IMG/VR virus record: IMGVR_UViG_3300011008_000186
Strand: one strand, 5' to 3'
Origin: a virus
DNA length: 64,000 nt
Every line of letters starts with the position of its first letter. Position 1 is the first letter of the stretch. The notes beneath the pieces were generated by a model that was not told the origin of the DNA, made no database searches, and saw only the letters and a list, made by a program, of their open reading frames with translations. Below are positions 1-64,000 of this stretch, one piece after another. The position numbers were made by a program, and so were the translations under genes.

Positions 1-105
1 GAATATAATCCCCCGGAGATTTTTCAAAGACCGCGCCGATCGCCTAGGGGGTGGGTTTTCGCGAGGGCCTCCCCCGGTGCCACCATATGAGTGGTTCCGA
101 GGAAA
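1..105 (-). ncRNA. GC-rich non-coding island, candidate structured RNA; continues past the left window edge
   Basis: No ORF. GC-rich in an AT-rich genome (CCCCCGG twice, GGGGG/CCCCC complementary runs). Read on the minus strand it shares ordered blocks with 32866..33030: CACCCCC, GGCGC, CTTTGAAA, ATTATATTC. Confidence 0.3.
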
Positions 106-299
106 GCAAACTCTTTTTTTGTTTTTTTTTCACTAAAAATTACTATTTTTTCTATTTTTATTTTGTTTTTTTTTCATTTTTTAACTTTTCGAAGTCAATT
201 AATCTATTTTCAATTAAAAACTAGTTTGGAAATGTATGAATCTAGTCCTTAGTTATTCTATCTTCATTTGTTTTTTTCTTTTAAAAGTAATTGTTCGAC

Positions 300-575
300 A
301 CTCAATACAACTTTTCGTTTAAACTTTTTTGTTTAGAATTCAAAGAAAGTTTGAGAAAACTGAAACTTTAAACTTTTTAAAGTTTTTGTAATAAAGTTTG
401 CAAATTCTTTTAATTATTTTTTTGCTAAAAACTTCGAATAATCATTAAAACTTTTTGTTTTTTCGTTTTTGTAAACAAACTTTTAAAAAAGTTTTCGAAC
501 TTTAAGAAACTTTAAAGCTTTAAAACTTTTTTCTTAAAACTTTAAAACTTTTCCAAAAACTAAACTTTAAGCTTT
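300..575. repeat. Field of AAACTTT / AAAGTTT heptamers (about 12 copies, some as inverted pairs)
   Basis: Examples: aaactttttaaagttt at 371-386 and aaacttttaaaaaagtttt at 478-496, plus many direct AAACTTT copies. Non-coding, downstream of the last leftward gene. Could be an origin, a pac/cos region or a protein-binding array. Confidence 0.6.
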
Positions 576-854
576 TTCGAATTCAATTACTTTTTTGTAA
601 TAAACTTTTTCTGCATTCGGCCCAAAAGCGAAACCATAATCGATGATCTCATCAATTGCTCTTTCGATTTCAGCGCTTTGTTCGTCGTCATCCATTTCAT
701 CAGAAACATTTGCAATTCGATCCAAATAATTACAGGTTCCATAACCTTTTTGTGAATCGAAAGTCAACCACTCATCAAACTGAGTCAAAGGATTAAATGG
801 ATTGTCAGTTGTTGTGATGCCAACAAGACGACGCTTTTTAGTTGCATTAGCCAT
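567..854 (-). CDS. hypothetical protein
   Basis: 95-aa ORF with AAGGAGG 7 nt upstream of the ATG. Acidic stretch DEMDDDEQSAEIE. No domain recognised. Confidence 0.6.
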   Translation of the reverse strand: MANATKKRRLVGITTTDNPFNPLTQFDEWLTFDSQKGYGTCNYLDRIANVSDEMDDDEQSAEIERAIDEIIDYGFAFGPNAEKVYYKKVIEFEKA

Positions 855-867
855 CTTTTTACCTCCT

Positions 868-3711
868 TTACGACTCTTTCAAATATTTTCTGATGGTAGA
901 TTCAGAACGTCCCATAACCTCAGCTATTTCTGATACGGTGTAGCCAGATGCATTGAAGCTGCGGATTCTGTTTACTTCTGAATTACTAAGCGTTAATGTT
1001 TGACGAGGAGTTGCAAGCTGCCTGATTAAAGTCGAGTCAGTGTATTTTAGAATTTGCTGGAGCTTATTCTCACTTATAGCCCCATTCCGAATGGCTTCCC
1101 ACTCCTTGTCGGTTATGTCTATAGACGTACGATGCGCACCAACTTTAGATCGGGCCTTATTTAGTTCCACGGTCCTCAATTTAGATTCCTCCTTAGATGA
1201 TAGTTCCAGGGAGGCGGTCTTTTCTTTTACAGCGGAGGTGGCCATTCTTTGTGCCACCCTCTCTTTGGGGGCATTAGCCTGGGCATCCGCCAGCTTATTC
1301 ATAAGGGAGGTAACTTCATTCGAATATTGGGCCTTAGCCTCTTTATTCACCTTCAAATTGCCCGTATTTATCATTTCCAAACGGGCCTTATTCGCTAAGT
1401 CTTTCATAGCATTAGCATAGTCGGCGTATGCTTTTTCTTTTCTTGTACCGGACGATAATGTGTGTGCGTCATTGGTATCTTCCATACGAGTGGTTGTTGA
1501 AAAAGCAGGGCGAGTTATTGTTTTCTCATCCGTCACCTTTACCGTTTCGCCACTTGAATTCTTATAATAAACACCATCTTTTCTAGTTGAACCGGGGATT
1601 TCTTCTTTTGTTACCGGGTCTATTACATTTGTATATTCGCGCCCCGATTGTTTGTAATAAATCTCTCCAGTTTCCTTATTAATCTGTGGCGAACCCTGGC
1701 GTTCTGGAACTCGCACTTCACTTTTGGCTCCTGATATCAATGTAGATGCGCCAGTACTATAATGACCGGTATAAGGATCTATGTGGCCTTGATAAATATC
1801 TTTTAATTCCTTGATATTATTATCTTTTTCCGATTGAACGTAATCTAGTTTATGCTTTTCTGCATCTATAACAACCATTGAATGTCGAATCGCGGCAGCT
1901 AACTCATCTTCGCTCGCGCCTTTGAGAGTCATATCCGTGATCAAATTTGAAACCATACCCATTTGTTTCTGAGTATTATCTTTTGTCATTATCTTGACTT
2001 TTTTGCCGTCTTCGTTCGTATAGATTGTTTTTCCATTTTTATCAGTAGTTTCAATAGTACTATAAGCAGACTTGGGATCAAATCCAACAAGCCCCCTTAG
2101 AGTATTCTTTGATGATATTCGAACTTTGTCGTTTACTGGTATAACCAGGACCGTGTCACCATCGAAATCTGCTCCAGATAACCGATCAGCAACGTGCTTA
2201 TTTATTCCAACCGCATCCGTTGCTGTACCAATTACTGATTTTCCCTCTTTCTGGTTATTATTAACTGTAAGAATTGGGATCTCGGATATTGATCCATGAG
2301 GATATCTCACAAGTGCTACTTTTTCACCGTTATGGTAATTAGGGGCTGCTATTTCATCGTCTTTCAAACTAGTAACTGGTAATATAACTTGCCAATTCTG
2401 TCTAGGAAGAGCTGCGGCTCTCAAATGCACTGCTGCACTATCGCACTCACTGGCGAATGTCTGCAACATATTCTTTTTTACTGTAACATTTGTCAAATTA
2501 CAAATTTTATCAAACTCATCAGCGCTCTCGGCATATGACAAATTCAGCTGTCTTTTTATCAAACTTTCGGGCTGCTTTGATAAAAACTGTGCGGACAATG
2601 TATCTCTGTAATTATCCCAGTCACCTTCTTCTTTAACTTTATTAATAACGCGAAGATGTTTTTCACCATTCGAGTCAGTCCAATATGACTGACCGCCAGG
2701 ATCTTTTATTAAAGCGCCGAATGGGTTATCATTATCAATAGAACCATCAGCATTCGTCTTCATCGGCTTTAATACTTTAGTCATTGGTGTGCCAACATGT
2801 TTGTTGGTATTAAACAAAACGTCAACGCCATCAGGAAGATCGTCAGAATATACGGCCATTCCTTTCAGATAATGAGTTCCATCGACAGCAATTCGAACCT
2901 GAGCATAATTAGAATTTCCAAGCGAAATATCATCCACGCCTCGACGAAGTTCTATTACTCCATCCTTTTGATCGCCACCTTCTTCAGAATATCTTATTTT
3001 TAACCTTGAAGAATCAAGACTCTTTGGTGGCTGGAACGTTCTATACGTCGCCCCACCGTCATCTGAATGATAATCTGTAACCGACTTAATGTCACCAATA
3101 TGCTGATAAACATATCCTTCAGTATATGTCGGATCGGGCGGAGTAATTACTGTCGTTATAGTCTGCTGCCCTTTGTTTGTCAGCTGCCCGACGCCAATTG
3201 GATAGACATTGTACCCTTCGATGTTTAATATCAATAGTGCTTCTTTCATTGTATCGGAAGAAACACCGAGTTCGGCTTCCACACCCTTACCAACATCCAG
3301 CATGCCTTTTTCTTTAATTTGGGCAGCAAGGAGCTCTGCCGTTTTTTCACCTCTATTTGCATTGTATTCTCGCAATGGATTAAGAAGAGATCTAACCGTA
3401 GATTCATTAACACCCAATTCTCGTCCGATTTCGGTTGCTCCCATTCCTTCGGCCTGCATCTTTTTAGCTAAAGCCACATCTTCTCTACGAATAGCATTCT
3501 TTGCAAGACGCTTCATTGTAGCGAGCTGGGATACTGTCATCTTCTGCTCTTCTGCAAATTCTTTTTCGGTTTTTCCCTCAAGGATCGCCTGTTTGTACGC
3601 ATTCATAAATCCCTTCGGATCATGTTGAAAAGGATTTTCTCCACTTCCATAAGGATATCTTCCGGATCTGTACTTCATGCCATAGTGCATAATTACTCGT
3701 CTGTCGCCCAT
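868..3711 (-). CDS. putative single-subunit two-barrel RNA polymerase (YonO / RdRP-like) with terminal HTH domains
   Basis: 947 aa. The central segment KVALVRYPHGSISEIPILTV...VADRLSGADFDGDTVLVIPV matches the R-x-P ... ADFDGD metal-binding loop of double-psi beta-barrel RNAPs (beta-prime NADFDGD; QDE-1-type LSGGDYDGD). HTH-like segments lie at both ends (GATEIGRELGVNESTVRSLL and GYTVSEIAEVMGRSESTIRKYL). Motif-level call only. Confidence 0.55.
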   Translation of the reverse strand: MGDRRVIMHYGMKYRSGRYPYGSGENPFQHDPKGFMNAYKQAILEGKTEKEFAEEQKMTVSQLATMKRLAKNAIRREDVALAKKMQAEGMGATEIGRELGVNESTVRSLLNPLREYNANRGEKTAELLAAQIKEKGMLDVGKGVEAELGVSSDTMKEALLILNIEGYNVYPIGVGQLTNKGQQTITTVITPPDPTYTEGYVYQHIGDIKSVTDYHSDDGGATYRTFQPPKSLDSSRLKIRYSEEGGDQKDGVIELRRGVDDISLGNSNYAQVRIAVDGTHYLKGMAVYSDDLPDGVDVLFNTNKHVGTPMTKVLKPMKTNADGSIDNDNPFGALIKDPGGQSYWTDSNGEKHLRVINKVKEEGDWDNYRDTLSAQFLSKQPESLIKRQLNLSYAESADEFDKICNLTNVTVKKNMLQTFASECDSAAVHLRAAALPRQNWQVILPVTSLKDDEIAAPNYHNGEKVALVRYPHGSISEIPILTVNNNQKEGKSVIGTATDAVGINKHVADRLSGADFDGDTVLVIPVNDKVRISSKNTLRGLVGFDPKSAYSTIETTDKNGKTIYTNEDGKKVKIMTKDNTQKQMGMVSNLITDMTLKGASEDELAAAIRHSMVVIDAEKHKLDYVQSEKDNNIKELKDIYQGHIDPYTGHYSTGASTLISGAKSEVRVPERQGSPQINKETGEIYYKQSGREYTNVIDPVTKEEIPGSTRKDGVYYKNSSGETVKVTDEKTITRPAFSTTTRMEDTNDAHTLSSGTRKEKAYADYANAMKDLANKARLEMINTGNLKVNKEAKAQYSNEVTSLMNKLADAQANAPKERVAQRMATSAVKEKTASLELSSKEESKLRTVELNKARSKVGAHRTSIDITDKEWEAIRNGAISENKLQQILKYTDSTLIRQLATPRQTLTLSNSEVNRIRSFNASGYTVSEIAEVMGRSESTIRKYLKES

Positions 3712-4271
3712 CAGATATCTCCTTCCTGCTCCATTTGTGAAATGACTTTATCGTTAAATTTAATTTTCTCTATGATTTCCTCAATATCATAGTGATCCGG
3801 TTCATGCAGAAGGATTTCATTCTCCTGATATATACGTAATTCCGCACGAATATCTTCCGGACGAATGTGATAATCCAAACAAAAAAGAGCAGCATATACT
3901 TCAAGCTGCTCCATGTGAACCGGTGAAATGCCAGTTTTCAAATCATTGATTCGCAAAACATTTTTGTTAAAACTTATAGCATCAGTTGTTCCAAAACAGT
4001 TCTCACTAAAATATAATGGAACTTCTGGCGTCATCCGATAGCCAAGAGAATCATTAACATACATATTTAATGTTCTCTGTGATCGTGGAAGTTTTTGTCC
4101 AAGCCTAATTGTCTGCGCTGCCCAATCGTGAAGGATCGTTCCGCGCTCTGCTGCCTTAGAAGTACGATATCTTTCTCTAAGCTTTTCTTCAGTGTAGTTC
4201 AACCAGTACGGACTACTTGGAGCTAGAAACGCGTGTCTTCCGATTAGATTTGAATGATTGTGAAAGTTCAT
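3711..4271 (-). CDS. PD-(D/E)xK nuclease, Cas4/RecB-like exonuclease family
   Basis: 186 aa. Pattern GTILHDW ... TDAISF ... LRINDLKTG ... QLEVYA fits a D...(D/E)xK core. GGAGG lies before the ATG at 4271. Confidence 0.6.
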   Translation of the reverse strand: MNFHNHSNLIGRHAFLAPSSPYWLNYTEEKLRERYRTSKAAERGTILHDWAAQTIRLGQKLPRSQRTLNMYVNDSLGYRMTPEVPLYFSENCFGTTDAISFNKNVLRINDLKTGISPVHMEQLEVYAALFCLDYHIRPEDIRAELRIYQENEILLHEPDHYDIEEIIEKIKFNDKVISQMEQEGDI

Positions 4272-4542
4272 CTAAAATCTCCTCCTTGTTTTCTGGGAAT
4301 ATCAATCTCGAAAACGACATGTCATTCATTTTCGAAATATAATATTCTTGGTTTGGTCTTTTGGTGGCTGTGGATGATTTTTTACATTCAAGAGATGCCC
4401 ATTTGTCTTTATACAAAACAAGTAAATCGGGAATGCCCTGAATATAATTCGGATCGTTTTTAAGAACCATGCATCCTGGGAATCTCTGTTTAAGCTCTTT
4501 AATCAAGCCAGCTTGAAATTCGCTTTCTTTTTTATTTGCCAT
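4213..4542 (-). CDS. VRR-NUC domain nuclease
   Basis: 109 aa. GIPDLLVL ... ASLECKK ... Q is the VRR-NUC type PD-(D/E)xK core. The 3' end overlaps the next gene by 59 nt. Confidence 0.6.
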   Translation of the reverse strand: MANKKESEFQAGLIKELKQRFPGCMVLKNDPNYIQGIPDLLVLYKDKWASLECKKSSTATKRPNQEYYISKMNDMSFSRLIFPENKEEILDELSQSFKSNRKTRVSSSK

Positions 4543-4749
4543 GACGATGCTCCTTAAAAATTTTTACAAAAAAAAAGAGAATAGGTTACACGAATTCTCA
4601 AATATCAATATTCGTGGCATTTATACCCTCTCCTCTCCATAAAAGGATAACTTTTTTTCGCGAATCAAACGTAATCTCAAATTCAAACAAAAAAAAAGAC
4701 AGGATCACAAAATTTGACGAAAACGCCTTAATAAAAACTCGCAAAAATT

Positions 4750-5045
4750 GCCTCTGTCCACTTTGCCCACTTTTTTTGGCATTTTTATTTATATATATAA
4801 AAATTTTTTATATAATAAATAGAGAAAAAAAGTGGACAAGTGGGCAGAAACCTCAAAAAAGCCCGTAAAATCAACGTTTTTTCATGTCCACTTTTTGTCC
4901 ACTTTGCCCACTTTTGCCCAAAAATTTTTTATTTGTGACCACAAAAAAAGCAATTTTTTCAAATAAATGTGTCCACAAAAACGAATAAATGTGGCCACAA
5001 ATATTACTAAAAGTGGACAAAAACGAATAAATGTGGCCACAACTA
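4750..5045. repeat. Iteron field around an AT-rich core (candidate origin or RHH-protein binding array)
   Basis: G(T/C)CCACTTT units at 4756-4775 and 4887-4918, and inverted copies (AAAGTGGAC AAGTGGGC) at 4829-4846. These flank the pure A/T stretch 4781-4825. There are three copies of AAATGTG(T/G)CCACAA, two inside a repeated AAACGAATAAATGTGGCCACAA (4978-4999 and 5022-5043). Confidence 0.65.
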
Positions 5046-5054
5046 TTTTAAATA

Positions 5055-5228
5055 TCAATAATCGGTATAACCATATTTTCTGCATCTTTCATCAACACAA
5101 AAACGTAGAAAATCGGATTTACTGATCTGCAATATGTCACAAACAAAATTTAGTTTTCTCTCCTCGGATTTATTCAATCGAACACGAATTGTCACATCTC
5201 TTGGATCCTTAATTTTAGTTCGTCCCAA
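5055..5228 (-). CDS. ribbon-helix-helix (CopG/Arc/MobC-like) DNA-binding protein
   Basis: 57-codon ORF below the ORF-track cutoff. TTG start 8 nt after GAGAGG. The sequence GRTKIKDPRDVTIRVRLNKSEERKLNFVCDILQISKSDFLRFCVDE fits the strand-helix-helix pattern. It lies directly upstream of the iteron field. Confidence 0.5.
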   Translation of the reverse strand: MGRTKIKDPRDVTIRVRLNKSEERKLNFVCDILQISKSDFLRFCVDERCRKYGYTDY

Positions 5229-5229
5229 T

Positions 5230-5550
5230 TTAATTACCTCTCAATCTTAACACTCCATCAATATCAATATTGCCCTGAGCTACTGGCGGAACATCCATTA
5301 GAAAATCCTCAAGATCGGTCATGTCATACTTCCACATGTTCTTATCAGTGAAAGCATATTCAAGAAGATCTTTTTCATCATAAAGCTTTCCATGTTTTCC
5401 AAGATCTTTAAGCGGGCACCAATCAGGACGGCCTATTACATTACTGCAAACTTTTTCACAAAGAATACAAATTCCATTAGGATTAAACGTGCATTCAATT
5501 CCGTTATTTGGAACTTCGATACTAACACCTTCAAGTAAAATATCAGTCAT
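5230..5550 (-). CDS. hypothetical protein
   Basis: 106-aa ORF with an SD-like AGGAGA upstream. Cys cluster CILCEKVC...WCP. Confidence 0.6.
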   Translation of the reverse strand: MTDILLEGVSIEVPNNGIECTFNPNGICILCEKVCSNVIGRPDWCPLKDLGKHGKLYDEKDLLEYAFTDKNMWKYDMTDLEDFLMDVPPVAQGNIDIDGVLRLRGN

Positions 5551-5568
5551 TTTAATTCTCCTTTCTAA

Positions 5569-5829
5569 TCAAAGCGAAAACATCGTGCGATCGTTTTCAG
5601 GATTATTTATTCCGTTGACATATTTTAAAAGACGCTCCGGATGTATAAGAATATATTGTTCCCCATTTGTCGATTCAATATCAAAACCATGTTTTAATGC
5701 AAAACAAATGAGTTTGAACATTTCAAGATCTGAATCCGAATCATAAGGACACTGACGGTTTATTTCAATACGATAAGCTCCTTTTTTCTGAATAGCATTT
5801 TTGACTTTAGAATATAATGTTTTATTCAT
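5569..5829 (-). CDS. hypothetical protein
   Basis: Start moved to the internal ATG at 5829 (MNKTLYSK), which has AAGGAGA upstream and an ATGA overlap with the stop of the previous gene. Confidence 0.6.
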   Translation of the reverse strand: MNKTLYSKVKNAIQKKGAYRIEINRQCPYDSDSDLEMFKLICFALKHGFDIESTNGEQYILIHPERLLKYVNGINNPENDRTMFSL

Positions 5830-6098
5830 CGCATCTCCTTGAGAGTTTGTACCATTTTCTGTATTGCTGCATTCCATCCAGCCTTATACGATTTTTCCCG
5901 CATTTCATTAAAAAGTCGTTCATTTTCTTTAAGACGGTCTTTAATTTCATATGTAGGTGGAGCGTCTTTAAACTTGCTGTAATTTAGTAATATCAATTCG
6001 TTGATGAAGTCATTTACTATTGCTTCGTCGTTTTTTAAATATCTTTCTTCAAGCTCGCTAAGCTGTGTGCTATCGTCTGTCATCGGTTTCCTCCTCAT
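5826..6098 (-). CDS. hypothetical protein
   Basis: 90-aa ORF translationally coupled to its neighbours. Confidence 0.6.
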   Translation of the reverse strand: MRRKPMTDDSTQLSELEERYLKNDEAIVNDFINELILLNYSKFKDAPPTYEIKDRLKENERLFNEMREKSYKAGWNAAIQKMVQTLKEMR

Positions 6099-6333
6099 TC
6101 TTTTTAATCTTTTCTTTCATTTCTGTTACAACTTCATCAAGCATTTTCGCTGCCTCAGTCATCTTTTCGTGCGCCTCATTAATACCTTTTGTCTGGCGAT
6201 ACAGAACACGATATAAGTTAAATATCCAGAACAAACTAGCAATAAGAAGCCCAAAAATCACCCATTCCGAAATCGACGGACCAGACAACTTATTAACAAA
6301 AACAAAGATTGATGCTAATAATACAAATATCAT
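6070..6333 (-). CDS. small membrane protein
   Basis: 87 aa. Two N-terminal hydrophobic helices (IFVLLASIFVFV, VIFGLLIASLFWIF) followed by a charged helical tail. Confidence 0.6.
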   Translation of the reverse strand: MIFVLLASIFVFVNKLSGPSISEWVIFGLLIASLFWIFNLYRVLYRQTKGINEAHEKMTEAAKMLDEVVTEMKEKIKKNEEETDDRR

Positions 6334-6425
6334 TTATCCTTCACCTCTCATATCCGCTCCGATTGCGGAGCAAAATAGCATATAACTTGGCTGTGCAACC
6401 GTCCATCCATCTCGGTAGCTTGGTA

Positions 6426-6677
6426 TCATTCAGCATCATCTCCTCTCATATCTGCTCCACAATTTGGGCAGAAATTTGTTTTCATTGTTTTGCCACGTGC
6501 ATAGTTTCCGTAGTAGTCATCCGCCACAAATATGAATGGAGCATTTTTTCCGCATTCGGAACAATATGTTTGTTTTGTGTAATCCTCTTCTTTGGTTATC
6601 CACTTTCCGATCTTCCGTTTTGGCTGGGCATGCGGCAATATATCAATTGCATCCTGTTTGCTTATTAAGTCATTCAT
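6426..6677 (-). CDS. zinc-ribbon protein
   Basis: 83 aa with CSECG ... CPNCG. Confidence 0.6.
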   Translation of the reverse strand: MNDLISKQDAIDILPHAQPKRKIGKWITKEEDYTKQTYCSECGKNAPFIFVADDYYGNYARGKTMKTNFCPNCGADMRGDDAE

Positions 6678-6882
6678 CCCTCACCCTCCTATTCCATGCT
6701 TTGATGGCTTTTTCGTCGCTTGAATATCCATAACCAACAACAAAAAACTTCGTTGCGGCCGAGCACTCTTTACAACGACATTGACTTGCTGGCTGTGAAC
6801 AACTAATAATATGTTCTAAAACAGCTTCACTACCGCAAAATGGGCAAGGTCTTAATTCATTTATTTTATTGATCATCATCAT
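6670..6882 (-). CDS. Lar-like restriction-alleviation family protein
   Basis: 70 aa. PCPFCGS ... CRCKECSA ... AIKAWNRR matches the CPFCG / C-x2-C / AWNRR signature of Lar-family proteins. Confidence 0.55.
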   Translation of the reverse strand: MMMINKINELRPCPFCGSEAVLEHIISCSQPASQCRCKECSAATKFFVVGYGYSSDEKAIKAWNRRVRDE

Positions 6883-7211
6883 TCCTCCGCTTCTATTATT
6901 GACTTACAGTTCGATACTTCCACCTCGCTGATACATTTTTGTACAGAAAAATCAAGTGGTATCATTCGGCTTTTAACATCGTCAGCATCAATCAGCTGAC
7001 CATGTGGTGTTGGGACTTCTACCAAAGGACATTTAGGATGCCTTGTATCAATATAATCCAATGTCCTTTTAATATTTAATTTTGATCTCACATTACAAAA
7101 TCCGTTTTCTTTTAGTTCGGTTGCTGCCATGCAATCATAGTCTACCCAACGAAGAAAAGGACATTTAATGCAACCACCTGGCATCTTCATTCCTTTAATC
7201 AGTATGCTCAT
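6879..7211 (-). CDS. hypothetical protein (Cys-rich)
   Basis: 110-aa ORF. The KGMKMPGGCIKCPF N-terminus recurs in Firmicutes phage hypotheticals (from recollection). Confidence 0.6.
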   Translation of the reverse strand: MSILIKGMKMPGGCIKCPFLRWVDYDCMAATELKENGFCNVRSKLNIKRTLDYIDTRHPKCPLVEVPTPHGQLIDADDVKSRMIPLDFSVQKCISEVEVSNCKSIIEAEE

Positions 7212-7704
7212 TTTCTTCCTCCTTCACTTTATATCCAAAAGGAACCTCACCATTAATAATAGACTGCCAATGGGCGATCACATCCGGATGGGCATGTTCA
7301 CGATTTAATAAATTATCTTTTGCTTCTTTTTGTAATTGATCCCATGTGTATTTGGAAATTGTATTAGCAAAACGGCGGTCATATTGAGGATAAAGCATGT
7401 CGTCATAGTCAAGTATTTTTAATCCGGATTTATTTTGAGAGTACTGCCATTGTTTTATGAAATCCCACATAACGAAACTTGCTTGAAATCCAGAAATACC
7501 CGCAATCGAAGCTCCCATCGAACCTGCTCCTAATGCAATCGCAGCAACAGCATGCACAATAGTTCCGTAATCGTGGTTGTAATCATTTAATAAATGATCT
7601 GTAAACGTCTGCAGTTCTTCTTGTTTTTTTATTTTTTTCGCCTGTTTGAACCATGCGGCTTTAATATCAATAAATTCTTTGCTTTCTTCATCAAGTGTTA
7701 TCAT
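7195..7704 (-). CDS. hypothetical protein
   Basis: 169-aa ORF with AGGAGA upstream. Central Gly/Ala-rich hydrophobic segment. Confidence 0.6.
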   Translation of the reverse strand: MITLDEESKEFIDIKAAWFKQAKKIKKQEELQTFTDHLLNDYNHDYGTIVHAVAAIALGAGSMGASIAGISGFQASFVMWDFIKQWQYSQNKSGLKILDYDDMLYPQYDRRFANTISKYTWDQLQKEAKDNLLNREHAHPDVIAHWQSIINGEVPFGYKVKEEENEHTD

Positions 7705-7731
7705 TTTTATTGGATCTCCTTTCTTTTAATT

Positions 7732-7855
7732 AACCTCGGGTAAGGATTTGCACCTTACATGATGCGATGTTTTGCTCAGTTTGACTGGAATCATGTATGC
7801 ATCCATGTCGCATCTACCAGAATCCAATGCGTCTACCTATTCCGCCACCGAGGTT
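7732..7855 (-). ncRNA. tRNA-Leu-like element without a recognisable anticodon arm (copy 1)
   Basis: Minus strand reads AACCTCGG-TG-GCGGAATAGGTAGACGC ... GTAAGG-TGCAAAT-CCTTAC-CCGAGGTT. It has an 8-bp acceptor-like stem, a classic tRNA-Leu D-arm and a 6-bp T-like stem with the non-canonical loop TGCAAAT. The 70-nt central part contains the stem GATGCGA/TCGCATC. Paralogue at 38889..38975. Confidence 0.45.
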
Positions 7856-7860
7856 TGTAA

Positions 7861-8328
7861 TTATTCTTTTATTGAATCTTCTAAATAACTTGAAAAATCT
7901 GAAATATCTTGCTGAATTTCATCAGTTGTAAGTCGGACCGGAACAAGTGTTTGCGGCATGAATTCAATCTCATACGCATATCTGGATACACCAACGCCGG
8001 AAATATCTTCAACTGTATACATCGTCCAATCATTCAGATAAATATAATGTTTCTGATAAATGCCTTTTTCTCTGTCTAATTCGACAAGAACAGCAATTCC
8101 GTCAGTTACATCTTCAATTGAGATTTTGCCTGTCATTTGAAGAATGCATTTATCTGTACGAGTGTTGATCACAGTCACTCTTCTTGTTACATTAAAATTA
8201 TCTGCCTGCTTGCTAATGTTGTAAGAAACCTTAGTTGCTTCTCTGTCACAACCAGCTATAGTTAGCGCAACTAAAACCGGTACCATAATAAAAATTGCAG
8301 ATATCAATACTTTAATTCTATTTTTCAT
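7861..8328 (-). CDS. lipoprotein
   Basis: 155 aa. Signal peptide with lipobox LTIAGC. Confidence 0.65.
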   Translation of the reverse strand: MKNRIKVLISAIFIMVPVLVALTIAGCDREATKVSYNISKQADNFNVTRRVTVINTRTDKCILQMTGKISIEDVTDGIAVLVELDREKGIYQKHYIYLNDWTMYTVEDISGVGVSRYAYEIEFMPQTLVPVRLTTDEIQQDISDFSSYLEDSIKE

Positions 8329-8609
8329 TTGTTTTCCTTTCTTTTTTCATTAAGTTCAGATAGCATTTCTTTTAATATAGATTCGAATTTTATAAAATCC
8401 AGGATCATCAAATCATCGAAAGTTCTTCGGATAATCAAAACGTCTTCCGGTTCATCACCATTACTTCGATCGAGCATTGAAAATATAATATGGCCGTTCG
8501 TCACATACCAACAAATAGTAACATTATTAGCCTGCTCAAATGTGGTAATCATTAACTCGGCCATAGTACTGCCCTCAAAAAAGTTATGACCAAGTCGTAA
8601 TTCATCCAT
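8325..8609 (-). CDS. hypothetical protein
   Basis: Start moved to the ATG at 8609 (MDELRLGH), which is preceded by AAAGGAGG. Confidence 0.55.
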   Translation of the reverse strand: MDELRLGHNFFEGSTMAELMITTFEQANNVTICWYVTNGHIIFSMLDRSNGDEPEDVLIIRRTFDDLMILDFIKFESILKEMLSELNEKRKENK

Positions 8610-8631
8610 AGGCCGTCCTCCTTTTGAAATA

Positions 8632-8874
8632 TCAATATTTGTATCCGATAAGATACTGATTCCAAGTATAGGCATGACCATTATCTAACAAAAATGTATG
8701 CGGATACTTAGCAACAACTACCCCCGATATAGTTTCTTCCACGATGGTTTTTACCACATCGTTTTTTCTATTGTTTCTTTTTATTTTTGTGTACCAGCCG
8801 GTACGAAAGCTAACGCTATCGCCGACATGAGTGTAATCTTTTAATCTCTGAGCTTCTTCTATGCAGTTATACAT
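8632..8874 (-). CDS. hypothetical protein
   Basis: 80-aa ORF in the operon. Confidence 0.55.
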   Translation of the reverse strand: MYNCIEEAQRLKDYTHVGDSVSFRTGWYTKIKRNNRKNDVVKTIVEETISGVVVAKYPHTFLLDNGHAYTWNQYLIGYKY

Positions 8875-8876
8875 TT

Positions 8877-10043
8877 CTAATTCTCCTTTATAAAATCAAT
8901 TTCATTAAATTTTTTCTTTTCATTTAAGGCTTTGGTTATAGCTAAATCCAATCCTGATCTGCTTTTTAAATGGTAGTAATAAAGATCTGTATATGGCGTG
9001 TTCAATCTATCAATTCTTCCCGAGGCCTGGGCCATAACTTTATACGAATAGTTTTGAGAGTAAAATATAATCGTATCTGTTTTTACGCAGTTCCAACCCT
9101 CGCAACCCGCCGTATATTGCGTCAAATACACCCAAAAATCGCCATCAGGAAGCTCGTTGTGTTTATGACCATTCCACTCAGCTATCTCGTATTCTGGGCC
9201 ATAATCCAAGCCTCTGAGAAGTTCCAGTTCGTAATCGAAATTGTAAAATATAATTACTTTTTCTTTTTCGTGGACGATGTCCAGAACAGTATTGAGCCTA
9301 CTTTCATCACTGTTTACAACTTTTCTCAGAGCGTAACAGAACGCAGCAGCGTTTTGGAAAGGCTCGCCTGTATCAGGATCTTGTCTTGTTTTGATCACGT
9401 CTTTATACAGCATTCGATCGTAATCGACATAAATATCTACATGATGCGGAACAGTATGCCGTTTGAAATCCATATCTACAAGAACCGCTCTTCGCAGACG
9501 AATCAGCCGTCCAGTATTTAAATATCTATCAACTTTTGGATAATTTGTGTAACGACTGTATACGACGTGATCTCTTAAAAATTGACTGCGATTTCTAAAA
9601 AAGCCATTAGCAATAAACACTGGAGCATAATCCAGCCATGTATCTCCTGGCGTAGCTGATAAAATTATCCAGTTATTGTTTTTAGCGATTTTTAGAAACG
9701 ATTTGACCCAAACACCTTTCCCGGTTACCTTATCTTCGTCAAATATAAAAAAAGCTCTTGAAACGTCTGTATATTTTTTAATATTGTTCCAAGAGTCTAT
9801 CTTTATTTTGTTGTCGTAATAATTAGTTTCTGGATCGGTGCTTAAACCAAATACTGCCAGCTCGTAATCCCATTCACAATTGTCACGTTTCTGAGCAGTT
9901 GTAATAATATAAAGATCCTGAGGATTGAACATTGGTCGAAAAGTTCCTATACGATTGCCACCATTTTCCTTAAAGTAGTAATATAACGCGGTTCTTGACT
10001 TTCCAGATCCAACTGTTCCTTTTAAAATACAGCCATTCCGCAT
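8877..10043 (-). CDS. SF2 helicase (DEAD/SNF2-like)
   Basis: Motif I GTVGSGKS, motif II IFDEDK, SAT-like LSATPG and motif VI QASGRIDR. The in-frame upstream codons encode LIEDFLREHQIDAVRK (the helicase Q/Ia-type motif) but contain no ATG/GTG/TTG. The true start may be the ATT at 10088, 7 nt after GAGGTG. Confidence 0.7.
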   Translation of the reverse strand: MRNGCILKGTVGSGKSRTALYYYFKENGGNRIGTFRPMFNPQDLYIITTAQKRDNCEWDYELAVFGLSTDPETNYYDNKIKIDSWNNIKKYTDVSRAFFIFDEDKVTGKGVWVKSFLKIAKNNNWIILSATPGDTWLDYAPVFIANGFFRNRSQFLRDHVVYSRYTNYPKVDRYLNTGRLIRLRRAVLVDMDFKRHTVPHHVDIYVDYDRMLYKDVIKTRQDPDTGEPFQNAAAFCYALRKVVNSDESRLNTVLDIVHEKEKVIIFYNFDYELELLRGLDYGPEYEIAEWNGHKHNELPDGDFWVYLTQYTAGCEGWNCVKTDTIIFYSQNYSYKVMAQASGRIDRLNTPYTDLYYYHLKSRSGLDLAITKALNEKKKFNEIDFIKEN

Positions 10044-10099
10044 TTTTCTTACCGCATCTATTTGATGCTCTCTAAGAAAATCCTCAATAAGTCATCACC

Positions 10100-10423
10100 T
10101 CACTTTAATGCATTTTCTATAAGCGCCTCAATGACACTCGTGACTAAGCATAATGCCTGGTCTTCATTAAAGCCGGCCTTAAGATAGCAACTATAATGCG
10201 CGTACAGCGTGTCTGCTGCTTTTTGGAGTTTCGCATTATCTCCTATTTCTGCTGCAGTAGTACCTTGTTCGTCTTTGAAAATATTTTCCCAGAATGTTTT
10301 AAACTCTTCGTCGTTCATTTCTAAAGTCTCCTCTTCTTTATTGTCAATAAATATCAATTTAGCGTCGTCAATCGATAAATAGTCATCATCCAGCGGCGGC
10401 ATCATCGTCCTCCTCCGGATCAT
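10100..10423 (-). CDS. hypothetical acidic protein
   Basis: 107-aa ORF. Confidence 0.55.
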   Translation of the reverse strand: MIRRRTMMPPLDDDYLSIDDAKLIFIDNKEEETLEMNDEEFKTFWENIFKDEQGTTAAEIGDNAKLQKAADTLYAHYSCYLKAGFNEDQALCLVTSVIEALIENALK

Positions 10424-11042
10424 AATTTTCTTCGCATTTAATAAATTTTAATTTCCCGTTTTGCTCTTCATAGATAGCCGTATAACCTTCTTCGTATTCG
10501 CATGTGAACAATAACTCGGAACCGGGGAAGTCTTCACACATCTTTTTGAAAATTGGTTCTGGCGCCCGCCAGGCAGTTGTAAATTCAATTGAATTTTCAT
10601 TCCAACAAACTTCAAAAGCATTCCATTTAGTTCCCCAGTTTTTATTACACCATTCATACCAGGTTTTTGCACCATATTTTTTCCAATTATCGACAAGAGT
10701 TCTTCCTGTTTCATAGTTTGGATACTCACCTGCTTTAATACGCTTCACGATTCTCTTGTATATTTCATCGATCCATTCTGTTGAAAAATGATTACTTAAT
10801 AACAGCATTGTCAATGAATGCTTTTTCATTTCCTCTACTGGTATACTTAATTTTTCAGAGAGGTAATAATAAATATCAAGATCATTCGAACTACCGCTTT
10901 CAACATCAAGAGACTCCGGCATTGGTACAAGCTTATTAAAGTCAAAAGGTCTTTCTTCAGATGCGTAATACTTTTTCTTCATTTTTACAATCGTATCAGG
11001 GTTTGCGGAAATATAATTCCATGTATAATTAGGCATTTTCAA
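10386..11042 (-). CDS. hypothetical protein, possibly DUF1281/Api92-like
   Basis: 218 aa. The WYEWCNKNWGTKWNA motif is typical of that family (from recollection). Confidence 0.45.
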   Translation of the reverse strand: MKMPNYTWNYISANPDTIVKMKKKYYASEERPFDFNKLVPMPESLDVESGSSNDLDIYYYLSEKLSIPVEEMKKHSLTMLLLSNHFSTEWIDEIYKRIVKRIKAGEYPNYETGRTLVDNWKKYGAKTWYEWCNKNWGTKWNAFEVCWNENSIEFTTAWRAPEPIFKKMCEDFPGSELLFTCEYEEGYTAIYEEQNGKLKFIKCEENYDPEEDDDAAAG

Positions 11043-11051
11043 TCTCCTTTT

Positions 11052-11306
11052 CTAATTCATCAATTTTGCGTCCCAGTTTTTCCTTACTCCGTTTTCCTGC
11101 CAATCAGCGCACAGGTCTTCATTAACATTTCGACCAAGGCAACATCCATAATTGGTAAACGGTCTGAATGATCCGTCATAGAAATGTACACATATGCAAC
11201 ATTCTTTCTTTGCAATATTATCATCGGCAATGCGCTTTAAAAGTTTAAGGACGGATAAAGTTTGCTTTTTTCTCGGATCTAAATGTATCGTTAAAACAAT
11301 TTTCAA
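11052..11306 (-). CDS. hypothetical Cys-rich protein
   Basis: 84-aa ORF. Confidence 0.55.
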   Translation of the reverse strand: MKIVLTIHLDPRKKQTLSVLKLLKRIADDNIAKKECCICVHFYDGSFRPFTNYGCCLGRNVNEDLCADWQENGVRKNWDAKLMN

Positions 11307-11332
11307 ATTCCATAATCAAACCTTCCTAATTA

Positions 11333-11381
11333 AAAAAGACCGGCTCCCAAACGAGAACCGGCCCGCAATAAATATAATATT
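11333..11381 (-). terminator. intrinsic terminator, copy A of a perfect 49-bp direct repeat
   Basis: Minus strand: GCCGGTTCTCG TTT GGGAGCCGGTC followed by TTTTT. Identical to 12137..12185. Confidence 0.7.
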
Positions 11382-11390
11382 CAGTTAAAG

Positions 11391-11792
11391 TTAATTTGAT
11401 GGAATGGTCTGACTATCGGATGTCTTTTTTAATATAGCCGTAGCATCCTCGGATAATGGTAAACAGAATCTTCCCTGCTCATCTATATAACATCCTTCCA
11501 TGTAGCCAATAGTCAACTTATTTTCGGCATCAAGTTCCCAATCGCCAATATCCGAGCTTCCTCCGCTTCGAACATAAACCGATCCGCCTTTCTTGATCAC
11601 GAGCATCATGTCGCAGAATCCGGCGTCGTCTCCGATTGCCTCTACTTCTTCAATGGCGTATTCGGATCCCCCGAGAATGAGAATATCTGCCTCCCATGTT
11701 CCATAATACTTTTCGGCTGGATCCGAAGAACCGCATGCTGCAAGACTTAATATCATTGCTAACGACATAATAATACAAATAATTTTTTTCAT
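11391..11792 (-). CDS. lipoprotein (moron-like)
   Basis: 133 aa. Lipobox LSLAAC. Bracketed by the two identical terminators. Confidence 0.7.
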   Translation of the reverse strand: MKKIICIIMSLAMILSLAACGSSDPAEKYYGTWEADILILGGSEYAIEEVEAIGDDAGFCDMMLVIKKGGSVYVRSGGSSDIGDWELDAENKLTIGYMEGCYIDEQGRFCLPLSEDATAILKKTSDSQTIPSN

Positions 11793-11859
11793 TTGCTGTT
11801 ACCTCCTATTTGATGTTGATTATTCTATAACAAGTTTGATTAAATATCAATAGTTCTAT

Positions 11860-12108
11860 TTACCGTTTGTTCATGCGATCGCATTCATCGATTCGTTTAA
11901 GAACTTCTATTGCCGATTCACTTACGCGAAAAGTTACCAATTCGTCATTGTCTAGTGCATCTAATGTCACATTGCAATGATCAAATTCGCCGCGTGGTGT
12001 CAAAATATCTATGGCATGAAGTATTTTGCTGCCATCAACAATCACGTCGGTTGTCTGACTATAAACATCCACTATTCCAGTTAATAAAATATGTTTCATT
12101 GGTTGCAA
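11860..12108 (-). CDS. hypothetical protein
   Basis: 82-aa ORF with AAGGAGA upstream. Confidence 0.55.
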   Translation of the reverse strand: MQPMKHILLTGIVDVYSQTTDVIVDGSKILHAIDILTPRGEFDHCNVTLDALDNDELVTFRVSESAIEVLKRIDECDRMNKR

Positions 12109-12136
12109 ATCTCCTTACTATTTTTTATTCTAGTTC

Positions 12137-12185
12137 AAAAAGACCGGCTCCCAAACGAGAACCGGCCCGCAATAAATATAATATT
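12137..12185 (-). terminator. intrinsic terminator, copy B of the perfect 49-bp direct repeat
   Basis: Identical to 11333..11381. It abuts the stop codon of the SSB-like gene. Confidence 0.7.
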
Positions 12186-12717
12186 ACATGTTAAAAGGAT
12201 CATCGCCAGGAGCAAGATCATCCTCCGGCACTTCTTCGAGAGCATACTTTTCGCTAAGTCTATTCTCCTCGACAACTACATAGATGGTATTTGCATATGC
12301 TTTATATGTTCCATCATCTTTGGTGCTGGGGGAAAGGATAATATCAATGTATTTAATCTGTTTATTATCCAGTGTTCCGACTGCATTCTCACTGATAGGA
12401 ACGGCCTTTCCATTGGACTTGACGATGTATACCTGGGGGGGATTCTTCACAGGGTTACCGTAGCGATCCTTGTATTTGACTGTTACTGGTATAAAATACT
12501 TTCCAGTATCTTCCGGATGATCCTCTCTCGGCTCAAGACGACGAACATCCCAACCAGCATCCTTCATACTAATTGCAAGATCGCTATCTTCAATAAACAT
12601 GCAGAAGTTTCTGTTGCCTGCTACATTGAAATCATGTGCTTTACCTGCAAAGTTAGGACTAGTCTTAGAATACATAATTGTTGCATTTTCGATAGTTACT
12701 GAATTTCTGTTTATCAT
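12184..12717 (-). CDS. putative single-stranded DNA-binding protein
   Basis: 177 aa. Sits directly after the polymerase gene. The acidic C-terminal tail EDDLAPGDDPFNM resembles SSB tails (DDDIPF). Fold not verified. Confidence 0.5.
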   Translation of the reverse strand: MINRNSVTIENATIMYSKTSPNFAGKAHDFNVAGNRNFCMFIEDSDLAISMKDAGWDVRRLEPREDHPEDTGKYFIPVTVKYKDRYGNPVKNPPQVYIVKSNGKAVPISENAVGTLDNKQIKYIDIILSPSTKDDGTYKAYANTIYVVVEENRLSEKYALEEVPEDDLAPGDDPFNM

Positions 12718-12741
12718 TTTATAAACTCCTTAAAAATATAA

Positions 12742-15700
12742 TTATTTGTTGATAAATTCATCTACATCACCATGGACACTTATTGCTTTTCTAGCTTCAA
12801 CTACTAAATAATCATAATAATCTCTTGCTATTGGTGTGTTTAGATTGTTTGCTACATCTGCTTCGAGCCATCTATACGTTTTCTTTATTTTTACAATCTT
12901 TCCGTTATGTTCCTCTTCAAGTTCAATGCTGGATCCGGCCACGGAATAATATTTGCCATCTTTACAACGATACAATAATCCGCCACCGCATCCATCTTTT
13001 ACTGGACAGAAACTACTAACGCGTCCTACAAACTGATAGTTATGACCTTTAGCAATTTGATTTGACAATTGATCGAGATCTTCTCTCAAAATATCATTGT
13101 CGTTTTTGTTAAGTTCTTTTAGTTTTTTGTCATACTCTTTTTCAAGCTCACTCACGTCGGGAAGGAACTCGTTCATGTCCAAATATAATGCTGAATCCCC
13201 AGTAACAGATTTAGTTTCGCACATATCGGAAAACTCGATCGGCTCTTTTGAGAACAATGTTTTAAATACATATGGAACTTGGAATTGAGTTCCGGTTGCA
13301 TCCCATTTACCGTCGTGATAGCAAATGTAAACAGCATTATTCGCAAGACACATTTTGTCATATGTAGCTTCGTGCTCGAAGTTGTATCCATAAAGCTTTC
13401 CATAATCCATAACAAATTGAATTATTTCTGGCGTGGCATTAGGAATCTTAATCGAGTCGGTTTTGATATGGGCTACTGTAAAGCCTCTTTTCTGAACCTG
13501 ATGCTTGAGATTTATCATAAACAAAGCACCACGCTTGGCTACGATGTTGTCTTTGTTTCTTGGATCTTTGAATGGATTCTCGAAACTTGCTGAAGTTAAA
13601 CCATAGACCGAATTAATTGCAATTTTCAAAGCCTGGGCCAACTGTTTTGCTTGATCAGGATCATCCAAATACTTGGCTAATTTACCATTAAATAGCTTCT
13701 TAGCCGATTCAAAGTCCTTATGCTTAATGAAAATTCTGGCATTAACTATATCCTGAAAATTCTGAGTATATTTTCCGAATAACCATTCTGCTATAGCTGA
13801 TGACGGATGCATAGATGCAATATCAAGAAGAGCTACATTATAGTAAATTCCAGGTTCTGCGTATACATATCCGCCTTCGCCAACTTCTTCGCCTCGATAG
13901 AGCGATTTAAATGCCCCTTTTTCGGTCTTTCCATTCTTAGACAATATCTTTACGTATTTGTACTCATAACCCGGAAATACGGGCTTCTCATCGCTTGTGA
14001 AGCATGTATACTCATCATCAAATAAGCAATGATCGGCACCTTCCGCCATGTTACGATAATTGAAACTTGATTGCGGATGCCTTTCGTTACCAAATATAAT
14101 CTTTTGAGTCAGTTTAAATACTGCTTCGGTTGCTAATACATCATTGCAGCAATAACTAGCAACTTCTTCCCATCTGCTTTCCGGAACCGGTTCGTCCCAA
14201 GGAATACCAAGTTCTTTATGAACAATAGGCTGATACGGTTTTGAAATATAAAGTTGAACCGTATCTATAGGGATGTCGAGTTTTTTCGAAATTTCTTCAT
14301 CACTTAGTCCGTCTTTATGGAACTTGTTAGCTTTGTCGTAATCGGACTGACATTTATTATTAAGCTCTATCTCCCATTTCTTAAGACTTTGCTTTTTACT
14401 ACAATAATCATAAATATCAGTGTACGACATGTCGTAAGCCGGACCATAAAATACAGACTTACTTTTATTTAGAATAATAGACTGTGATAATTCAAATAAT
14501 CCCTCAAGGGTTAAATGCTGAATACGACCATAAACAATATGATTATCGTATTTTCGACAGTTAAACCCTACCAGTTTCTTTTTAGAAAATTCCAAACATT
14601 CATCTGGTGTAGGATTGATCATAGTGATCACTGGCATATCAACGTCGTAGTATTTCCAACAGATTACAAAAAGATTTTTAAATGTTTCGACATCATAAAT
14701 TGTTACTGGCTCATTATCGTTTTCAACTTCGGCCACAGACCAATCAGTAATTTCTGAAACCTCTTCTTCGTGATCTTTGGACTTAAATTTAATAGTGTCA
14801 AGTAAGCCGAGACAATAATCTGCATGATGAGTGCTATTTGCTGCAAAATCCCAAATAAGTTCGTACATATCTGATAAATCGTATGAAATATCAGAATTGT
14901 AAGCATCTTGAAAAAGCTTTACGATGAAATCCATACTTGGTTTGGTACCAGGTTGGTATTCTTTGTGCATGGAATTAATTATCAATCGTCGTAAATGCTT
15001 TTCGTTTTGTATTTCCTTGCTGTTTACCACCTGGACCTCCTTTTTCAATGGTAAACCACTACTAATTGTTGCTATCGGCTGATCGTTGCATCGTGTGAGT
15101 TTTCGACGTAAAGCCCTCTTGCCTTCGCATATTTTTATCTCTATGTTTTCCGCATATATGTTATCCAGCTTCGACACGTCTCCTGTATAAATATAATGAA
15201 GATGTATTCCGGCATCGGACTTACTTGTTTCTGCATATGTTTTAGGCCAAGTGGATGCTGCTTTCTTATTTAGTTCAAAACTTTTATTTCCGTTTTCGTC
15301 TTTAAGATCAAAGTCAACAAAAATATGTGCCATCCCATTGATTTCCGGAGCTAAAATATAATGAAGCTTCGTAGTATCAAGATCTGATAATTTTGTTTTT
15401 ACTTTATCCCATGCCGTTCTTGGGCGATCACGTCCATCAGCTAATACCGTGGCATATTGTGCAGTACAGTCCTTTAAAATATCATCAAGAATGCTGTCTC
15501 TTAGTTTCAGATCAAGCCAATCGTTTGGGGAAGTTTTTTCTGAATTTTCACCCTGGGAATTTTCTTCAAAACTTTTATAGTTTTTCTTGAAAAGTCCGGT
15601 TTTAAATCCAGAATAGACTGATCTGGTACGAGCATTGTCGTTTGAACGAATATCAAATTTTTCGAAATAATTTTTCAATTCTTCTTTGAACGCTCTTTTA

Positions 15701-16896
15701 GAAAATGGATAAGGTACCTTAGCATCTTCGCAGTATTCTTTGTACATTTCGTAAGCTGTAGCCAATGAGATCGAATCTTCTTTTTTAAAAACGAAATACG
15801 AGTCAAGAACAAAATCGTAGAAATCATTTGATGCATCGATCATAGTTTCGGGAATATAATCATCATATGCACTGGGATCGGATTCATAAACCTGTTTACA
15901 ATGATATGCTATCCCTCCTAATTCGAAGTCAATGTCTTTTATCAAACGCCTGTATTCTTTTGGTGGGATTAATTTTCCGGTTGGACTTACGTCAATCAAA
16001 CGTCTGATGATGCCGGACTTTGCATCGGTAATCCTGACTGGTTTATTAGTTCCCATAAATAAAAAAGAATTAAATCGCATGTTATATAAACCTTTGAACT
16101 TTTCATTCACTGGCATTTCCTCATGTGATGTTAAAGAATTTAATTTGGTATTGTCTTCGATTCGTGATAGATCGCCGTCATGCTGTATGGCGACTAGTGG
16201 ATTGTCTTTCAATGACTCCAAAGCAAATGCGTTTCCTGCTTGTCCCAAAGCCTTTGCGTCGAACGTTCCGTAATATCCAGCGAATAGCTTTTGAATGATA
16301 TTAAGAACAGTTGACTTTCCTGTTCCACTTGCGCCATACAGCACTAAAAACTTTTGAATTTTCTTACTGGCACCATTTATTATAGCACCAATCGCCCATT
16401 CAATTTTCTTACGCTCTTTCTCGGAATATAATACGGACATCAGAGTATCGTATGCTGGCGTTTTACATTCTTCCAAAGCATATTCTACTCTCTTTGATGA
16501 GTAGTCGCTTTTCTCCGTTTTATCGTTTAAGAATATAATTTTTTCATCAAGAGGTTTCCAGTTTTCTCTTAAATCTTTCGTGCAGTATGTATGCCACGAG
16601 TTTATTATTCTTGTTGACGATGCCTTTATATGGAGAACTTTAACTCTGGGAACGTCTTCGTATTTGTTTTTTAACTCCTCCCGATACTTTTCGGCGTAAT
16701 TGTCCAGTTCTCTATCGATAATATCAAGCACATCTTGCTCGTCAGTGCTCCAACGATGTTCTTCCTCCAGCCAAATAGCATAGAAGTCTTTTCCTCGAAT
16801 CATTAAATCTTTCGACTTAATTATCTTAAATTCCGGATAGACTTCCACAACTCCTTTCTTCCCGGGACGGGTTAAAATTTGAAGGAAGTCGAACAC
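12742..16896 (-). CDS. fused SF3 (D5-like) helicase - AEP primase - family B DNA polymerase
   Basis: 1384 aa. Motifs: Walker A GASGTGKST; AEP-like HIFVDFD and SDAGIHLHY; PolB ExoI YDVETF, ExoII FNCRKYD, ExoIII YCCNDV; motif A LDIASMHPS; motif B KIAINSVYG; motif C HIKTDS. Confidence 0.85.
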   Translation of the reverse strand: MFDFLQILTRPGKKGVVEVYPEFKIIKSKDLMIRGKDFYAIWLEEEHRWSTDEQDVLDIIDRELDNYAEKYREELKNKYEDVPRVKVLHIKASSTRIINSWHTYCTKDLRENWKPLDEKIIFLNDKTEKSDYSSKRVEYALEECKTPAYDTLMSVLYSEKERKKIEWAIGAIINGASKKIQKFLVLYGASGTGKSTVLNIIQKLFAGYYGTFDAKALGQAGNAFALESLKDNPLVAIQHDGDLSRIEDNTKLNSLTSHEEMPVNEKFKGLYNMRFNSFLFMGTNKPVRITDAKSGIIRRLIDVSPTGKLIPPKEYRRLIKDIDFELGGIAYHCKQVYESDPSAYDDYIPETMIDASNDFYDFVLDSYFVFKKEDSISLATAYEMYKEYCEDAKVPYPFSKRAFKEELKNYFEKFDIRSNDNARTRSVYSGFKTGLFKKNYKSFEENSQGENSEKTSPNDWLDLKLRDSILDDILKDCTAQYATVLADGRDRPRTAWDKVKTKLSDLDTTKLHYILAPEINGMAHIFVDFDLKDENGNKSFELNKKAASTWPKTYAETSKSDAGIHLHYIYTGDVSKLDNIYAENIEIKICEGKRALRRKLTRCNDQPIATISSGLPLKKEVQVVNSKEIQNEKHLRRLIINSMHKEYQPGTKPSMDFIVKLFQDAYNSDISYDLSDMYELIWDFAANSTHHADYCLGLLDTIKFKSKDHEEEVSEITDWSVAEVENDNEPVTIYDVETFKNLFVICWKYYDVDMPVITMINPTPDECLEFSKKKLVGFNCRKYDNHIVYGRIQHLTLEGLFELSQSIILNKSKSVFYGPAYDMSYTDIYDYCSKKQSLKKWEIELNNKCQSDYDKANKFHKDGLSDEEISKKLDIPIDTVQLYISKPYQPIVHKELGIPWDEPVPESRWEEVASYCCNDVLATEAVFKLTQKIIFGNERHPQSSFNYRNMAEGADHCLFDDEYTCFTSDEKPVFPGYEYKYVKILSKNGKTEKGAFKSLYRGEEVGEGGYVYAEPGIYYNVALLDIASMHPSSAIAEWLFGKYTQNFQDIVNARIFIKHKDFESAKKLFNGKLAKYLDDPDQAKQLAQALKIAINSVYGLTSASFENPFKDPRNKDNIVAKRGALFMINLKHQVQKRGFTVAHIKTDSIKIPNATPEIIQFVMDYGKLYGYNFEHEATYDKMCLANNAVYICYHDGKWDATGTQFQVPYVFKTLFSKEPIEFSDMCETKSVTGDSALYLDMNEFLPDVSELEKEYDKKLKELNKNDNDILREDLDQLSNQIAKGHNYQFVGRVSSFCPVKDGCGGGLLYRCKDGKYYSVAGSSIELEEEHNGKIVKIKKTYRWLEADVANNLNTPIARDYYDYLVVEARKAISVHGDVDEFINK

Positions 16897-16902
16897 ATCG
16901 CT

Positions 16903-17352
16903 TTACCCCCTTTTGTTGAGGTCATCGATTTTGTGATCGAGATAAGAAACTTCACTCTTGAGTTCATCAACATCGGAATTAAGTCTCTCTTTTTCCTTTT
17001 CTAACTTTGTGAGTTGCTTATTGATAACCATAAGACTAATAAAAGTACCAATCATGCCGATGCCCACTCCGATTATTGCTCTATTATGTGCGACAGCTAA
17101 TTTGTTCATGCCTTTCGCCATCGATACGTCATTTGACGATAGTGTCGATGATAGCGTCAGTAAACCTGTGCCAATCACAGCTTGACTTTCTTTGAGATCA
17201 CCGATATCCCTCGTATTAGTGATAACCTGATCACTTAAACTGTTAGGTTTGTCTCCGTTTCCATACGGATATCTTCCAGATTTGGGCTGCTGTATATTGG
17301 TGCTATTCTTATTTTCATTGCTCATTAAAATATCATCCTTTCTAAATTTCAT
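16903..17352 (-). CDS. membrane-anchored coiled-coil protein with N-terminal SGRYPYGNG motif
   Basis: 149 aa. One TM segment (AIIGVGIGMIGTFISLMVI) and a C-terminal coiled coil. Shares SGRYPYGxG(D/E)xP with the N-terminus of 868..3711. Confidence 0.6.
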   Translation of the reverse strand: MKFRKDDILMSNENKNSTNIQQPKSGRYPYGNGDKPNSLSDQVITNTRDIGDLKESQAVIGTGLLTLSSTLSSNDVSMAKGMNKLAVAHNRAIIGVGIGMIGTFISLMVINKQLTKLEKEKERLNSDVDELKSEVSYLDHKIDDLNKRG

Positions 17353-17860
17353 CTAAATAATATTGCATCTGATACCAAATTTCGATTCGTCTCATATCAA
17401 CGTTTCGCGATTTGATTGTAAATAATCCACCTCGACCATTGGCGTCATATTCACGATTTAAAAATCTGGATAAGATAAAATCGACATAATCGTCATTGAA
17501 ATTATCATTAGTCATATCTAACAGTTCCATACTGTCAATCATTTTCCAAAACCATTCGGAAGCTCGATTGCCTATATCCGGATCACTCATAATGTCAATT
17601 TCAATTCGATTAGCTAAAGCCACCATCATTTCGAGAACGCTACACGGCTTTTGTTCTAAATACTCCGGCCAAGTCAACAGTTCCATTTCACGCAGATAAT
17701 CTTTTCGCAAGTCGATTCCATCTTTTATCCGATTCACATCTAACAGAATTTTATATGTGAATTCCGTAGAATATAAAGTTTCTAATAACCTTGAATATTT
17801 ACGAATACTGGAGTTATCGCAAACCAGATTAGTTAACCAAATATAATATTCGTCGTGCAT
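17342..17860 (-). CDS. hypothetical protein
   Basis: 172-aa ORF. Confidence 0.6.
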   Translation of the reverse strand: MHDEYYIWLTNLVCDNSSIRKYSRLLETLYSTEFTYKILLDVNRIKDGIDLRKDYLREMELLTWPEYLEQKPCSVLEMMVALANRIEIDIMSDPDIGNRASEWFWKMIDSMELLDMTNDNFNDDYVDFILSRFLNREYDANGRGGLFTIKSRNVDMRRIEIWYQMQYYLDEI

Positions 17861-18483
17861 TATTCTCCATACGAATCCAGATCAAAGACAATCTTGTAAT
17901 CGGTTTCATACAGATCATTTCTCATGTACAGAATTTCCTGTCCATCTTCGAGATATGAAGCAAAATCAAGGCCGACGAATCGATCAATATCATTAGGGCT
18001 GAGCATTTCATCGTCTTCTGTAAAAAGATGAATCATATCATTGCAGCCCAGCTCAACACATGAATAATCTTCAATTGCTCCATAATCCGATTCGGATATA
18101 GGTCTCGGCAGCTGGCTGAATGAATTCTCAACTACTTCTTCGTCGTCAGGATCCAAATGTGTATATCCCTCCGGAAGATTATCGGTCGGATATTCTTCTT
18201 CGGCAGATGCAGGATCCACTGTCTTCGTATAGTCAACTTTGTTCGTTGAATAGTTTTCATAATATTCTGCCAGAGGCGTCTTATCATCAATGACGTTCGG
18301 TTTTTCTTCTTCCACGCCATTCGAATAGGTTGGTTCGTCTACGCCTAAATACTCGTGCAGCTGCTTTACTTCTTCTGTTAATCTGGATTCAAAATATAAT
18401 TTTTTAGCAAGAACATAACCGGCTGCGACTCCAGCACCCAGTCCGGTTATTCCACTAATTGCTATTAACGCATTTTTGTTCAT
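17860..18483 (-). CDS. membrane-anchored acidic protein
   Basis: 207 aa. N-terminal TM segment (ALIAISGITGLGAGVAAGYVLA). Confidence 0.6.
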   Translation of the reverse strand: MNKNALIAISGITGLGAGVAAGYVLAKKLYFESRLTEEVKQLHEYLGVDEPTYSNGVEEEKPNVIDDKTPLAEYYENYSTNKVDYTKTVDPASAEEEYPTDNLPEGYTHLDPDDEEVVENSFSQLPRPISESDYGAIEDYSCVELGCNDMIHLFTEDDEMLSPNDIDRFVGLDFASYLEDGQEILYMRNDLYETDYKIVFDLDSYGE

Positions 18484-18499
18484 AATTAGATCTCCTTAT

Positions 18500-18570
18500 T
18501 TAAATATAGCCATGGATAATCAAACATATCCTGATTTAAAATATAGCCATGGATAATCAAACATATCCTG
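18500..18570. repeat. tandem 35/36-bp direct repeat upstream of 17860..18483
   Basis: tttaaa(a)tatagccatggataatcaaacatatcctg occurs twice back to back. It contains CCATGG and lies 17 nt upstream of the SD. Confidence 0.7.
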
Positions 18571-18598
18571 TTCAGTTCCGCTCCCGAACCCGGCGATA

Positions 18599-19513
18599 TC
18601 AGGGCAACAATTGCCAAATTGGATGCTTGTCACAATTTAATCTAATCCAAATCCAAGGATCTTTTCCCTTTAAGAAATTGGACCATGATTCCGAGTCACG
18701 CATAAGATCGAAACTAACATGATTTTCAAGATTTGGATCGCTTGTATCATAAATCCAACCATATTTTTGTCCGTATTCAGTGCATTTAACTCTGAGCTTT
18801 TTACGAACATCATTCTGGAAGAGGATTTTGTCAGCTTTCAAATCTCTGTCACAGTCTTTTTCTATTGCCTGAAGCATGCTCAAAATAGATCCCGGATCTT
18901 CATCGTGCATCCAAAATGGATGCTTGCCTTTCTCGATTAAAATCGTATTAGTAATGTCAATCAGATCATTTTTAGGTTTGCGAATTGTAGTTGCGTTGCC
19001 GTCATTATCAACGTCAATATATTCTTCTACCTTATCGCCATCCCGAAGATCGTAATATGCTTCTTCTCCGTACTTTTCTTTGAATTTCTTTACAAATTCA
19101 TCGAACGTTGCAGAAAGCGCAGCATATGCGGATGTAGCAACTGCCAATCGGCCATCGACAATCTTCTTTGCAGAAAGCATGCTAATAATTGACGCCGCCT
19201 GAAGACCAACTGCTGGGGCGAATAAAATGGCTATCTTTCCAAGGTATCTTGCATAAATACGGGTCATTTCACGACCCATATCCCCGGGGTTATCCGAATA
19301 TCTTTCCTGACAATCGATAATCTCTGCTTTGAAGTCTTCAATGATCGGAGGAAGTTTCATGCCACCTCTGATCGCAAATGCCATACTACCGATACCAGTA
19401 GCAATCGATACGCCAGTTAATATCTCTGGCGATTTCTGTTGAACTTTTAACAGAAATTTGTTTTTGGGTACTACTAGATTGTTCAAAATATAATTCTCCT
19501 TTCTATCATTCAT
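18599..19513 (-). CDS. two-TM membrane protein, paralogue family member 1
   Basis: 304 aa. SPEILTGVSIATGIGSMAFAI plus a second TM segment. Similar N-terminal architecture to 20867..21640 and 22086..22757. Confidence 0.6.
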   Translation of the reverse strand: MNDRKENYILNNLVVPKNKFLLKVQQKSPEILTGVSIATGIGSMAFAIRGGMKLPPIIEDFKAEIIDCQERYSDNPGDMGREMTRIYARYLGKIAILFAPAVGLQAASIISMLSAKKIVDGRLAVATSAYAALSATFDEFVKKFKEKYGEEAYYDLRDGDKVEEYIDVDNDGNATTIRKPKNDLIDITNTILIEKGKHPFWMHDEDPGSILSMLQAIEKDCDRDLKADKILFQNDVRKKLRVKCTEYGQKYGWIYDTSDPNLENHVSFDLMRDSESWSNFLKGKDPWIWIRLNCDKHPIWQLLP

Positions 19514-20114
19514 CTAACGGAACAGCTTTGGGTAAATCCAAATACCATTTTCCTCCGGACGAAACAACTCGCGCCTCGTCTTCCGCAAGACTATACCAAC
19601 CATATCTTGCATCGGCCGGACTTCCAACAGGCTTTCCGTTTTCATCCATAGTTTCGGCAAGATCATACATATCTCGTACAGAACATACTTTGTATCTGTT
19701 TATTGCGGCTCGCATATTCATTAACACTTTTTCTGCTTTGCCCATCGAGGTAAATTCGACATCTGCATAATCATATACGGATGTATACTTTTTGTTCAGA
19801 CGAGACGATGAAGAAAGCTGGCTTTGGGTCGACGGCTTCTTATAATATCTTTCATAAGATACCGAATCTTCCCGGCTTCTCGATCTGGATACACCAGACG
19901 AATTACCCCAAAGCAAAGCGTGTGTTCCTTTACTTATAGTGTCATCGAGAAGATTTTTGACAGCTGGTATTAAAATATCTTTTACGATATAGTTTCCAAC
20001 CGACGCCAAACTTTCAGGAAAAAATGTTTTAACTGCACTCCTGGTCGAGTTTCTTTTTACAAGATACGTTTGATCTACTACTGGCTCTAAACGTTTTTCT
20101 TTTTCGTCGGCCAT
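19506..20114 (-). CDS. hypothetical protein
   Basis: 202-aa ORF. Confidence 0.6.
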   Translation of the reverse strand: MADEKEKRLEPVVDQTYLVKRNSTRSAVKTFFPESLASVGNYIVKDILIPAVKNLLDDTISKGTHALLWGNSSGVSRSRSREDSVSYERYYKKPSTQSQLSSSSRLNKKYTSVYDYADVEFTSMGKAEKVLMNMRAAINRYKVCSVRDMYDLAETMDENGKPVGSPADARYGWYSLAEDEARVVSSGGKWYLDLPKAVPLDE

Positions 20115-20315
20115 TTAGTAACTCCTTTCTATTTTTCCAGGTAACTCAATTTTAGTTTTCTGGATTTGATTATTGGATTTCTTAAATTGATACATAAAAT
20201 TCGATTTTGCTTTCTTTTCGGAAGGAGCCATTGTTTCTGCCTTCCAGTTGTAAGCCAATATCTTTCCAAACTGAGTCACCGGACCTGTATAACTATACTT
20301 GTACATTCGATCCAT
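20115..20315 (-). CDS. hypothetical basic protein
   Basis: 66 aa. GGAGG ATTATATTT ATG start context. Confidence 0.55.
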   Translation of the reverse strand: MDRMYKYSYTGPVTQFGKILAYNWKAETMAPSEKKAKSNFMYQFKKSNNQIQKTKIELPGKIERSY

Positions 20316-20346
20316 AAATATAATCCTCCTTCCTAATAAAAAAGCT

Positions 20347-20388
20347 GAAAAAAAAAGAAGAGGGCTCTAAAAAGAGCCGCTCCTCTTA
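20347..20388 (-). terminator. intrinsic terminator
   Basis: Minus strand: AAGAGGAGCGGCTC TTTTT AGAGCCCTCTTC followed by T9. Confidence 0.7.
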
Positions 20389-20418
20389 ATTGCTGAAACT
20401 AATTCTTAATTATTAGAA

Positions 20419-20760
20419 TTATTCTTCTTCGTCATCGGTTACATCATCAACAGAATTGATGATCTTATTGAGTTCTGCTTTTCTGTTGAGAATATCTCGG
20501 TAATCCTTCTCAAGACGTTTCTCTTTCTTCTCAAGCCGCTTATAAGCTCTTCTTGCTTTCTTGTCCTCTGGCGTGAGTTTGTTCACAAGTGTTATCACGC
20601 CATATGCAAGTGCAGGAATAGCTGCTGCTGCTCCGAGACCGCCTACGAGAATACTCTTGGTGTCAGGATGCCACTTTGTTGCTTCATCAACAGGAACCTC
20701 AATCTTTGATTCCATCATCTCTGCATTTACGATTTCTTCGTTAACCATGTTACTTTCCAT
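20419..20760 (-). CDS. single-TM protein with basic coiled-coil tail
   Basis: 113 aa. TM segment ILVGGLGAAAAIPALAYGVITLV. Confidence 0.6.
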   Translation of the reverse strand: MESNMVNEEIVNAEMMESKIEVPVDEATKWHPDTKSILVGGLGAAAAIPALAYGVITLVNKLTPEDKKARRAYKRLEKKEKRLEKDYRDILNRKAELNKIINSVDDVTDDEEE

Positions 20761-20813
20761 TTTTAATTCCTCCTAAAATATAATTAATTTAAATTAGTTT
20801 TGAAGATTGATTA

Positions 20814-20844
20814 TCTTCATATAAGCATATTAATTTTTCGCGAA
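20814..20844 (-). promoter_or_regulatory. TTCGCGAA-box promoter-like motif (copy 1 of 10)
   Basis: Minus strand: TTCGCGAAAAATTAATATGCTTATATGAAGA, 54 nt upstream of the ATG at 20760. Confidence 0.5.
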
Positions 20845-20866
20845 GCATTCTTTTTAATTTAAAATA

Positions 20867-21640
20867 TCAACCATACCGATGCACATAATCAGCATGGAAA
20901 TCCACTCCGATCTCAACTACAATCGCAGCTTCGCCAGTTGCAGGACAAGAAACAGTATAATGTTCAATATCTAACGAGAGATTCTTAAGATCACCCTCAT
21001 CGAGTCCCAATTCCCATCCTATGCGACAATAATCAAGATCAAGAAAGTTTCTCCAATCATTTAATGCAGCATTACCGTTTGCTATTTCATCTTTTAATCT
21101 CGTGAAAGCTTCGGCCACCGCGGCGTGACTGGACCTAAAGAATTTATCACTTTGAGGTTCGTAGAATAGAATCTCTCCATGATTTGTCGTAGCTATATCG
21201 GATACATCGTAATGATCTTTATTGTCCTCAACAATTTCTTTACGAACTTGATCCTCTATAACTTTTGTTGCTTCCTCGCCAATTTGTTTCTTTGTTTCTT
21301 CCAAAAGTTTTTCTTTACTGGCTTCGGCCAAAGCAAGGCCTGCCTGAAGCGTATTAACACGTTTCTCTTGGTCGACATCCGAAACTACTATTGCCGACGT
21401 GGAAGCAATCGCTACGGAGAAGGGAACTACATAGTACTTCCATCCGATTTTAATAATTTGTTTTGGAGTAAGTTTATCAACCCCAAGACGTTCTTTTTCG
21501 GCATCTACTGCTCTCGTAGCTTTAACTGTTCTGCATACAGCCCAGACAGAAGCTCCCCACATGCCGGCAACACCAACGCCGGTTAATATTTTGCTTCGGT
21601 TTTGAGCCATAAACTTAGAAAAGTTACTGCTTGCTTTCAT
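20867..21640 (-). CDS. two-TM membrane protein, paralogue family member 2
   Basis: 257 aa. SKILTGVGVAGMWGASVWAV plus a second TM segment. Confidence 0.6.
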   Translation of the reverse strand: MKASSNFSKFMAQNRSKILTGVGVAGMWGASVWAVCRTVKATRAVDAEKERLGVDKLTPKQIIKIGWKYYVVPFSVAIASTSAIVVSDVDQEKRVNTLQAGLALAEASKEKLLEETKKQIGEEATKVIEDQVRKEIVEDNKDHYDVSDIATTNHGEILFYEPQSDKFFRSSHAAVAEAFTRLKDEIANGNAALNDWRNFLDLDYCRIGWELGLDEGDLKNLSLDIEHYTVSCPATGEAAIVVEIGVDFHADYVHRYG

Positions 21641-21642
21641 TG

Positions 21643-21825
21643 TTACTCCTTCCCTTCGGTGGTAACAGGTTCGTTTTTGTCTTTCTTGGGCAGAAGCTTA
21701 ATATCACAGATTCGCTTTGTCGGATCTATTACTGACGCTCCGATTGTTGCAAATCCGGCTATTGCGCCAAGTGATACAGATAGAATCTGTAGCCCTACTC
21801 CAATAGGCATGTTTTTGATTGACAT
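21643..21825 (-). CDS. small membrane protein
   Basis: 60 aa with a hydrophobic N-terminal half. Confidence 0.5.
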   Translation of the reverse strand: MSIKNMPIGVGLQILSVSLGAIAGFATIGASVIDPTKRICDIKLLPKKDKNEPVTTEGKE

Positions 21826-21857
21826 AGTTACAAATCTCCTTTCAATTAAAAATATAT

Positions 21858-21893
21858 AAAAAAGAAAAGAGGAGACTTTTTTAAATCTCCTCT
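21858..21893 (-). terminator. intrinsic terminator
   Basis: Minus strand: AGAGGAGA TTTAAAAAAG TCTCCTCT followed by TTTTCTTTTTT. Confidence 0.7.
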
Positions 21894-21901
21894 AATCTTA
21901 A

Positions 21902-22021
21902 TTAACCTTTTCTTCCAAATCGCTTGGAAGGATTTACACAAAAGGTACCAATAATAGTTACAATACTGCCCGCACATGTTAATACTGCTCCTGCAATTAA
22001 AACTAATACTACTACTAACAT
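21902..22021 (-). CDS. 39-aa hydrophobic peptide
   Basis: Below the ORF-track cutoff. GGAGG 8 nt before the ATG. Sequence MLVVVLVLIAGAVLTCAGSIVTIIGTFCVNPSKRFGRKG. Has a promoter-like motif upstream and a terminator downstream. Confidence 0.45.
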   Translation of the reverse strand: MLVVVLVLIAGAVLTCAGSIVTIIGTFCVNPSKRFGRKG

Positions 22022-22053
22022 TTTATTAATCCTCCTATTTTGTGAAAGTTTAT

Positions 22054-22084
22054 TCTTATCATAATAGAGGACTAAAATTTCGCG
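22054..22084 (-). promoter_or_regulatory. TTCGCGAA-box promoter-like motif (copy 2)
   Basis: Minus strand: CGCGAAATTTTAGTCCTCTATTATGATAAGA. Confidence 0.5.
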
Positions 22085-22085
22085 G

Positions 22086-22757
22086 CTAATGACAATCCTG
22101 GTAATCCGGTCTCGGCGGCTCCGGATAAGTTAAAATATAATAATACGATCCATCATCTCGAACCACCTTTTGATGCTGAAAGTCTATCCATTTACAAAAT
22201 TCTTTGTCCCAGCAATATACATCTCCTAATGCATTTCTTGGACGATCCTGCTGCAAAGATAAATAAAAATAAAAATCATTAAGATAAACTTTGTCGGACA
22301 ATGCGAATATCCGGTTGATGTCATACTCCGCAGCAAATAAATCCATCAATCGAATCTGAAACCAGCCGGCATTTTCTTCTTCGGATTCTCTTCTAAAATC
22401 TTCAAATATCCATACAAGGTCATCGAGATCTTCATCTATTATGATTTCCTGACGTTCGATCATTTCCTTTAAACCGGATGCAGCAAGTAAACCACCACCA
22501 GCCAAGGTCGACAGTAATGCAGCTTTTTGTTTTCTGTTTAGTACATCAGAAAATATAATAGACGCACCCGTAACACCAAACGATATAGATGTCGGTATGT
22601 AATGTTTCAGAATTTGCTTTTTAGGTTTGCCCGATTCGATATCTGTAAATGCCTTAAGAGTATCATGAATCGCCAAAGCAGTAGTTGTTGCTAAACCCGC
22701 CATGCTGGTTACGGTTAATATCGTCGACAATTTATTATTCATGGTCGTCGTCCTCAT
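22086..22757 (-). CDS. two-TM membrane protein, paralogue family member 3
   Basis: 223 aa. LSTILTVTSMAGLATTTALAI plus a second TM segment. Confidence 0.6.
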   Translation of the reverse strand: MRTTTMNNKLSTILTVTSMAGLATTTALAIHDTLKAFTDIESGKPKKQILKHYIPTSISFGVTGASIIFSDVLNRKQKAALLSTLAGGGLLAASGLKEMIERQEIIIDEDLDDLVWIFEDFRRESEEENAGWFQIRLMDLFAAEYDINRIFALSDKVYLNDFYFYLSLQQDRPRNALGDVYCWDKEFCKWIDFQHQKVVRDDGSYYYILTYPEPPRPDYQDCH

Positions 22758-23220
22758 TAATAGGCGGAGTCATTTTAGTAGAAAAATCTCCTTCCATTGC
22801 GCATATAAAAGCCATATTACATGCAGCATGTTTATAATGCGGAATGCCTGATTCTGAATCGACTCCTGCTGGATCATCAATATACGCAAGAAGATGACGA
22901 AGCAAAGCATCCACGTATCGTTTCTTTTCTACAGTCTTCCAATTGTCTGGATCACCATATTTTTTATTACCATACATTCTGACCTCAGCAATATCACGAA
23001 TGATCTGTGTTGGAACCAAGCTGATCTGAAGCTTTCCTTCATCCGCTTTCGCTGTCTGATTATCCAGAGACAATGACTTTTTAAAATAGTTTTCATATGA
23101 TACCGGTTCGGTTGCTAATACATCATCAAATAAGCAATGATCGGCACCTTCCGCCATGTTACGATAATTGAAACTTGATTGCGGATGCCTTTCGTTACCA
23201 AATATAATCTTTTGAGTCAC
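22735..23220 (-). CDS. dATP/dGTP pyrophosphohydrolase-like (DUF5664-type) protein with a chimeric 5' end
   Basis: The C-terminal 100 aa (LQISLVPTQIIRDIAEVRMYGNKKYGDPDNWK...LLRHLLAY...ESGIPHYKHAACNMAFI) match that family as I recall it. The first 33 codons are a copy of polymerase codons (TQKIIFGNERHPQSSFNYRNMAEGADHCLFDD). The start codon is uncertain (GTG). Confidence 0.5.
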   Translation of the reverse strand: MTQKIIFGNERHPQSSFNYRNMAEGADHCLFDDVLATEPVSYENYFKKSLSLDNQTAKADEGKLQISLVPTQIIRDIAEVRMYGNKKYGDPDNWKTVEKKRYVDALLRHLLAYIDDPAGVDSESGIPHYKHAACNMAFICAMEGDFSTKMTPPINEDDDHE

Positions 23221-23257
23221 GAGCTAAGAAATCGCCTTGAGTATGTTTAAATACTGC
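23107..23257. repeat. permuted copy of a 126-nt internal segment of the polymerase gene (14024..14149)
   Basis: 98-nt identical block (23122..23219 = 14024..14121). The 15-nt block that follows in pol (14135..14149) precedes it here (23107..23121). The 13-nt block 14122..14134 reappears at 23245..23257 after a 25-nt insert. Confidence 0.85.
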
Positions 23258-23587
23258 TTTGCGACATATCGGCGGTATTCCGTATGTAGAATTTAATGCA
23301 TTTATCGGCATGCGTTTTTGCAATTTTAAACTATTTTTGTAATCATTATCTTTTATTGCGGGTACCGCTCGGCCATCCAAATATTTAATAATAAAATCAC
23401 CGATATTAACTGAGTGAATTTGAGGCAAAGCAATAGAGTTAATATCTGGCGAAGATTCATAAAATAAGATCGATACACTAAAATCTTCAAGATGCATATG
23501 AGTTCTAATAAAGCGATCACCTAAAAATTTTTTAACGGAATCCAAATTCTGTCCGGTGTATTCGATTACCTTCAACTTATTATCCAT
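23195..23587 (-). CDS. hypothetical protein (3' end runs into the duplicated polymerase fragment)
   Basis: 130-aa ORF with GGAGG upstream. The C-terminal AVFKHTQ echoes polymerase AVFKLTQ. Confidence 0.55.
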   Translation of the reverse strand: MDNKLKVIEYTGQNLDSVKKFLGDRFIRTHMHLEDFSVSILFYESSPDINSIALPQIHSVNIGDFIIKYLDGRAVPAIKDNDYKNSLKLQKRMPINALNSTYGIPPICRKAVFKHTQGDFLARDSKDYIW

Positions 23588-23611
23588 TTTTCTAATTCCT
23601 CCTAAATATAA

Positions 23612-23800
23612 TTAAGCTTTGGGCTTACCTACTATACCTTCGTCCCATGCTTTCCAAGCCTCTTTCGGCGTTTCATATCCATACGAAGTTCGTTTTCGGC
23701 AGTTTGGACAGCTGATCCAATAAACATCCATACTTCTTTCATCAGCAGAAGTTTTATGATACTCATTTACTTTCGGAACTTTTCCGCAGCACTTTCGCAT
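23612..23800 (-). CDS. small zinc-ribbon protein, Lar-like C-terminus
   Basis: 62 aa. CPNCRK ... EAWKAWDEG. AAAGGAGA lies before the ATG. Confidence 0.5.
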   Translation of the reverse strand: MRKCCGKVPKVNEYHKTSADERSMDVYWISCPNCRKRTSYGYETPKEAWKAWDEGIVGKPKA

Positions 23801-23960
23801 CCGAATCTCCTTTCTTCCAGTGAACCGGTTTATGTGAATTAGTATTCACCGGCTCGTCGAGGCAGTCATCGCATGGGCTGTCTTCTTCTGCTTTGCCGTA
23901 GAATCTGCAAGTAGGACAATAAACATCAAAAAACACTTCCTTGAGTTCGTTTACTTCCAT
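23763..23960 (-). CDS. zinc-ribbon protein
   Basis: 65 aa with CPTCRF ... CDDC. Confidence 0.55.
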   Translation of the reverse strand: MEVNELKEVFFDVYCPTCRFYGKAEEDSPCDDCLDEPVNTNSHKPVHWKKGDSDAKVLRKSSESK

Positions 23961-23962
23961 TA

Positions 23963-24583
23963 TTAATTCTCCTTTTTTCGTATATCGATACGACCGTAGT
24001 CATAAATATCAATAGCAACTTCAAAATCCGCATGTGGCGAATTCAATACAACTTCGTCTATCTGTGTATCGAATATCGGACTATTCGAAAAATTCTCCGT
24101 GAACTTACTAACATTTTCAGCAAATGCCTCTGCGTCTTCTTTCCTTCTGAAGAAATAATAATCTTCAAACGGATCGCCATCATCATATGGGTTATCAGAC
24201 AGTACCGTGCATCGATAAGTTGTAATATCGCATCCATAAAGTGATTGTAAGCGGTTTACATCTTTTGAAGTGTGGCCATCCCAATGCTTAGCTGTTTCGA
24301 GTTCCTGGCATGTAAACTTATACCAATGCTTAAGTTCATAATGATAAGTATATGATCCTCTTGGCGTATCGATCCCGACTATAAAGTATTCACCATTAAA
24401 ACATGGACTTCCATCTTCATGTCTTTTGCTTTTCCAAGATCGCTCAGGATAAGCATCAACTAAAGCTATTGTTAAATATAATCTCTGCTCATAAAGATCG
24501 TTGAATGTATGATAACCATCGGACAACTCTCCGATTCCACCCTCTGGTATTTTTGTTAATAAATCTCTAGCTAACTCTGCCAT
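23963..24583 (-). CDS. hypothetical protein
   Basis: 206-aa ORF with GGAGG upstream. Confidence 0.6.
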   Translation of the reverse strand: MAELARDLLTKIPEGGIGELSDGYHTFNDLYEQRLYLTIALVDAYPERSWKSKRHEDGSPCFNGEYFIVGIDTPRGSYTYHYELKHWYKFTCQELETAKHWDGHTSKDVNRLQSLYGCDITTYRCTVLSDNPYDDGDPFEDYYFFRRKEDAEAFAENVSKFTENFSNSPIFDTQIDEVVLNSPHADFEVAIDIYDYGRIDIRKKEN

Positions 24584-24614
24584 TTTAATTACCTCCTATT
24601 TTTAGACAATAAAA

Positions 24615-24643
24615 AGGAGCGGTTTAAAGTCTCGCTCCAAGAC
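24615..24643 (-). terminator. conserved hairpin element, divergent copy
   Basis: Minus strand: GTCTTGGAGCGAGACTTTAAACCGCTCCTTTTT. The stem GGAGCG/CGCTCC covaries with GAGCA/TGCTC of the other five copies. Confidence 0.5.
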
Positions 24644-24670
24644 TGTTTTAGTGGTTTAAAATATAATTAA

Positions 24671-25006
24671 TTATTCATCGAATGCCGGACAACTCGCTTT
24701 ACATTCTGGATAAGGTCCACCACAATTAGCGCATCCCCATGGGATATCACTAGTGTCTTCATATTCCCAATCGTCTTCGTCCATAGTATATCCGCAATTA
24801 AAGCATTTAAATTCTCGTTCCAAATTGCTGTATCTCATCTCAATACCGCATTCGGGGCAATTTGGACAAAAGCCGGAATAATCAGGAATATCATGATAAC
24901 CTTCGTCATCATCATCGGGACCATATCCGTGAAGTCGATCGTGCGCATATGAGCTTTCCGGATGATCGCCAGAACCAGAAAATATATTACCTAAAAACTT
25001 GAACAT
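24671..25006 (-). CDS. multi-zinc-ribbon protein
   Basis: 111 aa with CPNCPECG, CFNCG and CANCG ... CKASC. Confidence 0.6.
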   Translation of the reverse strand: MFKFLGNIFSGSGDHPESSYAHDRLHGYGPDDDDEGYHDIPDYSGFCPNCPECGIEMRYSNLEREFKCFNCGYTMDEDDWEYEDTSDIPWGCANCGGPYPECKASCPAFDE

Positions 25007-25068
25007 TGTGCAACCTCCTCTTAATTTGTAAGGAGATTATACAATGTTTCAACAAGTTTTACTATATT

Positions 25069-26055
25069 TTATTTCGATTCTTCCAAAATGTTTATTCCGA
25101 TTTTTTCTTTGACTTTTAGCGCAATTTCATTGATCGATTTACGTCCAAGATTCCTAATATTTTGGAGTTGTTCAAGATGAGATTTTCCCGGACGCGAATC
25201 CAAATAGCACAATAGATCGTCAATTGTATGTATCCCTTTCCGGATAAGACAGTTGCGGGATCTTACTGACAGTTCAAGTTCATCGATGGACTCTAAATAT
25301 AAATTTATTTCGTTGACGTCCACATCTTTCGAATTAATTAATTGAGTTTTTCTTTTAATATATTCTTCATACTCTTTTTCAAAAAGCTCAATCTCTTTCT
25401 TTCGCTGACATCCATTATAGCCATATAATATCAATGCGCTACGAGAACTATGACGCATTTTTCGAACAGCTTTGGCAATTATCTGCCGTATTCGCTCTCT
25501 AGTAACATGAAACTTTTTTGCAATTTCATCATACGTCTCATTATTCTGATAGTAGCAAATAATACAATCCCTTTCTCTCTGTGAAAGCATCTGCAGCGCA
25601 TTTGCTAAACCTTGTTCCTGATCGTTAGTAAGCATAGAGTTGCCATTCAAATAATCGCTTCCGTTAAAAATAACATCGAGCAGGTTATAAGGATAAGGAG
25701 CAATAAAACCATCCGGTATTTCAATAGTTTTATTCTTATTCCTTGGAACTTTCTGAGAATAAAGATACTGTTCATATGAATTTCTACGGGCTAAATTGTA
25801 AAAATTAGCAAGTAACATCTTTATATCATGTTCTTCTAATTCGGTCAGGTTCGTTCTTCCTAAAATATAATCTGTCGGAACCATAAAGAAATCGGCCATC
25901 GCCATCAAAGTATTAACAGTCGGAGCTGCGTACATGCCGATGTAATTTTTTAACTGAGTTTCCTTGATTCCTATTTTTCTAGCGAGATCTCTTTGCGAAA
26001 TCTGAGCCAAATCCATTAGTTCTTTTAATTTACTTGAATCCCATTTTTTATTCAT
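25069..26055 (-). CDS. chimeric transcription factor: XRE-HTH + sigma-70 region 4 + RNAP alpha C-terminal-domain-like module
   Basis: 328 aa. Three modules: the N-terminus ISQRDLARKIGIKETQLKNYI (XRE HTH); the middle LSQRERDCIICYYQNNETYDEIAKKFHVTRERIRQIIAKAVRKMR (sigma region 4.2 pattern); and the C-terminus ELELSVRSRNCLIRKGIHTIDDL...NIRNLGRKSINEI, which is nearly the E. coli alpha-CTD pattern [22 protein letters not shown]...NLGKKSLTEI. Confidence 0.7.
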   Translation of the reverse strand: MNKKWDSSKLKELMDLAQISQRDLARKIGIKETQLKNYIGMYAAPTVNTLMAMADFFMVPTDYILGRTNLTELEEHDIKMLLANFYNLARRNSYEQYLYSQKVPRNKNKTIEIPDGFIAPYPYNLLDVIFNGSDYLNGNSMLTNDQEQGLANALQMLSQRERDCIICYYQNNETYDEIAKKFHVTRERIRQIIAKAVRKMRHSSRSALILYGYNGCQRKKEIELFEKEYEEYIKRKTQLINSKDVDVNEINLYLESIDELELSVRSRNCLIRKGIHTIDDLLCYLDSRPGKSHLEQLQNIRNLGRKSINEIALKVKEKIGINILEESK

Positions 26056-26057
26056 AT

Positions 26058-26420
26058 CTAATTCTCCTTATTTTGTTTTTTTTTTTGGCACCAAATCGGT
26101 TGATTATCATTTTCATCAATATCATCGTTCTCTGAAAATTTATGAAGCGTATTCAATCCAAAGCATTCGTTCGTGAATAGATCCATACACCCTAAACATC
26201 CGGAAGGAATGATACTTTTCAATGGTTTTTCGTTATCTCTGATAAGAAAGCCACAATTCTGCATGTCATTAATATACTCTTCGAATACGGTGCCCTGAAA
26301 TAAAGAAGAGAGAGGGATAAATTGATCCCCCTCGTCGTTCATGATTAATCCAAAATTCCGTTTAATTATTGCAAATTGATTACGAAATTCACTTTTATCT
26401 AGTTCTGCTGCTAAAATCAT
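26058..26420 (-). CDS. hypothetical protein
   Basis: 120-aa ORF. Confidence 0.55.
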   Translation of the reverse strand: MILAAELDKSEFRNQFAIIKRNFGLIMNDEGDQFIPLSSLFQGTVFEEYINDMQNCGFLIRDNEKPLKSIIPSGCLGCMDLFTNECFGLNTLHKFSENDDIDENDNQPIWCQKKKQNKEN

Positions 26421-26440
26421 ATTCTAGTCCTCCATTTTTA

Positions 26441-26854
26441 CTATTCATTTTCCCGAAGTACTTTTTCAAAGGCCAGATCAAGACCAACTGCTACAGCCAT
26501 TAATAATTCTTTGGATCCCTGCGGATCTGTGGCTATACTATCTATGAATTCCAATATTTCTTTTTCAGAATTGCTTTTTGAAAGAGCTTCTTTGGTTCCA
26601 ACATCAATTTTCAAACTTTCAAAAATCATTAACATCGTTTCCTTAGCTTTACTCGGATTAATATCTATCAAATCCACAAGCATATTTATCGATTTGTAAA
26701 ACTGCGGAAAACCATCGAAAATCCGGTTCCCATCGGTACTTTTAACTATTCGAGAGACCGATGGATAAACTGAATTTGTAAACTCCATAAGATCATTTGT
26801 GCGAAGATTTCCAGAAGTGAATACCTCGTTAAGTCTTTCCTGTGTTGTTAACAT
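26441..26854 (-). CDS. hypothetical protein
   Basis: 137-aa ORF with GGAGGAG upstream. Confidence 0.6.
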   Translation of the reverse strand: MLTTQERLNEVFTSGNLRTNDLMEFTNSVYPSVSRIVKSTDGNRIFDGFPQFYKSINMLVDLIDINPSKAKETMLMIFESLKIDVGTKEALSKSNSEKEILEFIDSIATDPQGSKELLMAVAVGLDLAFEKVLRENE

Positions 26855-26898
26855 GTTTCTACTCCTCCTAGTTTGAAATATAATTTAAGAAAAATAAA

Positions 26899-26925
26899 AG
26901 AGCAGTTTAAAGTCTTGCTCAGGAC
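26899..26925 (-). terminator. conserved 27-nt hairpin element (copy)
   Basis: Minus strand: GTCCTGAGCAAGACTTTAAACTGCTCT followed by TTTATTTTT. Confidence 0.5.
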
Positions 26926-26945
26926 TTTTTACAATGTAAGGTTTC

Positions 26946-27092
26946 TTAAAATAGAGCTAAGACACCTACTGTTATTATAATTGTAAATATAGTACCTCCC
27001 ATTATTACCCCAGCTATAGTGCCGCTAGTGAATAATATTACAGCAATAGTTACAAATAATACAAATGCTACAATAAATGCTAAAAATCTCAT
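26946..27092 (-). CDS. 48-aa hydrophobic peptide
   Basis: Below the ORF-track cutoff. GAGGAGG before the ATG. Sequence MRFLAFIVAFVLFVTIAVILFTSGTIAGVIMGGTIFTIIITVGVLALF. Confidence 0.45.
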   Translation of the reverse strand: MRFLAFIVAFVLFVTIAVILFTSGTIAGVIMGGTIFTIIITVGVLALF

Positions 27093-27105
27093 TTCATTCA
27101 CCTCC

Positions 27106-27134
27106 TCGTATTAGGGAGTCAAAATTTCGCGAAA
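27106..27134 (-). promoter_or_regulatory. TTCGCGAA-box promoter-like motif (copy 3)
   Basis: Minus strand: TTTCGCGAAATTTTGACTCCCTAATACGA. Confidence 0.5.
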
Positions 27135-27164
27135 AGAAAAAGAGCCTCTTAGAATCGAGACTCT
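27132..27164 (-). terminator. intrinsic terminator
   Basis: Minus strand: AGAGTCTC GATTCTAA GAGGCTCT followed by TTTTCTTTT. Confidence 0.65.
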
Positions 27165-27188
27165 TCGTCTTAAAATATAATCTTCGAG

Positions 27189-27569
27189 TTACTTCTTTAA
27201 TGGTAAGCTGAAAAGATTTCTTTTCATGGTTTTTCCATATTCAGTTGTATCGATCATACCTGCCGCATTAATCGAATCAGCATGCTTAATCGCAAATGCC
27301 TGTGCACCAACACCGATACCAGTTGTTGCCAATGTTGTCGCTATACTAACTTTAGAAATAACATTTTTGGCTTTCTCAACCTCTAATGCATCTCTTTTGT
27401 CTCTGATTTCCGACAATTCTTTAGCATTACTAATAAAGGTATTAGCGTCATCGGGATCACTGCTATTAGCAGCCTTCTCCAATTGCGCAACCATAAGATC
27501 GTCAATCTGGTTACGAATTTCCTGTTCATGTTTCTTTTTTTCTTTCCTTTCTTTAAACCATCTAAACAT
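27189..27569 (-). CDS. hypothetical protein with C-terminal hydrophobic segment
   Basis: Start moved to the ATG at 27569 (MFRWFKERKE), preceded by AAAGGAGG. The upstream 10 codons lie inside the promoter-like motif. Confidence 0.55.
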   Translation of the reverse strand: MFRWFKERKEKKKHEQEIRNQIDDLMVAQLEKAANSSDPDDANTFISNAKELSEIRDKRDALEVEKAKNVISKVSIATTLATTGIGVGAQAFAIKHADSINAAGMIDTTEYGKTMKRNLFSLPLKK

Positions 27570-27593
27570 ATCGTTACCTCCTTTGATTTTATA

Positions 27594-27623
27594 TTTCATA
27601 ATAGTGCTATAATTTTTCGCGAA
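27594..27623 (-). promoter_or_regulatory. TTCGCGAA-box promoter-like motif (copy 4)
   Basis: Minus strand: TTCGCGAAAAATTATAGCACTATTATGAAA. Confidence 0.5.
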
Positions 27624-27659
27624 TACAGAATATAATAAATTGTTGTCACCTGCGTCGGA

Positions 27660-27869
27660 TTATTCGATCAGACTTTGTTCGGCTTTATCTAAACCATCTA
27701 ACCATAACATAAATTTTCTACAGCATGATGGGCATAAGTCAAGTTCGGACTCGTCGTACTTTGCCAGCTCATCATCGCAGAACCGAGCAACACTCGCGTC
27801 AATAGTGACGACGACCCGATGATAGTCGTCTACTATTCTGCGACATTTGTCACAAAAATGTTTTACCAT
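27660..27869 (-). CDS. zinc-ribbon protein
   Basis: 69 aa starting MVKHFCDKC, with CPSCC. AAGGAGG lies before the ATG at 27869. The longer 169-aa track ORF is a read-through artefact. Confidence 0.55.
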   Translation of the reverse strand: MVKHFCDKCRRIVDDYHRVVVTIDASVARFCDDELAKYDESELDLCPSCCRKFMLWLDGLDKAEQSLIE

Positions 27870-27963
27870 ATTTAATCCTCCTTGTTTGAAAATAGTAATA
27901 CAAAAGCGATAAAACCCAAGTTGCCTCCTAAAAGAAATGCAATTGGTAAATACCACCACGGTA

Positions 27964-28230
27964 TCATAATTCTTCTCCTTTCTCTTCGTAGTATTCATCG
28001 TCTTCAAATACTTTTCTAAAATTAACAGCATGGCGAACGTCAGTAGTTCGTTTACAATCCGGAAAGCATTTACCATCTTCGCATCTCTGCCGATCGCAAA
28101 TATAAGTAACTTTAGGACAAATAGGCATATTTTTAATAACTGTAATAACCCAGGTGGGTACATCGGCATTAATTTTTTCAGATATACTAAGTCTTTTTAA
28201 AAGATCATTTTTATCGATATATTCGTTCAT
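27964..28230 (-). CDS. Cys-rich hypothetical protein
   Basis: 88-aa ORF. Confidence 0.55.
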   Translation of the reverse strand: MNEYIDKNDLLKRLSISEKINADVPTWVITVIKNMPICPKVTYICDRQRCEDGKCFPDCKRTTDVRHAVNFRKVFEDDEYYEEKGEEL

Positions 28231-28257
28231 AATGGTAGTTAACCTTTCATTATTTAT

Positions 28258-28605
28258 TTATCCTCTATCGTTTATCATGGTAGTTCCTATAGCATATGTT
28301 CTTCCGCAATAAGGACACATAAATATATGCTTATTGGCGTTCAGTTCTATTGTTCCTCCACAAGAATTGCATTTGTGTTCCAGAACAGGAACTTCTGATA
28401 AAGATTGCATGAATTCTTCGAATAATGCTTTCTTAACATTATCTGACAAATTAATTTCAAATTCTCCTTGCGAAACGCGTATCTTATTAATGAACCGATG
28501 ATCACTCGAAGTTGCTGGCTCATAAATTTTGGAGTTTCTTCTCCCTCCTGGTGTGGTAATTAACGTATTCGACATATCACTTACATTAATTGTAGCTTGG
28601 TCCAT
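28258..28605 (-). CDS. zinc-ribbon protein
   Basis: 115 aa with CNSCGG ... CPYCG. GGAG ATTATATTT ATG start context. Confidence 0.6.
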   Translation of the reverse strand: MDQATINVSDMSNTLITTPGGRRNSKIYEPATSSDHRFINKIRVSQGEFEINLSDNVKKALFEEFMQSLSEVPVLEHKCNSCGGTIELNANKHIFMCPYCGRTYAIGTTMINDRG

Positions 28606-28637
28606 AAATATAATCTCCTTTCATTATTAAAATGAAA

Positions 28638-28709
28638 CAACGGCAGCAGGAATCGAACCTACATATACTGGGTCAAAGCCAGTCACACTCACCATTGTGC
28701 TATGCCGCT
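28638..28709 (-). tRNA. tRNA-Gln (anticodon UUG)
   Basis: Hand-folded cloverleaf. Acceptor AGCGGCA/TGCCGTT; D stem GCAC/GTGT; anticodon stem ACTGG/CCAGT with loop CTTTGAC; T arm GTAGG-TTCGATT-CCTGC; no encoded CCA. Confidence 0.8.
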
Positions 28710-28713
28710 AAAA

Positions 28714-28740
28714 AGAGCAGTTTAAAGTCTTGCTCAGGAC
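28714..28740 (-). terminator. conserved 27-nt hairpin element (copy)
   Basis: Identical core. Its T-run ends 4 nt before the 5' end of tRNA-Gln. Confidence 0.5.
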
Positions 28741-28749
28741 TACTTCGTA

Positions 28750-29265
28750 TTACTCTATTTTTATTCCGGTTATTTCTTCAAAAATATCCGCATCAAAATT
28801 GGGTAATGCCTTGATTTTTTCTTCATCGCCGTCAATAAGTGTTTTATCATTTATGCGGCAGCATAATTTGCAAAAATTATAATCAAGCGCATTCAGCCAT
28901 TCACTTCTTGTCATGTCATATTCCCGGTTAAATGCTCTCAGCTTCGGTTCGTTCGTATTGAATATTCCACTGTTGTAGTTTCCACTGTTGTAGTTTCCGC
29001 TGTTCCAGTTTCCACTGTTGCAGTTTCCGCTGTTGTGTCTTCCACTGTTCCAGTTTCCGCTGTTCCAGTCTCCACTGTTCCAGTGTCCACTGTTGCGCAT
29101 TCCGCTGTTGTAGTATCCACTATTGTGCATTCCGCTGTTGCAGTTTCCGCTGTTGCAGTTTCCGCTGTTGCCGTTTCCGCTGTTGCAGTTTCCACTGTTG
29201 CGCATTCCGCTGTTGTAGTATCCACTATTGTAGTTTCCACCAAAACTTTGTCCCTTCCTGTTCAA
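28750..29265 (-). CDS. pentapeptide-repeat protein (C-terminal part of a split gene)
   Basis: About 20 consecutive x-N-S-G-x pentapeptides (NSGYY NSGMR NSGNC NSGNG ...), followed by a 70-aa tail. No ATG; the track start is TTG. Confidence 0.6.
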   Translation of the reverse strand: MNRKGQSFGGNYNSGYYNSGMRNSGNCNSGNGNSGNCNSGNCNSGMHNSGYYNSGMRNSGHWNSGDWNSGNWNSGRHNSGNCNSGNWNSGNYNSGNYNSGIFNTNEPKLRAFNREYDMTRSEWLNALDYNFCKLCCRINDKTLIDGDEEKIKALPNFDADIFEEITGIKIE

Positions 29266-29470
29266 TATTCCCTAATGCTTCTATTACGGCAATCTTAGTC
29301 TCGCCGTCCATTGGATAATAGCCGAATACGTCTATTGGGTTTGCGCAAAAGTGGAATCCGCATTTGCACATCTTTAACTTTTCTCCCTCGGCAAGTTCAT
29401 ATGTCTTTCCGATTTCATACTGGAAATCTCTACACGTCCAATCTTTGTTAAATGCCTTATACCCTTTCAT
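29225..29470 (-). CDS. N-terminal part of the same split gene (KAFNKDWTCRDFQYEIGKTYE domain)
   Basis: 81 aa with a good SD. As I recall, this domain is normally fused to pentapeptide repeats. The frames are joined by skipping one T of the T4 run at 29242..29245. Confidence 0.6.
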   Translation of the reverse strand: MKGYKAFNKDWTCRDFQYEIGKTYELAEGEKLKMCKCGFHFCANPIDVFGYYPMDGETKIAVIEALGNIEQEGTKFWWKLQ

Positions 29471-29492
29471 TTTTAATTCCTCCTAATTTTTA

Positions 29493-30332
29493 TTAATTCC
29501 AGCAATAAATGCCTCTTTCTGTGTAAATATAATCGTTCGGAATTGTGCAGCCATTACAATATTTACAATACGTAGGATCCTGATAACACATAAGTAAATA
29601 ATCATATGCGTAATCAGCAATTCCAAGACTATCCATCCAGGTTCCATATTGGGTGTCTATTTCGCCAAAAGCAGAATATAAATTTCCATACCCCCAATAG
29701 TCTTCCGTTGCACGAACCCAACAGCAACATGCGACATAATAGCTGAGCATGCTCTCTCCGTAACCTTCATAGGTTATAAGCTTAAGTGTTCTTTCAGTGT
29801 CTAAGTGACTAATACCATACCGATCAAGCCCAAGTTCAAATACATCATCAGATGAATCGAACACAATTGGCTGATCAGGAATCTCGGCATAAGCTAAAGA
29901 TTCTTGTATATTATTATTACTCGCGATTTTAGGGGTAATATGCGAACATAATTCGTCTATTGCTTGCTGCACTTCATCGAATCGATCACCGAGAGCTATT
30001 TTTCTTTCCTCGCCATTGCCAAAAGATCCTTGAAGCACTGCATCAATGAGTTCGTCAATAGTCATGGAAGAAATATAATCTTCCGTTTCGATTTTTACAT
30101 TAACTTCTACATCGGTTTCTTCCACAAAAGTTTCTTCCGAGTCAGATGACGATTCTGGAAATTCTTCGGCAACGGCGACTCTCGGTATCGAGGTCTCCAA
30201 AATAGTTTCGGTTGTTTCTTGAGTCGTTTCCTCGATTAGTTCATTTGAGTTATTATGCTCACTTATAAATACCAATGTTGCAGCTGAGATAATAACTACA
30301 ATAATACATATTACTGCGTACTTTGCTTTCAT
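29493..30332 (-). CDS. membrane-anchored/secreted protein with CW_7 (Cpl-7-like) cell-wall-binding motif and a Cys/aromatic-rich C-terminal domain
   Basis: 279 aa. N-terminal TM segment. AVLQGSFGNGEERKIALGDRFDEVQQAI fits the CW_7 repeat. The C-terminal YEGYGESMLSYYVACCCWVRA is possibly SleB-like hydrolase (weak). Confidence 0.5.
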   Translation of the reverse strand: MKAKYAVICIIVVIISAATLVFISEHNNSNELIEETTQETTETILETSIPRVAVAEEFPESSSDSEETFVEETDVEVNVKIETEDYISSMTIDELIDAVLQGSFGNGEERKIALGDRFDEVQQAIDELCSHITPKIASNNNIQESLAYAEIPDQPIVFDSSDDVFELGLDRYGISHLDTERTLKLITYEGYGESMLSYYVACCCWVRATEDYWGYGNLYSAFGEIDTQYGTWMDSLGIADYAYDYLLMCYQDPTYCKYCNGCTIPNDYIYTERGIYCWN

Positions 30333-30360
30333 GTTTCATACTCCTTTAAATAAAAATAAA

Positions 30361-30387
30361 AGAGCAGTTTAAAGTCTTGCTCAGGAC
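30361..30387 (-). terminator. conserved 27-nt hairpin element (copy)
   Basis: Identical core, 25 nt upstream of the ATG at 30332. Confidence 0.5.
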
Positions 30388-30446
30388 TTATACAAAGGAG
30401 TACGATTATGGACATACTCCTTCTGATCTAATTAAAAAGAAGAGCC

Positions 30447-30536
30447 TTAGTAGGCCCTTCCCTTATGCATAAACTCGATTATTGCTTTTATAATACCCCG
30501 TACTGTTTCTATTGCTAGTTCAATTCTAATCGTCAT
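30447..30536 (-). CDS. 29-aa peptide cassette
   Basis: MTIRIELAIETVRGIIKAIIEFMHKGRAY. AAAGGAGA lies 7 nt before the ATG. Promoter-like motif upstream, hairpin plus T-run downstream. Confidence 0.35.
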   Translation of the reverse strand: MTIRIELAIETVRGIIKAIIEFMHKGRAY

Positions 30537-30573
30537 GGCGTATTCTCCTTTCTGTAAAAAACATAATCTTGTT

Positions 30574-30606
30574 TCTGCATAATAGGACAACTAAAAATCG
30601 CGAAAA
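30574..30606 (-). promoter_or_regulatory. TTCGCGAA-box promoter-like motif (copy 5, TTTCGCGATT variant)
   Basis: Minus strand: TTTCGCGATTTTTAGTTGTCCTATTATGCAGAA. Confidence 0.45.
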
Positions 30607-30641
30607 AAAAAGAGAGCCCACGCCCTCTTAACTATTTGCAA

Positions 30642-30947
30642 TTAATATTCAATGACGCTTATAGTACCGTCATCGTTAATAACTGTCTGATAGTTAGAGT
30701 TCATAGACTCCTCTTTTTTGCTAACAATTTCTTTTGCTTCTTTCAAGACTTTAAGTCCATTCGTTACTCGTTTTGCGTGCCAAGGCAATAAAACTACCTC
30801 AGCGATCGTTGCTGCTGTTAGAACTGCTGCAGTCTTCTTAACTGCTTTTTCATCTGCAAGCATGTCAAACGTTTCTGCAAGATCTTCTGAGGCCTGTTTA
30901 AAATCATCCTCGGTTACTCCAAAACCTAAATATCTTTTAATGTTCAT
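30642..30947 (-). CDS. hypothetical protein
   Basis: 101-aa ORF with AAAGGAGA upstream. Confidence 0.6.
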   Translation of the reverse strand: MNIKRYLGFGVTEDDFKQASEDLAETFDMLADEKAVKKTAAVLTAATIAEVVLLPWHAKRVTNGLKVLKEAKEIVSKKEESMNSNYQTVINDDGTISVIEY

Positions 30948-30986
30948 AATGTTCTCCTTTCATATATAAGCAAACACTAATAGTTA

Positions 30987-31018
30987 TCTTCATATAAGGA
31001 GACCAAAATTTCGCGAAA
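30987..31018 (-). promoter_or_regulatory. TTCGCGAA-box promoter-like motif (copy 6)
   Basis: Minus strand: TTTCGCGAAATTTTGGTCTCCTTATATGAAGA. Confidence 0.55.
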
Positions 31019-31029
31019 AAAAAAAAAAG

Positions 31030-31056
31030 AGAGCAGTTTAAAGTCTTGCTCAGGAC
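31030..31056 (-). terminator. conserved 27-nt hairpin element (copy)
   Basis: Identical core followed by T14, then the promoter-like motif. Confidence 0.5.
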
Positions 31057-31071
31057 TTTGAATATTATTAA

Positions 31072-31386
31072 TTAACTGATATACTCCGATCTTATTTTCT
31101 GAAGCACAATACTTAGTACTCTGTTCTCTGCCATTGTGTTTAGTTTTCTTGTGACAAATGGTGCCAAAGCAAATTGCAGAGCGTAACCAACATTAAACAT
31201 CGCTTCCTCTTCATCTAAGTTTGATATAAGTTCATCAAAATCAAATGTCTCGTCATCGATCATTTGTTGTATTGCATTCTCTGCAGCTTTTGCTGCAACA
31301 TCATTATCCAATAAAACTTTTATAGCATTAAACGGAGTTCCTGGTAAAAATGTTCTGATAATAAATTTTTTAATGCCCTTATTCAT
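31072..31386 (-). CDS. hypothetical protein
   Basis: 104-aa ORF with GGAGG upstream. Confidence 0.6.
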   Translation of the reverse strand: MNKGIKKFIIRTFLPGTPFNAIKVLLDNDVAAKAAENAIQQMIDDETFDFDELISNLDEEEAMFNVGYALQFALAPFVTRKLNTMAENRVLSIVLQKIRSEYIS

Positions 31387-31415
31387 ATCAATTACCTCCT
31401 AAAATATAATATTAT

Positions 31416-31444
31416 TCTTCATATAAGGAGACTAAAATTTCGCG
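31416..31444 (-). promoter_or_regulatory. TTCGCGAA-box promoter-like motif (copy 7)
   Basis: Minus strand: CGCGAAATTTTAGTCTCCTTATATGAAGA. It overlaps the 3' end of the ATPase ORF. Confidence 0.5.
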
Positions 31445-32082
31445 TTCCGATATCTTCTATCTTTTGTTTTCTTGGTCTTTAAAATATAATCTCGATACTC
31501 TTCGTAATTAGCAAAAGTAATATATTTGCCAACTGCTACATCAAGACATTTTTCACCGCGAGCAAGTTCGTATTCATTTGCTGCCGCAACAATATAAATT
31601 GCAACATTTTTATTAGTATCAATAATGGCATCGAACAATTCTTTGAGCTCGATAATGCCATCAATCGAAAAACCAGAATCTACAGAATCCATTAATATCC
31701 ATATTTCCTCAATACCAATGCGAGCACGAATATTTGTACCTATCTTTTTAGCAAATAAATGTAAATTCTGTTTTATACGTTCGCCTTCTGACGACATTAC
31801 TTGATCGGCGAGAAGATCGTAACGTTGAAGTTGCAAGAATTGCTGCCAATTATTTCCGCTGCCATCATGTAAATTATCATATGCTATATATAAAACATTA
31901 TGCTTCTTACATTGTTCCTCTATATTATTTAATAAAGTAGTTTTGCCAATTCCGTTGCACCCGACAAGAACAGTCAGACCGAGCTCAAATTGTATCTCTC
32001 GTTTATAGGTTGTCGAGAATCCAATATCATAAGGATCCCTCCAAGTTTTTATCAGCCCATTTAATTTTCCAAACGAGTTCAT
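31432..32082 (-). CDS. minimal ABC/SMC-type ATPase
   Basis: 216 aa from the ATG at 32082 (AAAGGAGA upstream). Walker A GCNGIGKTT, signature-like SSEGE, Walker B plus D-loop IWILMDSVDSGFS. Confidence 0.6.
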   Translation of the reverse strand: MNSFGKLNGLIKTWRDPYDIGFSTTYKREIQFELGLTVLVGCNGIGKTTLLNNIEEQCKKHNVLYIAYDNLHDGSGNNWQQFLQLQRYDLLADQVMSSEGERIKQNLHLFAKKIGTNIRARIGIEEIWILMDSVDSGFSIDGIIELKELFDAIIDTNKNVAIYIVAAANEYELARGEKCLDVAVGKYITFANYEEYRDYILKTKKTKDRRYRNAKF

Positions 32083-32160
32083 TATGCGATCTCCTTTCTG
32101 CAAAAAAAAAATAAGAAAAGAAAAAGAGGACATCATTTCTAATGTCCTCAACATTTCTAT

Positions 32161-32436
32161 TTAGTCTACTGAGTGAAACTCGATGTTCGTGAAATGCGGA
32201 TCTGATGACATGTTAAATTCGAATTCAATTCCTGCTGCATCAAACGTCATTGATAATTTATCATCTTTTACCAACATACAATAACTACCACCATCGGGCG
32301 TCATCATTGCTACGCCGTAATTTTTCTCATTATCAATAATGTTAATTACAACATTATTGTATTCGCCGTTACTGTCAATAAATCCAGCTTCAACTAAAGA
32401 TGTTCCTCTTTGTACTGAAATAAAATGTTTCTGCAT
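32161..32436 (-). CDS. hypothetical protein
   Basis: 91 aa from the ATG at 32436 (AAAGGAGG upstream). The longer track ORF reads through the repeat elements. Confidence 0.55.
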   Translation of the reverse strand: MQKHFISVQRGTSLVEAGFIDSNGEYNNVVINIIDNEKNYGVAMMTPDGGSYCMLVKDDKLSMTFDAAGIEFEFNMSSDPHFTNIEFHSVD

Positions 32437-32477
32437 TGTTAAGTTCCTCCTTTTCGTTTTTACAAAATTGTTATATA

Positions 32478-32512
32478 TCTTTTCATATAAGGAGACCAAA
32501 ATTTCGTGAGAA
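32478..32512 (-). promoter_or_regulatory. TTCGCGAA-box promoter-like motif (copy 8, TCACGAA variant)
   Basis: Minus strand: TTCTCACGAAATTTTGGTCTCCTTATATGAAAAGA. Confidence 0.5.
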
Positions 32513-32519
32513 AAACAAA

Positions 32520-32546
32520 AGAGCAGTTTAAAGTCTTGCTCAGGAC
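32520..32546 (-). terminator. conserved 27-nt hairpin element (copy)
   Basis: Identical core. Confidence 0.5.
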
Positions 32547-32564
32547 TATACCGATGGTTATAAT

Positions 32565-32780
32565 TTACCAAATAGACATTAAGGTTTCTTTAATAAAAAG
32601 TGCATCTTCATCGCCGTCTCTTATCGAGTCGTTCAACCATTCAATCGTGCAATCTCTATGTTCATCATCGGTGTTTCTTATAGCATCGATGATATCGGGA
32701 TTACAAGCTTTTAAATAATTAATAAACTCTTCTTGCTCGACATTTTCGCAAATATTGTTTGCACATACAGTAATTTCCAT
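32565..32780 (-). CDS. hypothetical acidic protein
   Basis: 71 aa from the ATG at 32780 (AAAGGAGA upstream). Confidence 0.55.
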   Translation of the reverse strand: MEITVCANNICENVEQEEFINYLKACNPDIIDAIRNTDDEHRDCTIEWLNDSIRDGDEDALFIKETLMSIW

Positions 32781-32818
32781 AATGTTCTCCTTTCCCCATT
32801 GACGCAAATTAATATTCA

Positions 32819-32852
32819 TCTTTTCATATAAGGAAACCAAAATTTCGCGAAA
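32819..32852 (-). promoter_or_regulatory. TTCGCGAA-box promoter-like motif (copy 9)
   Basis: Minus strand: TTTCGCGAAATTTTGGTTTCCTTATATGAAAAGA. Confidence 0.55.
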
Positions 32853-32865
32853 AAAAAATAGAGAG

Positions 32866-33030
32866 AAACAAGAATGGCTGGACCGCCACTTATTATGCAC
32901 TTTAACCGAATATAATTCGTAACTCCTTGCGGATATTTATTTCAAAGCTTCGGCGCCCTTACATCTTGGGGGTGCATTACCTGCCCCGAAGGCCAATTAA
33001 CAGTATACATTCCTGTATACCTGACACATT
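32866..33030 (-). ncRNA. ORF-less cassette: GC-rich candidate small RNA (about 160 nt)
   Basis: Lies between promoter-like motif copy 10 and a T9 run. There is no SD-preceded ORF. Local hairpins include GTATAC-AGGAAT-GTATAC, GCC-TTCGG-GGC, GGGG...CCCC and TCC-GCAA-GGA. It shares ordered blocks with 1..105. Confidence 0.4.
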
Positions 33031-33031
33031 C

Positions 33032-33066
33032 TTGTTCGTATAAGGAGACCAAAATTTCGCGAGAAA
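33032..33066 (-). promoter_or_regulatory. TTCGCGAA-box promoter-like motif (copy 10)
   Basis: Minus strand: TTTCTCGCGAAATTTTGGTCTCCTTATACGAACAA. Confidence 0.5.
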
Positions 33067-33093
33067 AAGAGGAGACCAAATCAGGACTCCTCT
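33063..33093 (-). terminator. intrinsic terminator
   Basis: Minus strand: AGAGGAGTCCTGATTTGGTCTCCTCT followed by TTTTT. Confidence 0.65.
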
Positions 33094-33101
33094 GACTACA
33101 T

Positions 33102-33227
33102 CTACTTTATATAGTCTACTGCTTCTTTTATGCCTTCTTTGATCTCCTCTTTAGCATCTTCAATGCCTTCTCCAATTTCTTTTGCTGCATCTTTTACGCT
33201 ATCAATTATTTCTCTTAAAAATCCCAT
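33102..33227 (-). CDS. 41-aa charged helical peptide
   Basis: MGFLREIIDSVKDAAKEIGEGIEDAKEEIKEGIKEAVDYIK. TAATG overlap with the upstream stop codon. Confidence 0.4.
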   Translation of the reverse strand: MGFLREIIDSVKDAAKEIGEGIEDAKEEIKEGIKEAVDYIK

Positions 33228-33331
33228 TATTTCTTCTCCTCTCGACGTATTAATAGATATAATGTTGCTACTGAATTAACTATGGACCCAATAGATCCAA
33301 CAGTCAATCCGATTAATAAACCTAATAACAT
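33227..33331 (-). CDS. 34-aa single-TM peptide
   Basis: Start moved to the ATG at 33331 (MLLGLLIGLTVGSIGSIV...), preceded by AAAGGAGA. Confidence 0.45.
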   Translation of the reverse strand: MLLGLLIGLTVGSIGSIVNSVATLYLLIRREEKK

Positions 33332-33374
33332 ATCGCTATCTCCTTTCTTAATGGTTTTCATTATAGAGCGAGAA

Positions 33375-33782
33375 TTATTCGCGAATCTTATTGAGTATCC
33401 AGAAAAACTTCCTATATTCTTCATAGTAAACATCTCTCGAAATTGAAATATTCGTATTCATTGACAAATATGTATACGATAGACCGTAAATCACAGCTTT
33501 TAAAATATAATCGCCATCTTCTACTTGTGCCGCTGCCCGTTCGACCATTTTCATTCGTGTCTGGTAAAAATCTCTGGCGACTGCGGTCCGTCCTGTAGGA
33601 TCAGAAAATCCGGTGCCTCTAATGCCAGATCCATCGATTATGCGTTTAGACAATCCGTCCAGACTATAATAAGCACTTTGCCATATTGGATACTGCATAC
33701 AAAAATGCTTCAGCTCATAATATCGATGCTTGGGAATATAATATTTATTTTTGTATGAAATCTCTGGTCTAACCTGATTCAT
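33375..33782 (-). CDS. putative early transcriptional regulator (family uncertain)
   Basis: 135 aa. Second gene of the rightmost leftward early operon. The YYELKHFCMQYPIWQ pattern recalls phage ArpU/RinA-like or sigma-like activators (weak recollection). Confidence 0.35.
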   Translation of the reverse strand: MNQVRPEISYKNKYYIPKHRYYELKHFCMQYPIWQSAYYSLDGLSKRIIDGSGIRGTGFSDPTGRTAVARDFYQTRMKMVERAAAQVEDGDYILKAVIYGLSYTYLSMNTNISISRDVYYEEYRKFFWILNKIRE

Positions 33783-33970
33783 TTAAGCGCCCTCCTGTAT
33801 TTCTCATAAAGCACTGGATCGATGAGGAATTTGCTATTCTGAGCAGTCCCCGACCGCATAGTAAATCTTTCTGCATACTCGCTGTGGAGCATTTTGTCTA
33901 CTTGAGTCTTTGGATACCCTCTTTCGATCATTTCTTTTCTCGTGTACCAAACTTTTTGTTTTCCAATCAT
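33779..33970 (-). CDS. Cro/excisionase-like small DNA-binding protein
   Basis: 63 aa. First gene transcribed divergently from the repressor gene. Basic, with an HTH-like YTRKEMIERGYPKTQVDKML. Confidence 0.5.
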   Translation of the reverse strand: MIGKQKVWYTRKEMIERGYPKTQVDKMLHSEYAERFTMRSGTAQNSKFLIDPVLYEKYRRALK

Positions 33971-33989
33971 TATTAATACCTCTTTTCTG

Positions 33990-34019
33990 AATATAATTAA
34001 GTTCAGCTTAATCTGTCAA
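33990..34019 (-). promoter_or_regulatory. leftward early promoter P1 (sigma-A type)
   Basis: Minus strand: TTGACA - 18 nt - TATATT, about 20 nt upstream of the ATG at 33970. Confidence 0.6.
33997..34011. promoter_or_regulatory. operator candidate O1 (TTAAG-N5-CTTAA)
   Basis: Inverted repeat ttaagttcagcttaa inside the P1 spacer. Confidence 0.5.
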
Positions 34020-34024
34020 GCAGC

Positions 34025-34053
34025 ATTTTACAGATGAATTTTTTAAAAGTCAA
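34025..34053 (-). promoter_or_regulatory. leftward promoter P2 (sigma-A type)
   Basis: Minus strand: TTGACT - 17 nt - TAAAAT. Confidence 0.5.
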
Positions 34054-34060
34054 GCGGATT

Positions 34061-34075
34061 TTAAGCAAAACTTAA
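34061..34075. promoter_or_regulatory. operator candidate O2 (TTAAG-N5-CTTAA)
   Basis: Inverted repeat ttaagcaaaacttaa between the divergent promoters, 64 bp from O1. Confidence 0.5.
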
Positions 34076-34085
34076 TCAAATTCAG

Positions 34086-34114
34086 TTGAACTTTACTAAA
34101 AAGTGGAATATAAT
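34086..34114 (+). promoter_or_regulatory. rightward repressor/integrase promoter
   Basis: TTGAAC - 17 nt - TATAAT, then AAGGAGG and a GTG start at 34147. Confidence 0.6.
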
Positions 34115-34146
34115 ACAGCTAAAACAAATTAAAAGGAGGCAAAAAA

Positions 34147-34485
34147 GTGAATAATGATCTATTTTCTAAACGTTTTAATCGGGCTATAAAAAGCAAAAAT
34201 ATAACACAGAAAGAATTAGCTAAATTGACGAATTTATCTCCTGCAGCGATCAATCAGTATGTTAAAGGAATATATCAGCCAAATCGGGAGAATCTTAAAA
34301 AAATAGCAAATGCTCTTGAGGTTGATATTGTATGGCTGCAAGGATACGACAAAGACGAAATACCGCCAAACGGGGAAAAATTTAAAAGAGTAATAGAAAT
34401 TTGCGATCAGTTAAATGCAACAGGGCTTGATCGTCTAATTGAATATGGAAAAGACATTCTCGGAAAATACGGAAAGGAGCAATAA
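34147..34485 (+). CDS. XRE-family (CI-like) repressor
   Basis: 112 aa. ITQKELAKLTNLSPAAINQYVKG is an HTH. Divergent from the Cro-like gene. Confidence 0.75.
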   Translation: MNNDLFSKRFNRAIKSKNITQKELAKLTNLSPAAINQYVKGIYQPNRENLKKIANALEVDIVWLQGYDKDEIPPNGEKFKRVIEICDQLNATGLDRLIEYGKDILGKYGKEQ

Positions 34486-35535
34486 ATGGCCAAATATAGT
34501 AAATATATAACATTAGGGTATAATTCGGACGGAAACCGTGTAAGGAAACGAGCTTACGGCAACACAAAAATCGAATTGGAATCAAATATAGCCAGGTTAA
34601 AAAGAGAATATCTTGAATCGATTGCCAATAATCACGTAACGTTTAAAAAGTATGCACAAACTTGGCTCAACACATATAAAAAAGGGACCTCGCCGAGAAC
34701 TTATGATATGTATGATCAGTTATTGAAGAAGTGCAAAGAGCTCGATCCGTTCGAAATGATGGAGATCAAACGATCCGATATACAAAATCTGATGAATGAT
34801 TTAATAGATAGACCGAATCTGCATAACAAAGTATTAATGTGCCTTAATCAGGTGTTTGAGTCGGCAATAATGGACGAAATCGTTCGAATTAATCCGGTAA
34901 AAGGAATATCAAAGCAAAAAACAATAGTAAAAGAAAAACGTGCGTTGACAACAAACGAGAAAAGAATACTAGCAACTATCAACTTCGAGCCGAAAGAACA
35001 GATGTTTATTGATCTGCTTCTCAATTTTGGATTACGTCCTGGAGAAGCACTTGCGTTAACAAAAGATGACTTCGATTTCGCAAATAATACATTGACCATC
35101 AGCAAGGCGATTACTTTCGTTACTAATGATCCTATATTAAAGGGTACAAAAACCGGGACAGTTAGAACGCTTCCCATCCCGGCTTCATTAGTACCCAAAA
35201 CGAAACAATACCTTGACGAATCTGAAAATATACTTTTTGACATGCAAAAACAAGGAGACTATGGATATATGACAAAAATGGCCTACCGAATATTCAAAAA
35301 TGAAATATTCGAGAAAATTAATATTGCATTAGGAGGTAACAATAATAATGACAAGTTAAACGGTATGACTTTTTATACTTTCCGACATAACAAAGCTACT
35401 GCTTTATACTATGTGGATGGGTTGAGTTTAAAAGCCAAGGCGGAGTATATGGGTCATTCGGTAAGCATGCTTCTTAAAATATATTCTCATATTGACAAGG
35501 AAAAGGAAAATAGCGAAAAATATAATGTGATTTAA
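34486..35535 (+). CDS. int: tyrosine recombinase / phage integrase
   Basis: 349 aa. N-terminal SAM-like core-binding region. Catalytic-domain landmarks GLRPGEALAL, YTFRHNKAT, MGHS and a C-terminal KIYSH (Tyr nucleophile). Confidence 0.85.
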   Translation: MAKYSKYITLGYNSDGNRVRKRAYGNTKIELESNIARLKREYLESIANNHVTFKKYAQTWLNTYKKGTSPRTYDMYDQLLKKCKELDPFEMMEIKRSDIQNLMNDLIDRPNLHNKVLMCLNQVFESAIMDEIVRINPVKGISKQKTIVKEKRALTTNEKRILATINFEPKEQMFIDLLLNFGLRPGEALALTKDDFDFANNTLTISKAITFVTNDPILKGTKTGTVRTLPIPASLVPKTKQYLDESENILFDMQKQGDYGYMTKMAYRIFKNEIFEKINIALGGNNNNDKLNGMTFYTFRHNKATALYYVDGLSLKAKAEYMGHSVSMLLKIYSHIDKEKENSEKYNVI

Positions 35536-35573
35536 GTGAACCAAAATTGAACCACTGAACCAAAAATGCACCA
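35536..35573 (+). repeat. arm-type integrase binding sites (P arm)
   Basis: GTGAACCAAAATTGAACCACTGAACCAAAAATGCACCA contains four TG(A/C)ACCA units. The first 19 nt recur at 35801..35820. Confidence 0.55.
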
Positions 35574-35679
35574 TTATTTAAGCTCGAATCATTTTAAATC
35601 GAACAATGAGAAAAGCACGTAAATACAACGTTTTTGCAAAATATAATCGTTTTTAGATTCGAATAAAAATAGTATTTTT

Positions 35680-35726
35680 TCTGACTCTTAATCAGGGTGT
35701 GCAGGGTTCGAGCCCCTGGAGGTGCA
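35680..35726 (+). other. attP core: 3' portion of a tRNA-Lys(CUU) gene
   Basis: Anticodon arm TCTGA-CTCTTAA-TCAGG, T arm CAGGG-TTCGAGC-CCCTG, 3' acceptor strand GAGGTGC plus A. No D arm or 5' acceptor strand lies upstream. Confidence 0.7.
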
Positions 35727-35737
35727 CGCTAAGAAAA

Positions 35738-35769
35738 GCCCTAGAATTCAATGATTCTGGGGTTTTTTA
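35738..35769 (+). terminator. terminator hairpin following the tRNA fragment
   Basis: GCCCTAGAAT tcaatg ATTCTGGGGT followed by TTTTT. Confidence 0.6.
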
Positions 35770-35800
35770 TTTCTAATTATGAGCGTTCTAATTACGAAAA

Positions 35801-35820
35801 GTGAACCGAAATTGAACCAA
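35801..35820 (+). repeat. arm-type integrase binding site (P' arm)
   Basis: GTGAACCGAAATTGAACCAA, a direct repeat of 35536..35555 with one mismatch. Confidence 0.55.
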
Positions 35821-35848
35821 AGAAAAATATAATTACATATTAAATCAG

Positions 35849-36022
35849 TTAATAATACCAATTAAATTTGCCCTGCCGCGCATCATGCAGGACTCTATAT
35901 ACACCATTAATGGTCGTAGCATTTCTTATTTTATCTACAACCACCGGGGGATAGCCTAATTCTATCGCTGTGTTTTCGGATTCTTTTTTAACCCGTCGAA
36001 GCTCTGCTTTATTTTCATCCAT
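35849..36022 (-). CDS. 57-aa hypothetical protein
   Basis: Below the ORF-track cutoff. GGAG 7 nt before the ATG. Sequence MDENKAELRRVKKESENTAIELGYPPVVVDKIRNATTINGVYRVLHDARQGKFNWYY. Confidence 0.4.
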   Translation of the reverse strand: MDENKAELRRVKKESENTAIELGYPPVVVDKIRNATTINGVYRVLHDARQGKFNWYY

Positions 36023-36278
36023 GTAAAGTCTCCATCAATTCTTACTTATGGTCAAGCGATACGACCACTATTGCCATAAGAAGACAAAATATAATGATTT
36101 TTATTACTAATTCTGACATATAAATACCTCAATAAACGGCCCGCACTAGTAGATGAGCCTTACTGTGGTGGGTGAAAAAAAAGAATGCTAGAGAAAGAAA
36201 GTGCGGACCGCCTATTACAAATATTACAAAATCGGTTTAACGTCACGATTCCTCAGTTGTCGAGCTTTTTGAACGTAT

Positions 36279-36854
36279 TCATTTCTGACAAATATAATCG
36301 CTAATACGATCAATTTTCTCACAATAAAGATCACGCATCTCTTTTTGACACGGAATAATAACGCTTAAATCATAGTCAATAGACTTTGCATTAATATGTT
36401 CGTTTGTAGCGAATGCTAATTCGTCATCAACATCAAGAATATAATCCTCTAGCATTAGAGCATCCGCAACATTTCCAGCAGCGACAAACTCGGCATGCAT
36501 GTTCTCATATAATTCTTTAGTTTCCGACTCCCAGTCGACCCACAACTTCATTCCATGTTCTATTGCCGATCTTTTTGTTTTCGGATCGACATCTTGTTTA
36601 GTATAGTCAAACCAACCATTTGGAATTATTTGTGGGGTCTCGACCTTGCTATTTCGTATCAAGCGATCGTGATGTGACATATAATACTGGCATAATTTGC
36701 GATAAGAAACAGATTCACTGATATAATGATACTCATGACACTTTGCATAGCCCTCCAAATTCAAGAAAGCATAATAATTAGCAAGTAATTCATGAGTCAT
36801 GAACCCTTTTATCATATGTGCAGCCAATTCGGAGAATATGTTTTCTACATCCAT
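36279..36854 (-). CDS. hypothetical protein (possibly ferritin-like helical bundle)
   Basis: 191-aa ORF. The helical H/E/Y-rich N-terminal half is only weakly suggestive. Confidence 0.5.
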   Translation of the reverse strand: MDVENIFSELAAHMIKGFMTHELLANYYAFLNLEGYAKCHEYHYISESVSYRKLCQYYMSHHDRLIRNSKVETPQIIPNGWFDYTKQDVDPKTKRSAIEHGMKLWVDWESETKELYENMHAEFVAAGNVADALMLEDYILDVDDELAFATNEHINAKSIDYDLSVIIPCQKEMRDLYCEKIDRISDYICQK

Positions 36855-36870
36855 CTATTTTTACCAATAA

Positions 36871-37272
36871 TCAGCTCTTTTCAGCTCTAAATGACACATT
36901 AGTAACTACGCCCGGGCCGGCAATAAGCTCGCAAGTGATTGTGGAGAGCGAATCACAGCACTTGTTTCTTATAGTCGCTATCAAAGGAAGTGTCACGGGG
37001 GTATTTGCTGCGGCAGCATATCCAGAAGCAATCGCGCCGGGGATCTGAATGCCATTGCAATATAATACTACAGTTACTTCTCCTGCTGCGGTTGGCTCAA
37101 CTGTTACTGCTGCTTCCATTGGATAATATCCATCGCCGGCCAGTTCTATACCATTTCCGGAAAGTCTGCAATTACAGCCGTAACGTCTCACTACGGAACC
37201 GAAAGAAATATCGCCATTTAGAACGACGTTTTGCGTTGTCTGATTTACTGTTTGAATTAATGATTTTGACAT
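36871..37272 (-). CDS. hypothetical beta-rich Cys-containing protein
   Basis: 133-aa ORF with GGAGG upstream. Confidence 0.55.
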   Translation of the reverse strand: MSKSLIQTVNQTTQNVVLNGDISFGSVVRRYGCNCRLSGNGIELAGDGYYPMEAAVTVEPTAAGEVTVVLYCNGIQIPGAIASGYAAAANTPVTLPLIATIRNKCCDSLSTITCELIAGPGVVTNVSFRAEKS

Positions 37273-37367
37273 ATAGTTTAAATAAACCTCCAGTCTTAAA
37301 TACAGGGGCTGTCACTTAAGACAACCCCCGAAACCTCGCTGTTATTAGCGTAAGGATACGACGATCC

Positions 37368-38018
37368 TCAGATGTTCATCATACATCCATTATTGCATGT
37401 GCAGAACGGGCTTGTTCCAGCATTGTATGTCCAGCTATTAGGATAACGAACAACGTTGCTAGTAGCAGCCTGCAGTTCAAGTGAATTCACTCTTGCCTGA
37501 AGAGCATCCATCTTGTTCTGCGAAATTGCATCGAGAACTTTCTGGGTGTTCATGGCGGCATCATACCTATTCTGAGCGCTTGTTTCTGCAATAAGCATCT
37601 TAATATCGCAGCAACACCGATCCTGGCTGGCCATTCCCTGCTGTTGAGCAAGAGCTACGCCAGCAATATCTCTCTGGAGCTCGGTGTACTTATCTGATAG
37701 CATATTTACAGTGTCATGATAAGTTTGATTTGTTGCTGCAACAGTCTGAGCCGTTCCGTTAGTCACAGCTGCAAGAATCTCACGCTGATTTGCCATGGAA
37801 TTCTGATTGTCGAATCCACGCTGAACTTCGCTGGAAGTTGCAAGATTCTCGTAACCAATCGCATTAGCAAAACCATTATTGCCCCAATTGTTAAATCCGC
37901 CACCGGCAAGAGCAATAAGAGCGAAAAGCCAAATGATAGCGTTTCCGCCCCAATCGTTGTTGCGATCCATAAGAGCAAGATCGCCAGTTGATAATCCTGA
38001 ATCCATAAGAATTACCAT
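37368..38018 (-). CDS. N/Q/A-rich single-TM protein with CCC motif
   Basis: 216 aa. TM segment AIIWLFALIALAGGGF, a long Q/A-rich helical region, and Cys clusters CCCD and CTCNNGC. Confidence 0.55.
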   Translation of the reverse strand: MVILMDSGLSTGDLALMDRNNDWGGNAIIWLFALIALAGGGFNNWGNNGFANAIGYENLATSSEVQRGFDNQNSMANQREILAAVTNGTAQTVAATNQTYHDTVNMLSDKYTELQRDIAGVALAQQQGMASQDRCCCDIKMLIAETSAQNRYDAAMNTQKVLDAISQNKMDALQARVNSLELQAATSNVVRYPNSWTYNAGTSPFCTCNNGCMMNI

Positions 38019-38094
38019 CCTTTCAAAAATTTTATTTATAAACTTTGCGCAAGAGTTTATTTTGAAAGATTAGAAAAAATAGAAAGTTAGAAAA

Positions 38095-38337
38095 TTAGAA
38101 TCTGTTTCTTAACTGATTAAGAATCGTATTCGGATTTACGCCACGTTGACTGGCTCTTTGATAAAACATATCTTTAAGTGTCATGCCGCTTGCTTGGGCC
38201 TCTCGTAATATCTGAGCAGCCATTGGATTCGTACTGGCTATGGCAGTAAATCGCGGATCCGAAGAAAACGAATTATTCGGCGTCTGATTGGATTGATTGC
38301 CACAGCCATTTAATTCGTTATACAGACTGCTTGCCAT
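38095..38337 (-). CDS. hypothetical protein
   Basis: 80-aa ORF. Confidence 0.5.
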   Translation of the reverse strand: MASSLYNELNGCGNQSNQTPNNSFSSDPRFTAIASTNPMAAQILREAQASGMTLKDMFYQRASQRGVNPNTILNQLRNRF

Positions 38338-38689
38338 TGTTATTTCTACCTCCTCGAACTTCTTTTATCGCATTAGCCAGCTCTTCTTTTGTTACATACT
38401 GAGACATGTCGATTGTCGGCATTTCCGGTTGGACAGTAGCAGGAGCCGTGGCATCAAATACCTCGTTATAATGGAATGTTCTGAGTGTGCAGAAACCGAC
38501 ATTATCTGAGATTTTAATGTAAAAGACGCCTTCGTTTTCGCTGTCCATGAGAATAACACTTGCATTCGGAGCCATCATGAATGCTTTGGCGCCTTCAATG
38601 CCCTGAACCCAAATTATTCCAGGATTAAAACGTTGGTATGGATTATTAATATAGTTAGGTTGTGGGAAATAATTATTCATTTTAGTCAT
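38318..38689 (-). CDS. hypothetical protein
   Basis: 123-aa ORF with AAGGAGA upstream. Confidence 0.55.
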   Translation of the reverse strand: MTKMNNYFPQPNYINNPYQRFNPGIIWVQGIEGAKAFMMAPNASVILMDSENEGVFYIKISDNVGFCTLRTFHYNEVFDATAPATVQPEMPTIDMSQYVTKEELANAIKEVRGGRNNNGKQSV

Positions 38690-38712
38690 CTCCTTAAAAA
38701 TATAATCGTGAA

Positions 38713-38859
38713 TTACTTCTGATCAGTATCTTTCTTCAGGACATGCTTTCTGTAAAAATCTTCATCAGTAATTGTCTCAACTACTGCTTCGATCGCCGCA
38801 TCCCATGCCGCTTTATACAGATCTTTAGTTTCGAGTTTTCCAGGATCAGGTTTCGCCAT
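38713..38859 (-). CDS. 48-aa hypothetical protein
   Basis: Below the ORF-track cutoff. AAAGGAG ATTATATTT ATG. Sequence MAKPDPGKLETKDLYKAAWDAAIEAVVETITDEDFYRKHVLKKDTDQK. Confidence 0.45.
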   Translation of the reverse strand: MAKPDPGKLETKDLYKAAWDAAIEAVVETITDEDFYRKHVLKKDTDQK

Positions 38860-38888
38860 AAATATAATCTCCTTTCTTATTTCATATT

Positions 38889-38975
38889 TACATCAGATAA
38901 GGATTTGCACCTTATATGTTCGGTCTTTCCTGTACACCAACTTTCCATGCGTCTACCTATTCCGCCACAGATGTA
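38889..38975 (-). ncRNA. tRNA-Leu-like element without a recognisable anticodon arm (copy 2)
   Basis: Minus strand reads TACATCTG-TG-GCGGAATAGGTAGACGC-(33 nt)-ATAAGG-TGCAAAT-CCTTAT-CTGATGTA. The D-arm and T-loop are the same as in copy 1. The acceptor and sixth T-stem pairs differ in a compensatory way. It starts 8 nt after the endolysin stop codon. Confidence 0.45.
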
Positions 38976-38982
38976 TCGAATA

Positions 38983-39849
38983 TCAACTTTTTCCGAGCCT
39001 AATAACTTTCCAGCTATTCGGGCCTATTTCGCCGTCTACATAAAGCTTATTTGCTTTCTGCCAAGTTTCGGCAGCTGCTTTTGTCGCGGGGCCATAAATA
39101 CCATCAATATCGCCGGTATAATATTTAAACCAAGCAAGATATTGCTGAACGAATACAGTATCAAGATAGTTTGCGCTTCCGACTTTCAGATAATGAGCAG
39201 GGTCATTGATGAACTGATCGACCATCCAATTTTCCTGATACGTTAGTTCTCTAGCTGGCGTAAGATCGTTAGCTATTGGCTTAATCGTCATAGTTGCTTC
39301 TTGCGATAATACAGAACAGTCAATCAGTGAATTCATACTGCCATGTCTTGTCCATTTGGATTTAACATAGCCTCCTTTGTGATTCATTCGATTGCCGGAT
39401 GCATCTACATAGCTAAATATAATCCCATCATGGCCAACGTCTCCGGTCCATGCGGTACACTCGACAACGTTGTATGTATTTCCATACGCTGTAACCTCGT
39501 ATCCAAGATACGTTCCAACATGACCGGACATATAAAGTACATGCGGCTCTTTCTGCAGAAGAATCTTGGAGAAATTCGTTGTTACATTTTCGCATTTACT
39601 AAGTAATCCATATTCTGTAACATCACCGGTAACACTGAGATTGCTCTGATACGATCCTGCTTTTGCATCTTTTATTTCTCTACCATTGACCAATGCCTTT
39701 ATCAGGTTATTGCAATCGGCAGAAAAACGTCCATTACCATAACAATACAATAAATTATATGGCCATTTGTTTTTGTAAAAAGTATCGCTCCAAGCTAATG
39801 TGATTAGATCTTCACAATACTTCTTGGCTGTAGTTTTGAACGTTGCCAT
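38983..39849 (-). CDS. endolysin: Cys/His peptidoglycan hydrolase (Amidase_5 / NlpC-P60-like) + PG_binding_1 domain
   Basis: 288 aa. FSADCNNLIKAL and MSGHVGTYLG are candidate catalytic Cys and His. The C-terminal YTGDIDGIYGPATKAAAETWQKANKLYVDGEIGPNSW matches the peptidoglycan-binding repeat. Confidence 0.75.
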   Translation of the reverse strand: MATFKTTAKKYCEDLITLAWSDTFYKNKWPYNLLYCYGNGRFSADCNNLIKALVNGREIKDAKAGSYQSNLSVTGDVTEYGLLSKCENVTTNFSKILLQKEPHVLYMSGHVGTYLGYEVTAYGNTYNVVECTAWTGDVGHDGIIFSYVDASGNRMNHKGGYVKSKWTRHGSMNSLIDCSVLSQEATMTIKPIANDLTPARELTYQENWMVDQFINDPAHYLKVGSANYLDTVFVQQYLAWFKYYTGDIDGIYGPATKAAAETWQKANKLYVDGEIGPNSWKVIRLGKS

Positions 39850-39863
39850 AAAATATAATCTCC

Positions 39864-41222
39864 TTATCCATGAACGTAATTCGTCCCAGAATCAAAAATG
39901 GATGTTACATCACTTTGTAACACCCATGAATCATTGACTTTTTTATAAGCCGCCGTAATTTCCTTCCAGGAACCATTATTTTTCCAGTATAGTTTTTCCG
40001 ACGCTTGAGTACCGATCACTACTGCTATTACCGAATCTCCAGACACTATATATGTATAAGTGTAATGATCAACTCCGCCACTTCCTGGAACATCGTATTC
40101 GACAAATACAGTGGCGCCATTAATTGCACCACCATAATAGCCTAGTCTGCATTGAAGTTTCATAGCAGCTAATTGTGCTACTGTGGGCAGAGTTTCCGCT
40201 TCGATAGTTTGAGTACTATTTGACGTGCCAACATCTTTGAAATTTAGTTCTTCTGACAGTTCTGTACTTCCGCTAATTAGTTGTGCACACATGTATTCAC
40301 TTGAGTTAGATGTGCTCTCGGCATGCCCATTAACCATAGCGTATAATCTTGTAACATTAGCATTTGACGGGATGGTTATTCCGACATCATATGTAAATAC
40401 CGCAATAGTACTAGAACCACCAGAGTAATAATTGCTGGTAGTTGTCTCCGAAGTATCATGGCCATTTCCAACGATCCCCTGAAACCAACTTTCGCCTGAA
40501 TTAAAACTACCGGAAACAAGAGTATAACTTCCAAGAACTGTATTTGCAGAATTTTCAGTGCCATGAGCTACTAATTGACTGGTTATATCAACTCCATCTT
40601 TGGTCGCCGTGACTGTATCGCTCTTATTAGTTGGAGTAATGGTAAGTGTGTATTCGACGCCTTCGTATGTGGAATATGCTCCGGATGGAGATATGGTTCC
40701 ATCGCCGGTTAAAGTCGAAGTGACCGTTGCCGGATCTGGAACAGTATAATCAACCTCAATCTCGGCACCATAAATATAAACATAACCTGCCGTATTTCTA
40801 CTGGCTCGTCTGCAATCTATTCTTATACCAAAGTTATTACCATATCCAACTATATCTTCCCAACTTGCTGTTAATCCACTAAATGTATAGACCGAAGCCG
40901 ACGTAGTGATGGCCGAACATGAACCGTTGATTGCTGTGGTTCCATTTGCAAGATATGGTTTGTACGAATCAGAAGTTGATACACCACTCTCATAGGCTTT
41001 CAGTTTAACCGTAAAGCTATTGACGACTGCGGAGCTTGGTATATCGTTAAAATTAAAACCTCTTAAATAAATATAATAAGAAGAAGTACCAGTTCTAGAA
41101 TTGTATACAGTCGCATACGTAGTACTGTCGGTATTAGTATACATATTATCAGCATTGCTGACCGACAAATATGATGTACTGCTGAGATAATACGTAGAAG
41201 GAATGAGTCTAGCTGTTGCCAT
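39864..41222 (-). CDS. tail fibre / receptor-binding protein
   Basis: 452 aa, S/T/G-rich and beta-rich, located in the fibre cluster. Confidence 0.6.
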   Translation of the reverse strand: MATARLIPSTYYLSSTSYLSVSNADNMYTNTDSTTYATVYNSRTGTSSYYIYLRGFNFNDIPSSAVVNSFTVKLKAYESGVSTSDSYKPYLANGTTAINGSCSAITTSASVYTFSGLTASWEDIVGYGNNFGIRIDCRRASRNTAGYVYIYGAEIEVDYTVPDPATVTSTLTGDGTISPSGAYSTYEGVEYTLTITPTNKSDTVTATKDGVDITSQLVAHGTENSANTVLGSYTLVSGSFNSGESWFQGIVGNGHDTSETTTSNYYSGGSSTIAVFTYDVGITIPSNANVTRLYAMVNGHAESTSNSSEYMCAQLISGSTELSEELNFKDVGTSNSTQTIEAETLPTVAQLAAMKLQCRLGYYGGAINGATVFVEYDVPGSGGVDHYTYTYIVSGDSVIAVVIGTQASEKLYWKNNGSWKEITAAYKKVNDSWVLQSDVTSIFDSGTNYVHG

Positions 41223-42730
41223 TAGCTCACCACCTTCAAGTAAATATCGCCATTTGATCCTAAACTTGATGCGGGATCGGTTGTTCCCGTATAATACGTA
41301 ACTATCGGAATATACACATTAACCGAAGCATAATTGGTAACATCTTCCGTGCCATTACTATCAACCGTCAATGTTCCGGATACAAGTTCGGATGCAGACA
41401 CACTCACTGCAGTTCCAGTTTTGGTTCCACCGGAAATATAACCAGCGGTATTGGTTACAGATGGTGTGACGGTAACACTATGGTTACTTACCGTTCCTTT
41501 CGAAGCGGTTGGTGTACCTTCTGAACCAGATGCTATGGACTTACTAGCGGCTGTCGCATAGTAACCAGCGGGCACACTAACTGTTGCGCCGGACGTGGTG
41601 AGATCCGTCGAAGATCTTTGTGCCACATCACTGCCAATATAATTAGAATCAATAGCAGCAACAGTAACCTCACCAGTTGTATATACCCCCGAAGCCACTG
41701 CGGTTTGAGCGGATTCAGTTGGTGTCACAGTTTTAGCTACCTGGGTTGTAAGTTGAAGAGTGCTTGTTGTCGTATCTCCATCTTCTATTTGGCCAATTCC
41801 ACCGGTACCAGCAGCATCGACTACCGCAGTAGAGGTTATAAGACCATTAGCATTAATTGATGTGGTAACCTCGTTATGTGCAAAAGGTACCCATAAATCT
41901 ACAATATTCGGATAATACCCCGGCATAATAACAATCTCGTCTCCGCCGAAAGTCGGATACTCAAATAAGTTAGAACTTTCAGGTGCAGTTATACGCTCTA
42001 TTCCCGAACCCACATAAGTAGAACTGATCGCCCCAACTTCAACACTCGACAATCCATCATATCCAGAATCGGCTGTAATGGTTTGTGATGATTCGGAAGG
42101 GATTGCGGTTTTAGATTGAAGACTGGGAACAGTTGCAGGAACCGCCACATCTACAGATGCATAATTAGTTACATCGATTCCAGTACCATTGGTCGCAATA
42201 GATTTTGTTCCGCTAACTAGCTCACTAGCAGCTACAGTAACGGCCGTACCAGTTTTAGTGCCTCCGGAAATATAACCAGCCGTATTGGTTACAGATGGCG
42301 TGACGGTAACGCTATTGTTACTTACAGTTCCCTTCGAAGCAGTCGGAGTACCCTCTGTACCACTAGCTATAGATTTAGTAGCAGACGCAGAGTAATATCC
42401 AGCAGGGGCAGTTACCGTTGCCCCAGACGCAGTGAGATCACTTGAGCTTCTCTGAGTTATGCCACTGCCTACATAAGTAGAACTGATACCCTCAACAGTG
42501 ACCGTATCTAATCCAGTATATCCACTGTCCGCAGTCACTTCTTGTTGAGCTTCAGTAGGCGTTATAGTTTTATTTTGATTATTAATTGCAACTGGAGTAT
42601 AAGATCCAGTTCCTATTGTTCCATCATTTTGATGAAAGGTTTCAGATGCGAGCACCTCATTTTGCTCCGCAGTATCATTAGTGAGGTCAATAAGGGTCGT
42701 ACCGTTTAATATAACTTTTGAAAATGCCAT
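41222..42730 (-). CDS. tail fibre protein with internal duplication
   Basis: 502 aa. Shares the N-terminal MAFSKVILNGTTLIDLTNDT module. An approximately 80-aa block (SSxDLTxSGATVxxPAGYY...TNTAGYISGGTKTGTAV) occurs twice (nt 41420-41625 and 42258-42465). Confidence 0.7.
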   Translation of the reverse strand: MAFSKVILNGTTLIDLTNDTAEQNEVLASETFHQNDGTIGTGSYTPVAINNQNKTITPTEAQQEVTADSGYTGLDTVTVEGISSTYVGSGITQRSSSDLTASGATVTAPAGYYSASATKSIASGTEGTPTASKGTVSNNSVTVTPSVTNTAGYISGGTKTGTAVTVAASELVSGTKSIATNGTGIDVTNYASVDVAVPATVPSLQSKTAIPSESSQTITADSGYDGLSSVEVGAISSTYVGSGIERITAPESSNLFEYPTFGGDEIVIMPGYYPNIVDLWVPFAHNEVTTSINANGLITSTAVVDAAGTGGIGQIEDGDTTTSTLQLTTQVAKTVTPTESAQTAVASGVYTTGEVTVAAIDSNYIGSDVAQRSSTDLTTSGATVSVPAGYYATAASKSIASGSEGTPTASKGTVSNHSVTVTPSVTNTAGYISGGTKTGTAVSVSASELVSGTLTVDSNGTEDVTNYASVNVYIPIVTYYTGTTDPASSLGSNGDIYLKVVS

Positions 42731-42753
42731 GTACTAAACCTTCCTCTATCTTA

Positions 42754-43731
42754 TTATTTTGCTAATTTTTGAATATGTTTGAGCCAATTATCAATCGTTA
42801 CGGCTTCCATCATCATTCCTTCTGCGACACTACGCGACCGTACCTGATTTGATATGACCATCTTGTCATTGACAGGGATTTGGTTCCACATGCCACGCCG
42901 CTTTTTATAATAATTGGCGAATCTTTTTTCCGTGCTATCGCGATATTCTTTGTTTTCCTGGTTGATCCATTCCGGCTTGTTCATTGTATAGTAAGCATCA
43001 AATATCATGAACGCCGTATAAAACATCGCTTTATCTTGAACGCCACGCTTGACGAATTCGTCAATAAGTGCGTCATTACTGTCTATAAGATTTTTGTAAG
43101 TTTTTAGAATATACTTAGGATCATGTCTGCACACACTGTCGTCACGCCACTTCCAAAGGTAGAAAGCGACAGGGCAGTATTTAACATTCTGCGACAGATT
43201 CGAGCATTGTATATTAAAAAAACTATCCTCATGGATAGTTAGTTTTGGATTCCATCTTATTTTATTATCAATTAGATATTTCCTTCGGTGCACCTTTCCA
43301 TGTACGAAGGTACTGTCCATTTCATGATTAATATATGTTATTTCGTTTGAGTTTGGAATGCGGGTCTCTTCAAGAAACATTGAGGTCAGGCTATCAAACC
43401 CCCCATTTTGAATCTCTCTGAATATTATCCACAATCCACAAACATTGCAGAACATGTCATCTATGTCGCAAAACATAACATAGTCTGCGGTCGCTGCATC
43501 TAAACATGAATTGCGGGCAGCCGACACACCATTATGTTTCTGACGGATCTGTTTTATCTCAAATGGATATTCGACTGTGAAATCCAGATCCTGGGCTTCG
43601 TCGCCATCGTGGCAAATGATAACCCCGATTTCACTAAAATCTATATTTTGTTGTAGTGCTAGACTATCCAGCAAAGGTTTAATAACTTCCGCAGGTTCTT
43701 TATAATGCGGAACTAATATTTGTAATTTCAT
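42754..43731 (-). CDS. family 2 glycosyltransferase
   Basis: 325 aa. LVPHYKEP ... VIICHDGDE ... VSAARNSCLD ... FCDIDDMF (DxD). Confidence 0.75.
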   Translation of the reverse strand: MKLQILVPHYKEPAEVIKPLLDSLALQQNIDFSEIGVIICHDGDEAQDLDFTVEYPFEIKQIRQKHNGVSAARNSCLDAATADYVMFCDIDDMFCNVCGLWIIFREIQNGGFDSLTSMFLEETRIPNSNEITYINHEMDSTFVHGKVHRRKYLIDNKIRWNPKLTIHEDSFFNIQCSNLSQNVKYCPVAFYLWKWRDDSVCRHDPKYILKTYKNLIDSNDALIDEFVKRGVQDKAMFYTAFMIFDAYYTMNKPEWINQENKEYRDSTEKRFANYYKKRRGMWNQIPVNDKMVISNQVRSRSVAEGMMMEAVTIDNWLKHIQKLAK

Positions 43732-43828
43732 TTTTATCCTCCATAACGAATAAATAATAATATATAAATACGGCTTGCGTTATGGCGCATTACTCAGCGG
43801 TTCATGAATCCGCCGCTCCCCGTATTAA

Positions 43829-44798
43829 TTAAGTTGGATTATGTGTGCCATAATCTAATACGTTTTGTATTTCTGTATCAGTAAGCGATACAAATCTCTC
43901 AGAAAAATAGCTCCAATTTGTTGATGATATATAAGCATCATATAGTGATGCGGGCACAAATATACTTCCGTAGACACCATCAGTAGAAGTTGTGTATCCA
44001 CCTATAGGAGTTGATACAAAAGTTGTTGAACTAACTGATAATTGATATAAAGTATTTGCCAGTAAATATAAACTTAATAAATGATAACAACTTTGAAATG
44101 CATAAGTATATATTATGCCTTGAATAGTTGATGAATTACTAAAAACAGCAGTAGTTAATGCAGAACAATTTTGAAATGCACTCGCATAAATACTTGTACA
44201 TAATGGAAAACTTACTTCAGTTAATGCAGAACAAGTATAAAACGCATAAGCACGCATAAGCACCAATAGTCGTACATAATGGAAAACTTACTTCTGCTAA
44301 AGCAGAACAATTATAAAACGCATAAGCACCAATAGTCGTAGCACTTCCGCTAATAGTCCCACTAATAGTTCTCATTGCTATCTCATCAACAGTAAATCCA
44401 CCACCACCTTCAACATTAACTGTCACCTCATCATAAGCATGACCACTGCTCGCCGTATAAGTTCCATTACTTGTTATACTTAAAGGCTCTATATAAATCT
44501 CTTCATCAGTAGTTATCTCTCTAATTGTACCGCCGTGGGCATCTATAGTATCTCGAATCACAGCAGTTGCCGAACCACTAACATTAACATCGACACTAGC
44601 ATACTGTGCAACATCTATGCCTGATCCATTTTCAGTTATGGACATGGTTCCTTCCGGGCGAATAGCTGTGCCGACTATCACTGTTCCACTTTTATCATGG
44701 GCTGTTACGCCATTTTGAAGTGTATCAGCTGTCACGGTATCGGATGTTAGATCAATAAACACAGTACCGTTTGCTAATTCTACTTTGTTATAAGCCAA
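43829..44798 (-). pseudogene. BspA-type LRR tail-fibre gene split by a 10-bp tandem duplication
   Basis: cgcataagca occurs twice in tandem (44243-44252 and 44253-44262). The paralogous repeat unit 60 nt away has one copy. Removing one copy joins ORFs 44217..44798 and 43829..44266 in frame (…TTIGAYAFYTCSALTEV…). Confidence 0.7.
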
Positions 44799-45191
44799 TT
44801 AACTCACCTCATCCCATCCATATACTCCAGGCTCCCATACATTGGCGTCTACTGTTGATTCCCAGTGTTTACTATTACGTGTAACCTTGTCACCTTTCTG
44901 ATATGCGTCCTGAGCTCCAGTAGGCTGAATCCACTCAGAAAACTCTTCTATAGAAACTCGTGTCCAAAGCGCAGGAGCAACATCAGGAATCCAGTCCGCC
45001 TGTGACGTATGAGCCTGTACACATTTATATAAAATGTCTGAATACCGGATCCTATCTCCAACAGAATAAGCAGTGCCAACCCGCCACATCGGAAATAGTT
45101 CGATACCCGAGAGTGCTGTCTCATCATACAGAGAAACTGCAGCCCGTTCGATAAGCGCTCTCAACTCGTAAGCTCGTTCTCTACTGATCAT
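44799..45191 (-). CDS. CBM5/12-like carbohydrate-binding protein
   Basis: 130 aa. Two copies of the Y-x-GD-x-V ... W-x-P ... W pattern (YSVGDRIRYSDILYKCVQAHTSQADWIPDVAPALW and YQKGDKVTRNSKHWESTVDANVWEPGVYGW). Confidence 0.55.
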   Translation of the reverse strand: MISRERAYELRALIERAAVSLYDETALSGIELFPMWRVGTAYSVGDRIRYSDILYKCVQAHTSQADWIPDVAPALWTRVSIEEFSEWIQPTGAQDAYQKGDKVTRNSKHWESTVDANVWEPGVYGWDEVS

Positions 45192-45412
45192 GATAAACCT
45201 CCTGTAAGAATATCAACTATTTCCTCCGCGGTAGATTCTGTTCCGCCATCGCCTTCCATGACATTCCCTTCTTCATATAACCTGGCGAATTCTGAAGGAT
45301 CGTTGGCTTCACTATATTCAATGCCATCACGAACTACATATCGATTGGCATCTGAATACGTTTTAGTAAATTCCCTGCCATTAAGCATGTATTTTTCAGT
45401 AACTATTGCCAT
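45188..45412 (-). CDS. hypothetical protein
   Basis: 74-aa ORF with AAAGGAGA upstream. Confidence 0.55.
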   Translation of the reverse strand: MAIVTEKYMLNGREFTKTYSDANRYVVRDGIEYSEANDPSEFARLYEEGNVMEGDGGTESTAEEIVDILTGGLS

Positions 45413-45467
45413 TTTGAATCTCCTTTATTCCTCTTGTGGTATTGGCGTTCCGTCAGCATAATAATGT

Positions 45468-46090
45468 TCATACTCGGAACCTTCTCGGAGTATTCGCAAA
45501 AGCATTGATGTTAGATAAAATGAGGAAACTATTTTCCTGTCTTATTATCAATACATTGAATACAGAACAATTCCGAAATTCAAATTCTTTTATTCTATTT
45601 GCTACTTCATTTGTTCGTAGTGTCAATATATCTACTGACTCAAGTTTAGGATTAGCCTAGAATGCAAAACTAGTACTATTACCAAGATTTACTAATTTCT
45701 CCAAAACTAATATTCTTAATTTTTTGCATTCTGCCAAACAAGCTACTGCGTTATTCGCTGAAGTTAGTGATGAGAAATGTAACACTTCAGCGCCTATGTT
45801 ATCTAATGCATATGCTCCTATACTAGTAACATTAGGAACATCAACATTAGTTATTTTAGTATCGCCATAAAATGCATATGCCCCAATACTGGTTATCTCA
45901 TCATTCTTATAATCCCCTGCATATGTGCGATTCAGTATCTCTTTCTCATAATTCTGTCTGGCGTCGCCTTCAATAGCCTCTCCGCACTTATCGTGAGCGG
46001 TAGCTCCTTCGATCAGATGCCCTGGAATCACAGTTGCACCGCTTAAATCTATCAGTGTAGTCCGTCAAGAGTAACTTTCGATACTCCCAT
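45468..46090 (-). pseudogene. decayed LRR tail-fibre paralogue (frameshift plus in-frame TAG)
   Basis: ATG at 46090 with AAGGAG gives MGVSKVTLDGLH*. One missing base near 46061 restores MGVSKVTLDG-TTLIDLSGATVIPGHL.... The TAG at 45657-45659 is followed in frame by 62 more LRR-like codons (ANPKLESVDILTLRTNEV...FRNCSVFNVL...). Confidence 0.6.
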
Positions 46091-46100
46091 AGTTTACTCC

Positions 46101-46688
46101 TTATCCAATAGTTACAGTTTTGCCTCCAGCTGAGTTATCTGTCTCGGTATAAGGAATAGCATTAACTGTAACCTGTGCCAAATAGTTGTAACCAGTGCTC
46201 GGAGTTACAACCTGAACGCTGGTGGTTGGTGTTACTGTCGGCGATTCGGCGGTAACATCCTCTGTTCCCGACATAGTTCCTTCTACGCCAAGAATCGTAA
46301 TACCCTGCCTGATGTTCTCAGCAATGATCTTGGCCTGTTCGGTTGAATCGATCCCAACCTTACCCGATCCATCATGATAACCCTGCTGAATCGTATACTG
46401 GCCATTGAGAGTGCTGATTGTACCGGTTACAGAGCCACGATTAGGCATAGTACCTGTCAGTTTGGCTCCATTCTTATATGCAGTCTTTGTTGCAAGAATC
46501 TCAGCAGCTGTTGCGGTTGCATCACTGGTATCAGCATCGAACGTACAGGCACCTGTAGCTTCTGCACCACTGGGCAGATGAAATTTCTTACCAGTTAGGA
46601 CATCACTTGTCGTCACATCATCGCCAGTAAGATCAATTATTGTATTTCCACCATATATAACTTTGTTTACATACTGGTTTGTTGCCAT
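46101..46688 (-). CDS. tail fibre protein (shared N-terminal module)
   Basis: 195 aa starting MATNQYVNKVIYGGNTIIDLTGDDVT. Confidence 0.6.
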   Translation of the reverse strand: MATNQYVNKVIYGGNTIIDLTGDDVTTSDVLTGKKFHLPSGAEATGACTFDADTSDATATAAEILATKTAYKNGAKLTGTMPNRGSVTGTISTLNGQYTIQQGYHDGSGKVGIDSTEQAKIIAENIRQGITILGVEGTMSGTEDVTAESPTVTPTTSVQVVTPSTGYNYLAQVTVNAIPYTETDNSAGGKTVTIG

Positions 46689-46702
46689 ATTTATTTATCT
46701 CC

Positions 46703-46966
46703 TTAATCCCCAATAATAAAGGTCATACCTTTTTCGTTTTGCGTTAAATATGTCGGGATCTCCTCGACCACGACATCGTCCTTCATTATCTTGCCATCTG
46801 TTTCAAGAACTTGTTGAAGCTCGACAGCAGGTGTTACGACGTAAGGACCTTCATAGATGTCACGGTCAATTAATTTGGTATTGATGTATTCACTTGTTCC
46901 GAAATGGATGGGATCGTCGTCCACTATTTTTAATGGAATACGATTTTCAATGATCTGAACGTCCAT
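46703..46966 (-). CDS. hypothetical structural-region protein
   Basis: 87-aa ORF. Confidence 0.5.
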   Translation of the reverse strand: MDVQIIENRIPLKIVDDDPIHFGTSEYINTKLIDRDIYEGPYVVTPAVELQQVLETDGKIMKDDVVVEEIPTYLTQNEKGMTFIIGD

Positions 46967-46972
46967 TCATCG

Positions 46973-47299
46973 TCACCCCTCCCGTAGTATCTTTTCGAGC
47001 AGATTTCGGGTGAATAGGATTGTTTTTATCTCGGTGGCATTTCTCTCGCCGTCGAGCATCCAGTTTATTTGCACTTCGCCTTCTTTTTCAGCTTTGAATA
47101 AAGAGGAAAGCTCCTGCGAAAAATGAACGTTTATTACTGTACGATTATTTTCAGCATCATAATTTACACTGACATCGTCGCCAGTAAATGTATGCTCTAC
47201 TCGTCCTTGCTCAAACGTAACATATACCTCGGCAAGGCTGAGATTCACACCCTCAATAATAAATTCTGTTACGGGAGTGGTATATCTTCTTACGCTCAT
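46973..47299 (-). CDS. hypothetical structural-region protein
   Basis: 108-aa ORF. Confidence 0.5.
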   Translation of the reverse strand: MSVRRYTTPVTEFIIEGVNLSLAEVYVTFEQGRVEHTFTGDDVSVNYDAENNRTVINVHFSQELSSLFKAEKEGEVQINWMLDGERNATEIKTILFTRNLLEKILREG

Positions 47300-47326
47300 A
47301 TAGCCCCCTTAGTATAAAATATAATC

Positions 47327-47587
47327 TTATTTCGTTTCATCCTTAAACGGTGTTGTGTAATTTAGAGCTCTGGCGCTATCCGAAATTCCAGAAGTAGTCG
47401 GGTCGATAATAATGCCGGCCAGAACAAGAAGATCAACAATAGCCATCGCAATAGATACTATTCGTTCCTGAGAAAAGGCAGGAACAACTCCAGCGGCATC
47501 CAGGATCTGATAAGCCAAAGTGATAACACCAAGGATTATTGCTACTAGAGTAGCTTTATTTTTAAGTCTGAGTTTCCAATTGATCAT
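47327..47587 (-). CDS. holin, phi-LC3 family
   Basis: From the ATG at 47587 (GGAGG upstream): MINWKLRLKNKATLVAIILGVITLAYQIL...LLVLAGIIIDPTTSGISDSARAL matches the family pattern MINWKVRxKNK ... DPTTxGxSDS. Confidence 0.75.
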   Translation of the reverse strand: MINWKLRLKNKATLVAIILGVITLAYQILDAAGVVPAFSQERIVSIAMAIVDLLVLAGIIIDPTTSGISDSARALNYTTPFKDETK

Positions 47588-47601
47588 TTTGAATTTACCT
47601 C

Positions 47602-47976
47602 CTATACTTTGAACCATTCTGGTTTTGCCAGATCATTATCTTCGAGCCATTTATTGAACAGACTGGTCAAATACCAGTTTCCATTAATGTCTTTAAAATA
47701 ATGCTCAGCAAGTTTCATAATTTCTGAAATTTCGTGCGGATAATCTGCAATAAGCAAAAGAAGTTGCGTTCGTAATTCATCTTTTTCGCTGATCTTTTGC
47801 CGACTTTTTATCTGTTCCATATCAGATTTTAGAGTCTCAAAATTCTGTCGCATATGATCGTCGCGCTCTTTACTTTTGGTTATCCGTTCTCGTATAGGTT
47901 TTATAAAAAGAGCCGCTAACCCGAATATAGTCAGCAGCCCATCCGCAATAAGTACGGCTGTACTAAATATTTCCAT
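47602..47976 (-). CDS. N-terminally membrane-anchored protein
   Basis: 124 aa. TM segment VLIADGLLTIFGLAALFI followed by a coiled coil. Confidence 0.55.
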   Translation of the reverse strand: MEIFSTAVLIADGLLTIFGLAALFIKPIRERITKSKERDDHMRQNFETLKSDMEQIKSRQKISEKDELRTQLLLLIADYPHEISEIMKLAEHYFKDINGNWYLTSLFNKWLEDNDLAKPEWFKV

Positions 47977-47991
47977 GTATTTTCATTCCTT

Positions 47992-49101
47992 TTATGATGC
48001 GATTGCATCGGTTTTAACATAGATCAGTTGTACTGTGACTGTTGCTGATACTGATGCCGATGTAACGTTTCGTAGCGATAAGATTGCAGTTGACGTTCCA
48101 ACGAGACGCGGCTGCATTGATCTTATAACAACACCAGCATTGCCGGTAAGAACATTAGCAAAAGATAATGGAGCATATCCGCTGGGGGTTTCTACTCCAA
48201 GATCCGTACTGGCAATATTAGCACCAGTATTTGCTGCTAAGGTGTACGCATACTGATACTCAACGATCTTGAATAGATCGTCGGCTTTCTTTTCAGCTCT
48301 ATCGCTACTTACAAATCTATAATATGTTCCATCGTACACAAACGTTAATATATCGCCAACATCCCAAAATAAAGTGTTTGTGGCCGATGTAACTGCATTA
48401 TTTGCATACACATCTTTTGCGCCAGTGCTGTTAATGTTAAGAGTGATTTTGGCAGTGGCATAAGTATTTGCGGTGGTACATCTTAAAACCACAAAAGCGC
48501 CAGGCATCAATCTGAAGTTTGTAACAGTACCCACTTTTGCCTGAGTTGTAGCAGTAGTACTACAAGTACCATACCATGTTCCTGCACCGTCAGGAGGAAC
48601 CACAGAAGCTGCTGCTCTTGCTGAAATATAACGATAATATGTTCCATCGTACATAAATGTCAGCAATGTATTAGCACTCCATTTAAGAACATTTGTTGTT
48701 GCGTTTAATGTTCCTGTACCAGCATAAATGGCCAAGGCACCAGTACTATTTACATTTAATGTTGGGGTTGCTGCAGTATTTGCTGTAGAAAATAATACGG
48801 ATATAATAGCACCTTTAACTAAAGAAAAACCAGAGCATGCAACCACTTTTGCTGCTGTGCCTGCAGTGGTATTTGACGTTCCATACCATGTGGTTATTGT
48901 ATCATTGTCTGTTCCGCTTCCGGATACAGTCGCCCAGGTCCCATCACCTCTTAAAAATTTTCCCTCGTCACCAGCGGACGGAGCAGGAACAGCACCTGAC
49001 GAACCAGCATCTGTGCTTGATGCACCAGACATATTAGTAGTCTTCAGATTACAAACATCGCCATTAGGAAGAGATATTTTATTAATATTATATGTTGCCA
49101 T
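47992..49101 (-). CDS. tail fibre-like protein
   Basis: 369 aa, A/T/G-rich. N-terminus MATYNINKISLPNGDVCNLK. Internal duplicated block (...TLLTFMYDGTYYRYIS / ...DILTFVYDGTYYRFVS). Confidence 0.6.
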   Translation of the reverse strand: MATYNINKISLPNGDVCNLKTTNMSGASSTDAGSSGAVPAPSAGDEGKFLRGDGTWATVSGSGTDNDTITTWYGTSNTTAGTAAKVVACSGFSLVKGAIISVLFSTANTAATPTLNVNSTGALAIYAGTGTLNATTNVLKWSANTLLTFMYDGTYYRYISARAAASVVPPDGAGTWYGTCSTTATTQAKVGTVTNFRLMPGAFVVLRCTTANTYATAKITLNINSTGAKDVYANNAVTSATNTLFWDVGDILTFVYDGTYYRFVSSDRAEKKADDLFKIVEYQYAYTLAANTGANIASTDLGVETPSGYAPLSFANVLTGNAGVVIRSMQPRLVGTSTAILSLRNVTSASVSATVTVQLIYVKTDAIAS

Positions 49102-49117
49102 ATAACCCCCTCCTTAC

Positions 49118-50164
49118 TTAGCTAACTGTAATCGTTGCCTGAGTTCCGGTAAATGTAGGATTAGTAACTGTGCCTTCTGGCTTAATATTCAAGTCTACTG
49201 TTCCACCTGTGGAAATATTATTTACATTACCAGAAAGCGAAGTGACTGCATCTTTTGACGAAACTGAAACGCTACCTTCAGTTCCAGTGAATGTTGCAGA
49301 AACAGTGCCGGTTGGGGTGAATGTTCCGGTAGAAGTTAGTTTACTTCTATGATTTGTTATTCGTAAATATTTAGCGGTACCGGTAAATTTTCCGGGTGTA
49401 ACTACAATTGTTGCGTTATCTTCGCTCAAGGCGACACTAGTATCAAGTGTAGGCATAGATCCGGCATCCCACGATATCGCTAACGTTTCATTGTTTGTAT
49501 CGCCAACAGTAAATGTAAGAGTAGGAACCGATCCGTTTGAAGTAACCGCGTGAGGAGTTGGCTGACCTATTATTAGTGATGCTGTAGCTGTTGCAGACAT
49601 ATTACCTACCGAACCAGATGGCGTAATATCGACGTCATCCCCTCCGTTTGTACTATATGCTGCGATATCAACAGTAGTCAATACCGATGGAGCAGTAACA
49701 GTTATATTTTCATCTTCACTTGTTCCAGTAAAAGTCGCGGACACAGTACCAGATGGCGTAAAGTTACCAGTAGAAGTAGTAGTGTCTTTTATTGCTGTTA
49801 TATGAGCATATTTCTGCGTCCCGCTGAATGTTGCGGAAACAGTGCCGGCAGGTGTATAAGTTGCACTGGCTGTATCTTTAAAAGCTAACGCTTTAAGACC
49901 GGACATATCACCAAATTCTTGCCACTCGGAGCCATTAAATATAAATTCTTTACTGCCATAGTTCACAATATTTCCGGTTTTAGCCGTAACACTGCTTCCA
50001 GAAACAGTTATAGGATTCGTCGTAGCTCCGTCTGTTAATGCGGTAGTTGTAACGCCGAGATAGGCCGTATAATTATTGAGATCGGCAATAGCCTGTCGAG
50101 CGGTCGCATCCTTTATGTCATAAGTTGTTCCACTCGGTAATGTAATTTTACTAATATCTGCCAT
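49118..50164 (-). CDS. tail fibre-like protein
   Basis: From the ATG at 50164 (AAAGGAGA upstream): MADISKITLPSGTTYDIKD. Repeated TPxGTVSATFTGT units. Confidence 0.6.
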   Translation of the reverse strand: MADISKITLPSGTTYDIKDATARQAIADLNNYTAYLGVTTTALTDGATTNPITVSGSSVTAKTGNIVNYGSKEFIFNGSEWQEFGDMSGLKALAFKDTASATYTPAGTVSATFSGTQKYAHITAIKDTTTSTGNFTPSGTVSATFTGTSEDENITVTAPSVLTTVDIAAYSTNGGDDVDITPSGSVGNMSATATASLIIGQPTPHAVTSNGSVPTLTFTVGDTNNETLAISWDAGSMPTLDTSVALSEDNATIVVTPGKFTGTAKYLRITNHRSKLTSTGTFTPTGTVSATFTGTEGSVSVSSKDAVTSLSGNVNNISTGGTVDLNIKPEGTVTNPTFTGTQATITVS

Positions 50165-50180
50165 TTTGAAATCTCCTTTT

Positions 50181-50720
50181 CTAATTGGTTGTAAGAACCA
50201 GCGTTTCATCTTCCGTCAATGACAGATACGCACGGTTTTTATTATTCCAGAACTCTCGTTCAGTTTGCGTTATATGGATCGTACTATCATTAATGTGTTG
50301 CTTATAAAGCTTATCCGTAAACGGCAAGTCGACAACGTAAGCATTACCATTACCAATCTTAAATCCAGCCAGATCCAAATTACCAGATTGCTGATAATCG
50401 GTATAAATGTATACTGCGTTTCTCTCACTTACCAACGAAACCTGAGAATTCCAATTAGCCGTCGTGTCATAATATATAGCCACCGGACGTATGCCCAAAG
50501 CAACCAGCTTATCAGAAAGATCGGCTTCTGAAATCAATCCAAGTTGAGACCCGGTTTTGTTTCCGGACAATGTTACATTATTGATAGACGGTTTATTGAT
50601 CAAATCATTGTAATTACTTGTTCCGCCCGGAGAAGGAGAAGGTGTATCTCCACTCGGACTATCGGGTATTTCACCAATTTCGATGTCGGCATCGTTACCG
50701 CCGTAGCCAGGATCAATCAC
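50181..50720 (-). CDS. tail fibre / baseplate protein
   Basis: 179 aa. NYNDLINKPSINNVTLSGNKTGSQLGL is a common fibre N-terminal motif. Confidence 0.55.
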   Translation of the reverse strand: MIDPGYGGNDADIEIGEIPDSPSGDTPSPSPGGTSNYNDLINKPSINNVTLSGNKTGSQLGLISEADLSDKLVALGIRPVAIYYDTTANWNSQVSLVSERNAVYIYTDYQQSGNLDLAGFKIGNGNAYVVDLPFTDKLYKQHINDSTIHITQTEREFWNNKNRAYLSLTEDETLVLTTN

Positions 50721-50741
50721 GAGACCCTTCTCCTTTCATCA

Positions 50742-52520
50742 TCAGTATTTTCTAAATATAACCGGAATAGCACAATTGAGTTTTCCAGTGAAAGAACCGG
50801 AATAAGAATATAGACGAACGTGAGTTGATCCAATATAATCTCCAATTGTGACATCTTGCTTTATCTCGACCAAAACCGAAGCTGCACCATTCTGCGATGG
50901 AACCATTTGCCGAATATTATGCATAGCTAATAAATGATCAAATAGTCCGACTGTAAACCATTTGCCATTAGGTATTGCCGACTTTATATCGAGATGTATA
51001 CTTATATAGCCGAATTGACCACCGGCGCTTCGAGCGACGCAGGAATGTCTGGTACCTATAAACCAATCGGAACTCTCGGGATCGATATCCTCATCATTTT
51101 CATCCAGTAAAACCGGAAGTGAAGTTTCCGTTTGCGATTTGAATGAAGTGTTTGTAGCGGAAATCATAGGTGTCTTTATTCCCTCCGGATTCATGGACAC
51201 CATTGTAGCTTCTTGTTCATCGCCGTTACTATCTTGATAAACCAAAGTAATTTCTACTGGATTATCAGTTGAGTTTGAATGTACTTTAAATTGACCTCGA
51301 ACGACAAGGTTTTCACCGTTTTGCTCCCGCTGTCGTAATTCGCTCACGTCGTTGGCATCAACGTCGCCATCTTTATCCGTATCATACTTGTAAATATAAT
51401 CTGGTGTTCCACTATCGTATTCAGAACTTCCGGCAACATATCGCTGAGCTTCTGTTACATCGGCTTTTGTAACAAGTCTTGAATAAGCTATGTCCGAACT
51501 ATATCCATTTGGATCAACGTTAAGACCGCCTAACGTTCCTTCGTTAAATGCAACAGACCCATCGGTATTTATTTTGAAATACTCATTAGCAGTAACTGCA
51601 CCATTGATGTTGATTTTACTTGCATCTATTTGCAATCCTTCTTGGGATAGATTAATTTGGTTGATGATATCATTTGCCGATACTTTGGCCGAAATCATTC
51701 CATCCATAATACTAATGTTCGTTTCATTGTTACCAATCCGTATAGCAAGAGCTCCAGTCCCATCATGTGTTGACGCATAAGAATGTCGAATCTCGCCCGG
51801 CTCAAGCATTGGATAAAATGTTATACCGTCTTGAGGACATGCATATCCATCTTTTATCTGAGCATAAGCACAAATATATTTATAGCCATAATCTGTAACA
51901 ACTCCTGAGCCGTCTTCTATGAATGGAGTTCCGGTGTCGCCACTTGGATCATCTGTTTCAGCATATAATCTTCCACCTATCCAGTAATTAGGATTGTCTT
52001 CATCCTCGTTTGATGGACAACCACTTATTACATATTTATTAGTCGGATCAATAGTTAATACTGGGACTCGATTGCTGAACTCAGCATTACAGAATAAATA
52101 TCTAGTGATTCCCACAGCGGTTCCGGTTGCAGTAACCGAGCCATCCAGATTAACTGTCCACTTAATACCATGATCGGTGTCATCCCAAACTTTTCCATAA
52201 AGATCTTCATCATGATATACGGTTGGTAAAAGATTGTATCCGCCTTCTCCAGCAGAAATATCTGTATTGTTGCCAATTATTACGGCACTGTGTTTACTAA
52301 TGTTTAAAGTAACCCGATCGCCTTCACGAACCTTGGCAACAGTTGATGCGGGAGTCATTACCGTTGTATTAGAATCATCTAGCTTAACCGCTACACCATC
52401 TCCCGTAATGCTGGACACAGTTCCATATACAACTACTGTATCATCTTTATTATCGGGATTCTTATTACTGTTTACGGCTCGGGCAAAATCCATTAGCAGA
52501 TTATTATTAATCTTACTCAT
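50742..52520 (-). CDS. tail/baseplate structural protein
   Basis: 592 aa from the ATG at 52520, which overlaps the upstream stop codon. Confidence 0.6.
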   Translation of the reverse strand: MSKINNNLLMDFARAVNSNKNPDNKDDTVVVYGTVSSITGDGVAVKLDDSNTTVMTPASTVAKVREGDRVTLNISKHSAVIIGNNTDISAGEGGYNLLPTVYHDEDLYGKVWDDTDHGIKWTVNLDGSVTATGTAVGITRYLFCNAEFSNRVPVLTIDPTNKYVISGCPSNEDEDNPNYWIGGRLYAETDDPSGDTGTPFIEDGSGVVTDYGYKYICAYAQIKDGYACPQDGITFYPMLEPGEIRHSYASTHDGTGALAIRIGNNETNISIMDGMISAKVSANDIINQINLSQEGLQIDASKININGAVTANEYFKINTDGSVAFNEGTLGGLNVDPNGYSSDIAYSRLVTKADVTEAQRYVAGSSEYDSGTPDYIYKYDTDKDGDVDANDVSELRQREQNGENLVVRGQFKVHSNSTDNPVEITLVYQDSNGDEQEATMVSMNPEGIKTPMISATNTSFKSQTETSLPVLLDENDEDIDPESSDWFIGTRHSCVARSAGGQFGYISIHLDIKSAIPNGKWFTVGLFDHLLAMHNIRQMVPSQNGAASVLVEIKQDVTIGDYIGSTHVRLYSYSGSFTGKLNCAIPVIFRKY

Positions 52521-53604
52521 ATGTTTGCTCCCACAAATTCTTAGTATATGTTGCTTTTGCATTGATAGTACATCCAGACTTACAATCAATGTCTTGACTC
52601 ACTATCTTTGCCTTTACATCTCTTAATCCTGCCGAAATATAATTTAATCGAACACAATCACCTATTCGTACCGGACAATAACCGTGACTAAAAGATATGC
52701 TATATTCAAGCGATGACAAATGTCGCAAGAGTCTTTCGGCATAATTTCTAATCTGTGGCTCGGTCGCGACACCAGGAAGACTTGGATTGATTTCTCTATG
52801 AGTGATCACCCGGCCTCTGCTCTGAATCGAGGTTGGACTATTCGGATCATCGTTAACTACAACTGATCTGTAAGTATGATATGAAGTAGAATATAATACT
52901 TCCACCCTGTTCGGAATATTATAGAGATCGCGATCAACTGTAAGATCCGGCAACAATATCGAACTATTGCTGTCATCAAAAGTCCAAACCGGCTGCATTC
53001 TCGACGTCTCGATGATCGGAGCGAATTGTATTCTACCCATATCATCAAGATCAAATCTGTATTTAGCCGTGGAAATAAGAGAAGATAAATATGTAAGCCA
53101 TGTATCACTGGTATCAGCTACAAAATGATTATGCAGCTTCACTGTACATTCACCTTCAGAAAACCTGCTAACCGGAGGTCTACAGTTTTCGTCGGCCAAG
53201 ACAGATGCGTTATACATGACATCTGAATTTTTCATAACCGAGAACCCAAACGGAGGCGGATTCTCTTTTAATTCTAGAAGAGGAGTGTAAGCTTGAAGAC
53301 TATTTGTCACTCGTTTACCGTCGAATCCAAAAGATGGAGTCTGAACTAAAAAAGTTCCCAAAGGAAAACGTTCTGTAACTCCATTTTGAAGGACCACAAG
53401 ATAAATTCGTATATAGCATTCGCCAAGCGCTTCCTCTATCTCAAAATTTGCCGATCCAAGAGTATCTGTATTAAGATCTCTGGTTATCGACGAGCTTATA
53501 GCTGTATCTATTTTTCGTACATTCTGCCAGGTGTCTGGATCGACCACATAATATTCGAAAGTCTGCGACATGCTTGCTGTCCAATCAACGGCCATATCAA
53601 GCAC
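52513..53604 (-). CDS. tail/baseplate protein
   Basis: 363 aa. Position and size fit a siphovirus distal-tail or baseplate component. Confidence 0.55.
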   Translation of the reverse strand: MLDMAVDWTASMSQTFEYYVVDPDTWQNVRKIDTAISSSITRDLNTDTLGSANFEIEEALGECYIRIYLVVLQNGVTERFPLGTFLVQTPSFGFDGKRVTNSLQAYTPLLELKENPPPFGFSVMKNSDVMYNASVLADENCRPPVSRFSEGECTVKLHNHFVADTSDTWLTYLSSLISTAKYRFDLDDMGRIQFAPIIETSRMQPVWTFDDSNSSILLPDLTVDRDLYNIPNRVEVLYSTSYHTYRSVVVNDDPNSPTSIQSRGRVITHREINPSLPGVATEPQIRNYAERLLRHLSSLEYSISFSHGYCPVRIGDCVRLNYISAGLRDVKAKIVSQDIDCKSGCTINAKATYTKNLWEQTYE

Positions 53605-56140
53605 CTCCCTCGACTCTTGTTATATCTATAGAAACTGGTATCACCATATCAAGATGGTTAAGATTGTAACTAAGTTTAATATTTGCCCAAAAGCCAATTC
53701 CGGAAGGTTCTCTTACATAAACATCGCCCATATAGTTCATAAGCGCACGTATTTTAGCAAGAGTTTCTGTATCGCTTTTAACAACATCAGTACTCCACGA
53801 TGTAGTTTCGCCAAGTTGCGTTCCATAATAACTAACCGGATGCTGTCTTCCAACATACTCGACCAATGTAACATCCGGAGAATTACTACTGGAAATGTCT
53901 ATGTTAAATGGAAGCTTTAGTATCGATCCAGCATATGGATAATCTTCCGATCGCATACCTTCAGAATCGCTTTCGTAATAGTCAACCCAGTTCTCATCCC
54001 ATTGAATTACTATTGACTTATCGCCAAGATTAACATCATCTCCATTCGTGTCGAATATCTCGGACAAATAAAAATCAGTATAAGTCATAGATCCACTTAG
54101 TAACGACTTAGCAACCAGTCTGTAGCTTGCGTTATTTAATGCGGGATGAGGATCCACCACACTATGTGCTTCATCATTAGGAATGTTTTCACCGATAAGA
54201 GTAAATGTGCTGTCATAATTTCTTCTGTAAACAGCCATCACAACATCAGACGGAGCAGTATCGGAAGTATCATAAGCCCAAGGTCGTATAGACATGGTTA
54301 GAACTTCCGGATCGCCAGTAAAATCGGCACCAATTGAATATTCGTCGTCGTCAAGATGGACCCAGACTCCTATTGTTTTAGATACTTCGTTTGATGAGCT
54401 CATGATGACGTTCATTGTAATGATGTATCTAATGTTATTTTGAAAGTCTGCATCAGTAGCGGTAATATTCTTGGTAAGAGAATAGACGGTACGACTGCTC
54501 GTCTGCGTTTCGATCGTTCCGGATTTGTCGATAAATGCTGAATACACAATGGAATCTTTAGGAACATATTGCTCACGTCCTAAATAATCTATTGTTGTAT
54601 AGGGCATGTCGTTGGTCACGGTTATGTTATATGAGATTGGCTTTTGTGAATCCGTTACTGTTGTAATCATAGTAAGATCAATAGGAAATCTCACAATTTC
54701 ATACATGTCTTCCTCGCCATAAGCATCGAGATTGGAAGTCGAAAACGAAAACGTAATCTTTCCATAAATCTCAATTGTGCCGGCAACAGAGAAATCGCTT
54801 CGATAATCTGTACCACTGCTTACAACACCCCAAGTAGCAAGAAACCATCTAAGCTTTCCGCCTTTTGCAAAATTTGCTGCCGTGAATTGTTTTATGCCGC
54901 TTGTAGAGTCGACGCTTGAAAATTTCTTGGTAACTCCGAACCATGTGTATTCGCCCGTGGCAGTATTAATAGTAAGATCACTAGTATCATCTATATGCTC
55001 AAGATCAGTAGTATTTTCAAGAGGCAATGTACCGCTTATAGACGTTCCGTCTTTGAAAGTTAATGCGAGATACACCGAAGCTCGTGTCTGACTTGATCCA
55101 TCAGTAGCATTATGCACCCAATACAAATGAATGCTTTCACCAACCTGCATGGCGGTTCTCGAAGACCAGGCAGTCGGAGCAGCTGGTTTACTGCCAAGAA
55201 CAATAGACATAACACTTGAATAAGCGCTAATACCAGTCGAATTGACAGCTGCTACTCGAACAAAGTATCTTTTGCCTGTTTCTAAACCGCTTCTTAAAAA
55301 TAAGTACAGATTAGTATTGTTATCCGTTTCCTGGGATGAAATATAATCTGTAGCATTATCGTCAAAGTATTGCTGAGATGTAGCATACTCAACGCGATAC
55401 TTTTCCGGAGGAACACCATCCGAAGCACTCCACTCTACATAGATTGTTGTAGGATTAACTGTTTCCTGATCGGCATAAGCTTGGACTTTCTTAAGCGCAA
55501 CTGCCTTGGGAACCGAATAAAACGCATCGGAGAATTCACTGTAATCACTCCATACGCCGCTTTTCTTTCGCGCTCTAGCCCTGACTTTGTATTCTCGTCC
55601 GGGTATTAAGGTTAAAGTAAATGAACAACTTCTTGTAGTGCTTACAGCAACAATTTCTGAACTGCATTTGGTTGTATTACTATGGAAAGTCTGAAAATTA
55701 ACGTAGTCAGTATCCGAATTAATATTAGTTAAAGTATAAGTAGCAGTCCCATCAGCATTAATAGTAACAGATGGGACGTCTGGAATTGTAGGGATTGCGG
55801 CATTTTGAATGTTGAAAGATGCCGATACCCACTCATATTGGTATAAGTCTTTACCATTATTATCTTGTTTAGGAACGGGGGCAACTGTAACTCTAACTGA
55901 AATGGCTTCTTCGGGATAAGAATAGGTAAATACCTTTGCAGCACCGACATCGATCGTCTGCTCTTCGTATCCCATTTCTTGTCCATCTGGACGAGTATAC
56001 CACCAGTGAGCTTTCAGCTGATCAGTTTTGCTATTATTCGAAGAATTCCAACTAAATTTAGCTAGTAGTTGCCCCTCATTATACTGGTCAGGGGAGATGC
56101 TCAAACCAGTAACTTTTACTTTTGTAGACACATTAGCCAT
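53597..56140 (-). CDS. large tail protein with fibronectin-III-like repeats
   Basis: 847 aa immediately downstream of the tape measure gene. FN3-like segments (…YKVRARARKKSGVWSDYSE…, …RYFVRVAAVNSTGISAYS…). Confidence 0.6.
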   Translation of the reverse strand: MANVSTKVKVTGLSISPDQYNEGQLLAKFSWNSSNNSKTDQLKAHWWYTRPDGQEMGYEEQTIDVGAAKVFTYSYPEEAISVRVTVAPVPKQDNNGKDLYQYEWVSASFNIQNAAIPTIPDVPSVTINADGTATYTLTNINSDTDYVNFQTFHSNTTKCSSEIVAVSTTRSCSFTLTLIPGREYKVRARARKKSGVWSDYSEFSDAFYSVPKAVALKKVQAYADQETVNPTTIYVEWSASDGVPPEKYRVEYATSQQYFDDNATDYISSQETDNNTNLYLFLRSGLETGKRYFVRVAAVNSTGISAYSSVMSIVLGSKPAAPTAWSSRTAMQVGESIHLYWVHNATDGSSQTRASVYLALTFKDGTSISGTLPLENTTDLEHIDDTSDLTINTATGEYTWFGVTKKFSSVDSTSGIKQFTAANFAKGGKLRWFLATWGVVSSGTDYRSDFSVAGTIEIYGKITFSFSTSNLDAYGEEDMYEIVRFPIDLTMITTVTDSQKPISYNITVTNDMPYTTIDYLGREQYVPKDSIVYSAFIDKSGTIETQTSSRTVYSLTKNITATDADFQNNIRYIITMNVIMSSSNEVSKTIGVWVHLDDDEYSIGADFTGDPEVLTMSIRPWAYDTSDTAPSDVVMAVYRRNYDSTFTLIGENIPNDEAHSVVDPHPALNNASYRLVAKSLLSGSMTYTDFYLSEIFDTNGDDVNLGDKSIVIQWDENWVDYYESDSEGMRSEDYPYAGSILKLPFNIDISSSNSPDVTLVEYVGRQHPVSYYGTQLGETTSWSTDVVKSDTETLAKIRALMNYMGDVYVREPSGIGFWANIKLSYNLNHLDMVIPVSIDITRVEGGA

Positions 56141-56146
56141 AGATTA

Positions 56147-59100
56147 TCACATCCTCCCTTCCACAGTAATTGCGCCTATGAGCGCTGATATAGCATTTGA
56201 AACCGTGCTACCATCGTCATAGGTTATTCCGTTAACGTTATAAGTATTTGTAGGATTGCTAGTTATAGTACGTTTAAGATCATTTATTGCAGAAACAAGC
56301 TGACTATCGCCAGTATTTCTTATACCGGATTGAACATTAGAGCTCAATGCATAAGACATTCCACTTCCTATTGCCATTCCGCTGTACATTCGATTAACCT
56401 CGGAAATACCGCTTCGAATATTACTTGAATCAAACACGGGTCGAATAACCGGTTGCATATCCATATCGCTGTCCATCATAGACATTATCTTGTCTACAGA
56501 TTTAGACATGATCGCGATAGACTCTGAACCAAGTTTATCGCCAGCGTTGCGTATAACCTGAATATTGTCGAGCATACCATTAGCGTAGCCGACATCATTA
56601 TACATGCCGAGACGTGAAAATTCTTTCGAAGGTGACTGAGTCAGAGTGGCTCTGGCTGTTGCATCTAAGGCCGTTTTACCAAGTTGATAAGCTGCATTAT
56701 ATACATCTTGATTTTTGGATTTCATGCCTTCGATATAACCATTAACATTATACTTACCGAGCTGAATCCACCGGAACTGAAGATTCTGTAACGCTTTGAC
56801 TCCATCGGACACAAGAGCGAACAGCGCAGTCTCGAAATCTGTTTTTCCGTCTTTAAATGCATTACAAAAATCTTCAATACTTGTTGTTGCAACTTCCCTT
56901 AAAATATCAGGAAAGTTTGTTGCTCCTTTGTACTCTTGCTGAGAAATGTATACTAATGTGTTTGTAATGCTACGAAATTCGGATAATGCGGTTTCGATTT
57001 TATCTTTATCCATATCTTTAATGTCAAGATAAAATATCCGATATGCTGTTCCGAAATCTGCTAAACGATCACCAAGATCTTTAAATTCTTTACCAGGATC
57101 TTTATTTTCTTTAAAAATTGAGTTTTCAGAGGATACAACCGTATTAGCCGAACTTAATGCCTGTTCTACGTTTGTAGTATCAGCGCCAGAAACACTATTG
57201 ACAAACGATTTGAAATTGCTGCCATAGTTCTTTAAATTATTTCCAATGGTTTTGAGAATTGACAGATCATTATCGCAAACGATTGTTTTTACATCGGTTA
57301 CCATTGTGGCGGCAGCCTTCACAGCATCTATACCCGCTTGAAAATCGACACCCGTTACCAATCCATTATAATCAATTAAACCTTGCCCAAGATCTTTTAG
57401 TTTCTTGCCAAATTGGCCAAAGTCCATCGTACTCTTTCCAAATAATTTTGAAAAGAAACTACCTTCTTCGGGAAGATTAATGTTGGCCAAAGCCACAATA
57501 ACATCTGTAGCGTCTTTAGCGGCTTCAGTATCGATGTTACCTTTAGATATGATATTCGCAAAGCCAACTATACCATTCGCCAAATAAGGCATCTGCGCAC
57601 CGAATGTTTCGAAGTCGATAGATCCGCCAAATATCTTTCCAATAAGTCCTTTATCGACTGGTATATCTTCGGCCAGTGCTGCGATAATTCCTGCCGCATC
57701 TGCCGCTGTATCAACAGCATTAGGATCAACTTTACCAGTGACAGAACTTGAAAAGTCAGCGATTCCTTCGCCAAAGCTCTTAAGCTGATTTCCGAATTTG
57801 CCAAGATCCTTTGTTCCACCGAATAACCATCCAATGACGCCAGTACTATCAGGAATGTCCTTCGCCAACGTAGCCATTATCTCGCCAGCTAATGCTGCAA
57901 CCTGTGCTGATGTAGGATCGACTTTGCCCCGAACCGATTCAGAGAATTTAGCAATTCCGTCACCGAAGCTAGCTAATTGATCTCCGAATTCGCCAAGATC
58001 CTTTTTACCACCAAATAGCCATCCTAAAACTCCAGAACTGTCAGGAATGTCTTTTGCTAATGCGGCCATCATCTCGCCAGCCTCGACAGCAATATTTACT
58101 GCATTAGGATCGACTTTTCCTGATACTTTATCTGAAAACTTAGCTATTCCGGCACCAAAGTCAACTATTTGTCTGCTAAATTCAGAGAAATCTTTGGACC
58201 CTCCGAACAGCCAATCAAGAACACCAGAGCCTTCTGGAATGTCTTTTGCTAATGCTATCAATATTTCACCAGCTATAGCAGCAACAAGAACTGAAGCTAA
58301 ATTAACTCTGCCTTTAACGATCTGCGAGAAATCAGCAATACCATTACCAAACGCAATTAATTTACTAGCCCATAAGTCCATTGCGGTTTTGCCAAATATC
58401 GAATCAATAAAGTTCGAACCAGTAGGCATGTCTTGAGATAATATTCTCGCCACTCCTGCGGCACAGGCCATTAGCAATAGAGCCGTGGCATTCAAACCAC
58501 CGTCACGCATTATATGATAAGCTTCAGTTATGGCCGTAATATACGCCTTTACTTTTTCTCCAAAGACGCCAATATCTGAAGTACCTATTAATTGTTCAAA
58601 GAATCCGCCAGTCAAAGGTATTGTCTGAGCCAGATCACTCATTGCGTGTCCAACATCGGCAGCCATTTTGAACATTGATACATCATCGTCGGATAGACCA
58701 AATGCTCTAAGCCCATTGACACTCATGTTGATAGCTCTAATATATGTTTTTACTTTCTCTCCGAAGTCACCTAAATCTTTTTCGCCAACGAGTTCCTGAA
58801 CAATACCACCAGTTCGAGGAATCGTCTCTGCTAAGTCGGACATAGCCTTGCCCATTGTCGCAGCACGATCGAACAATTCGACGTCCGTATCGGCAATATT
58901 CATGAATCTAAGACCCATGACAGAAAGATTGATCGCTCGTATATATGCTTGTACTTTATTACCAAAGTCGCCTATATCCTGCTCACCAATAATCTTCTGC
59001 AGCCATCCACCCGATCGAGGAATTGATTTGGCTAATTCGGCCATTGCGGTACCCATAGCAGCTGCTCGATTGAACAATTCAACATCGGAATCTTGAAGAC

Positions 59101-62100
59101 CAATAATTCTAATATAATTAGTACAGAGGCCGAGCGCAGCAATAAAGGCCATCATCTTCTTGCCGAAATCATCCATATCCTTTTCGCCGATGATATCCTG
59201 AAGAATACCGCCGGTTCGAGGAATGGCATTAGCAAAAGTGGCCATAGTTACAGCTGCATCCGCTGCCAATTGAGTTTTATTTAAATCATTCTCAGAGAGT
59301 ACGCTTACAGCTGTTGTAAATCCAACAATTGCTGCTGCAAACGAAACCAAGTCGTTCGCAAGATCAGTAAATGAACGTCCTCCACCAAACGTAAGTAATG
59401 GATTATGAGCAAACGCGTCAATTAATTCTGCTACAGATAATGCAAGAAGAACTGCCACAAGGCATTCAACGCCCTTTATAGTACTATCATCGATGTTCTT
59501 TGCACCATTGATAAATGGCTGGAATGCATCCATGAACGCACTAAGAGCTGCGCCAATAGCAGGTAATGCTTCCATAGCAAATCCAGCAACCAAACCGCCA
59601 AAGAATTTGCCGATAGCTGTGGCCAAGGCACCGAGCAGATCACCTAACTGATTAACAGTATCTATGATCTGTGCCATGTCTGTTGCCCCGCCGGAAATAG
59701 CTTTGATGGCTTCGAATATGCCATACGTCGCGGCAATAATAACTCCAACTCCGGCTATCACTATGCCCATTGCAGCTATGCCATATAGTGCGCCAGTTAT
59801 AGCACCGGCGCCAAAAGTATTACCTATTATAGTTAATACTGCAGTCATAGCAGTAAAAGCTAGAAGCGCCATGGTTAATGATATAGCAGCCTTTAGCAAT
59901 TTACCCGAATCAAACATCGTAAGAACACCGAGAATCGCTGCTATCGATGCCATAGCAAGGATCATTATGCCCAGGCTTACCAATGACTTTTGATATACTT
60001 CTCTATTTTTACCTAAGAAATATAACATTGCGCCAAATGCCACAAAGGCACCTGCCAGAATCCCAAGATTCTTTATGCCAATTCCTTTTATACATTCAGC
60101 TAATGCTATAATTATTTCTTGAACAATCTTAAATACTTTTTCTACAATTTCCGGAGCGCGTTCGGTCAATTTATCCAATACCATAGAGATAATATCCATT
60201 ACGAGATCAATGATAGGACCAAGATTATCTCTAATCATCGTTAGACCGGATATAATTAAATTCAAAAGCGCATCGCCAATCTGAGGTATGTGTGCAACTA
60301 ATGACCCAAGAAATGCTTCTATCAATCCGCTAATCAACGCTGCTGCACTCGACTTAAATGTATCTTTTGCCGCAGCTAACCCTTCAGCAATTGTTACTAA
60401 TATTTTTGGAACTTTCCATGCTGATTCATATAAAATATCTATCGCTTTTGCAAATGCTAATAAACCGACGCCAGTGCCGGCTACCAAGATCCCCAAACCG
60501 GCCGCAGCCATTCCGAATCCTTTTAGTCGCTCTTCAATTGCGCCCATTCCCTTAAGCGCAAATCCGATCCCGACCATTATGCTGGCAAATCCAGCTAAAG
60601 CCGCACCAGCTTTTAAAAGATCGTCCCAACTAACTAATGAAAAAGCTTTAACTATAATAACTAATGAGGACATTACGCCAACAAAAGCCAGCATAGGAAG
60701 CAAACTCTTCTTGGTATCGAGAGTGCCCATTACATGAGAAACTCCAGCCAATATTGACGAGAATGCCAATAAAGTAACAGCAAACTTACCAATTCCTTCC
60801 CAAGATATCTTAGCAATCTTTGTGGCGGCAAATGATACTAATACCATGGCTGCACCAAATGTCATTATAGCAAGTGCCGTCTCTCCAAGATTAGAGCCAT
60901 CCACGAATTTCGAAAAGATTGCAAGCGAAACACCAAATCCAACTAATATTGCACCAAATTTGCCAAGATCAGGCCAACTAATTGTAGCTATTATTTTAGC
61001 TGCTATAGCAAACATATTCATGGTTAAACCGAAAGCCATAACTGTTCCAGCAACTTTTGCTAGATCTTGTTCTTTGTATTTTCCAAGCAAAATAACGATC
61101 ATACCCATCGCAGCTAGCATAGCAAGTATAGCATCCAAACCTCTATACATCGATTCAGCATCTATCTTAGCAAGTATTTTTATTGAGAGTGATAAAATTA
61201 AAATCGATACTGAAAGTGCTTCAAGTGCTTGGCCTATGGCTTTAGTCTTTTTGCCAAAAATATCTTTAACATTATCAGCATATAAGAACATTGCGGCCAT
61301 TGCCGCCATAAGTGCTGCGACAATTATGCCTAGTCCTTCAATACCTTGGATAAATTCTCTGGTGTTTAATTTACCTATTATATAAACAGCTCCGGCTATA
61401 ATAGCGATAGCGGCAGCCACTTTCATTAAAGCCGAGCCGAGCATATTCATCTCGATGCCCGTAGCTATCTTATTTAAAAAATTGTTAACTCCATTTGCAA
61501 GGTTATTTACTATATTCTCCCATTTAAACGTACTGTCTTCGCTTTTTTCTATTTTAATATTGACTTTATCGATAATCGCAAACAGCACGGCCAGACCAGT
61601 AAATATAAAACCGAGAATGGCGATTGCTTCGTTTAATCGATCGCTATCGACCAAAGATAATGCAATAACCGAACCTGCTAAAATAGCTACCGCAACGGCT
61701 ATCTTTTTAAGAATATCCGCTTTTATTGTATTTTGATATTCGGTGAGAACGCCTTGAAGACTCTTAAACGTATTAACAACGGCTTCAGTTATTGTACCGA
61801 GAGGTCCTGCTGCGCCTTTTTTCTTAATATCATTGATCAGATCAATAATCTTTAGTATTAATGCGAATGCGCCGCCTTCGACAAGAACCTGAGTAACGCT
61901 CTTTCCGCCCATATAAGTATTCCAAAAGTCTCTAAGATAATCGCTAATTTGCCCAAATAAATCTTTTATAAATCCCCAAACAACTTTCACTACGCTCCAA
62001 ACTTTATCAACAACTTTTTTAAAGTTTTCCCATGCTTTTGAAAGTTTTTCGAGAATTGTGACCCAATCTATATTCTTAATAGATTCTCCAAGATTATCAA

Positions 62101-64000
62101 AGAATGCTTTGATTTTCTTACCAGTCTCACTTTGTTCGATACTATCGTTTATTTTTTTCAGACTGTTGGAAACTCTTTGACCAAATGTTTCGACTCCGGT
62201 TTCTTTCTTTCCGAAAACTTTTGATATAGCATCTTTAATATTATTAAATGCTGTACCAATATTTGAACCGAAATTACGAACGACCGGCCAAACTTTATCT
62301 ATGATTGATTTGATGTGCTCAAGAACATCTGCGAAAGTTGACCAACCGCCACCTTTCTTTTTCATGGTATCGGTAACTTTGCCAAAGAAATCCCCAAAAT
62401 CTTTAGATTCCTTAGTTAAATCAATAATAATATTTAACCATCGGGTAAATGCGTCTATTCCTTTATTAGCGCCTTCGCTTATCTTTTCTATACGTTCCCT
62501 TACTGGTGCTAGGAAATCATTTATTGCTTTAGCTGCATCTTTGAACCAAGTTACACTATCAAGCCAAGTATTAATTCGTTTTACTAAATTGCCGAAATGT
62601 TTTGTTATATTTAATATAACATCAACAATCCCTTTAAATGCGGGACCTAAAGTATTATCAAATATAGCTTTAAGTATTTCTTTTAAACCTTTTGCTAATT
62701 TCCAAATAACTGATAATGGACCGACAATAGCATAAGTTAAGCTTTTTATGTCATCCGCATGACTCTCGATAAATTCGGAGAACTGTTTCATCCTAGCTTG
62801 GAATCTGGTTGTTATATCAAATAAAAGTAGTGCTTGATCGGATGCCTCGCCAGCACCTTCTCCCATTTGATCATAAGCTTCGTATAGTACTTCCAAATAA
62901 TCAGGAACTGTATTAAACTCTTCCTGATATGCGGCTTGAATTTCGAGAATCTTTCCCGAAAGCCGTTCCATAAAAGACTCAGAAGCTTCGCCGACTTTTT
63001 CGGTGGTAGCTAATATAGGGAAAATGTCTGAAAGCGCATTACTAACAGTATCCAAAAAGCTTTTAATCGCATCGCCAAGATAATAAAATGCACCTATATC
63101 CTGATCGAATAAAAACTTTCTTCCACCAATATCTTTCCACTCAGCTATAGCGTCAGAAACAAACCATATAGGATCTACAAATATCTCATATAAATAATTG
63201 GCTAAATCTGTAAATAGTATTTTTGCTTCATCGTAGTTACCAATGATGGTTTTCCATACAAACATCCACCGAGAACTTGCGGCGTCGTTTACGGAGGCTA
63301 TAGCTTCTTCCCATGTTTTGGCCTCTTGCGCGGCGACAGCTGCTGCTTTGGCAGCCTCAGTCCAGCCCCAATCTTCGCCACTCATCTCTTGCATGGTTTC
63401 GGCAAGCTGCTTAGCCTCGCCAAATGTCATACCAAATACGGTTTCCAAGTTCATGATATCATCCATGTACTTGCCAAATCCGTTAAGCGCCTTCATAATT
63501 ACGTCGTTTGAAAGCCACTGGGAACTAAGTGTAGAAGCAAAATTCTTGGTGCTAACGTCGTCGAACTGTTTTTTTGCTTCGGTTACTGTTCGTAAGTATT
63601 CTACTCCGGTTTCTTCATCGACATATCTTTCAAGCGTGCCCAGTGCTTCGCCCGCTTCAATAAATGCTGAGGTCAAAGCCGTACCAGTCATCTTAGCAGT
63701 ACTGAACCATTTCCAGTTATTGTTTGCCAAGTATCCCTGCGCCATACCGCCAACCAGACCAGATAGAGCATGCTGTGCATTTCCGGCATTTACACCCATA
63801 AGAGCCGCTGCAGCATTGAAACCTTCCAACGCTCTAGTCGAATCAGACAAATCTAAATCATAAGTAGTGAATTTTGCAATAGCATCAACCATACTGCTAT
63901 AATCATATGAGGTTTCATCAGCAAAAGTCATTAACTTAGCAAGATTGTGCTCAACTGTATCAAGATCATAACCGGCATTAACCATCATCTGAACTGATGA
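56147..64000 (-). CDS. tape measure protein (5' end open at window edge)
   Basis: More than 2613 aa, with the reading frame still open at 64000. Long central block of hydrophobic helices. Two tandem repeat families. C-terminal region typical of tape measure proteins. Confidence 0.8.
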   Translation of the reverse strand, partial: SSVQMMVNAGYDLDTVEHNLAKLMTFADETSYDYSSMVDAIAKFTTYDLDLSDSTRALEGFNAAAALMGVNAGNAQHALSGLVGGMAQGYLANNNWKWFSTAKMTGTALTSAFIEAGEALGTLERYVDEETGVEYLRTVTEAKKQFDDVSTKNFASTLSSQWLSNDVIMKALNGFGKYMDDIMNLETVFGMTFGEAKQLAETMQEMSGEDWGWTEAAKAAAVAAQEAKTWEEAIASVNDAASSRWMFVWKTIIGNYDEAKILFTDLANYLYEIFVDPIWFVSDAIAEWKDIGGRKFLFDQDIGAFYYLGDAIKSFLDTVSNALSDIFPILATTEKVGEASESFMERLSGKILEIQAAYQEEFNTVPDYLEVLYEAYDQMGEGAGEASDQALLLFDITTRFQARMKQFSEFIESHADDIKSLTYAIVGPLSVIWKLAKGLKEILKAIFDNTLGPAFKGIVDVILNITKHFGNLVKRINTWLDSVTWFKDAAKAINDFLAPVRERIEKISEGANKGIDAFTRWLNIIIDLTKESKDFGDFFGKVTDTMKKKGGGWSTFADVLEHIKSIIDKVWPVVRNFGSNIGTAFNNIKDAISKVFGKKETGVETFGQRVSNSLKKINDSIEQSETGKKIKAFFDNLGESIKNIDWVTILEKLSKAWENFKKVVDKVWSVVKVVWGFIKDLFGQISDYLRDFWNTYMGGKSVTQVLVEGGAFALILKIIDLINDIKKKGAAGPLGTITEAVVNTFKSLQGVLTEYQNTIKADILKKIAVAVAILAGSVIALSLVDSDRLNEAIAILGFIFTGLAVLFAIIDKVNIKIEKSEDSTFKWENIVNNLANGVNNFLNKIATGIEMNMLGSALMKVAAAIAIIAGAVYIIGKLNTREFIQGIEGLGIIVAALMAAMAAMFLYADNVKDIFGKKTKAIGQALEALSVSILILSLSIKILAKIDAESMYRGLDAILAMLAAMGMIVILLGKYKEQDLAKVAGTVMAFGLTMNMFAIAAKIIATISWPDLGKFGAILVGFGVSLAIFSKFVDGSNLGETALAIMTFGAAMVLVSFAATKIAKISWEGIGKFAVTLLAFSSILAGVSHVMGTLDTKKSLLPMLAFVGVMSSLVIIVKAFSLVSWDDLLKAGAALAGFASIMVGIGFALKGMGAIEERLKGFGMAAAGLGILVAGTGVGLLAFAKAIDILYESAWKVPKILVTIAEGLAAAKDTFKSSAAALISGLIEAFLGSLVAHIPQIGDALLNLIISGLTMIRDNLGPIIDLVMDIISMVLDKLTERAPEIVEKVFKIVQEIIIALAECIKGIGIKNLGILAGAFVAFGAMLYFLGKNREVYQKSLVSLGIMILAMASIAAILGVLTMFDSGKLLKAAISLTMALLAFTAMTAVLTIIGNTFGAGAITGALYGIAAMGIVIAGVGVIIAATYGIFEAIKAISGGATDMAQIIDTVNQLGDLLGALATAIGKFFGGLVAGFAMEALPAIGAALSAFMDAFQPFINGAKNIDDSTIKGVECLVAVLLALSVAELIDAFAHNPLLTFGGGRSFTDLANDLVSFAAAIVGFTTAVSVLSENDLNKTQLAADAAVTMATFANAIPRTGGILQDIIGEKDMDDFGKKMMAFIAALGLCTNYIRIIGLQDSDVELFNRAAAMGTAMAELAKSIPRSGGWLQKIIGEQDIGDFGNKVQAYIRAINLSVMGLRFMNIADTDVELFDRAATMGKAMSDLAETIPRTGGIVQELVGEKDLGDFGEKVKTYIRAINMSVNGLRAFGLSDDDVSMFKMAADVGHAMSDLAQTIPLTGGFFEQLIGTSDIGVFGEKVKAYITAITEAYHIMRDGGLNATALLLMACAAGVARILSQDMPTGSNFIDSIFGKTAMDLWASKLIAFGNGIADFSQIVKGRVNLASVLVAAIAGEILIALAKDIPEGSGVLDWLFGGSKDFSEFSRQIVDFGAGIAKFSDKVSGKVDPNAVNIAVEAGEMMAALAKDIPDSSGVLGWLFGGKKDLGEFGDQLASFGDGIAKFSESVRGKVDPTSAQVAALAGEIMATLAKDIPDSTGVIGWLFGGTKDLGKFGNQLKSFGEGIADFSSSVTGKVDPNAVDTAADAAGIIAALAEDIPVDKGLIGKIFGGSIDFETFGAQMPYLANGIVGFANIISKGNIDTEAAKDATDVIVALANINLPEEGSFFSKLFGKSTMDFGQFGKKLKDLGQGLIDYNGLVTGVDFQAGIDAVKAAATMVTDVKTIVCDNDLSILKTIGNNLKNYGSNFKSFVNSVSGADTTNVEQALSSANTVVSSENSIFKENKDPGKEFKDLGDRLADFGTAYRIFYLDIKDMDKDKIETALSEFRSITNTLVYISQQEYKGATNFPDILREVATTSIEDFCNAFKDGKTDFETALFALVSDGVKALQNLQFRWIQLGKYNVNGYIEGMKSKNQDVYNAAYQLGKTALDATARATLTQSPSKEFSRLGMYNDVGYANGMLDNIQVIRNAGDKLGSESIAIMSKSVDKIMSMMDSDMDMQPVIRPVFDSSNIRSGISEVNRMYSGMAIGSGMSYALSSNVQSGIRNTGDSQLVSAINDLKRTITSNPTNTYNVNGITYDDGSTVSNAISALIGAITVEGRM
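57400..59280. repeat. tandem coding repeats inside the tape measure gene
   Basis: About six units of roughly 180 nt (…DIPxxxGVLxWLFGGxKDLxxFG…) at about 57.4-58.5 kb, and four units of about 200 nt (…IPRTGGxxQxxIGEKDxxDFGxK…) at about 58.55-59.28 kb. Confidence 0.75.

Follow-up and report, generated by a model that had tools for sequence, protein, structure and literature searches.

Gene content of the phage

The source of the window, the whole 64,000-nt stretch of DNA that was analysed, is a temperate phage of gut Clostridia. The gene at 868 to 3711 on the minus strand encodes a 947-aa single-chain two-barrel RNA polymerase of the YonO/RdRP-like type. With HTH domains at both ends and a DxDGD catalytic loop, this enzyme represents a separate family; it had no detectable match in Bacillus phages by tblastn, and no PDB relative was found by sequence. 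A cos-like junction lies near positions 28 to 45. At 12742 to 16896 (minus strand), a P4/D5-type primase-helicase is fused to a PolB-like DNA polymerase in one protein of 1384 aa; genes for a helicase, an annealing protein and a PD-(D/E)XK nuclease are also present. Neither an HUH protein nor a dedicated nickase was recognised among the scanned proteins, in which only VRR-Nuc-like (phrog_93) and Cas4-like nucleases were seen. The gene at 25069 to 26055 encodes a fusion of HTH, sigma region 4 and alpha-CTD. The lysogeny module (34147 to 35535, plus strand) consists of the genes for a cI-like HTH repressor (34147 to 34485) and a tyrosine integrase (34486 to 35535). The polymerase gene and the temperate lifestyle had been missed in the preliminary description of this DNA, as had two features treated below, a motif-rich domain ending at the polymerase gene and a second, longer repeat.

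Abundance and strand polarity of the motif

At least 42 copies of AAATATAAT had been reported on the plus strand, with none of the reverse complement and only a few expected by chance. An exact search of the 64,000-nt window found 48 copies on the plus strand and none on the minus strand, and the chance expectation was indeed about 3 (2.9 per strand in an order-3 Markov model; mean 3.67 and maximum 9 for both strands together in dinucleotide shuffles). Thirty-six of the 38 example coordinates were exact, while 14102 and 26875 had to be corrected to 14092 and 26876; ten copies had been overlooked (4009, 8040, 18392, 24474, 35518, 35639, 35825, 36087, 36290 and 41069).

As read on the coding (minus) strand, the motif core is T[T/G]ATATT, with 129 sense and 9 antisense occurrences in the window. 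TTATATT occurred 88 times in sense and 3 times in antisense, the variant TGATATT 41 and 6 times, and the 8-mer ATTATATT 66 times and not once, respectively. When the codons were shuffled with the proteins preserved, TTATATT ranked first in enrichment among 16,384 heptamers (z = 9.0), and its reverse complement AATATAA was the third most depleted. These ranks, together with the sense and antisense counts, indicate selection on the word as a DNA sequence.

Within coding sequences, ATTATATTT was observed 28 times, compared with 5.2 expected from a protein-keeping synonymous-codon shuffle and 1.7 from codon permutation. Codon usage therefore fails to explain the count, as had been argued from the occurrence of copies in all three reading frames. 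All three frames are used, but with a strong bias (26/7/6 for the 8-mer inside genes), mostly toward xAT-TAT-ATT. The flanks of the window copies carried no information and no preferred purine at a fixed downstream distance, the logo showed no -35 or TG signal, and no association of the motif with RNA structure or accessibility was detected. The motif is a polar, strand-specific functional signal beyond codon usage.

Distribution along the window

Counted in 4-kb steps from coordinate 1, T[TG]ATATT sites numbered 5, 14, 14, 15, 9, 9, 11, 8, 11, 9, 7, 3, 5, 3, 2 and 4, in agreement with the higher density noted earlier at 4 to 40 kb than in the tail genes. The motif-rich domain (4009 to 41077, minus strand) contained 44 of the 48 exact copies of ATTATATTT and roughly 100 of the 129 T[TG]ATATT sites, and it extends over the lysis, early and replication genes and the attP/int/cI region. 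It ends at the 5' end of the polymerase gene (868 to 3711), which has no copy of ATTATATT; the density dropped at this gene and stayed low through the tail genes. The motif-poor domain (41078 to 64000, minus strand), with the tail genes and the tape measure protein gene, contained four exact 9-mers (47317, 51392, 52635 and 55339). In non-structural coding sequences, 70 sense copies were counted where the synonymous shuffle predicts 26 and codon permutation 20; antisense copies were absent, with 6 and 15 expected, respectively. In structural coding sequences, sense copies were still about 2-fold enriched (20 versus 11 expected) and antisense copies still depleted (3 versus 11.3 or 7.5 expected).

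About 40% of the sites were intergenic and about 60% intragenic; crude gene calls cut the DNA polymerase open reading frame (ORF) short, so that 2 of the 26 "intergenic" 8-mers (16532 and 16425) are actually inside it. The motif was about 3-fold enriched in non-coding DNA. Spacing between sites was near Poisson, and intragenic sites were evenly spread along the genes with no preference for 3' ends (KS p = 0.31 and 0.92). The primase-helicase-PolB fusion gene contained 17 [TG]ATATT sites. In the plus-strand cI and int genes the genome-wide polarity was kept, with 10 [TG]ATATT sites on the minus strand versus 3 on the plus strand.

Sites at gene boundaries, terminators and attP

About 15 of the 66 copies of the 8-mer adjoin a Shine-Dalgarno (SD) sequence or fill the spacer between SD and ATG. 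The copies previously assigned to GGAG-ATTATATTT-ATG (20316, 28606, 38860 and 39851) and to ATTATATTT(T)-AGGAGG or -AAGGAG (12734, 20776, 23604, 31402 and 38698) were located correctly. Among the spacer copies, all on the minus strand, that at 20316 to 20324 (GGAGG-ATTATATTT-ATG) comes just after a terminator-like hairpin (20378 to 20363), that at 28606 to 28614 reads AAAGGAG-ATTATATTT-ATG, and that at 38860 to 38868 belongs to a small gene of the lysis region. The spacer copy at 39851 to 39859, after a terminator-like hairpin at 39927 to 39898, serves an endolysin-like gene with a peptidoglycan-binding domain (38983 to 39849). Immediately 5' of an SD, also on the minus strand, are the copies at 12734 to 12742 (ATTATATTTTT-AAGGAG, single-strand annealing protein gene), at 20776 to 20784, in the leader downstream of a long promoter-like repeat at 20842, and at 31402 to 31410, 8 nt downstream of another such repeat at 31444.

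Other minus-strand copies are located between a stop codon and a terminator hairpin. The copy at 11370 to 11378, with a duplicate at 12174 to 12182 (family D11), lies upstream of a strong hairpin at 11364 to 11337, and the copy at 27173 to 27181 is followed by a hairpin at 27166 to 27139 and then by the long repeat at 27131. Five exact 9-mers on the minus strand (35518, 35639, 35825, 36087 and 36290) are clustered at 35518 to 36298 in a largely non-coding region around attP and point into, antisense to, the integrase and repressor genes. At the genetic switch, a sigma-A-type canonical promoter, TTGACA-18-TATATT (33990 to 34019, minus strand), includes the sole motif copy with a -35 element.

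A second, longer repeat

A longer repeat of the form CGCGAAA-N11-TTATATGAAG is present in about 10 copies, with the reference copy, CGCGAAA-TTTTGGTCTCC-TTATATGAAG, at 30978 to 31015 on the minus strand. Copies end at 33061, 32849, 32508, 31444, 31015, about 30600, 27621, 27131, 22084, 20842 and 4662 (families D4, D5 and D7). They are intergenic, usually behind a terminator and 10 to 60 nt ahead of an SD, and thus show the classical promoter anatomy of terminator, repeat, leader and SD. The long repeat is kept in the Faecalibacterium phage FP_oengus, and in many clades it precedes the polymerase gene by about 950 nt; analogous long repeats are found in phages 1706 and Bilo. It could be the true promoter of the polymerase, which complicates the assignment of the short motif; in that case, the short motif would be left without a reader. 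No description of either the short polar motif or the long repeat was found in the literature, and the polar ATATT motif appears to be new.

Conservation in related phages

Conservation had been proposed as a check on the motif, and it was seen both in sites kept among relatives with 90 to 96% identity and in the recurrence of the polar motif in distant phages. In three of four clades of such close relatives, 79 to 96% of the sites were intact, compared with 61 to 66% of control heptamers; in the L050/L051 pair, control heptamers were intact in 80%. Individual sites are under purifying selection. FP_oengus has the same polar motif (55 sense and 10 antisense sites) and the same domain boundary, with a density range of about 20-fold, and its orthologue of the primase-helicase-PolB fusion, at about 47% protein identity, has 4 of the 17 [TG]ATATT sites at the same alignment columns.

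The polar pattern was shown by dozens of related phages with this single-chain RNA polymerase. Motif and boundary recur in most gut-phage clades carrying the polymerase, and the same density boundary is present in L113. In a pool of 54 related loci, sense sites numbered 2.15/kb upstream of the polymerase gene, 0.62/kb within it and 0.42/kb downstream. The trait was found upstream of the polymerase gene in 13 to 14 of 17 polymerase clusters (<70% identity between clusters), and all motif-positive genomes examined encode the polymerase. The GC content of genomes with a T[T/G]ATATT-type word ranged from 34 to 51%; a genome of 61% GC had ATATT. FP_Mushu and FP_Taranis, unrelated phages of F. prausnitzii, showed no enrichment (0/4 and 1/5). 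The trait tracks the phage lineage, and the reader of the motif is phage-specific, not host-imposed. Lactococcus phage 1706 and Arthrobacter phage Mudcat encode the polymerase and have no dense short motif. In Streptomyces phage Bilo, ATATT was enriched (25 versus 2.6 expected) in tail and lysis genes, not in replication genes.

A candidate site for initiation or loading of transcription

The preliminary description had offered four candidate functions without ranking them. Its core, a polar signal, is supported, and the evidence ranks the candidates without settling between them. A promoter or initiator of a phage polymerase fits best, yet 60% of the sites are evenly distributed inside genes. 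We tentatively infer that T[T/G]ATATT(T), in its strongest form ATTATATTT, is a minimal one-orientation initiation or loading site for phage-directed transcription, read most plausibly by the polymerase encoded at 868 to 3711. The enzyme would start or load at about 100 dispersed weak sites, all directed along the genes, over the lysis, early and replication regions, and would read through gene boundaries and hairpin terminators. The summed transcription would flow into the polymerase gene and from there, through the junction of the genome ends, into the virion genes, where the motif is sparse. In favor of this reading, motif density follows gene classes, not the whole genome, and the depletion of antisense sites fits a promoter or loading site, for which harm from the opposite orientation is predicted. 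The phage-specific reader, the polymerase in every motif-positive genome examined and the conservation of individual sites support it as well, as do the enrichment in non-coding DNA and the placement of many sites just before an SD or ATG, where a start directly behind the T-run would yield very short or leaderless 5' ends.

Several observations speak against initiation at the motif. The intragenic sites do not favor the 3' ends of genes, where they could serve the gene that follows, and no fixed-distance purine or flanking information was found. At least six intergenic copies are upstream of a terminator hairpin or a long promoter-like repeat, a wasteful placement for any polymerase that does not ignore hairpins. 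The polymerase gene is at the downstream end of the domain to be transcribed, the long repeat has the classical promoter anatomy, and 1706, Mudcat and Bilo depart from the pattern as described above.

Class II promoters of T7 are densely spaced, at about one per kb, and some of them lie within genes; N4 RNAP II uses short A/T-rich initiators, and yeast mitochondria a nonanucleotide promoter. The motif resembles the phage promoters in the presence of a virus-encoded polymerase, in co-oriented copies at about 1/kb in the DNA-metabolism region, some of them within upstream genes, and in the absence of the antisense orientation. It shares with N4 RNAP II and mitochondrial promoters a short, self-contained, A/T-rich core. 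It differs in its more than 100 copies, 60% of them evenly inside ORFs; 7 to 9 bases are informative, compared with 23 in T7, the polymerase is of the two-barrel YonO/RdRP-like type, and a longer promoter-like repeat coexists.

Like YonO, the window polymerase is a single-chain enzyme with a DxDGD catalytic loop from a phage of Firmicutes. YonO of prophage SPbeta has a single mapped start, in one late operon, and a promoter stated to be undefined, and it lacks the flap domain needed for hairpin-dependent pausing and termination (PMC5467207). Related two-barrel enzymes favor single-stranded templates; transcripts dependent on gp66 of phi14:2 had no long upstream motif, and no common motif was found for this enzyme (bioRxiv 10.1101/2020.03.07.982082). 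The gp64/gp96 polymerases of P23-45 have dedicated phage-specific motifs of at least 15 nt upstream of 7 to 14 start sites (10.1101/2022.12.01.518664), unlike the 7 to 9 informative bases and more than 100 copies seen here. The window polymerase is placed in a different family from YonO, gp66 and the P23-45 enzymes, one with an HTH domain at each end.

Alternative explanations

T5-like nick sites had been among the functions proposed. A polar DNA-level signal other than a promoter, marking strand-specific nick sites (T5, tf and phiKMV-like phages) or starts of nick- or primer-initiated DNA synthesis by the primase-helicase-PolB fusion or by the polymerase on single-stranded DNA, is an unlikely explanation that nevertheless has several points in its favor. 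It accounts for the antisense depletion, since close opposed sites would make a double-strand break, and for the unflipped polarity in the cI and int genes (10 versus 3 [TG]ATATT), and site placement ignores gene structure. As a lead, the motif core resembles nick sites of HUH-type initiators, TG/ATATT in phiX174 and TAATATT/AC in geminiviruses; no such protein or dedicated nickase was recognised in the scanned proteins. A genome-wide primase or replication signal, as suggested earlier, predicts an even spread and is a poor fit to densities that differ by a factor of 4 within the window and of about 20 in FP_oengus, with the boundary at a gene border. The one-stranded word of 7 to 9 nt is like the tf nick consensus, TACT/RTGMC, whose 14 sites are all on the top strand, but known nicked genomes of the tf, T5 and phiKMV-like phages have 4 to 20 nicks at G/C-containing words, compared with more than 100 candidate sites here; no class-specific density was reported for them, and the function of such consensuses is undefined even in model phages (PMC3517423). 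The preference of related two-barrel polymerases for single-stranded DNA also agrees with synthesis starts (bioRxiv 10.1101/2020.03.07.982082).

An RNA-level signal, AUUAUAUUU in mRNA, is less likely again. It could be a RegB-like cleavage or decay site timing the shut-off of non-structural mRNAs, or an A/U-rich translational enhancer or operator located at ribosome-binding sites. This would suit the roughly 15 of 66 copies at the SD or in the SD-ATG spacer, the similar TGATATTT(T)-ATG variant of the ribosome-binding-site spacer in FP_oengus, the concentration of the motif in one transcript set, and the several copies in 3' untranslated regions right before terminators. An RNA processing site, also proposed earlier, leaves unexplained both the depletion of the reverse complement on the coding strand and the kept polarity in the antisense-oriented int and cI genes; it has no tie to RNA structure or accessibility, and most copies are deep in ORFs and evenly spread. 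A general host ribonuclease, or a general preference of the host ribosome, is made less likely by unrelated phages of this host that do not have the motif.

We consider it improbable, and slightly more so, that the motif is a -10-like element for the host RNA polymerase, either a -10-only promoter using a putative phage factor, as in T4 late transcription, or a sigma- or NusG-dependent pause signal in the non-template strand where the host enzyme transcribes. The core TATATT or GATATT retains A at -11 and T at -7, the copy at 33997 is the -10 element of the perfect TTGACA-18-TATATT promoter, and the window encodes the HTH, sigma region 4 and alpha-CTD fusion. The T4 late promoter TATAAATA, read by the gp55/gp33/gp45 system, is likewise an A/T-only, -10-like element of 8 bp without a -35 element or other information, often just upstream of a ribosome-binding site or in the preceding gene. 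It serves late structural genes, which are the poor domain here, and no gp55- or gp33-like protein was found in the window phage. A sigma-type start would need more room before the SD or ATG than the motif leaves; in the copies that adjoin these elements, a start 6 to 8 nt downstream would land in the SD or the ORF. The logo has no -35 or TG, the position equivalent to -12 varies across relatives (T, G or C), the protein-preserving shuffle shows a coding-strand deficit even of canonical TATAAT-like heptamers, FP_oengus carries the motif and lacks the sigma4/alpha-CTD protein, and the motif is missing from unrelated phages of that host.

A Chi-like protective or recombination signal, for a helicase-nuclease (host AddAB/RecBCD, or the phage helicase with the Cas4-like nuclease) entering at the right genome end, is very unlikely. 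The orientation is right, since the motif strand has its 3' end at the polymerase-side end near the cos-like junction, active Chi in lambda also has a single orientation, and the phage has the helicase, the PD-(D/E)XK nuclease and the annealing protein noted above. Like the motif, Chi and KOPS (FtsK-orienting polar sequences) are short over-represented oligomers with strong strand skew, tolerated within genes in all frames and density-dependent in effect; they are, however, host-read, genome-wide and G-rich, as known Chi sequences are, and their opposite orientation is not strongly avoided, whereas the trait here follows the phage lineage and is restricted to one region. Motif copies are sparse in the 4 kb next to the right genome end, where the polymerase gene lies, and antisense Chi sites would be harmless, so that the depletion would stay unexplained. 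Chi is host-specific, but the motif core is conserved in phages from different host families and in a Streptomyces phage, and it is missing from other phages of the same host.

An origin in composition, codon-pair bias or strand-specific mutational bias can practically be discarded, as the shuffles already effectively refute it: the favored frame does use the commonest codons, and a maximal-order Markov model reproduces the count, trivially, because sub-words are enriched too, but the copies are 5- to 16-fold above codon-aware nulls and about 3-fold enriched even in non-coding DNA, site conservation exceeds background, the same word recurs across the GC range given above, and the density step at the gene border is sharp.

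Strand-specific enrichment of a short motif

An exact search of the 64-kb window found AAATATAAT 48 times on the + strand and not once on the - strand. The expectation was 2.9 copies per strand under an order-3 Markov model, and dinucleotide shuffles averaged 3.7 copies and never exceeded 9. Exact counting thus bears out both the strand-specific excess of the 9-mer claimed in the preliminary description and its statement that the reverse complement is lacking on the + strand. Equal strand counts and a sufficient codon model, the two outcomes it had named as contrary to its claim, were seen in neither the strand counts nor the codon shuffles. Of the 38 example coordinates that it listed, 36 were exact and two were slightly off, and ten further copies had been overlooked. 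Since 95 of the 97 (crude) gene calls lie on the - strand, the word reads ATTATATTT in coding orientation.

The informative core of the motif is shorter than the 9-mer and slightly degenerate. The window holds 66 sense and 0 antisense copies of the 8-mer ATTATATT, 88 and 3 copies of TTATATT, and 41 and 6 copies of TGATATT; TAATATT and TCATATT were not enriched. The T[T/G]ATATT core, with 129 sense and 9 antisense copies, is co-oriented with the genes. The logo of 87 sites contained zero information beyond A-TTATATT-T, and a -35 element, a TG and a fixed downstream purine were all absent.

Composition and codon usage do not have the power to account for the enrichment. Within CDS, 28 copies of the 9-mer were observed, compared with 5.2 expected from a synonymous-codon shuffle that kept the proteins and 1.7 from codon permutation, in agreement with the earlier view that codon usage is insufficient. 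When all 16,384 heptamers were scanned against a protein-preserving null, TTATATT was the most enriched of all (59 versus 21 expected, z = 9.0), and its reverse complement, AATATAA, ranked third in depletion (1 versus 9.8 expected). The antisense word was found 0 times in nonstructural CDS (6 or 15 expected) and 3 times in structural CDS (11.3 or 7.5 expected). The intragenic copies use all three reading frames, as had been described, but not evenly (26/7/6). Most of them are read as the peptide (D/N/H/Y)-Y-I, indicating that codon choice and amino acid sequence are both bent toward the word. On the coding strand of the window CDS, TATATT-containing words are the most enriched, and the canonical -10-like heptamers TATAAAT, TATAATT and TTATAAT are among the most depleted.

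Phage genome and its polymerase

The window comprises most of a siphovirus-like phage. A lysogeny module (34147-35535, + strand), consisting of genes for a cI-like repressor and for a tyrosine integrase, indicates that the phage is temperate. Along the - strand from position 64000 downward, the tape measure and tail genes are followed by the lysis genes, the attP region, many small early genes, the replication genes and the polymerase gene. One replication protein, of 1384 aa, joins a P4/D5-type primase-helicase to a PolB-like polymerase; the other replication genes encode an annealing protein, a helicase and two nucleases. A canonical TTGACA-18-TATATT promoter lies at 34019-33990 (- strand), the motif copy at 33997 is the only one with a -35, and tandem sigma-A-type promoters toward the early genes are located at 33990-34053. 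Beside the cI and integrase genes, a putative tRNA 3'-half fragment was recognized by eye at 35690-35760, where ARAGORN makes no call; this fragment may be the attP core.

The tape measure protein is very long (2613 aa; 56147-63988, - strand) and has three 192-nt internal repeats at 57721-58296. The tape measure protein of phage P23-45 carries a polymerase at its N-terminus; no P23-45-like polymerase signature was seen in that of the window, which gave a weak TMP_3 match only.

The polymerase (947 aa; 868-3711, - strand) matched PHROG 4291 (phrog_4291, 'RNA-dependent RNA polymerase') with E = 0. It contains GADFDGD as its catalytic loop, and its N- and C-terminal ends both carry HTH or sigma-region-4-like domains. 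Its relatives, at 41-54% identity, belong to the 'actinobacteriophage supercluster plus Lactococcus 1706 plus Faecalibacterium FP_oengus' group, and prophage relatives occur in Lachnospira, Oscillospiraceae and Ruminococcus genomes. The top identity was 54% in IMG/VR and 53% among GTDB prophages. The protein of this group is RdRP/YonO-like by HHpred and is a predicted YonO/crAss-like two-barrel polymerase, the promoter of which was not discussed (bioRxiv 10.1101/842583). The promoter of YonO itself is stated to be unknown and an open question, and YonO is without the flap domain needed for hairpin-dependent pausing and termination (PMC5467207). Related two-barrel enzymes prefer single-stranded templates, and a long promoter motif is not seen for them (bioRxiv 10.1101/2020.03.07.982082).

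Distribution of the motif in the window

The counts of T[TG]ATATT per 4 kb, beginning at coordinate 1, were 5, 14, 14, 15, 9, 9, 11, 8, 11, 9, 7, 3, 5, 3, 2 and 4. These counts delimit a rich domain that begins at the lysis genes (~41 kb) and ends, at 4 kb, with the gene immediately preceding the polymerase gene, and they uphold the greater density reported for 4-40 kb relative to the tail genes. There are no 8-mers in the polymerase gene. In the tail and tape measure genes, sense enrichment is still about 2-fold.

Noncoding DNA, which makes up 12% of the window, holds ~40% of the 8-mers, an enrichment of ~3-fold. The remaining 60% of the sites lie within ORFs and are evenly spread along the genes, and no preference for the 3' ends of genes was found among the intragenic copies. 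Five intergenic copies fill the spacer between the SD and the start codon (GGAG-ATTATATTT-ATG), and about eight stand next to an SD, with a gap of 0-2 nt or within 5-7 nt. At least six follow a stop codon and precede a terminator hairpin or a copy of the long repeat described below. Five more are clustered around attP and run in the antisense direction into int and cI. Among the 66 8-mers, 15 adjoin an SD (0-2 nt) or an ATG (0-1 nt). The polarity is not flipped in the oppositely oriented cI and int genes, where [TG]ATATT occurs 10 times on the - strand and 3 times on the + strand.

The coefficient of variation of the spacing was 0.79-0.99, close to the ~0.97 of random placement, so that regularity is marginal at best. 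The 40 nt on either side folded no differently from the controls, and the motif was neither more nor less accessible, indicating that the motif lies outside any hairpin terminator or structured RNA.

Conservation in related phages

The motif finding is genuine, statistically extreme and conserved. The conservation check suggested in the preliminary description was positive, with the polar motif found in FP_oengus and most related polymerase clusters. In FP_oengus, a Faecalibacterium phage with 49% GC, TGATATT occurs 39 times in the sense and twice in the antisense orientation. The DNA polymerase gene of this phage contains twelve copies; five copies are SD-ATG spacers and several are directly 5' of an SD. 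As in the window, the motif domain runs from the lysis genes to the polymerase gene, and four sites in the DNA polymerase gene are common to both phages. The other clades, with genomes of 34-51% GC, have TTGATATT, GGTCATATT, ATTATATT or mixtures of these. In 54 pooled loci, the sense and antisense densities per kb were 2.15 and 0.66 over the 10 kb preceding the polymerase gene, 0.62 and 0.33 in the gene itself and 0.42 and 0.36 downstream.

The trait was present in 13-14 of 17 polymerase clusters (<70% identity between clusters). All motif-positive genomes examined have the polymerase; the polymerase is present but the motif absent in Lactococcus phage 1706, Arthrobacter phage Mudcat and two further loci (L078 and L083). 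Megablast of the window against the phage collection gave no match, and site-by-site conservation was therefore measured inside other clades. Among genomes that are 90-96% identical, 79-96% of the motif heptamers were intact, compared with 61-66% of the control heptamers (80% in the L050/L051 pair); conservation above the controls holds in three of the four clades.

In the Streptomyces phage Bilo (61% GC), ATATT was found between 2720 and 24266 31 times on the coding strand and once on the other. The structural CDS of Bilo contain 25 copies in all frames, versus 2.6 expected. These copies cluster in the tail and lysis genes and are absent from the replication genes, a regional preference opposite to that of the gut phages.

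Helicase-anchored loci seemed to provide a motif-bearing relative without the polymerase, but a walk along one contig located the polymerase 13.5 kb downstream of the helicase. A tblastn comparison of presence and absence was uninformative as to an accessory reader gene special to motif-positive phages, because the loci cover only 10 kb per side. The window also encodes a 328-aa protein (25069-26055, - strand) in which a Cro/CI-type HTH, sigma-70 region 4 and an alpha-CTD-like domain are fused, an unusual mosaic of host-polymerase DNA-binding modules. This protein is absent from FP_oengus and the other loci, and its absence from FP_oengus rules it out as the reader of the motif.

A second, longer repeat

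About ten copies of a distinct, promoter-like element, CGCGAAA-TTTTGGTCTCC-TTATATGAAG or, in general form, CGCGAAA-N11-TTATATGAAG, with a length of about 30 nt, are present in the window. On the - strand, copies are located at 4636-4662, 20805-20842, 22047-22084, 27094-27131, about 27590-27621, about 30576-30605, 30978-31015, 31407-31444, 32471-32508, 32812-32849 and 33024-33061. FP_oengus has 13 copies of CGCGAAAAAT..CCTTTATGGAAGG. The context is that of a textbook promoter, with a terminator followed by the repeat, a leader of 10-60 nt and an SD; the repeats did not fit sigma-A spacing. One copy ~950 nt upstream of the polymerase gene, at 4662 in the window, is kept in many clades.

Analogous long repeats, confined to one strand, were found in 1706 (cacatGTTTTACAtataCTATAGTAGAAAGAAGG, 10 copies, 24045-42919) and in Bilo (CGCAcGTTTTaC..GGCTTATAATGAGACCCCTAC, about 7 copies, 23246-27135). 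Both stand after T-runs and directly before early genes, and they have an upstream GTTTTAC block in common across host phyla. The phage polymerase may use the long repeat as its true promoter; the short motif would then require a different reader. The long repeat could instead be read by the host enzyme together with an additional factor.

Possible function of the motif

No description of the short motif or the long repeat was found in the searchable literature, and the searches yielded no transcript data on phages of this group. The short motif is best described as a DNA signal that works in one orientation, is harmful when reversed and is tied in its use to a gene class, which is the description of a promoter or loading site. 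We hold tentatively that the motif could well be a site at which the phage's own machinery loads or initiates transcription. In a coherent model, many weak sites would serve the polymerase for entry, terminators would not stop it, and the summed transcription would reach first the polymerase gene and then, by way of the joined cos ends, the virion genes. A precedent is found in the T7 class II promoters, which are dense and partly intragenic in a DNA metabolism region. Of the functions considered in the preliminary description, a polymerase promoter or initiator fits best and nicking is the main rival; RNA processing and priming are disfavored.

A more far-reaching proposal, which we regard as rather unlikely, is that the motif is a distributed polar 'entry code' instead of a conventional gene-proximal promoter, with the polymerase or, alternatively, a nickase/primase acting there. 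Through more than 100 minimal sites, the sigma-less, single-strand-preferring two-barrel polymerase would gain access to the coding-direction strand at any point of the non-virion half of the genome; in the alternative form, the sites would be the target of a phage nickase or primase. Neither ORFs nor hairpin terminators would matter to the enzyme. Its summed flow would feed expression of the polymerase gene, a positive feedback, and after that expression of the virion genes, and would also cross the lysogeny genes in the antisense direction.

The main rival is strand-specific nicking or nick-primed synthesis, which explains the avoidance of the antisense word as well as a promoter does. It also agrees with a consensus on one strand only (48 versus 0 for the 9-mer and 66 versus 0 for the 8-mer), for which the one-strand nick consensus of phage tf is a precedent (PMC3517423). 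However, the known nicked genomes have 4-20 sites (PMC3517423) compared with more than 100 here, and the regional restriction of the sites is unlike any known case. A genome-wide primase recognition or lagging-strand priming signal is disfavored, since an even distribution would be expected and regional densities vary 4- to 20-fold, the boundary falling at the polymerase gene. A signal at the RNA level, either a processing site or a translational operator (RegB/RegA-like), is likewise disfavored; it leaves unexplained the strong depletion of the reverse complement and the unchanged polarity in the antisense-oriented int and cI genes, and a correlate in RNA structure is absent. Against a sigma-70-type host promoter (-35/-10 or extended -10), the logo carries no upstream information and a -35 is limited to a single copy; moreover, a start 6-8 nt downstream would leave no usable leader, and ~15 copies touch an SD or ATG. 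A host-imposed signal (Chi-like hotspot, generic ribonuclease or ribosome preference) is disfavored by the conservation of the core across phages of different host families and by two unrelated F. prausnitzii phages that have neither this polymerase nor the enrichment (0/4 and 1/5), indicating that host machinery does not confer the signal on every phage of that host.

The phages of this group, from gut Clostridia, Lactococcus and Actinobacteria, have YonO/RdRP-like polymerases without a known promoter, and a conserved 7-9-mer that is extremely dense, strictly polar and sharply bounded at the polymerase gene is a testable promoter candidate. If the motif is an initiation code, it would reveal the way in which a two-barrel enzyme without sigma locates its template and would give an orthogonal minimal promoter. 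An 'entry code', if true, would mean that a temperate phage organizes its temporal program in a new way, and it would give this polymerase family its first assigned cis-element. Nick or priming sites would constitute the densest strand-specific interruption system known. Whatever its function, the motif is a simple signature for lineage and gene orientation in gut metagenomes.

Other elements in the window

A cos-like junction is located near positions 28-45, in the segment 1-140 at the 3' end of the - strand, and also at the end of locus L116 and the start of locus L086. A second assembly of the same phage ends at this junction, with no extension past the polymerase gene. The 28 nt after the junction (TTGAAAAATCTCCGGGGGATTATATTC) resemble the left end of Mudcat (AAAAAATCCCCGGGGGAATATTTCG), and one motif copy lies within the conserved cos-like end region.

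A 99-nt segment is 100% identical at 14013-14111 and 23121-23219, with one motif copy in each. One site is in the interior of the DNA polymerase ORF and the other, 9 kb away, at the junction of two small genes, which is suggestive of gene conversion in the recent past or of a small mobile segment.

Two related intergenic elements of 120-155 nt, at 7705-7860 and 38860-38982 (- strand), have tRNA-like ends (GGUGGCGGAAUAGGUAGACGCAU ... AAGGUGCAAAUCCUUA). When folded, the element at 7705-7860 is cloverleaf-like with a long insert (z = -1.9); it had no Rfam match at E up to 1, and ARAGORN calls neither element. Among known RNA families, the only Rfam hit was a tRNA. A tRNA-Gln(UUG) gene is present in the early region (28637-28710, - strand), directly upstream of a gene with the motif as its SD-ATG spacer. 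At 28904-29275, in the ORF 28750-29265, a 15-nt unit encoding a pentapeptide repeat occurs 17 times in tandem. Six near-identical terminator hairpins, consisting of GTCCTGAGCAAGACTTTAAACTGCTC and then a T-run on the coding strand, close short early transcription units at 24601-24644, 26884-26927, 28699-28742, 30346-30389, 31015-31058 and 32505-32548.

Follow-up and report, generated by a model that had tools for sequence, protein, structure and literature searches.

The enzyme responsible for transcribing every cellular genome has its simplest relatives in RNA polymerases (RNAPs) whose single chain carries two double-psi beta-barrels (DPBBs). In the literature surveyed, the only characterised ones are YonO, crAss gp66 and P23-45 gp64/gp96; the N4 virion RNAP is a T7-like enzyme and not a two-barrel one. 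YonO is a proven DNA-dependent RNAP for the late genes of SPbeta (Forrest et al. 2017; PMC5467207), and how it finds its promoters is not known (PMC5467207). P23-45 gp64 and gp66 of phi14:2, a crAss-like phage, are phage-encoded, with both barrels in one polypeptide and their structures solved, gp66 being a virion protein that forms part of a much larger polypeptide; they have been placed in a clade made up of single-subunit RNAPs from phages and plasmids together with eukaryotic RNAi polymerases (PMC10770324).

The family to which Lactococcus phage 1706 orf75 belongs (1706-type, phrog_4291) was listed among YonO-like proteins by Ruprich-Robert and Thuriaux already in 2010 (PMC2919709), while Koert et al. 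in 2021 described for it an RdRP-like core with a helix-turn-helix (HTH) at each terminus, reported HHpred 95.7% to PF05183 and identified the protein as the signature HTH/RdRP-like protein of an actinophage-Firmicutes phage supercluster (bioRxiv 10.1101/842583). Apart from these computer predictions of 2010 and 2021, a literature search found no biochemical study of any 1706-type member and no proteomic data on the presence of the protein in virions.

The Gene and Its Family

The protein discussed here is encoded near one end of a 64,000-nucleotide stretch of viral DNA (IMG/VR record IMGVR_UViG_3300011008_000186; the window), by the following open reading frame:

868-3711, minus strand: RNAP candidate gene, ORF of 947 aa, phrog_4291, 1706-type family

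The ORF is real, as are the two motifs by which a sequence-only reading had singled it out, KVALVRYPHGSISEIPILTV (residues 464-483) and VADRLSGADFDGDTVLVIPV (residues 507-526); the gap between them, given there as 34 aa, is actually 23 aa (NNNQKEGKSVIGTATDAVGINKH). The phrog_4291 profile matches residues 4-946 of the 947-aa protein with 1112 bits, and identity amounts to 37% with 1706 orf75 over the full length (~1000 columns, E 0), to 45% with FP_oengus AUV56548 and to at most 46% with any sequenced phage in the collection searched. The RNAP candidate is a divergent further member of the 1706-type family, not a new kind of system: it shares with 1706 orf75 the three-part architecture with HTH at both ends and the position at the right end of the genome, ahead of a small protein of phrog_4303. 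The terminal HTH modules had been taken as a distinguishing novelty, although the same architecture already appears in Koert et al. (bioRxiv 10.1101/842583); similarly, phage relatives had been restricted to YonO and the crAss/N4-type virion RNAPs, whereas P23-45 gp64 and gp96 are also known (PMC10770324) and the 1706 family has been on record since 2010.

The family is large. It counts 250 records among phages of Actinobacteria and Firmicutes, its database proteins number more than 8,000, and at 50% identity they form at least 673 clusters; among the best 150 matches to the core only, most proteins are ~860-1080 aa long with the core starting at ~residue 220-300, and roughly a dozen are shorter. 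Easily grown hosts of its phages are Lactococcus, Streptomyces, Arthrobacter and Gordonia. Most of the actinophage records listed carry the name "helix-turn-helix DNA-binding protein" and others "RNA-dependent RNA polymerase"; each of the two probably misleads.

Predicted Fold and Domain Organization

The AlphaFold (AF2) model of the protein (pLDDT 83.3, pTM 0.75) places two beta-barrel regions side by side in one chain, the catalytic core being flanked by an N-terminal block of ~230 residues, with HTH motifs and an alpha/beta domain, and by ~270 C-terminal residues of coiled helices and a sigma-region-4/resolvase-type HTH. From the N- to the C-terminus, the regions are (all on the minus strand):

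3631-3693: N-terminal motif H-Y-G-x4-S-G-R-Y-P-x-G-S-G, residues 7-27, invariant across phyla
3307-3624: predicted N-terminal helical DNA-binding region, residues 30-135, HTH motifs at ~46-70 and ~88-110
3037-3306: alpha/beta domain of two helices plus a beta hairpin, residues 136-225, from AF2 secondary structure only
2629-3003: first (beta-like) double-psi beta-barrel, residues 237-361, from AF2 strand pattern and invariant columns
2134-2397: second (beta'-like) double-psi beta-barrel, residues 439-526, with R469-Y-P471-H472 and the catalytic loop, from AF2 model and invariant columns
2155-2175: metal-binding aspartate triad G-A-D-F-D-G-D, residues 513-519, invariant in 66 and in 16 sequences
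1792-1983: conserved helices after the catalytic loop, residues 577-640 (MGxxSNLITDMT..., HSMVVIDAEKHKLDY)
874-1134: C-terminal pair of three-helix modules, residues 860-946, the last a sigma-region-4/resolvase-type HTH

R469, P471, H472, D515, F516, D517, G518 and D519 are invariant both in 66 metagenomic homologs and in an alignment of 16 RNAP-family sequences from phages of Actinobacteria and Firmicutes (alignment A3), so that the catalytic motifs are not chance matches; the R-x-P strand, looked for ~35-45 residues before the triad, is represented by the invariant R469 and P471. Invariant in the first barrel are D250, R256, D261, R273, K283-G284, D297, N301-K304 and K315. The active-site set of beta-type barrels consists of D709, R738 and K743 in QDE-1 and of D837, K979 and K987 in Rpb2; D250, R273 and K283 are candidate counterparts of the QDE-1 residues: the order of D250, R273 and K283-G284 is the expected one, with a hydrophobic strand coming next, as it does after R266/K271-G272 in YonO. 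An hhalign comparison of first-barrel regions is not significant and pairs residues other than D250/R273/K283. The helices at residues 577-640, in which 27 of the 64 columns are invariant (mean identity 0.80), are a candidate bridge-helix region.

Sequence profiles bear out the HTH modules at both ends. Residues 86-115 match Pfam HTH_IclR (E 5e-5) and residues 40-131 the DNA-binding protein phrog_664, positions 73-136 of the family profile match lambda cI-type HTHs, and R107 is invariant in A3; at the other end, residues 908-945 match HTH_23, Sigma70_r4_2 and HTH_38 (E ~1e-9) as well as the resolvase HTH_7 (E 9e-5), HTH_23 and Sigma70_r4_2 being matched in all 16 A3 members. For the core, the Pfam and Foldseek searches returned no HTH-family structure or profile, such matches being confined to the terminal modules. 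In the model, residues 136-225 are possibly winged-helix-like. The extreme N-terminal motif (H9, G11, S16-P20 and G22-G24 invariant in A3) has the highest mean column identity of any region, 0.83, and is predicted to be disordered (pLDDT <50).

The barrels and the helices after them are the most conserved parts and the HTH modules are less so, a pattern to be expected of an enzyme whose DNA specificity diverges. That the protein is just a DNA-binding regulator whose polymerase-like core has lost its catalytic function is what the annotation of most actinophage records listed would imply, and the HTH domains are the only parts above Pfam thresholds; yet invariance across phyla extends to the catalytic residues and ~90 further positions of the core, and the core is better conserved than the HTH modules, where a decayed enzyme should show the reverse, which leaves this explanation hardly credible. 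The gene, judging from its conserved residues and predicted fold, very probably encodes a single-chain RNAP with a catalytic core of the cellular-RNAP type.

Comparison with QDE-1 and Other Single-Chain Polymerases

When the model is compared with the PDB by Foldseek, the only significant matches are to QDE-1 (7y7s_B, E 8.8e-8; 2j7n_A, E 1.2e-7; probability 1.0), over ~655 aligned columns; the weaker matches, the next ~50 listed, are almost all beta'/Rpb1-type largest subunits of multisubunit RNAPs, and a library of viral structures yields phage proteins named RNA-dependent RNA polymerase together with local RlpA-type DPBB matches. The comparison that the sequence-only reading had proposed, against QDE-1 (2J7N) and the cellular subunits, thus agrees with its central suggestion of a single-chain two-barrel RNAP, which the QDE-1 fold match and the invariant RxP and DFDGD residues support. 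QDE-1, a Neurospora enzyme of RNA silencing that is RNA- and DNA-dependent, is likewise a single chain with two barrels, and the distance from the R-x-P arginine to the first aspartate of DxDGD is 45 residues (R962 to D1007; PMC2919709) against 46 in the RNAP candidate (R469 to D515). As far as the model can tell, QDE-1 is the closest structural relative; it is nevertheless a eukaryotic protein, with 11-12% identity and a low global TM-score (0.27).

The relationship to the RdRP family of Pfam (PF05183) is more distant: the match covers residues 505-622 only, with 16.1 bits (E 0.0046) and therefore below the gathering threshold of 23.8, and in 9 of the 16 A3 members the family is found at E <=0.01, also below threshold (best 1.1e-4). 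At the level of sequence profiles this is a superfamily-level relationship, not membership. The names in PHROG and RefSeq, this weak Pfam match and the fact that QDE-1 is the nearest structure might suggest an RNA-dependent RNA polymerase that copies or amplifies phage or host RNAs. However, the name is inherited from PF05183; YonO, which bears the same label in some records, is DNA-dependent (PMC5467207); several HTH modules of the kind that binds double-stranded DNA are hard to square with an RNA template; and no RNA-based regulation is known for these phages. Such an activity is accordingly considered very unlikely.

YonO and the RNAP candidate share the two-barrel superfamily, but the membership of the YonO group that had been proposed does not hold. 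BLASTP is not significant (the best relevant segment has E 1.7), the two proteins belong to different PHROGs, and hhalign of the YonO profile (phrog_8308) against the 1706-type family profile (phrog_4291) gives E 0.051 and a probability of 1%, in the catalytic region only, where it pairs RxPH, DxDGD and the GxxSNxIT helix that follows. YonO carries a C-terminal cluster of four cysteines (C799, C802, C816 and C819, invariant in an alignment of YonO homologs, A2), whereas the RNAP candidate, which has only two cysteines, C404 and C423, is without such a cluster and ends in an HTH; conversely, at E <=0.01 no Pfam family, not even an HTH one, is matched by YonO, whereas the RNAP candidate has several HTH modules. 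As for gp64 and gp66, the latter typifying giant virion-packaged RNAPs with a DFDxD motif, none of their structures (6VR4 included) is among the 50 PDB matches listed for the RNAP candidate, and a term search of the gp64 and gp66 papers found no mention of helix-turn-helix.

The Terminal Cassette

The polymerase gene belongs to a terminal cassette of conserved order, namely VRR-Nuc, Cas4-like exonuclease, RNAP, small acidic protein and then cos. It had been described as the last large gene of the leftward array, and rightly so, since only a 95-aa ORF and non-coding DNA come after it. The other genes of the cassette, and the features that follow it, are:

4213-4542, minus strand: small endonuclease, first cassette gene, phrog_93; the gene at this place in relatives is annotated VRR-Nuc
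3711-4271, minus strand: Cas4/RecB-like PD-(D/E)XK exonuclease (phrog_3953, E 1e-72; DUF2800; PDDEXK_1)
567-854, minus strand: acidic protein of 95 aa, pI 4.4, phrog_4303, always directly after the polymerase gene
111-566, no strand: A/T-rich non-coding tail between cassette and cos, with AAAGTTT/AAACTTT repeats
28-85, no strand: GC-rich cos-like block, common to several relatives

Outside the 1706-like phages, where the two genes are not adjacent, the exonuclease is always found directly upstream of the polymerase gene. The phrog_4303 protein, found in the window and in eight relatives drawn from four host genera plus metagenomes, is modelled by AF2 with a pLDDT of 90.9, the model having no fold match in the PDB, and is a candidate accessory factor. 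In the A/T-rich tail, AAAGTTT/AAACTTT occurs 14 times in 600 bp, as against <0.4 copies expected, and AAAAGTTT repeats are also present in the relative L011.

The cos-like block recurs as the last feature of the records of Nason, Perkunas, PherryCruz, DrGrey, 1706 and CHPC971, and the permuted records of FP_oengus and D_HF4_2 have it internally; in these two, the sequence after the block matches window positions 1-27, which are therefore probably the opposite end of the genome. Three independent contigs continue for 200-830 bp past the small ORF before they stop, and in some actinophages only ~55 bp separate it from the genome end. In FP_oengus and D_HF4_2, the terminase and structural genes come after cassette and cos. 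This layout is analogous to that of SPbeta, in which yonO is followed by a small gene (yonN), a non-coding gap and the late operon; the phage from which the RNAP candidate comes looks temperate and has an integrase.

Promoter-Like Elements and Iterons

Upstream of the cassette are two features that bear on the role of the enzyme:

4638-4663, minus strand: promoter-like element TCGCGAAA-N9-CCTTTTATG preceding the cassette; the window has 11 copies in all
4755-5019, no strand: iteron array, an AT-rich tract with 8 copies of AAGTGGRCA around it, candidate origin-like or protein-binding site

Repeated promoter-like motifs, which had been noticed from the letters and taken to be non-sigma-A, do exist. 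The 11 copies in the window (0.19 expected) have a fixed spacing and all lie on the coding strand, each directly following a terminator-like hairpin and preceding a ribosome-binding site and start codon by 30-90 nt. The copy in front of the cassette is conserved in relatives with 63-75% identical RNAPs, and the element is recognisable in FP_oengus, D_HF4_2 and actinophages. A sigma-70 scan calls none of the copies; the majority hexamer, TTATAT, has no A where the -11 base of sigma-A would fall, and its distance of only 9 nt puts the upstream block too close for a -35 element.

These properties would suit a polymerase whose HTH modules read TCGC(G/A)AAA-N9-CC-TwwwAT-G elements and which transcribes, sigma-free, small early/middle genes and its own cassette. 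Such an assignment would also be in keeping with the occurrence of the same architecture in D_HF4_2, where the RNAP is 44% identical, and partly in PherryCruz, and with the absence from both of the Xre-sigma4-alphaCTD fusion, the window's only other odd transcription protein. Against it, D_HF4_2 and Nason have a perfect TATAAT as the hexamer, with a G-rich discriminator behind it, which suits the host sigma-A, and because of this the repeated elements may, on their sequence, simply be host sigma-A promoters; moreover, the genes behind the elements are of the early type, normally served by the host enzyme, and the polymerase gene itself stands behind one of them, which creates a bootstrap problem. 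If the targets were the 11 TCGCGAAA-N9-CYTWWTAYG elements the enzyme would be auto-activating, and start-up would need read-through or virion delivery. On balance we hold element reading to be unlikely, less likely than a late-gene target.

The iteron AAGTGGRCA has 8 of its 9 window copies in the array (0.65 expected in the whole window). Analogous arrays are present in L011, FP_oengus, D_HF4_2 and Nason, and in 1706 the array is directly upstream of the RNAP gene; the array thus travels with the cassette. Since the gene lies in a replication/recombination module beside this origin-like array, a replication role fits its location as well: the HTH modules would bind the iterons and the core would make an RNA that primes or activates the origin, much as T7 RNAP acts at the T7 primary origin. 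The gene is always found in a module with helicase, VRR-Nuc and Cas4-like exonuclease, the iteron/AT-rich/iteron array is just upstream of the cassette, and in the 1706-like phages it is still directly upstream of the polymerase gene in spite of the changed gene order; in addition, QDE-1, the closest fold relative, makes RNA on single-stranded DNA (PDB 7y7s title; PMC10770324). However, the phage itself encodes a primase-polymerase (phrog_4210, DUF5906) that includes a D5-like helicase domain and is of a type that usually recognises the origin, so that a separate primase is not needed, and the array can equally be read as the regulatory region of the cassette promoter. As the main role, replication therefore appears improbable, somewhat more so than the reading of the elements.

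Proposed Function

Taking conserved residues, model and precedents together, the RNAP candidate appears to be a polymerase of the two-barrel superfamily and, in our judgement with somewhat better than even confidence, a DNA-dependent RNAP that transcribes part of its own phage genome; that QDE-1, its closest structural relative, uses both DNA and RNA templates speaks against a DNA-only reading. The HTH modules would hold the enzyme at, or direct it to, specific sites in double-stranded DNA, in which case no separate sigma-like factor would be needed. The cassette would be expressed together with early and replication genes from behind its promoter-like element, and the enzyme would then transcribe the late (structural) genes across the joined cos ends, a timing that parallels the SPbeta arrangement; among the sequences analysed no candidate late promoter was identified.

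A more ambitious version, which we regard as doubtful, is a self-sufficient, sigma-independent RNAP whose HTH modules read promoters in double-stranded DNA (those of the TCGC(G/A)AAA-N9-CC-TwwwAT-G class or a cos-proximal site), with HYG-x4-SGRYPxGSG as initiation element or docking peptide and the phrog_4303 protein as dedicated cofactor; the enzyme might also fire the iteron-flanked origin, thereby coupling late transcription to replication. If true, it would be the first case of a two-barrel RNAP that has sequence-specific promoter recognition built in, and possibly a minimal orthogonal expression system based on a fold different from that of T7 RNAP. The 1706-type family is a good experimental entry point, being large, with candidate DNA-recognition modules in the chain and hosts that are easily grown.

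The polymerase and its predicted fold

The open reading frame at 868-3711 on the minus strand encodes a protein of 947 residues and contains both peptides quoted in the sequence-only reading (residues 464-483 and 507-526), these being separated by 23 residues rather than by the 34 then reported. The protein, hereafter the polymerase, matches PHROG 4291 ("RNA-dependent RNA polymerase") from end to end with 1112 bits; Pfam gives a weak match of residues 505-622 to the cellular RdRP family PF05183 (16.1 bits, below the 23.8-bit cut-off), direct sequence search of PDB chains, whether by the protein itself or by its family profile, retrieves HTH proteins only and no polymerase, and no NCBIfam model covers the polymerase core or its small partner protein. 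HTH modules are indeed present at both ends, with Pfam matches to sigma-region-4, HTH_23, HTH_38 and resolvase-type HTH at residues 908-945 and to an IclR-type HTH at residues 86-115.

The AlphaFold2 model, built on a 66-sequence alignment (mean pLDDT 83.3, pTM 0.75), has two significant Foldseek matches in the PDB, both to QDE-1, the single-chain two-barrel RNA polymerase of Neurospora (7y7s_B, E 8.8e-8; 2j7n_A, E 1.2e-7), each with probability 1.0 over about 655 aligned columns; nearly all of the roughly 50 weaker matches are largest subunits of multisubunit RNA polymerases (Pol IV, Pol II Rpb1, bacterial beta', and the ASFV and vaccinia enzymes), and the viral structure library adds phage proteins labelled RNA-dependent RNA polymerase together with local matches to the RlpA-type double-psi barrel. 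In the model two beta-rich blocks (residues 237-361 and 439-526) are joined by a helical hairpin and followed by two long conserved helices. A 16-sequence alignment, comprising phages of Lactococcus, Faecalibacterium, Streptomyces, Arthrobacter and Gordonia, an oral phage and gut metagenomes, leaves R469, P471, H472 and G513-A-D-F-D-G-D519 invariant in the second block, and D250, R256, D261, R273, K283-G284, D297, N301-K304 and K315 in the first; the spacing from R469 to D515 is 46, compared to 45 in QDE-1. Candidates for D709, R738 and K743 of QDE-1 occur in the right order (D250, R273 and K283-G with a hydrophobic strand, as in YonO, the single-chain RNA polymerase of SPbeta); hhalign limited to the first barrel, against the YonO family, is not significant and pairs non-conserved residues. 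With the QDE-1 fold match and the invariant catalytic residues, the earlier interpretation of the product as a two-barrel polymerase holds: the gene is genuine and well supported as that of a two-barrel polymerase, a new and divergent representative of a family that in silico work had already predicted.

The name carried by PHROG 4291 would imply true RNA-dependent synthesis, a reading to which we assign very little probability. That the product, with its terminal HTH modules, is a purely regulatory protein devoid of catalysis is scarcely credible, because conservation in the alignment is highest in the barrels and the helices that follow and markedly lower in the HTH modules; this pattern speaks for an active enzyme whose specificity for DNA would be drifting, rather than for a regulator whose core is dead. 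No part of the whole protein is better conserved than a stretch at its N terminus (H9-Y-G-x4-S-G-R-Y-P-x-G-S-G24); it is invariant across host phyla and predicted to be disordered, and no known counterpart of it was found.

Conserved N-terminal stretch of the polymerase
3631-3693, minus strand: motif HYG-x4-SGRYPxGSG, residues 7-27 (alignment and model)

Family placement

The sequence-only reading had placed the polymerase in the YonO clade, a placement that the comparisons do not bear out. YonO of SPbeta (839 residues; L003:11356-13875) shows no significant similarity to it by BLASTP and belongs to PHROG 8308, not 4291; the profiles of the two families align with E 0.05 and a probability of 1% (hhalign), and only over RxPH, DxDGD and the following GxxSNxIT helix. 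YonO homologs, moreover, carry a conserved C-terminal cluster of four cysteines, whereas the polymerase, with two cysteines in all, terminates in an HTH. On these sequence comparisons, the lack of significant similarity, the separate PHROG and the different C-terminal end, the relation to YonO is one at the superfamily level only.

The close relatives are to be found elsewhere: orf75 of Lactococcus phage 1706 shares 37% identity with the polymerase along the full length, and the "putative RNA polymerase" of Faecalibacterium phage FP_oengus 45%. Homologs were found by tblastn in 250 phage records, all but one covering at least 80% of the query (hosts include Arthrobacter, 95; Gordonia, 55; Streptomyces, 54; Lactococcus, 13), and more than 8,000 relatives are present in a large protein database; no phage near-identical to window positions 1-20000 is present in the phage collection. 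A core-only search of 1.84 billion cluster representatives gave 1,211 matches at E <= 1e-3 (673 at E <= 1e-30), and since the top 150 are mostly about 860-1,080 residues long, with the core starting near residue 220-300 (about a dozen fall below this length), the family would appear to have the three-part architecture as its usual form.

It has been argued from eight invariant residues that the "YonO-like" proteins, which comprise five distant families, one of them typified by phage 1706, are true nucleotide polymerases of unknown role (Ruprich-Robert and Thuriaux 2010; PMC2919709). Koert et al. (bioRxiv 10.1101/842583) presented the gene for a protein of the present type as a signature of a supercluster that unites actinophages with Lactococcus and Faecalibacterium phages, reported HHpred 95.7% to PF05183, a DxDGD loop and an HTH domain at either terminus, and judged that the protein "could potentially have RNA polymerase activity"; the HTH ends, taken earlier for a novel feature, were thus already known in the 1706-type family. 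YonO itself acts as a DNA-dependent RNA polymerase for SPbeta late genes, whose promoter recognition was left open (Forrest et al. 2017; PMC5467207). The function of the family protein is taken up neither in the Arthrobacter phage paper nor in that on Scarif, and open-access papers and bioRxiv preprints yielded no experimental work on the 1706-type family, a search that could miss a study in a subscription journal. The locus is therefore not new in kind; its interest rests on the family, which is large, experimentally untouched and often mis-annotated.

Gene cassette, iteron array and genome end

All genomes examined have the gene of a small acidic protein (PHROG 4303) directly after that of the polymerase. 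Ahead of the polymerase gene, 1706-like phages excepted, come genes for a Cas4/RecB-like exonuclease and a VRR-Nuc nuclease, and a helicase is encoded slightly farther upstream. The AlphaFold2 model of the small protein is confident (pLDDT 90.9), with neither a fold match in the PDB (best E 0.36) nor a Pfam match. Upstream of this cassette lies an array of iterons that is likely to be a replication origin or a protein-binding array; relatives from other host phyla have analogous arrays at the corresponding position, and in 1706-like phages they stand directly before the polymerase gene. A role of the polymerase in initiating replication at this adjoining array is improbable in our estimation.

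Iteron array
4755-5019: eight AAGTGGRCA iterons in both orientations around an AT-rich tract (against 0.65 expected over the entire window)

Linear records place the end of the cassette 55-500 bp short of the right end of the genome, and three independent metagenome contigs end 200-830 bp past the small ORF, because a GC-rich, cos-like block is situated there. Actinophage and Lactococcus phage genomes carry this conserved block at their right end, and it is internal in the permuted records of FP_oengus and D_HF4_2, in both of which the sequence after it matches window positions 27-1; it is evidently the cos site, and positions 1-27 are probably the opposite genome end, the window running 27 nt across the cos junction. 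Between the small ORF and cos about 460 bp are non-coding, positions 111-566 being A/T-rich and abundant in AAAGTTT/AAACTTT repeats, with 14 copies in 600 bp (< 0.4 expected).

Putative cos block
about 28-85: GC-rich block GGGGGAGG..CTCGCGAAAA..CCACCCCC..GCGATCGGCGCGGTCT, conserved from actinophages to Lactococcus phages

The repeated promoter-like element

The pattern TCGCGAAA-N9-CYTWWTAYG, the element also occurring as TCGCGAAA-N9-CCTTATATG, has 11 copies in the window, where 0.19 are expected, and all lie on the coding strand; ten precede small genes at 20.8-33.1 kb and one precedes the cassette, with none in the structural region at 36-64 kb. A version with 11-nt spacing has no match in the window, the correct spacing being 9 nt. 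A terminator-like hairpin with a T-run stands immediately before most copies, and TTCGCGAA is a perfect palindrome. The window also has a family of near-identical hairpins that look like intrinsic terminators reused between small early genes.

Promoter-like elements and hairpins
4638-4663, 20818-20843, 22060-22085, 27107-27132, 27597-27622, 30578-30603, 30991-31016, 31420-31445, 32484-32509, 32825-32850, 33037-33062, minus strand: element copies
24601-24644, 26884-26927, 28699-28742, 30346-30389, 31015-31058, 32505-32548: near-identical hairpin family, on the minus strand GAGCAAGACTTTAAACTGCTC then a T-run

The cassette copy (TCGCGAAAAAAAGTTATCCTTTTATGGAGAGGAGAGG, 4638-4663) is kept in relatives whose polymerases are 63-75% identical and is recognisable in FP_oengus, D_HF4_2 and actinophages as CC-TwTwAT-GG with a purine run. 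D_HF4_2 is alike in design (hairpin, CGCAAAAA, about 10 nt, CCTATAATGAGAA), with six or seven copies before small genes and one before the cassette, and related elements are present in PherryCruz; the upstream block, TCGCGAAA in the window, is CGCAAAAA in D_HF4_2.

As to what reads these elements, a simple sigma-70 scan calls none of the 11 copies, and gives two strong canonical minus-strand promoters in the switch region adjoining the integrase. Host sigma-A is a plausible reader where the hexamer is TATAAT with a G-rich discriminator after it; the majority hexamer of the window, TTATAT, and the very short spacing of the upstream block are atypical for sigma-A, so that the phage polymerase stays a candidate, albeit one we consider unlikely. 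An unusual 328-residue fusion protein looks, from its domains, as if it interacts with or mimics parts of the host RNA polymerase; because D_HF4_2 and PherryCruz, both complete genomes, lack it, it is excluded as a general, family-wide reader.

Fusion protein
25069-26055, minus strand: 328 residues; Xre-type HTH (HTH_3, 10-64), sigma-70 region 4 (153-202, E 3e-16), RNA polymerase alpha CTD (252-317, E 9e-17)

Proposed role

The late genes are favoured as targets of the polymerase, because the cassette, which would be expressed from its early-type element, directly precedes cos and the structural genes once the genome is circular, and because the layout of SPbeta (yonO, a small gene, a gap and the YonO-dependent late operon) is analogous. 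The assembly index has no entry for the exact product of the probable tail gene at the right edge of the window.

Gene at the right edge
56147-63988, minus strand: 2613-residue product, probably a tail or tape-measure-type protein; three 192-nt tandem repeats at 57721-58296

Other features of the window

A tyrosine integrase and the adjoining gap of 515 bp (33971-34485), which holds the two strongest minus-strand sigma-70-like promoter matches, make the phage look temperate, unlike most of its sequenced relatives.

Integrase and tRNA
34486-35535, plus strand: tyrosine integrase (phrog_1), the only large plus-strand gene of the window
28637-28710, minus strand: tRNA-Gln (anticodon TTG) among the small early genes, detected by ARAGORN as well as by Rfam

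Within the ORF at 28750-29265 a 15-nt unit is repeated in about 17 tandem copies (28904-29275), giving a five-residue protein repeat. An exact duplication of 99 nt links 14013-14111, inside the DNA polymerase/primase gene (12742-16896), with 23121-23219, at the 5' end of the ORF at 22735-23220. In the replication region, two 56-nt copies that are 96% identical (11326-11381 and 12130-12185) contain a GC-rich hairpin, GACCGGCTC...GAGAACCGGCC, and flank small genes.
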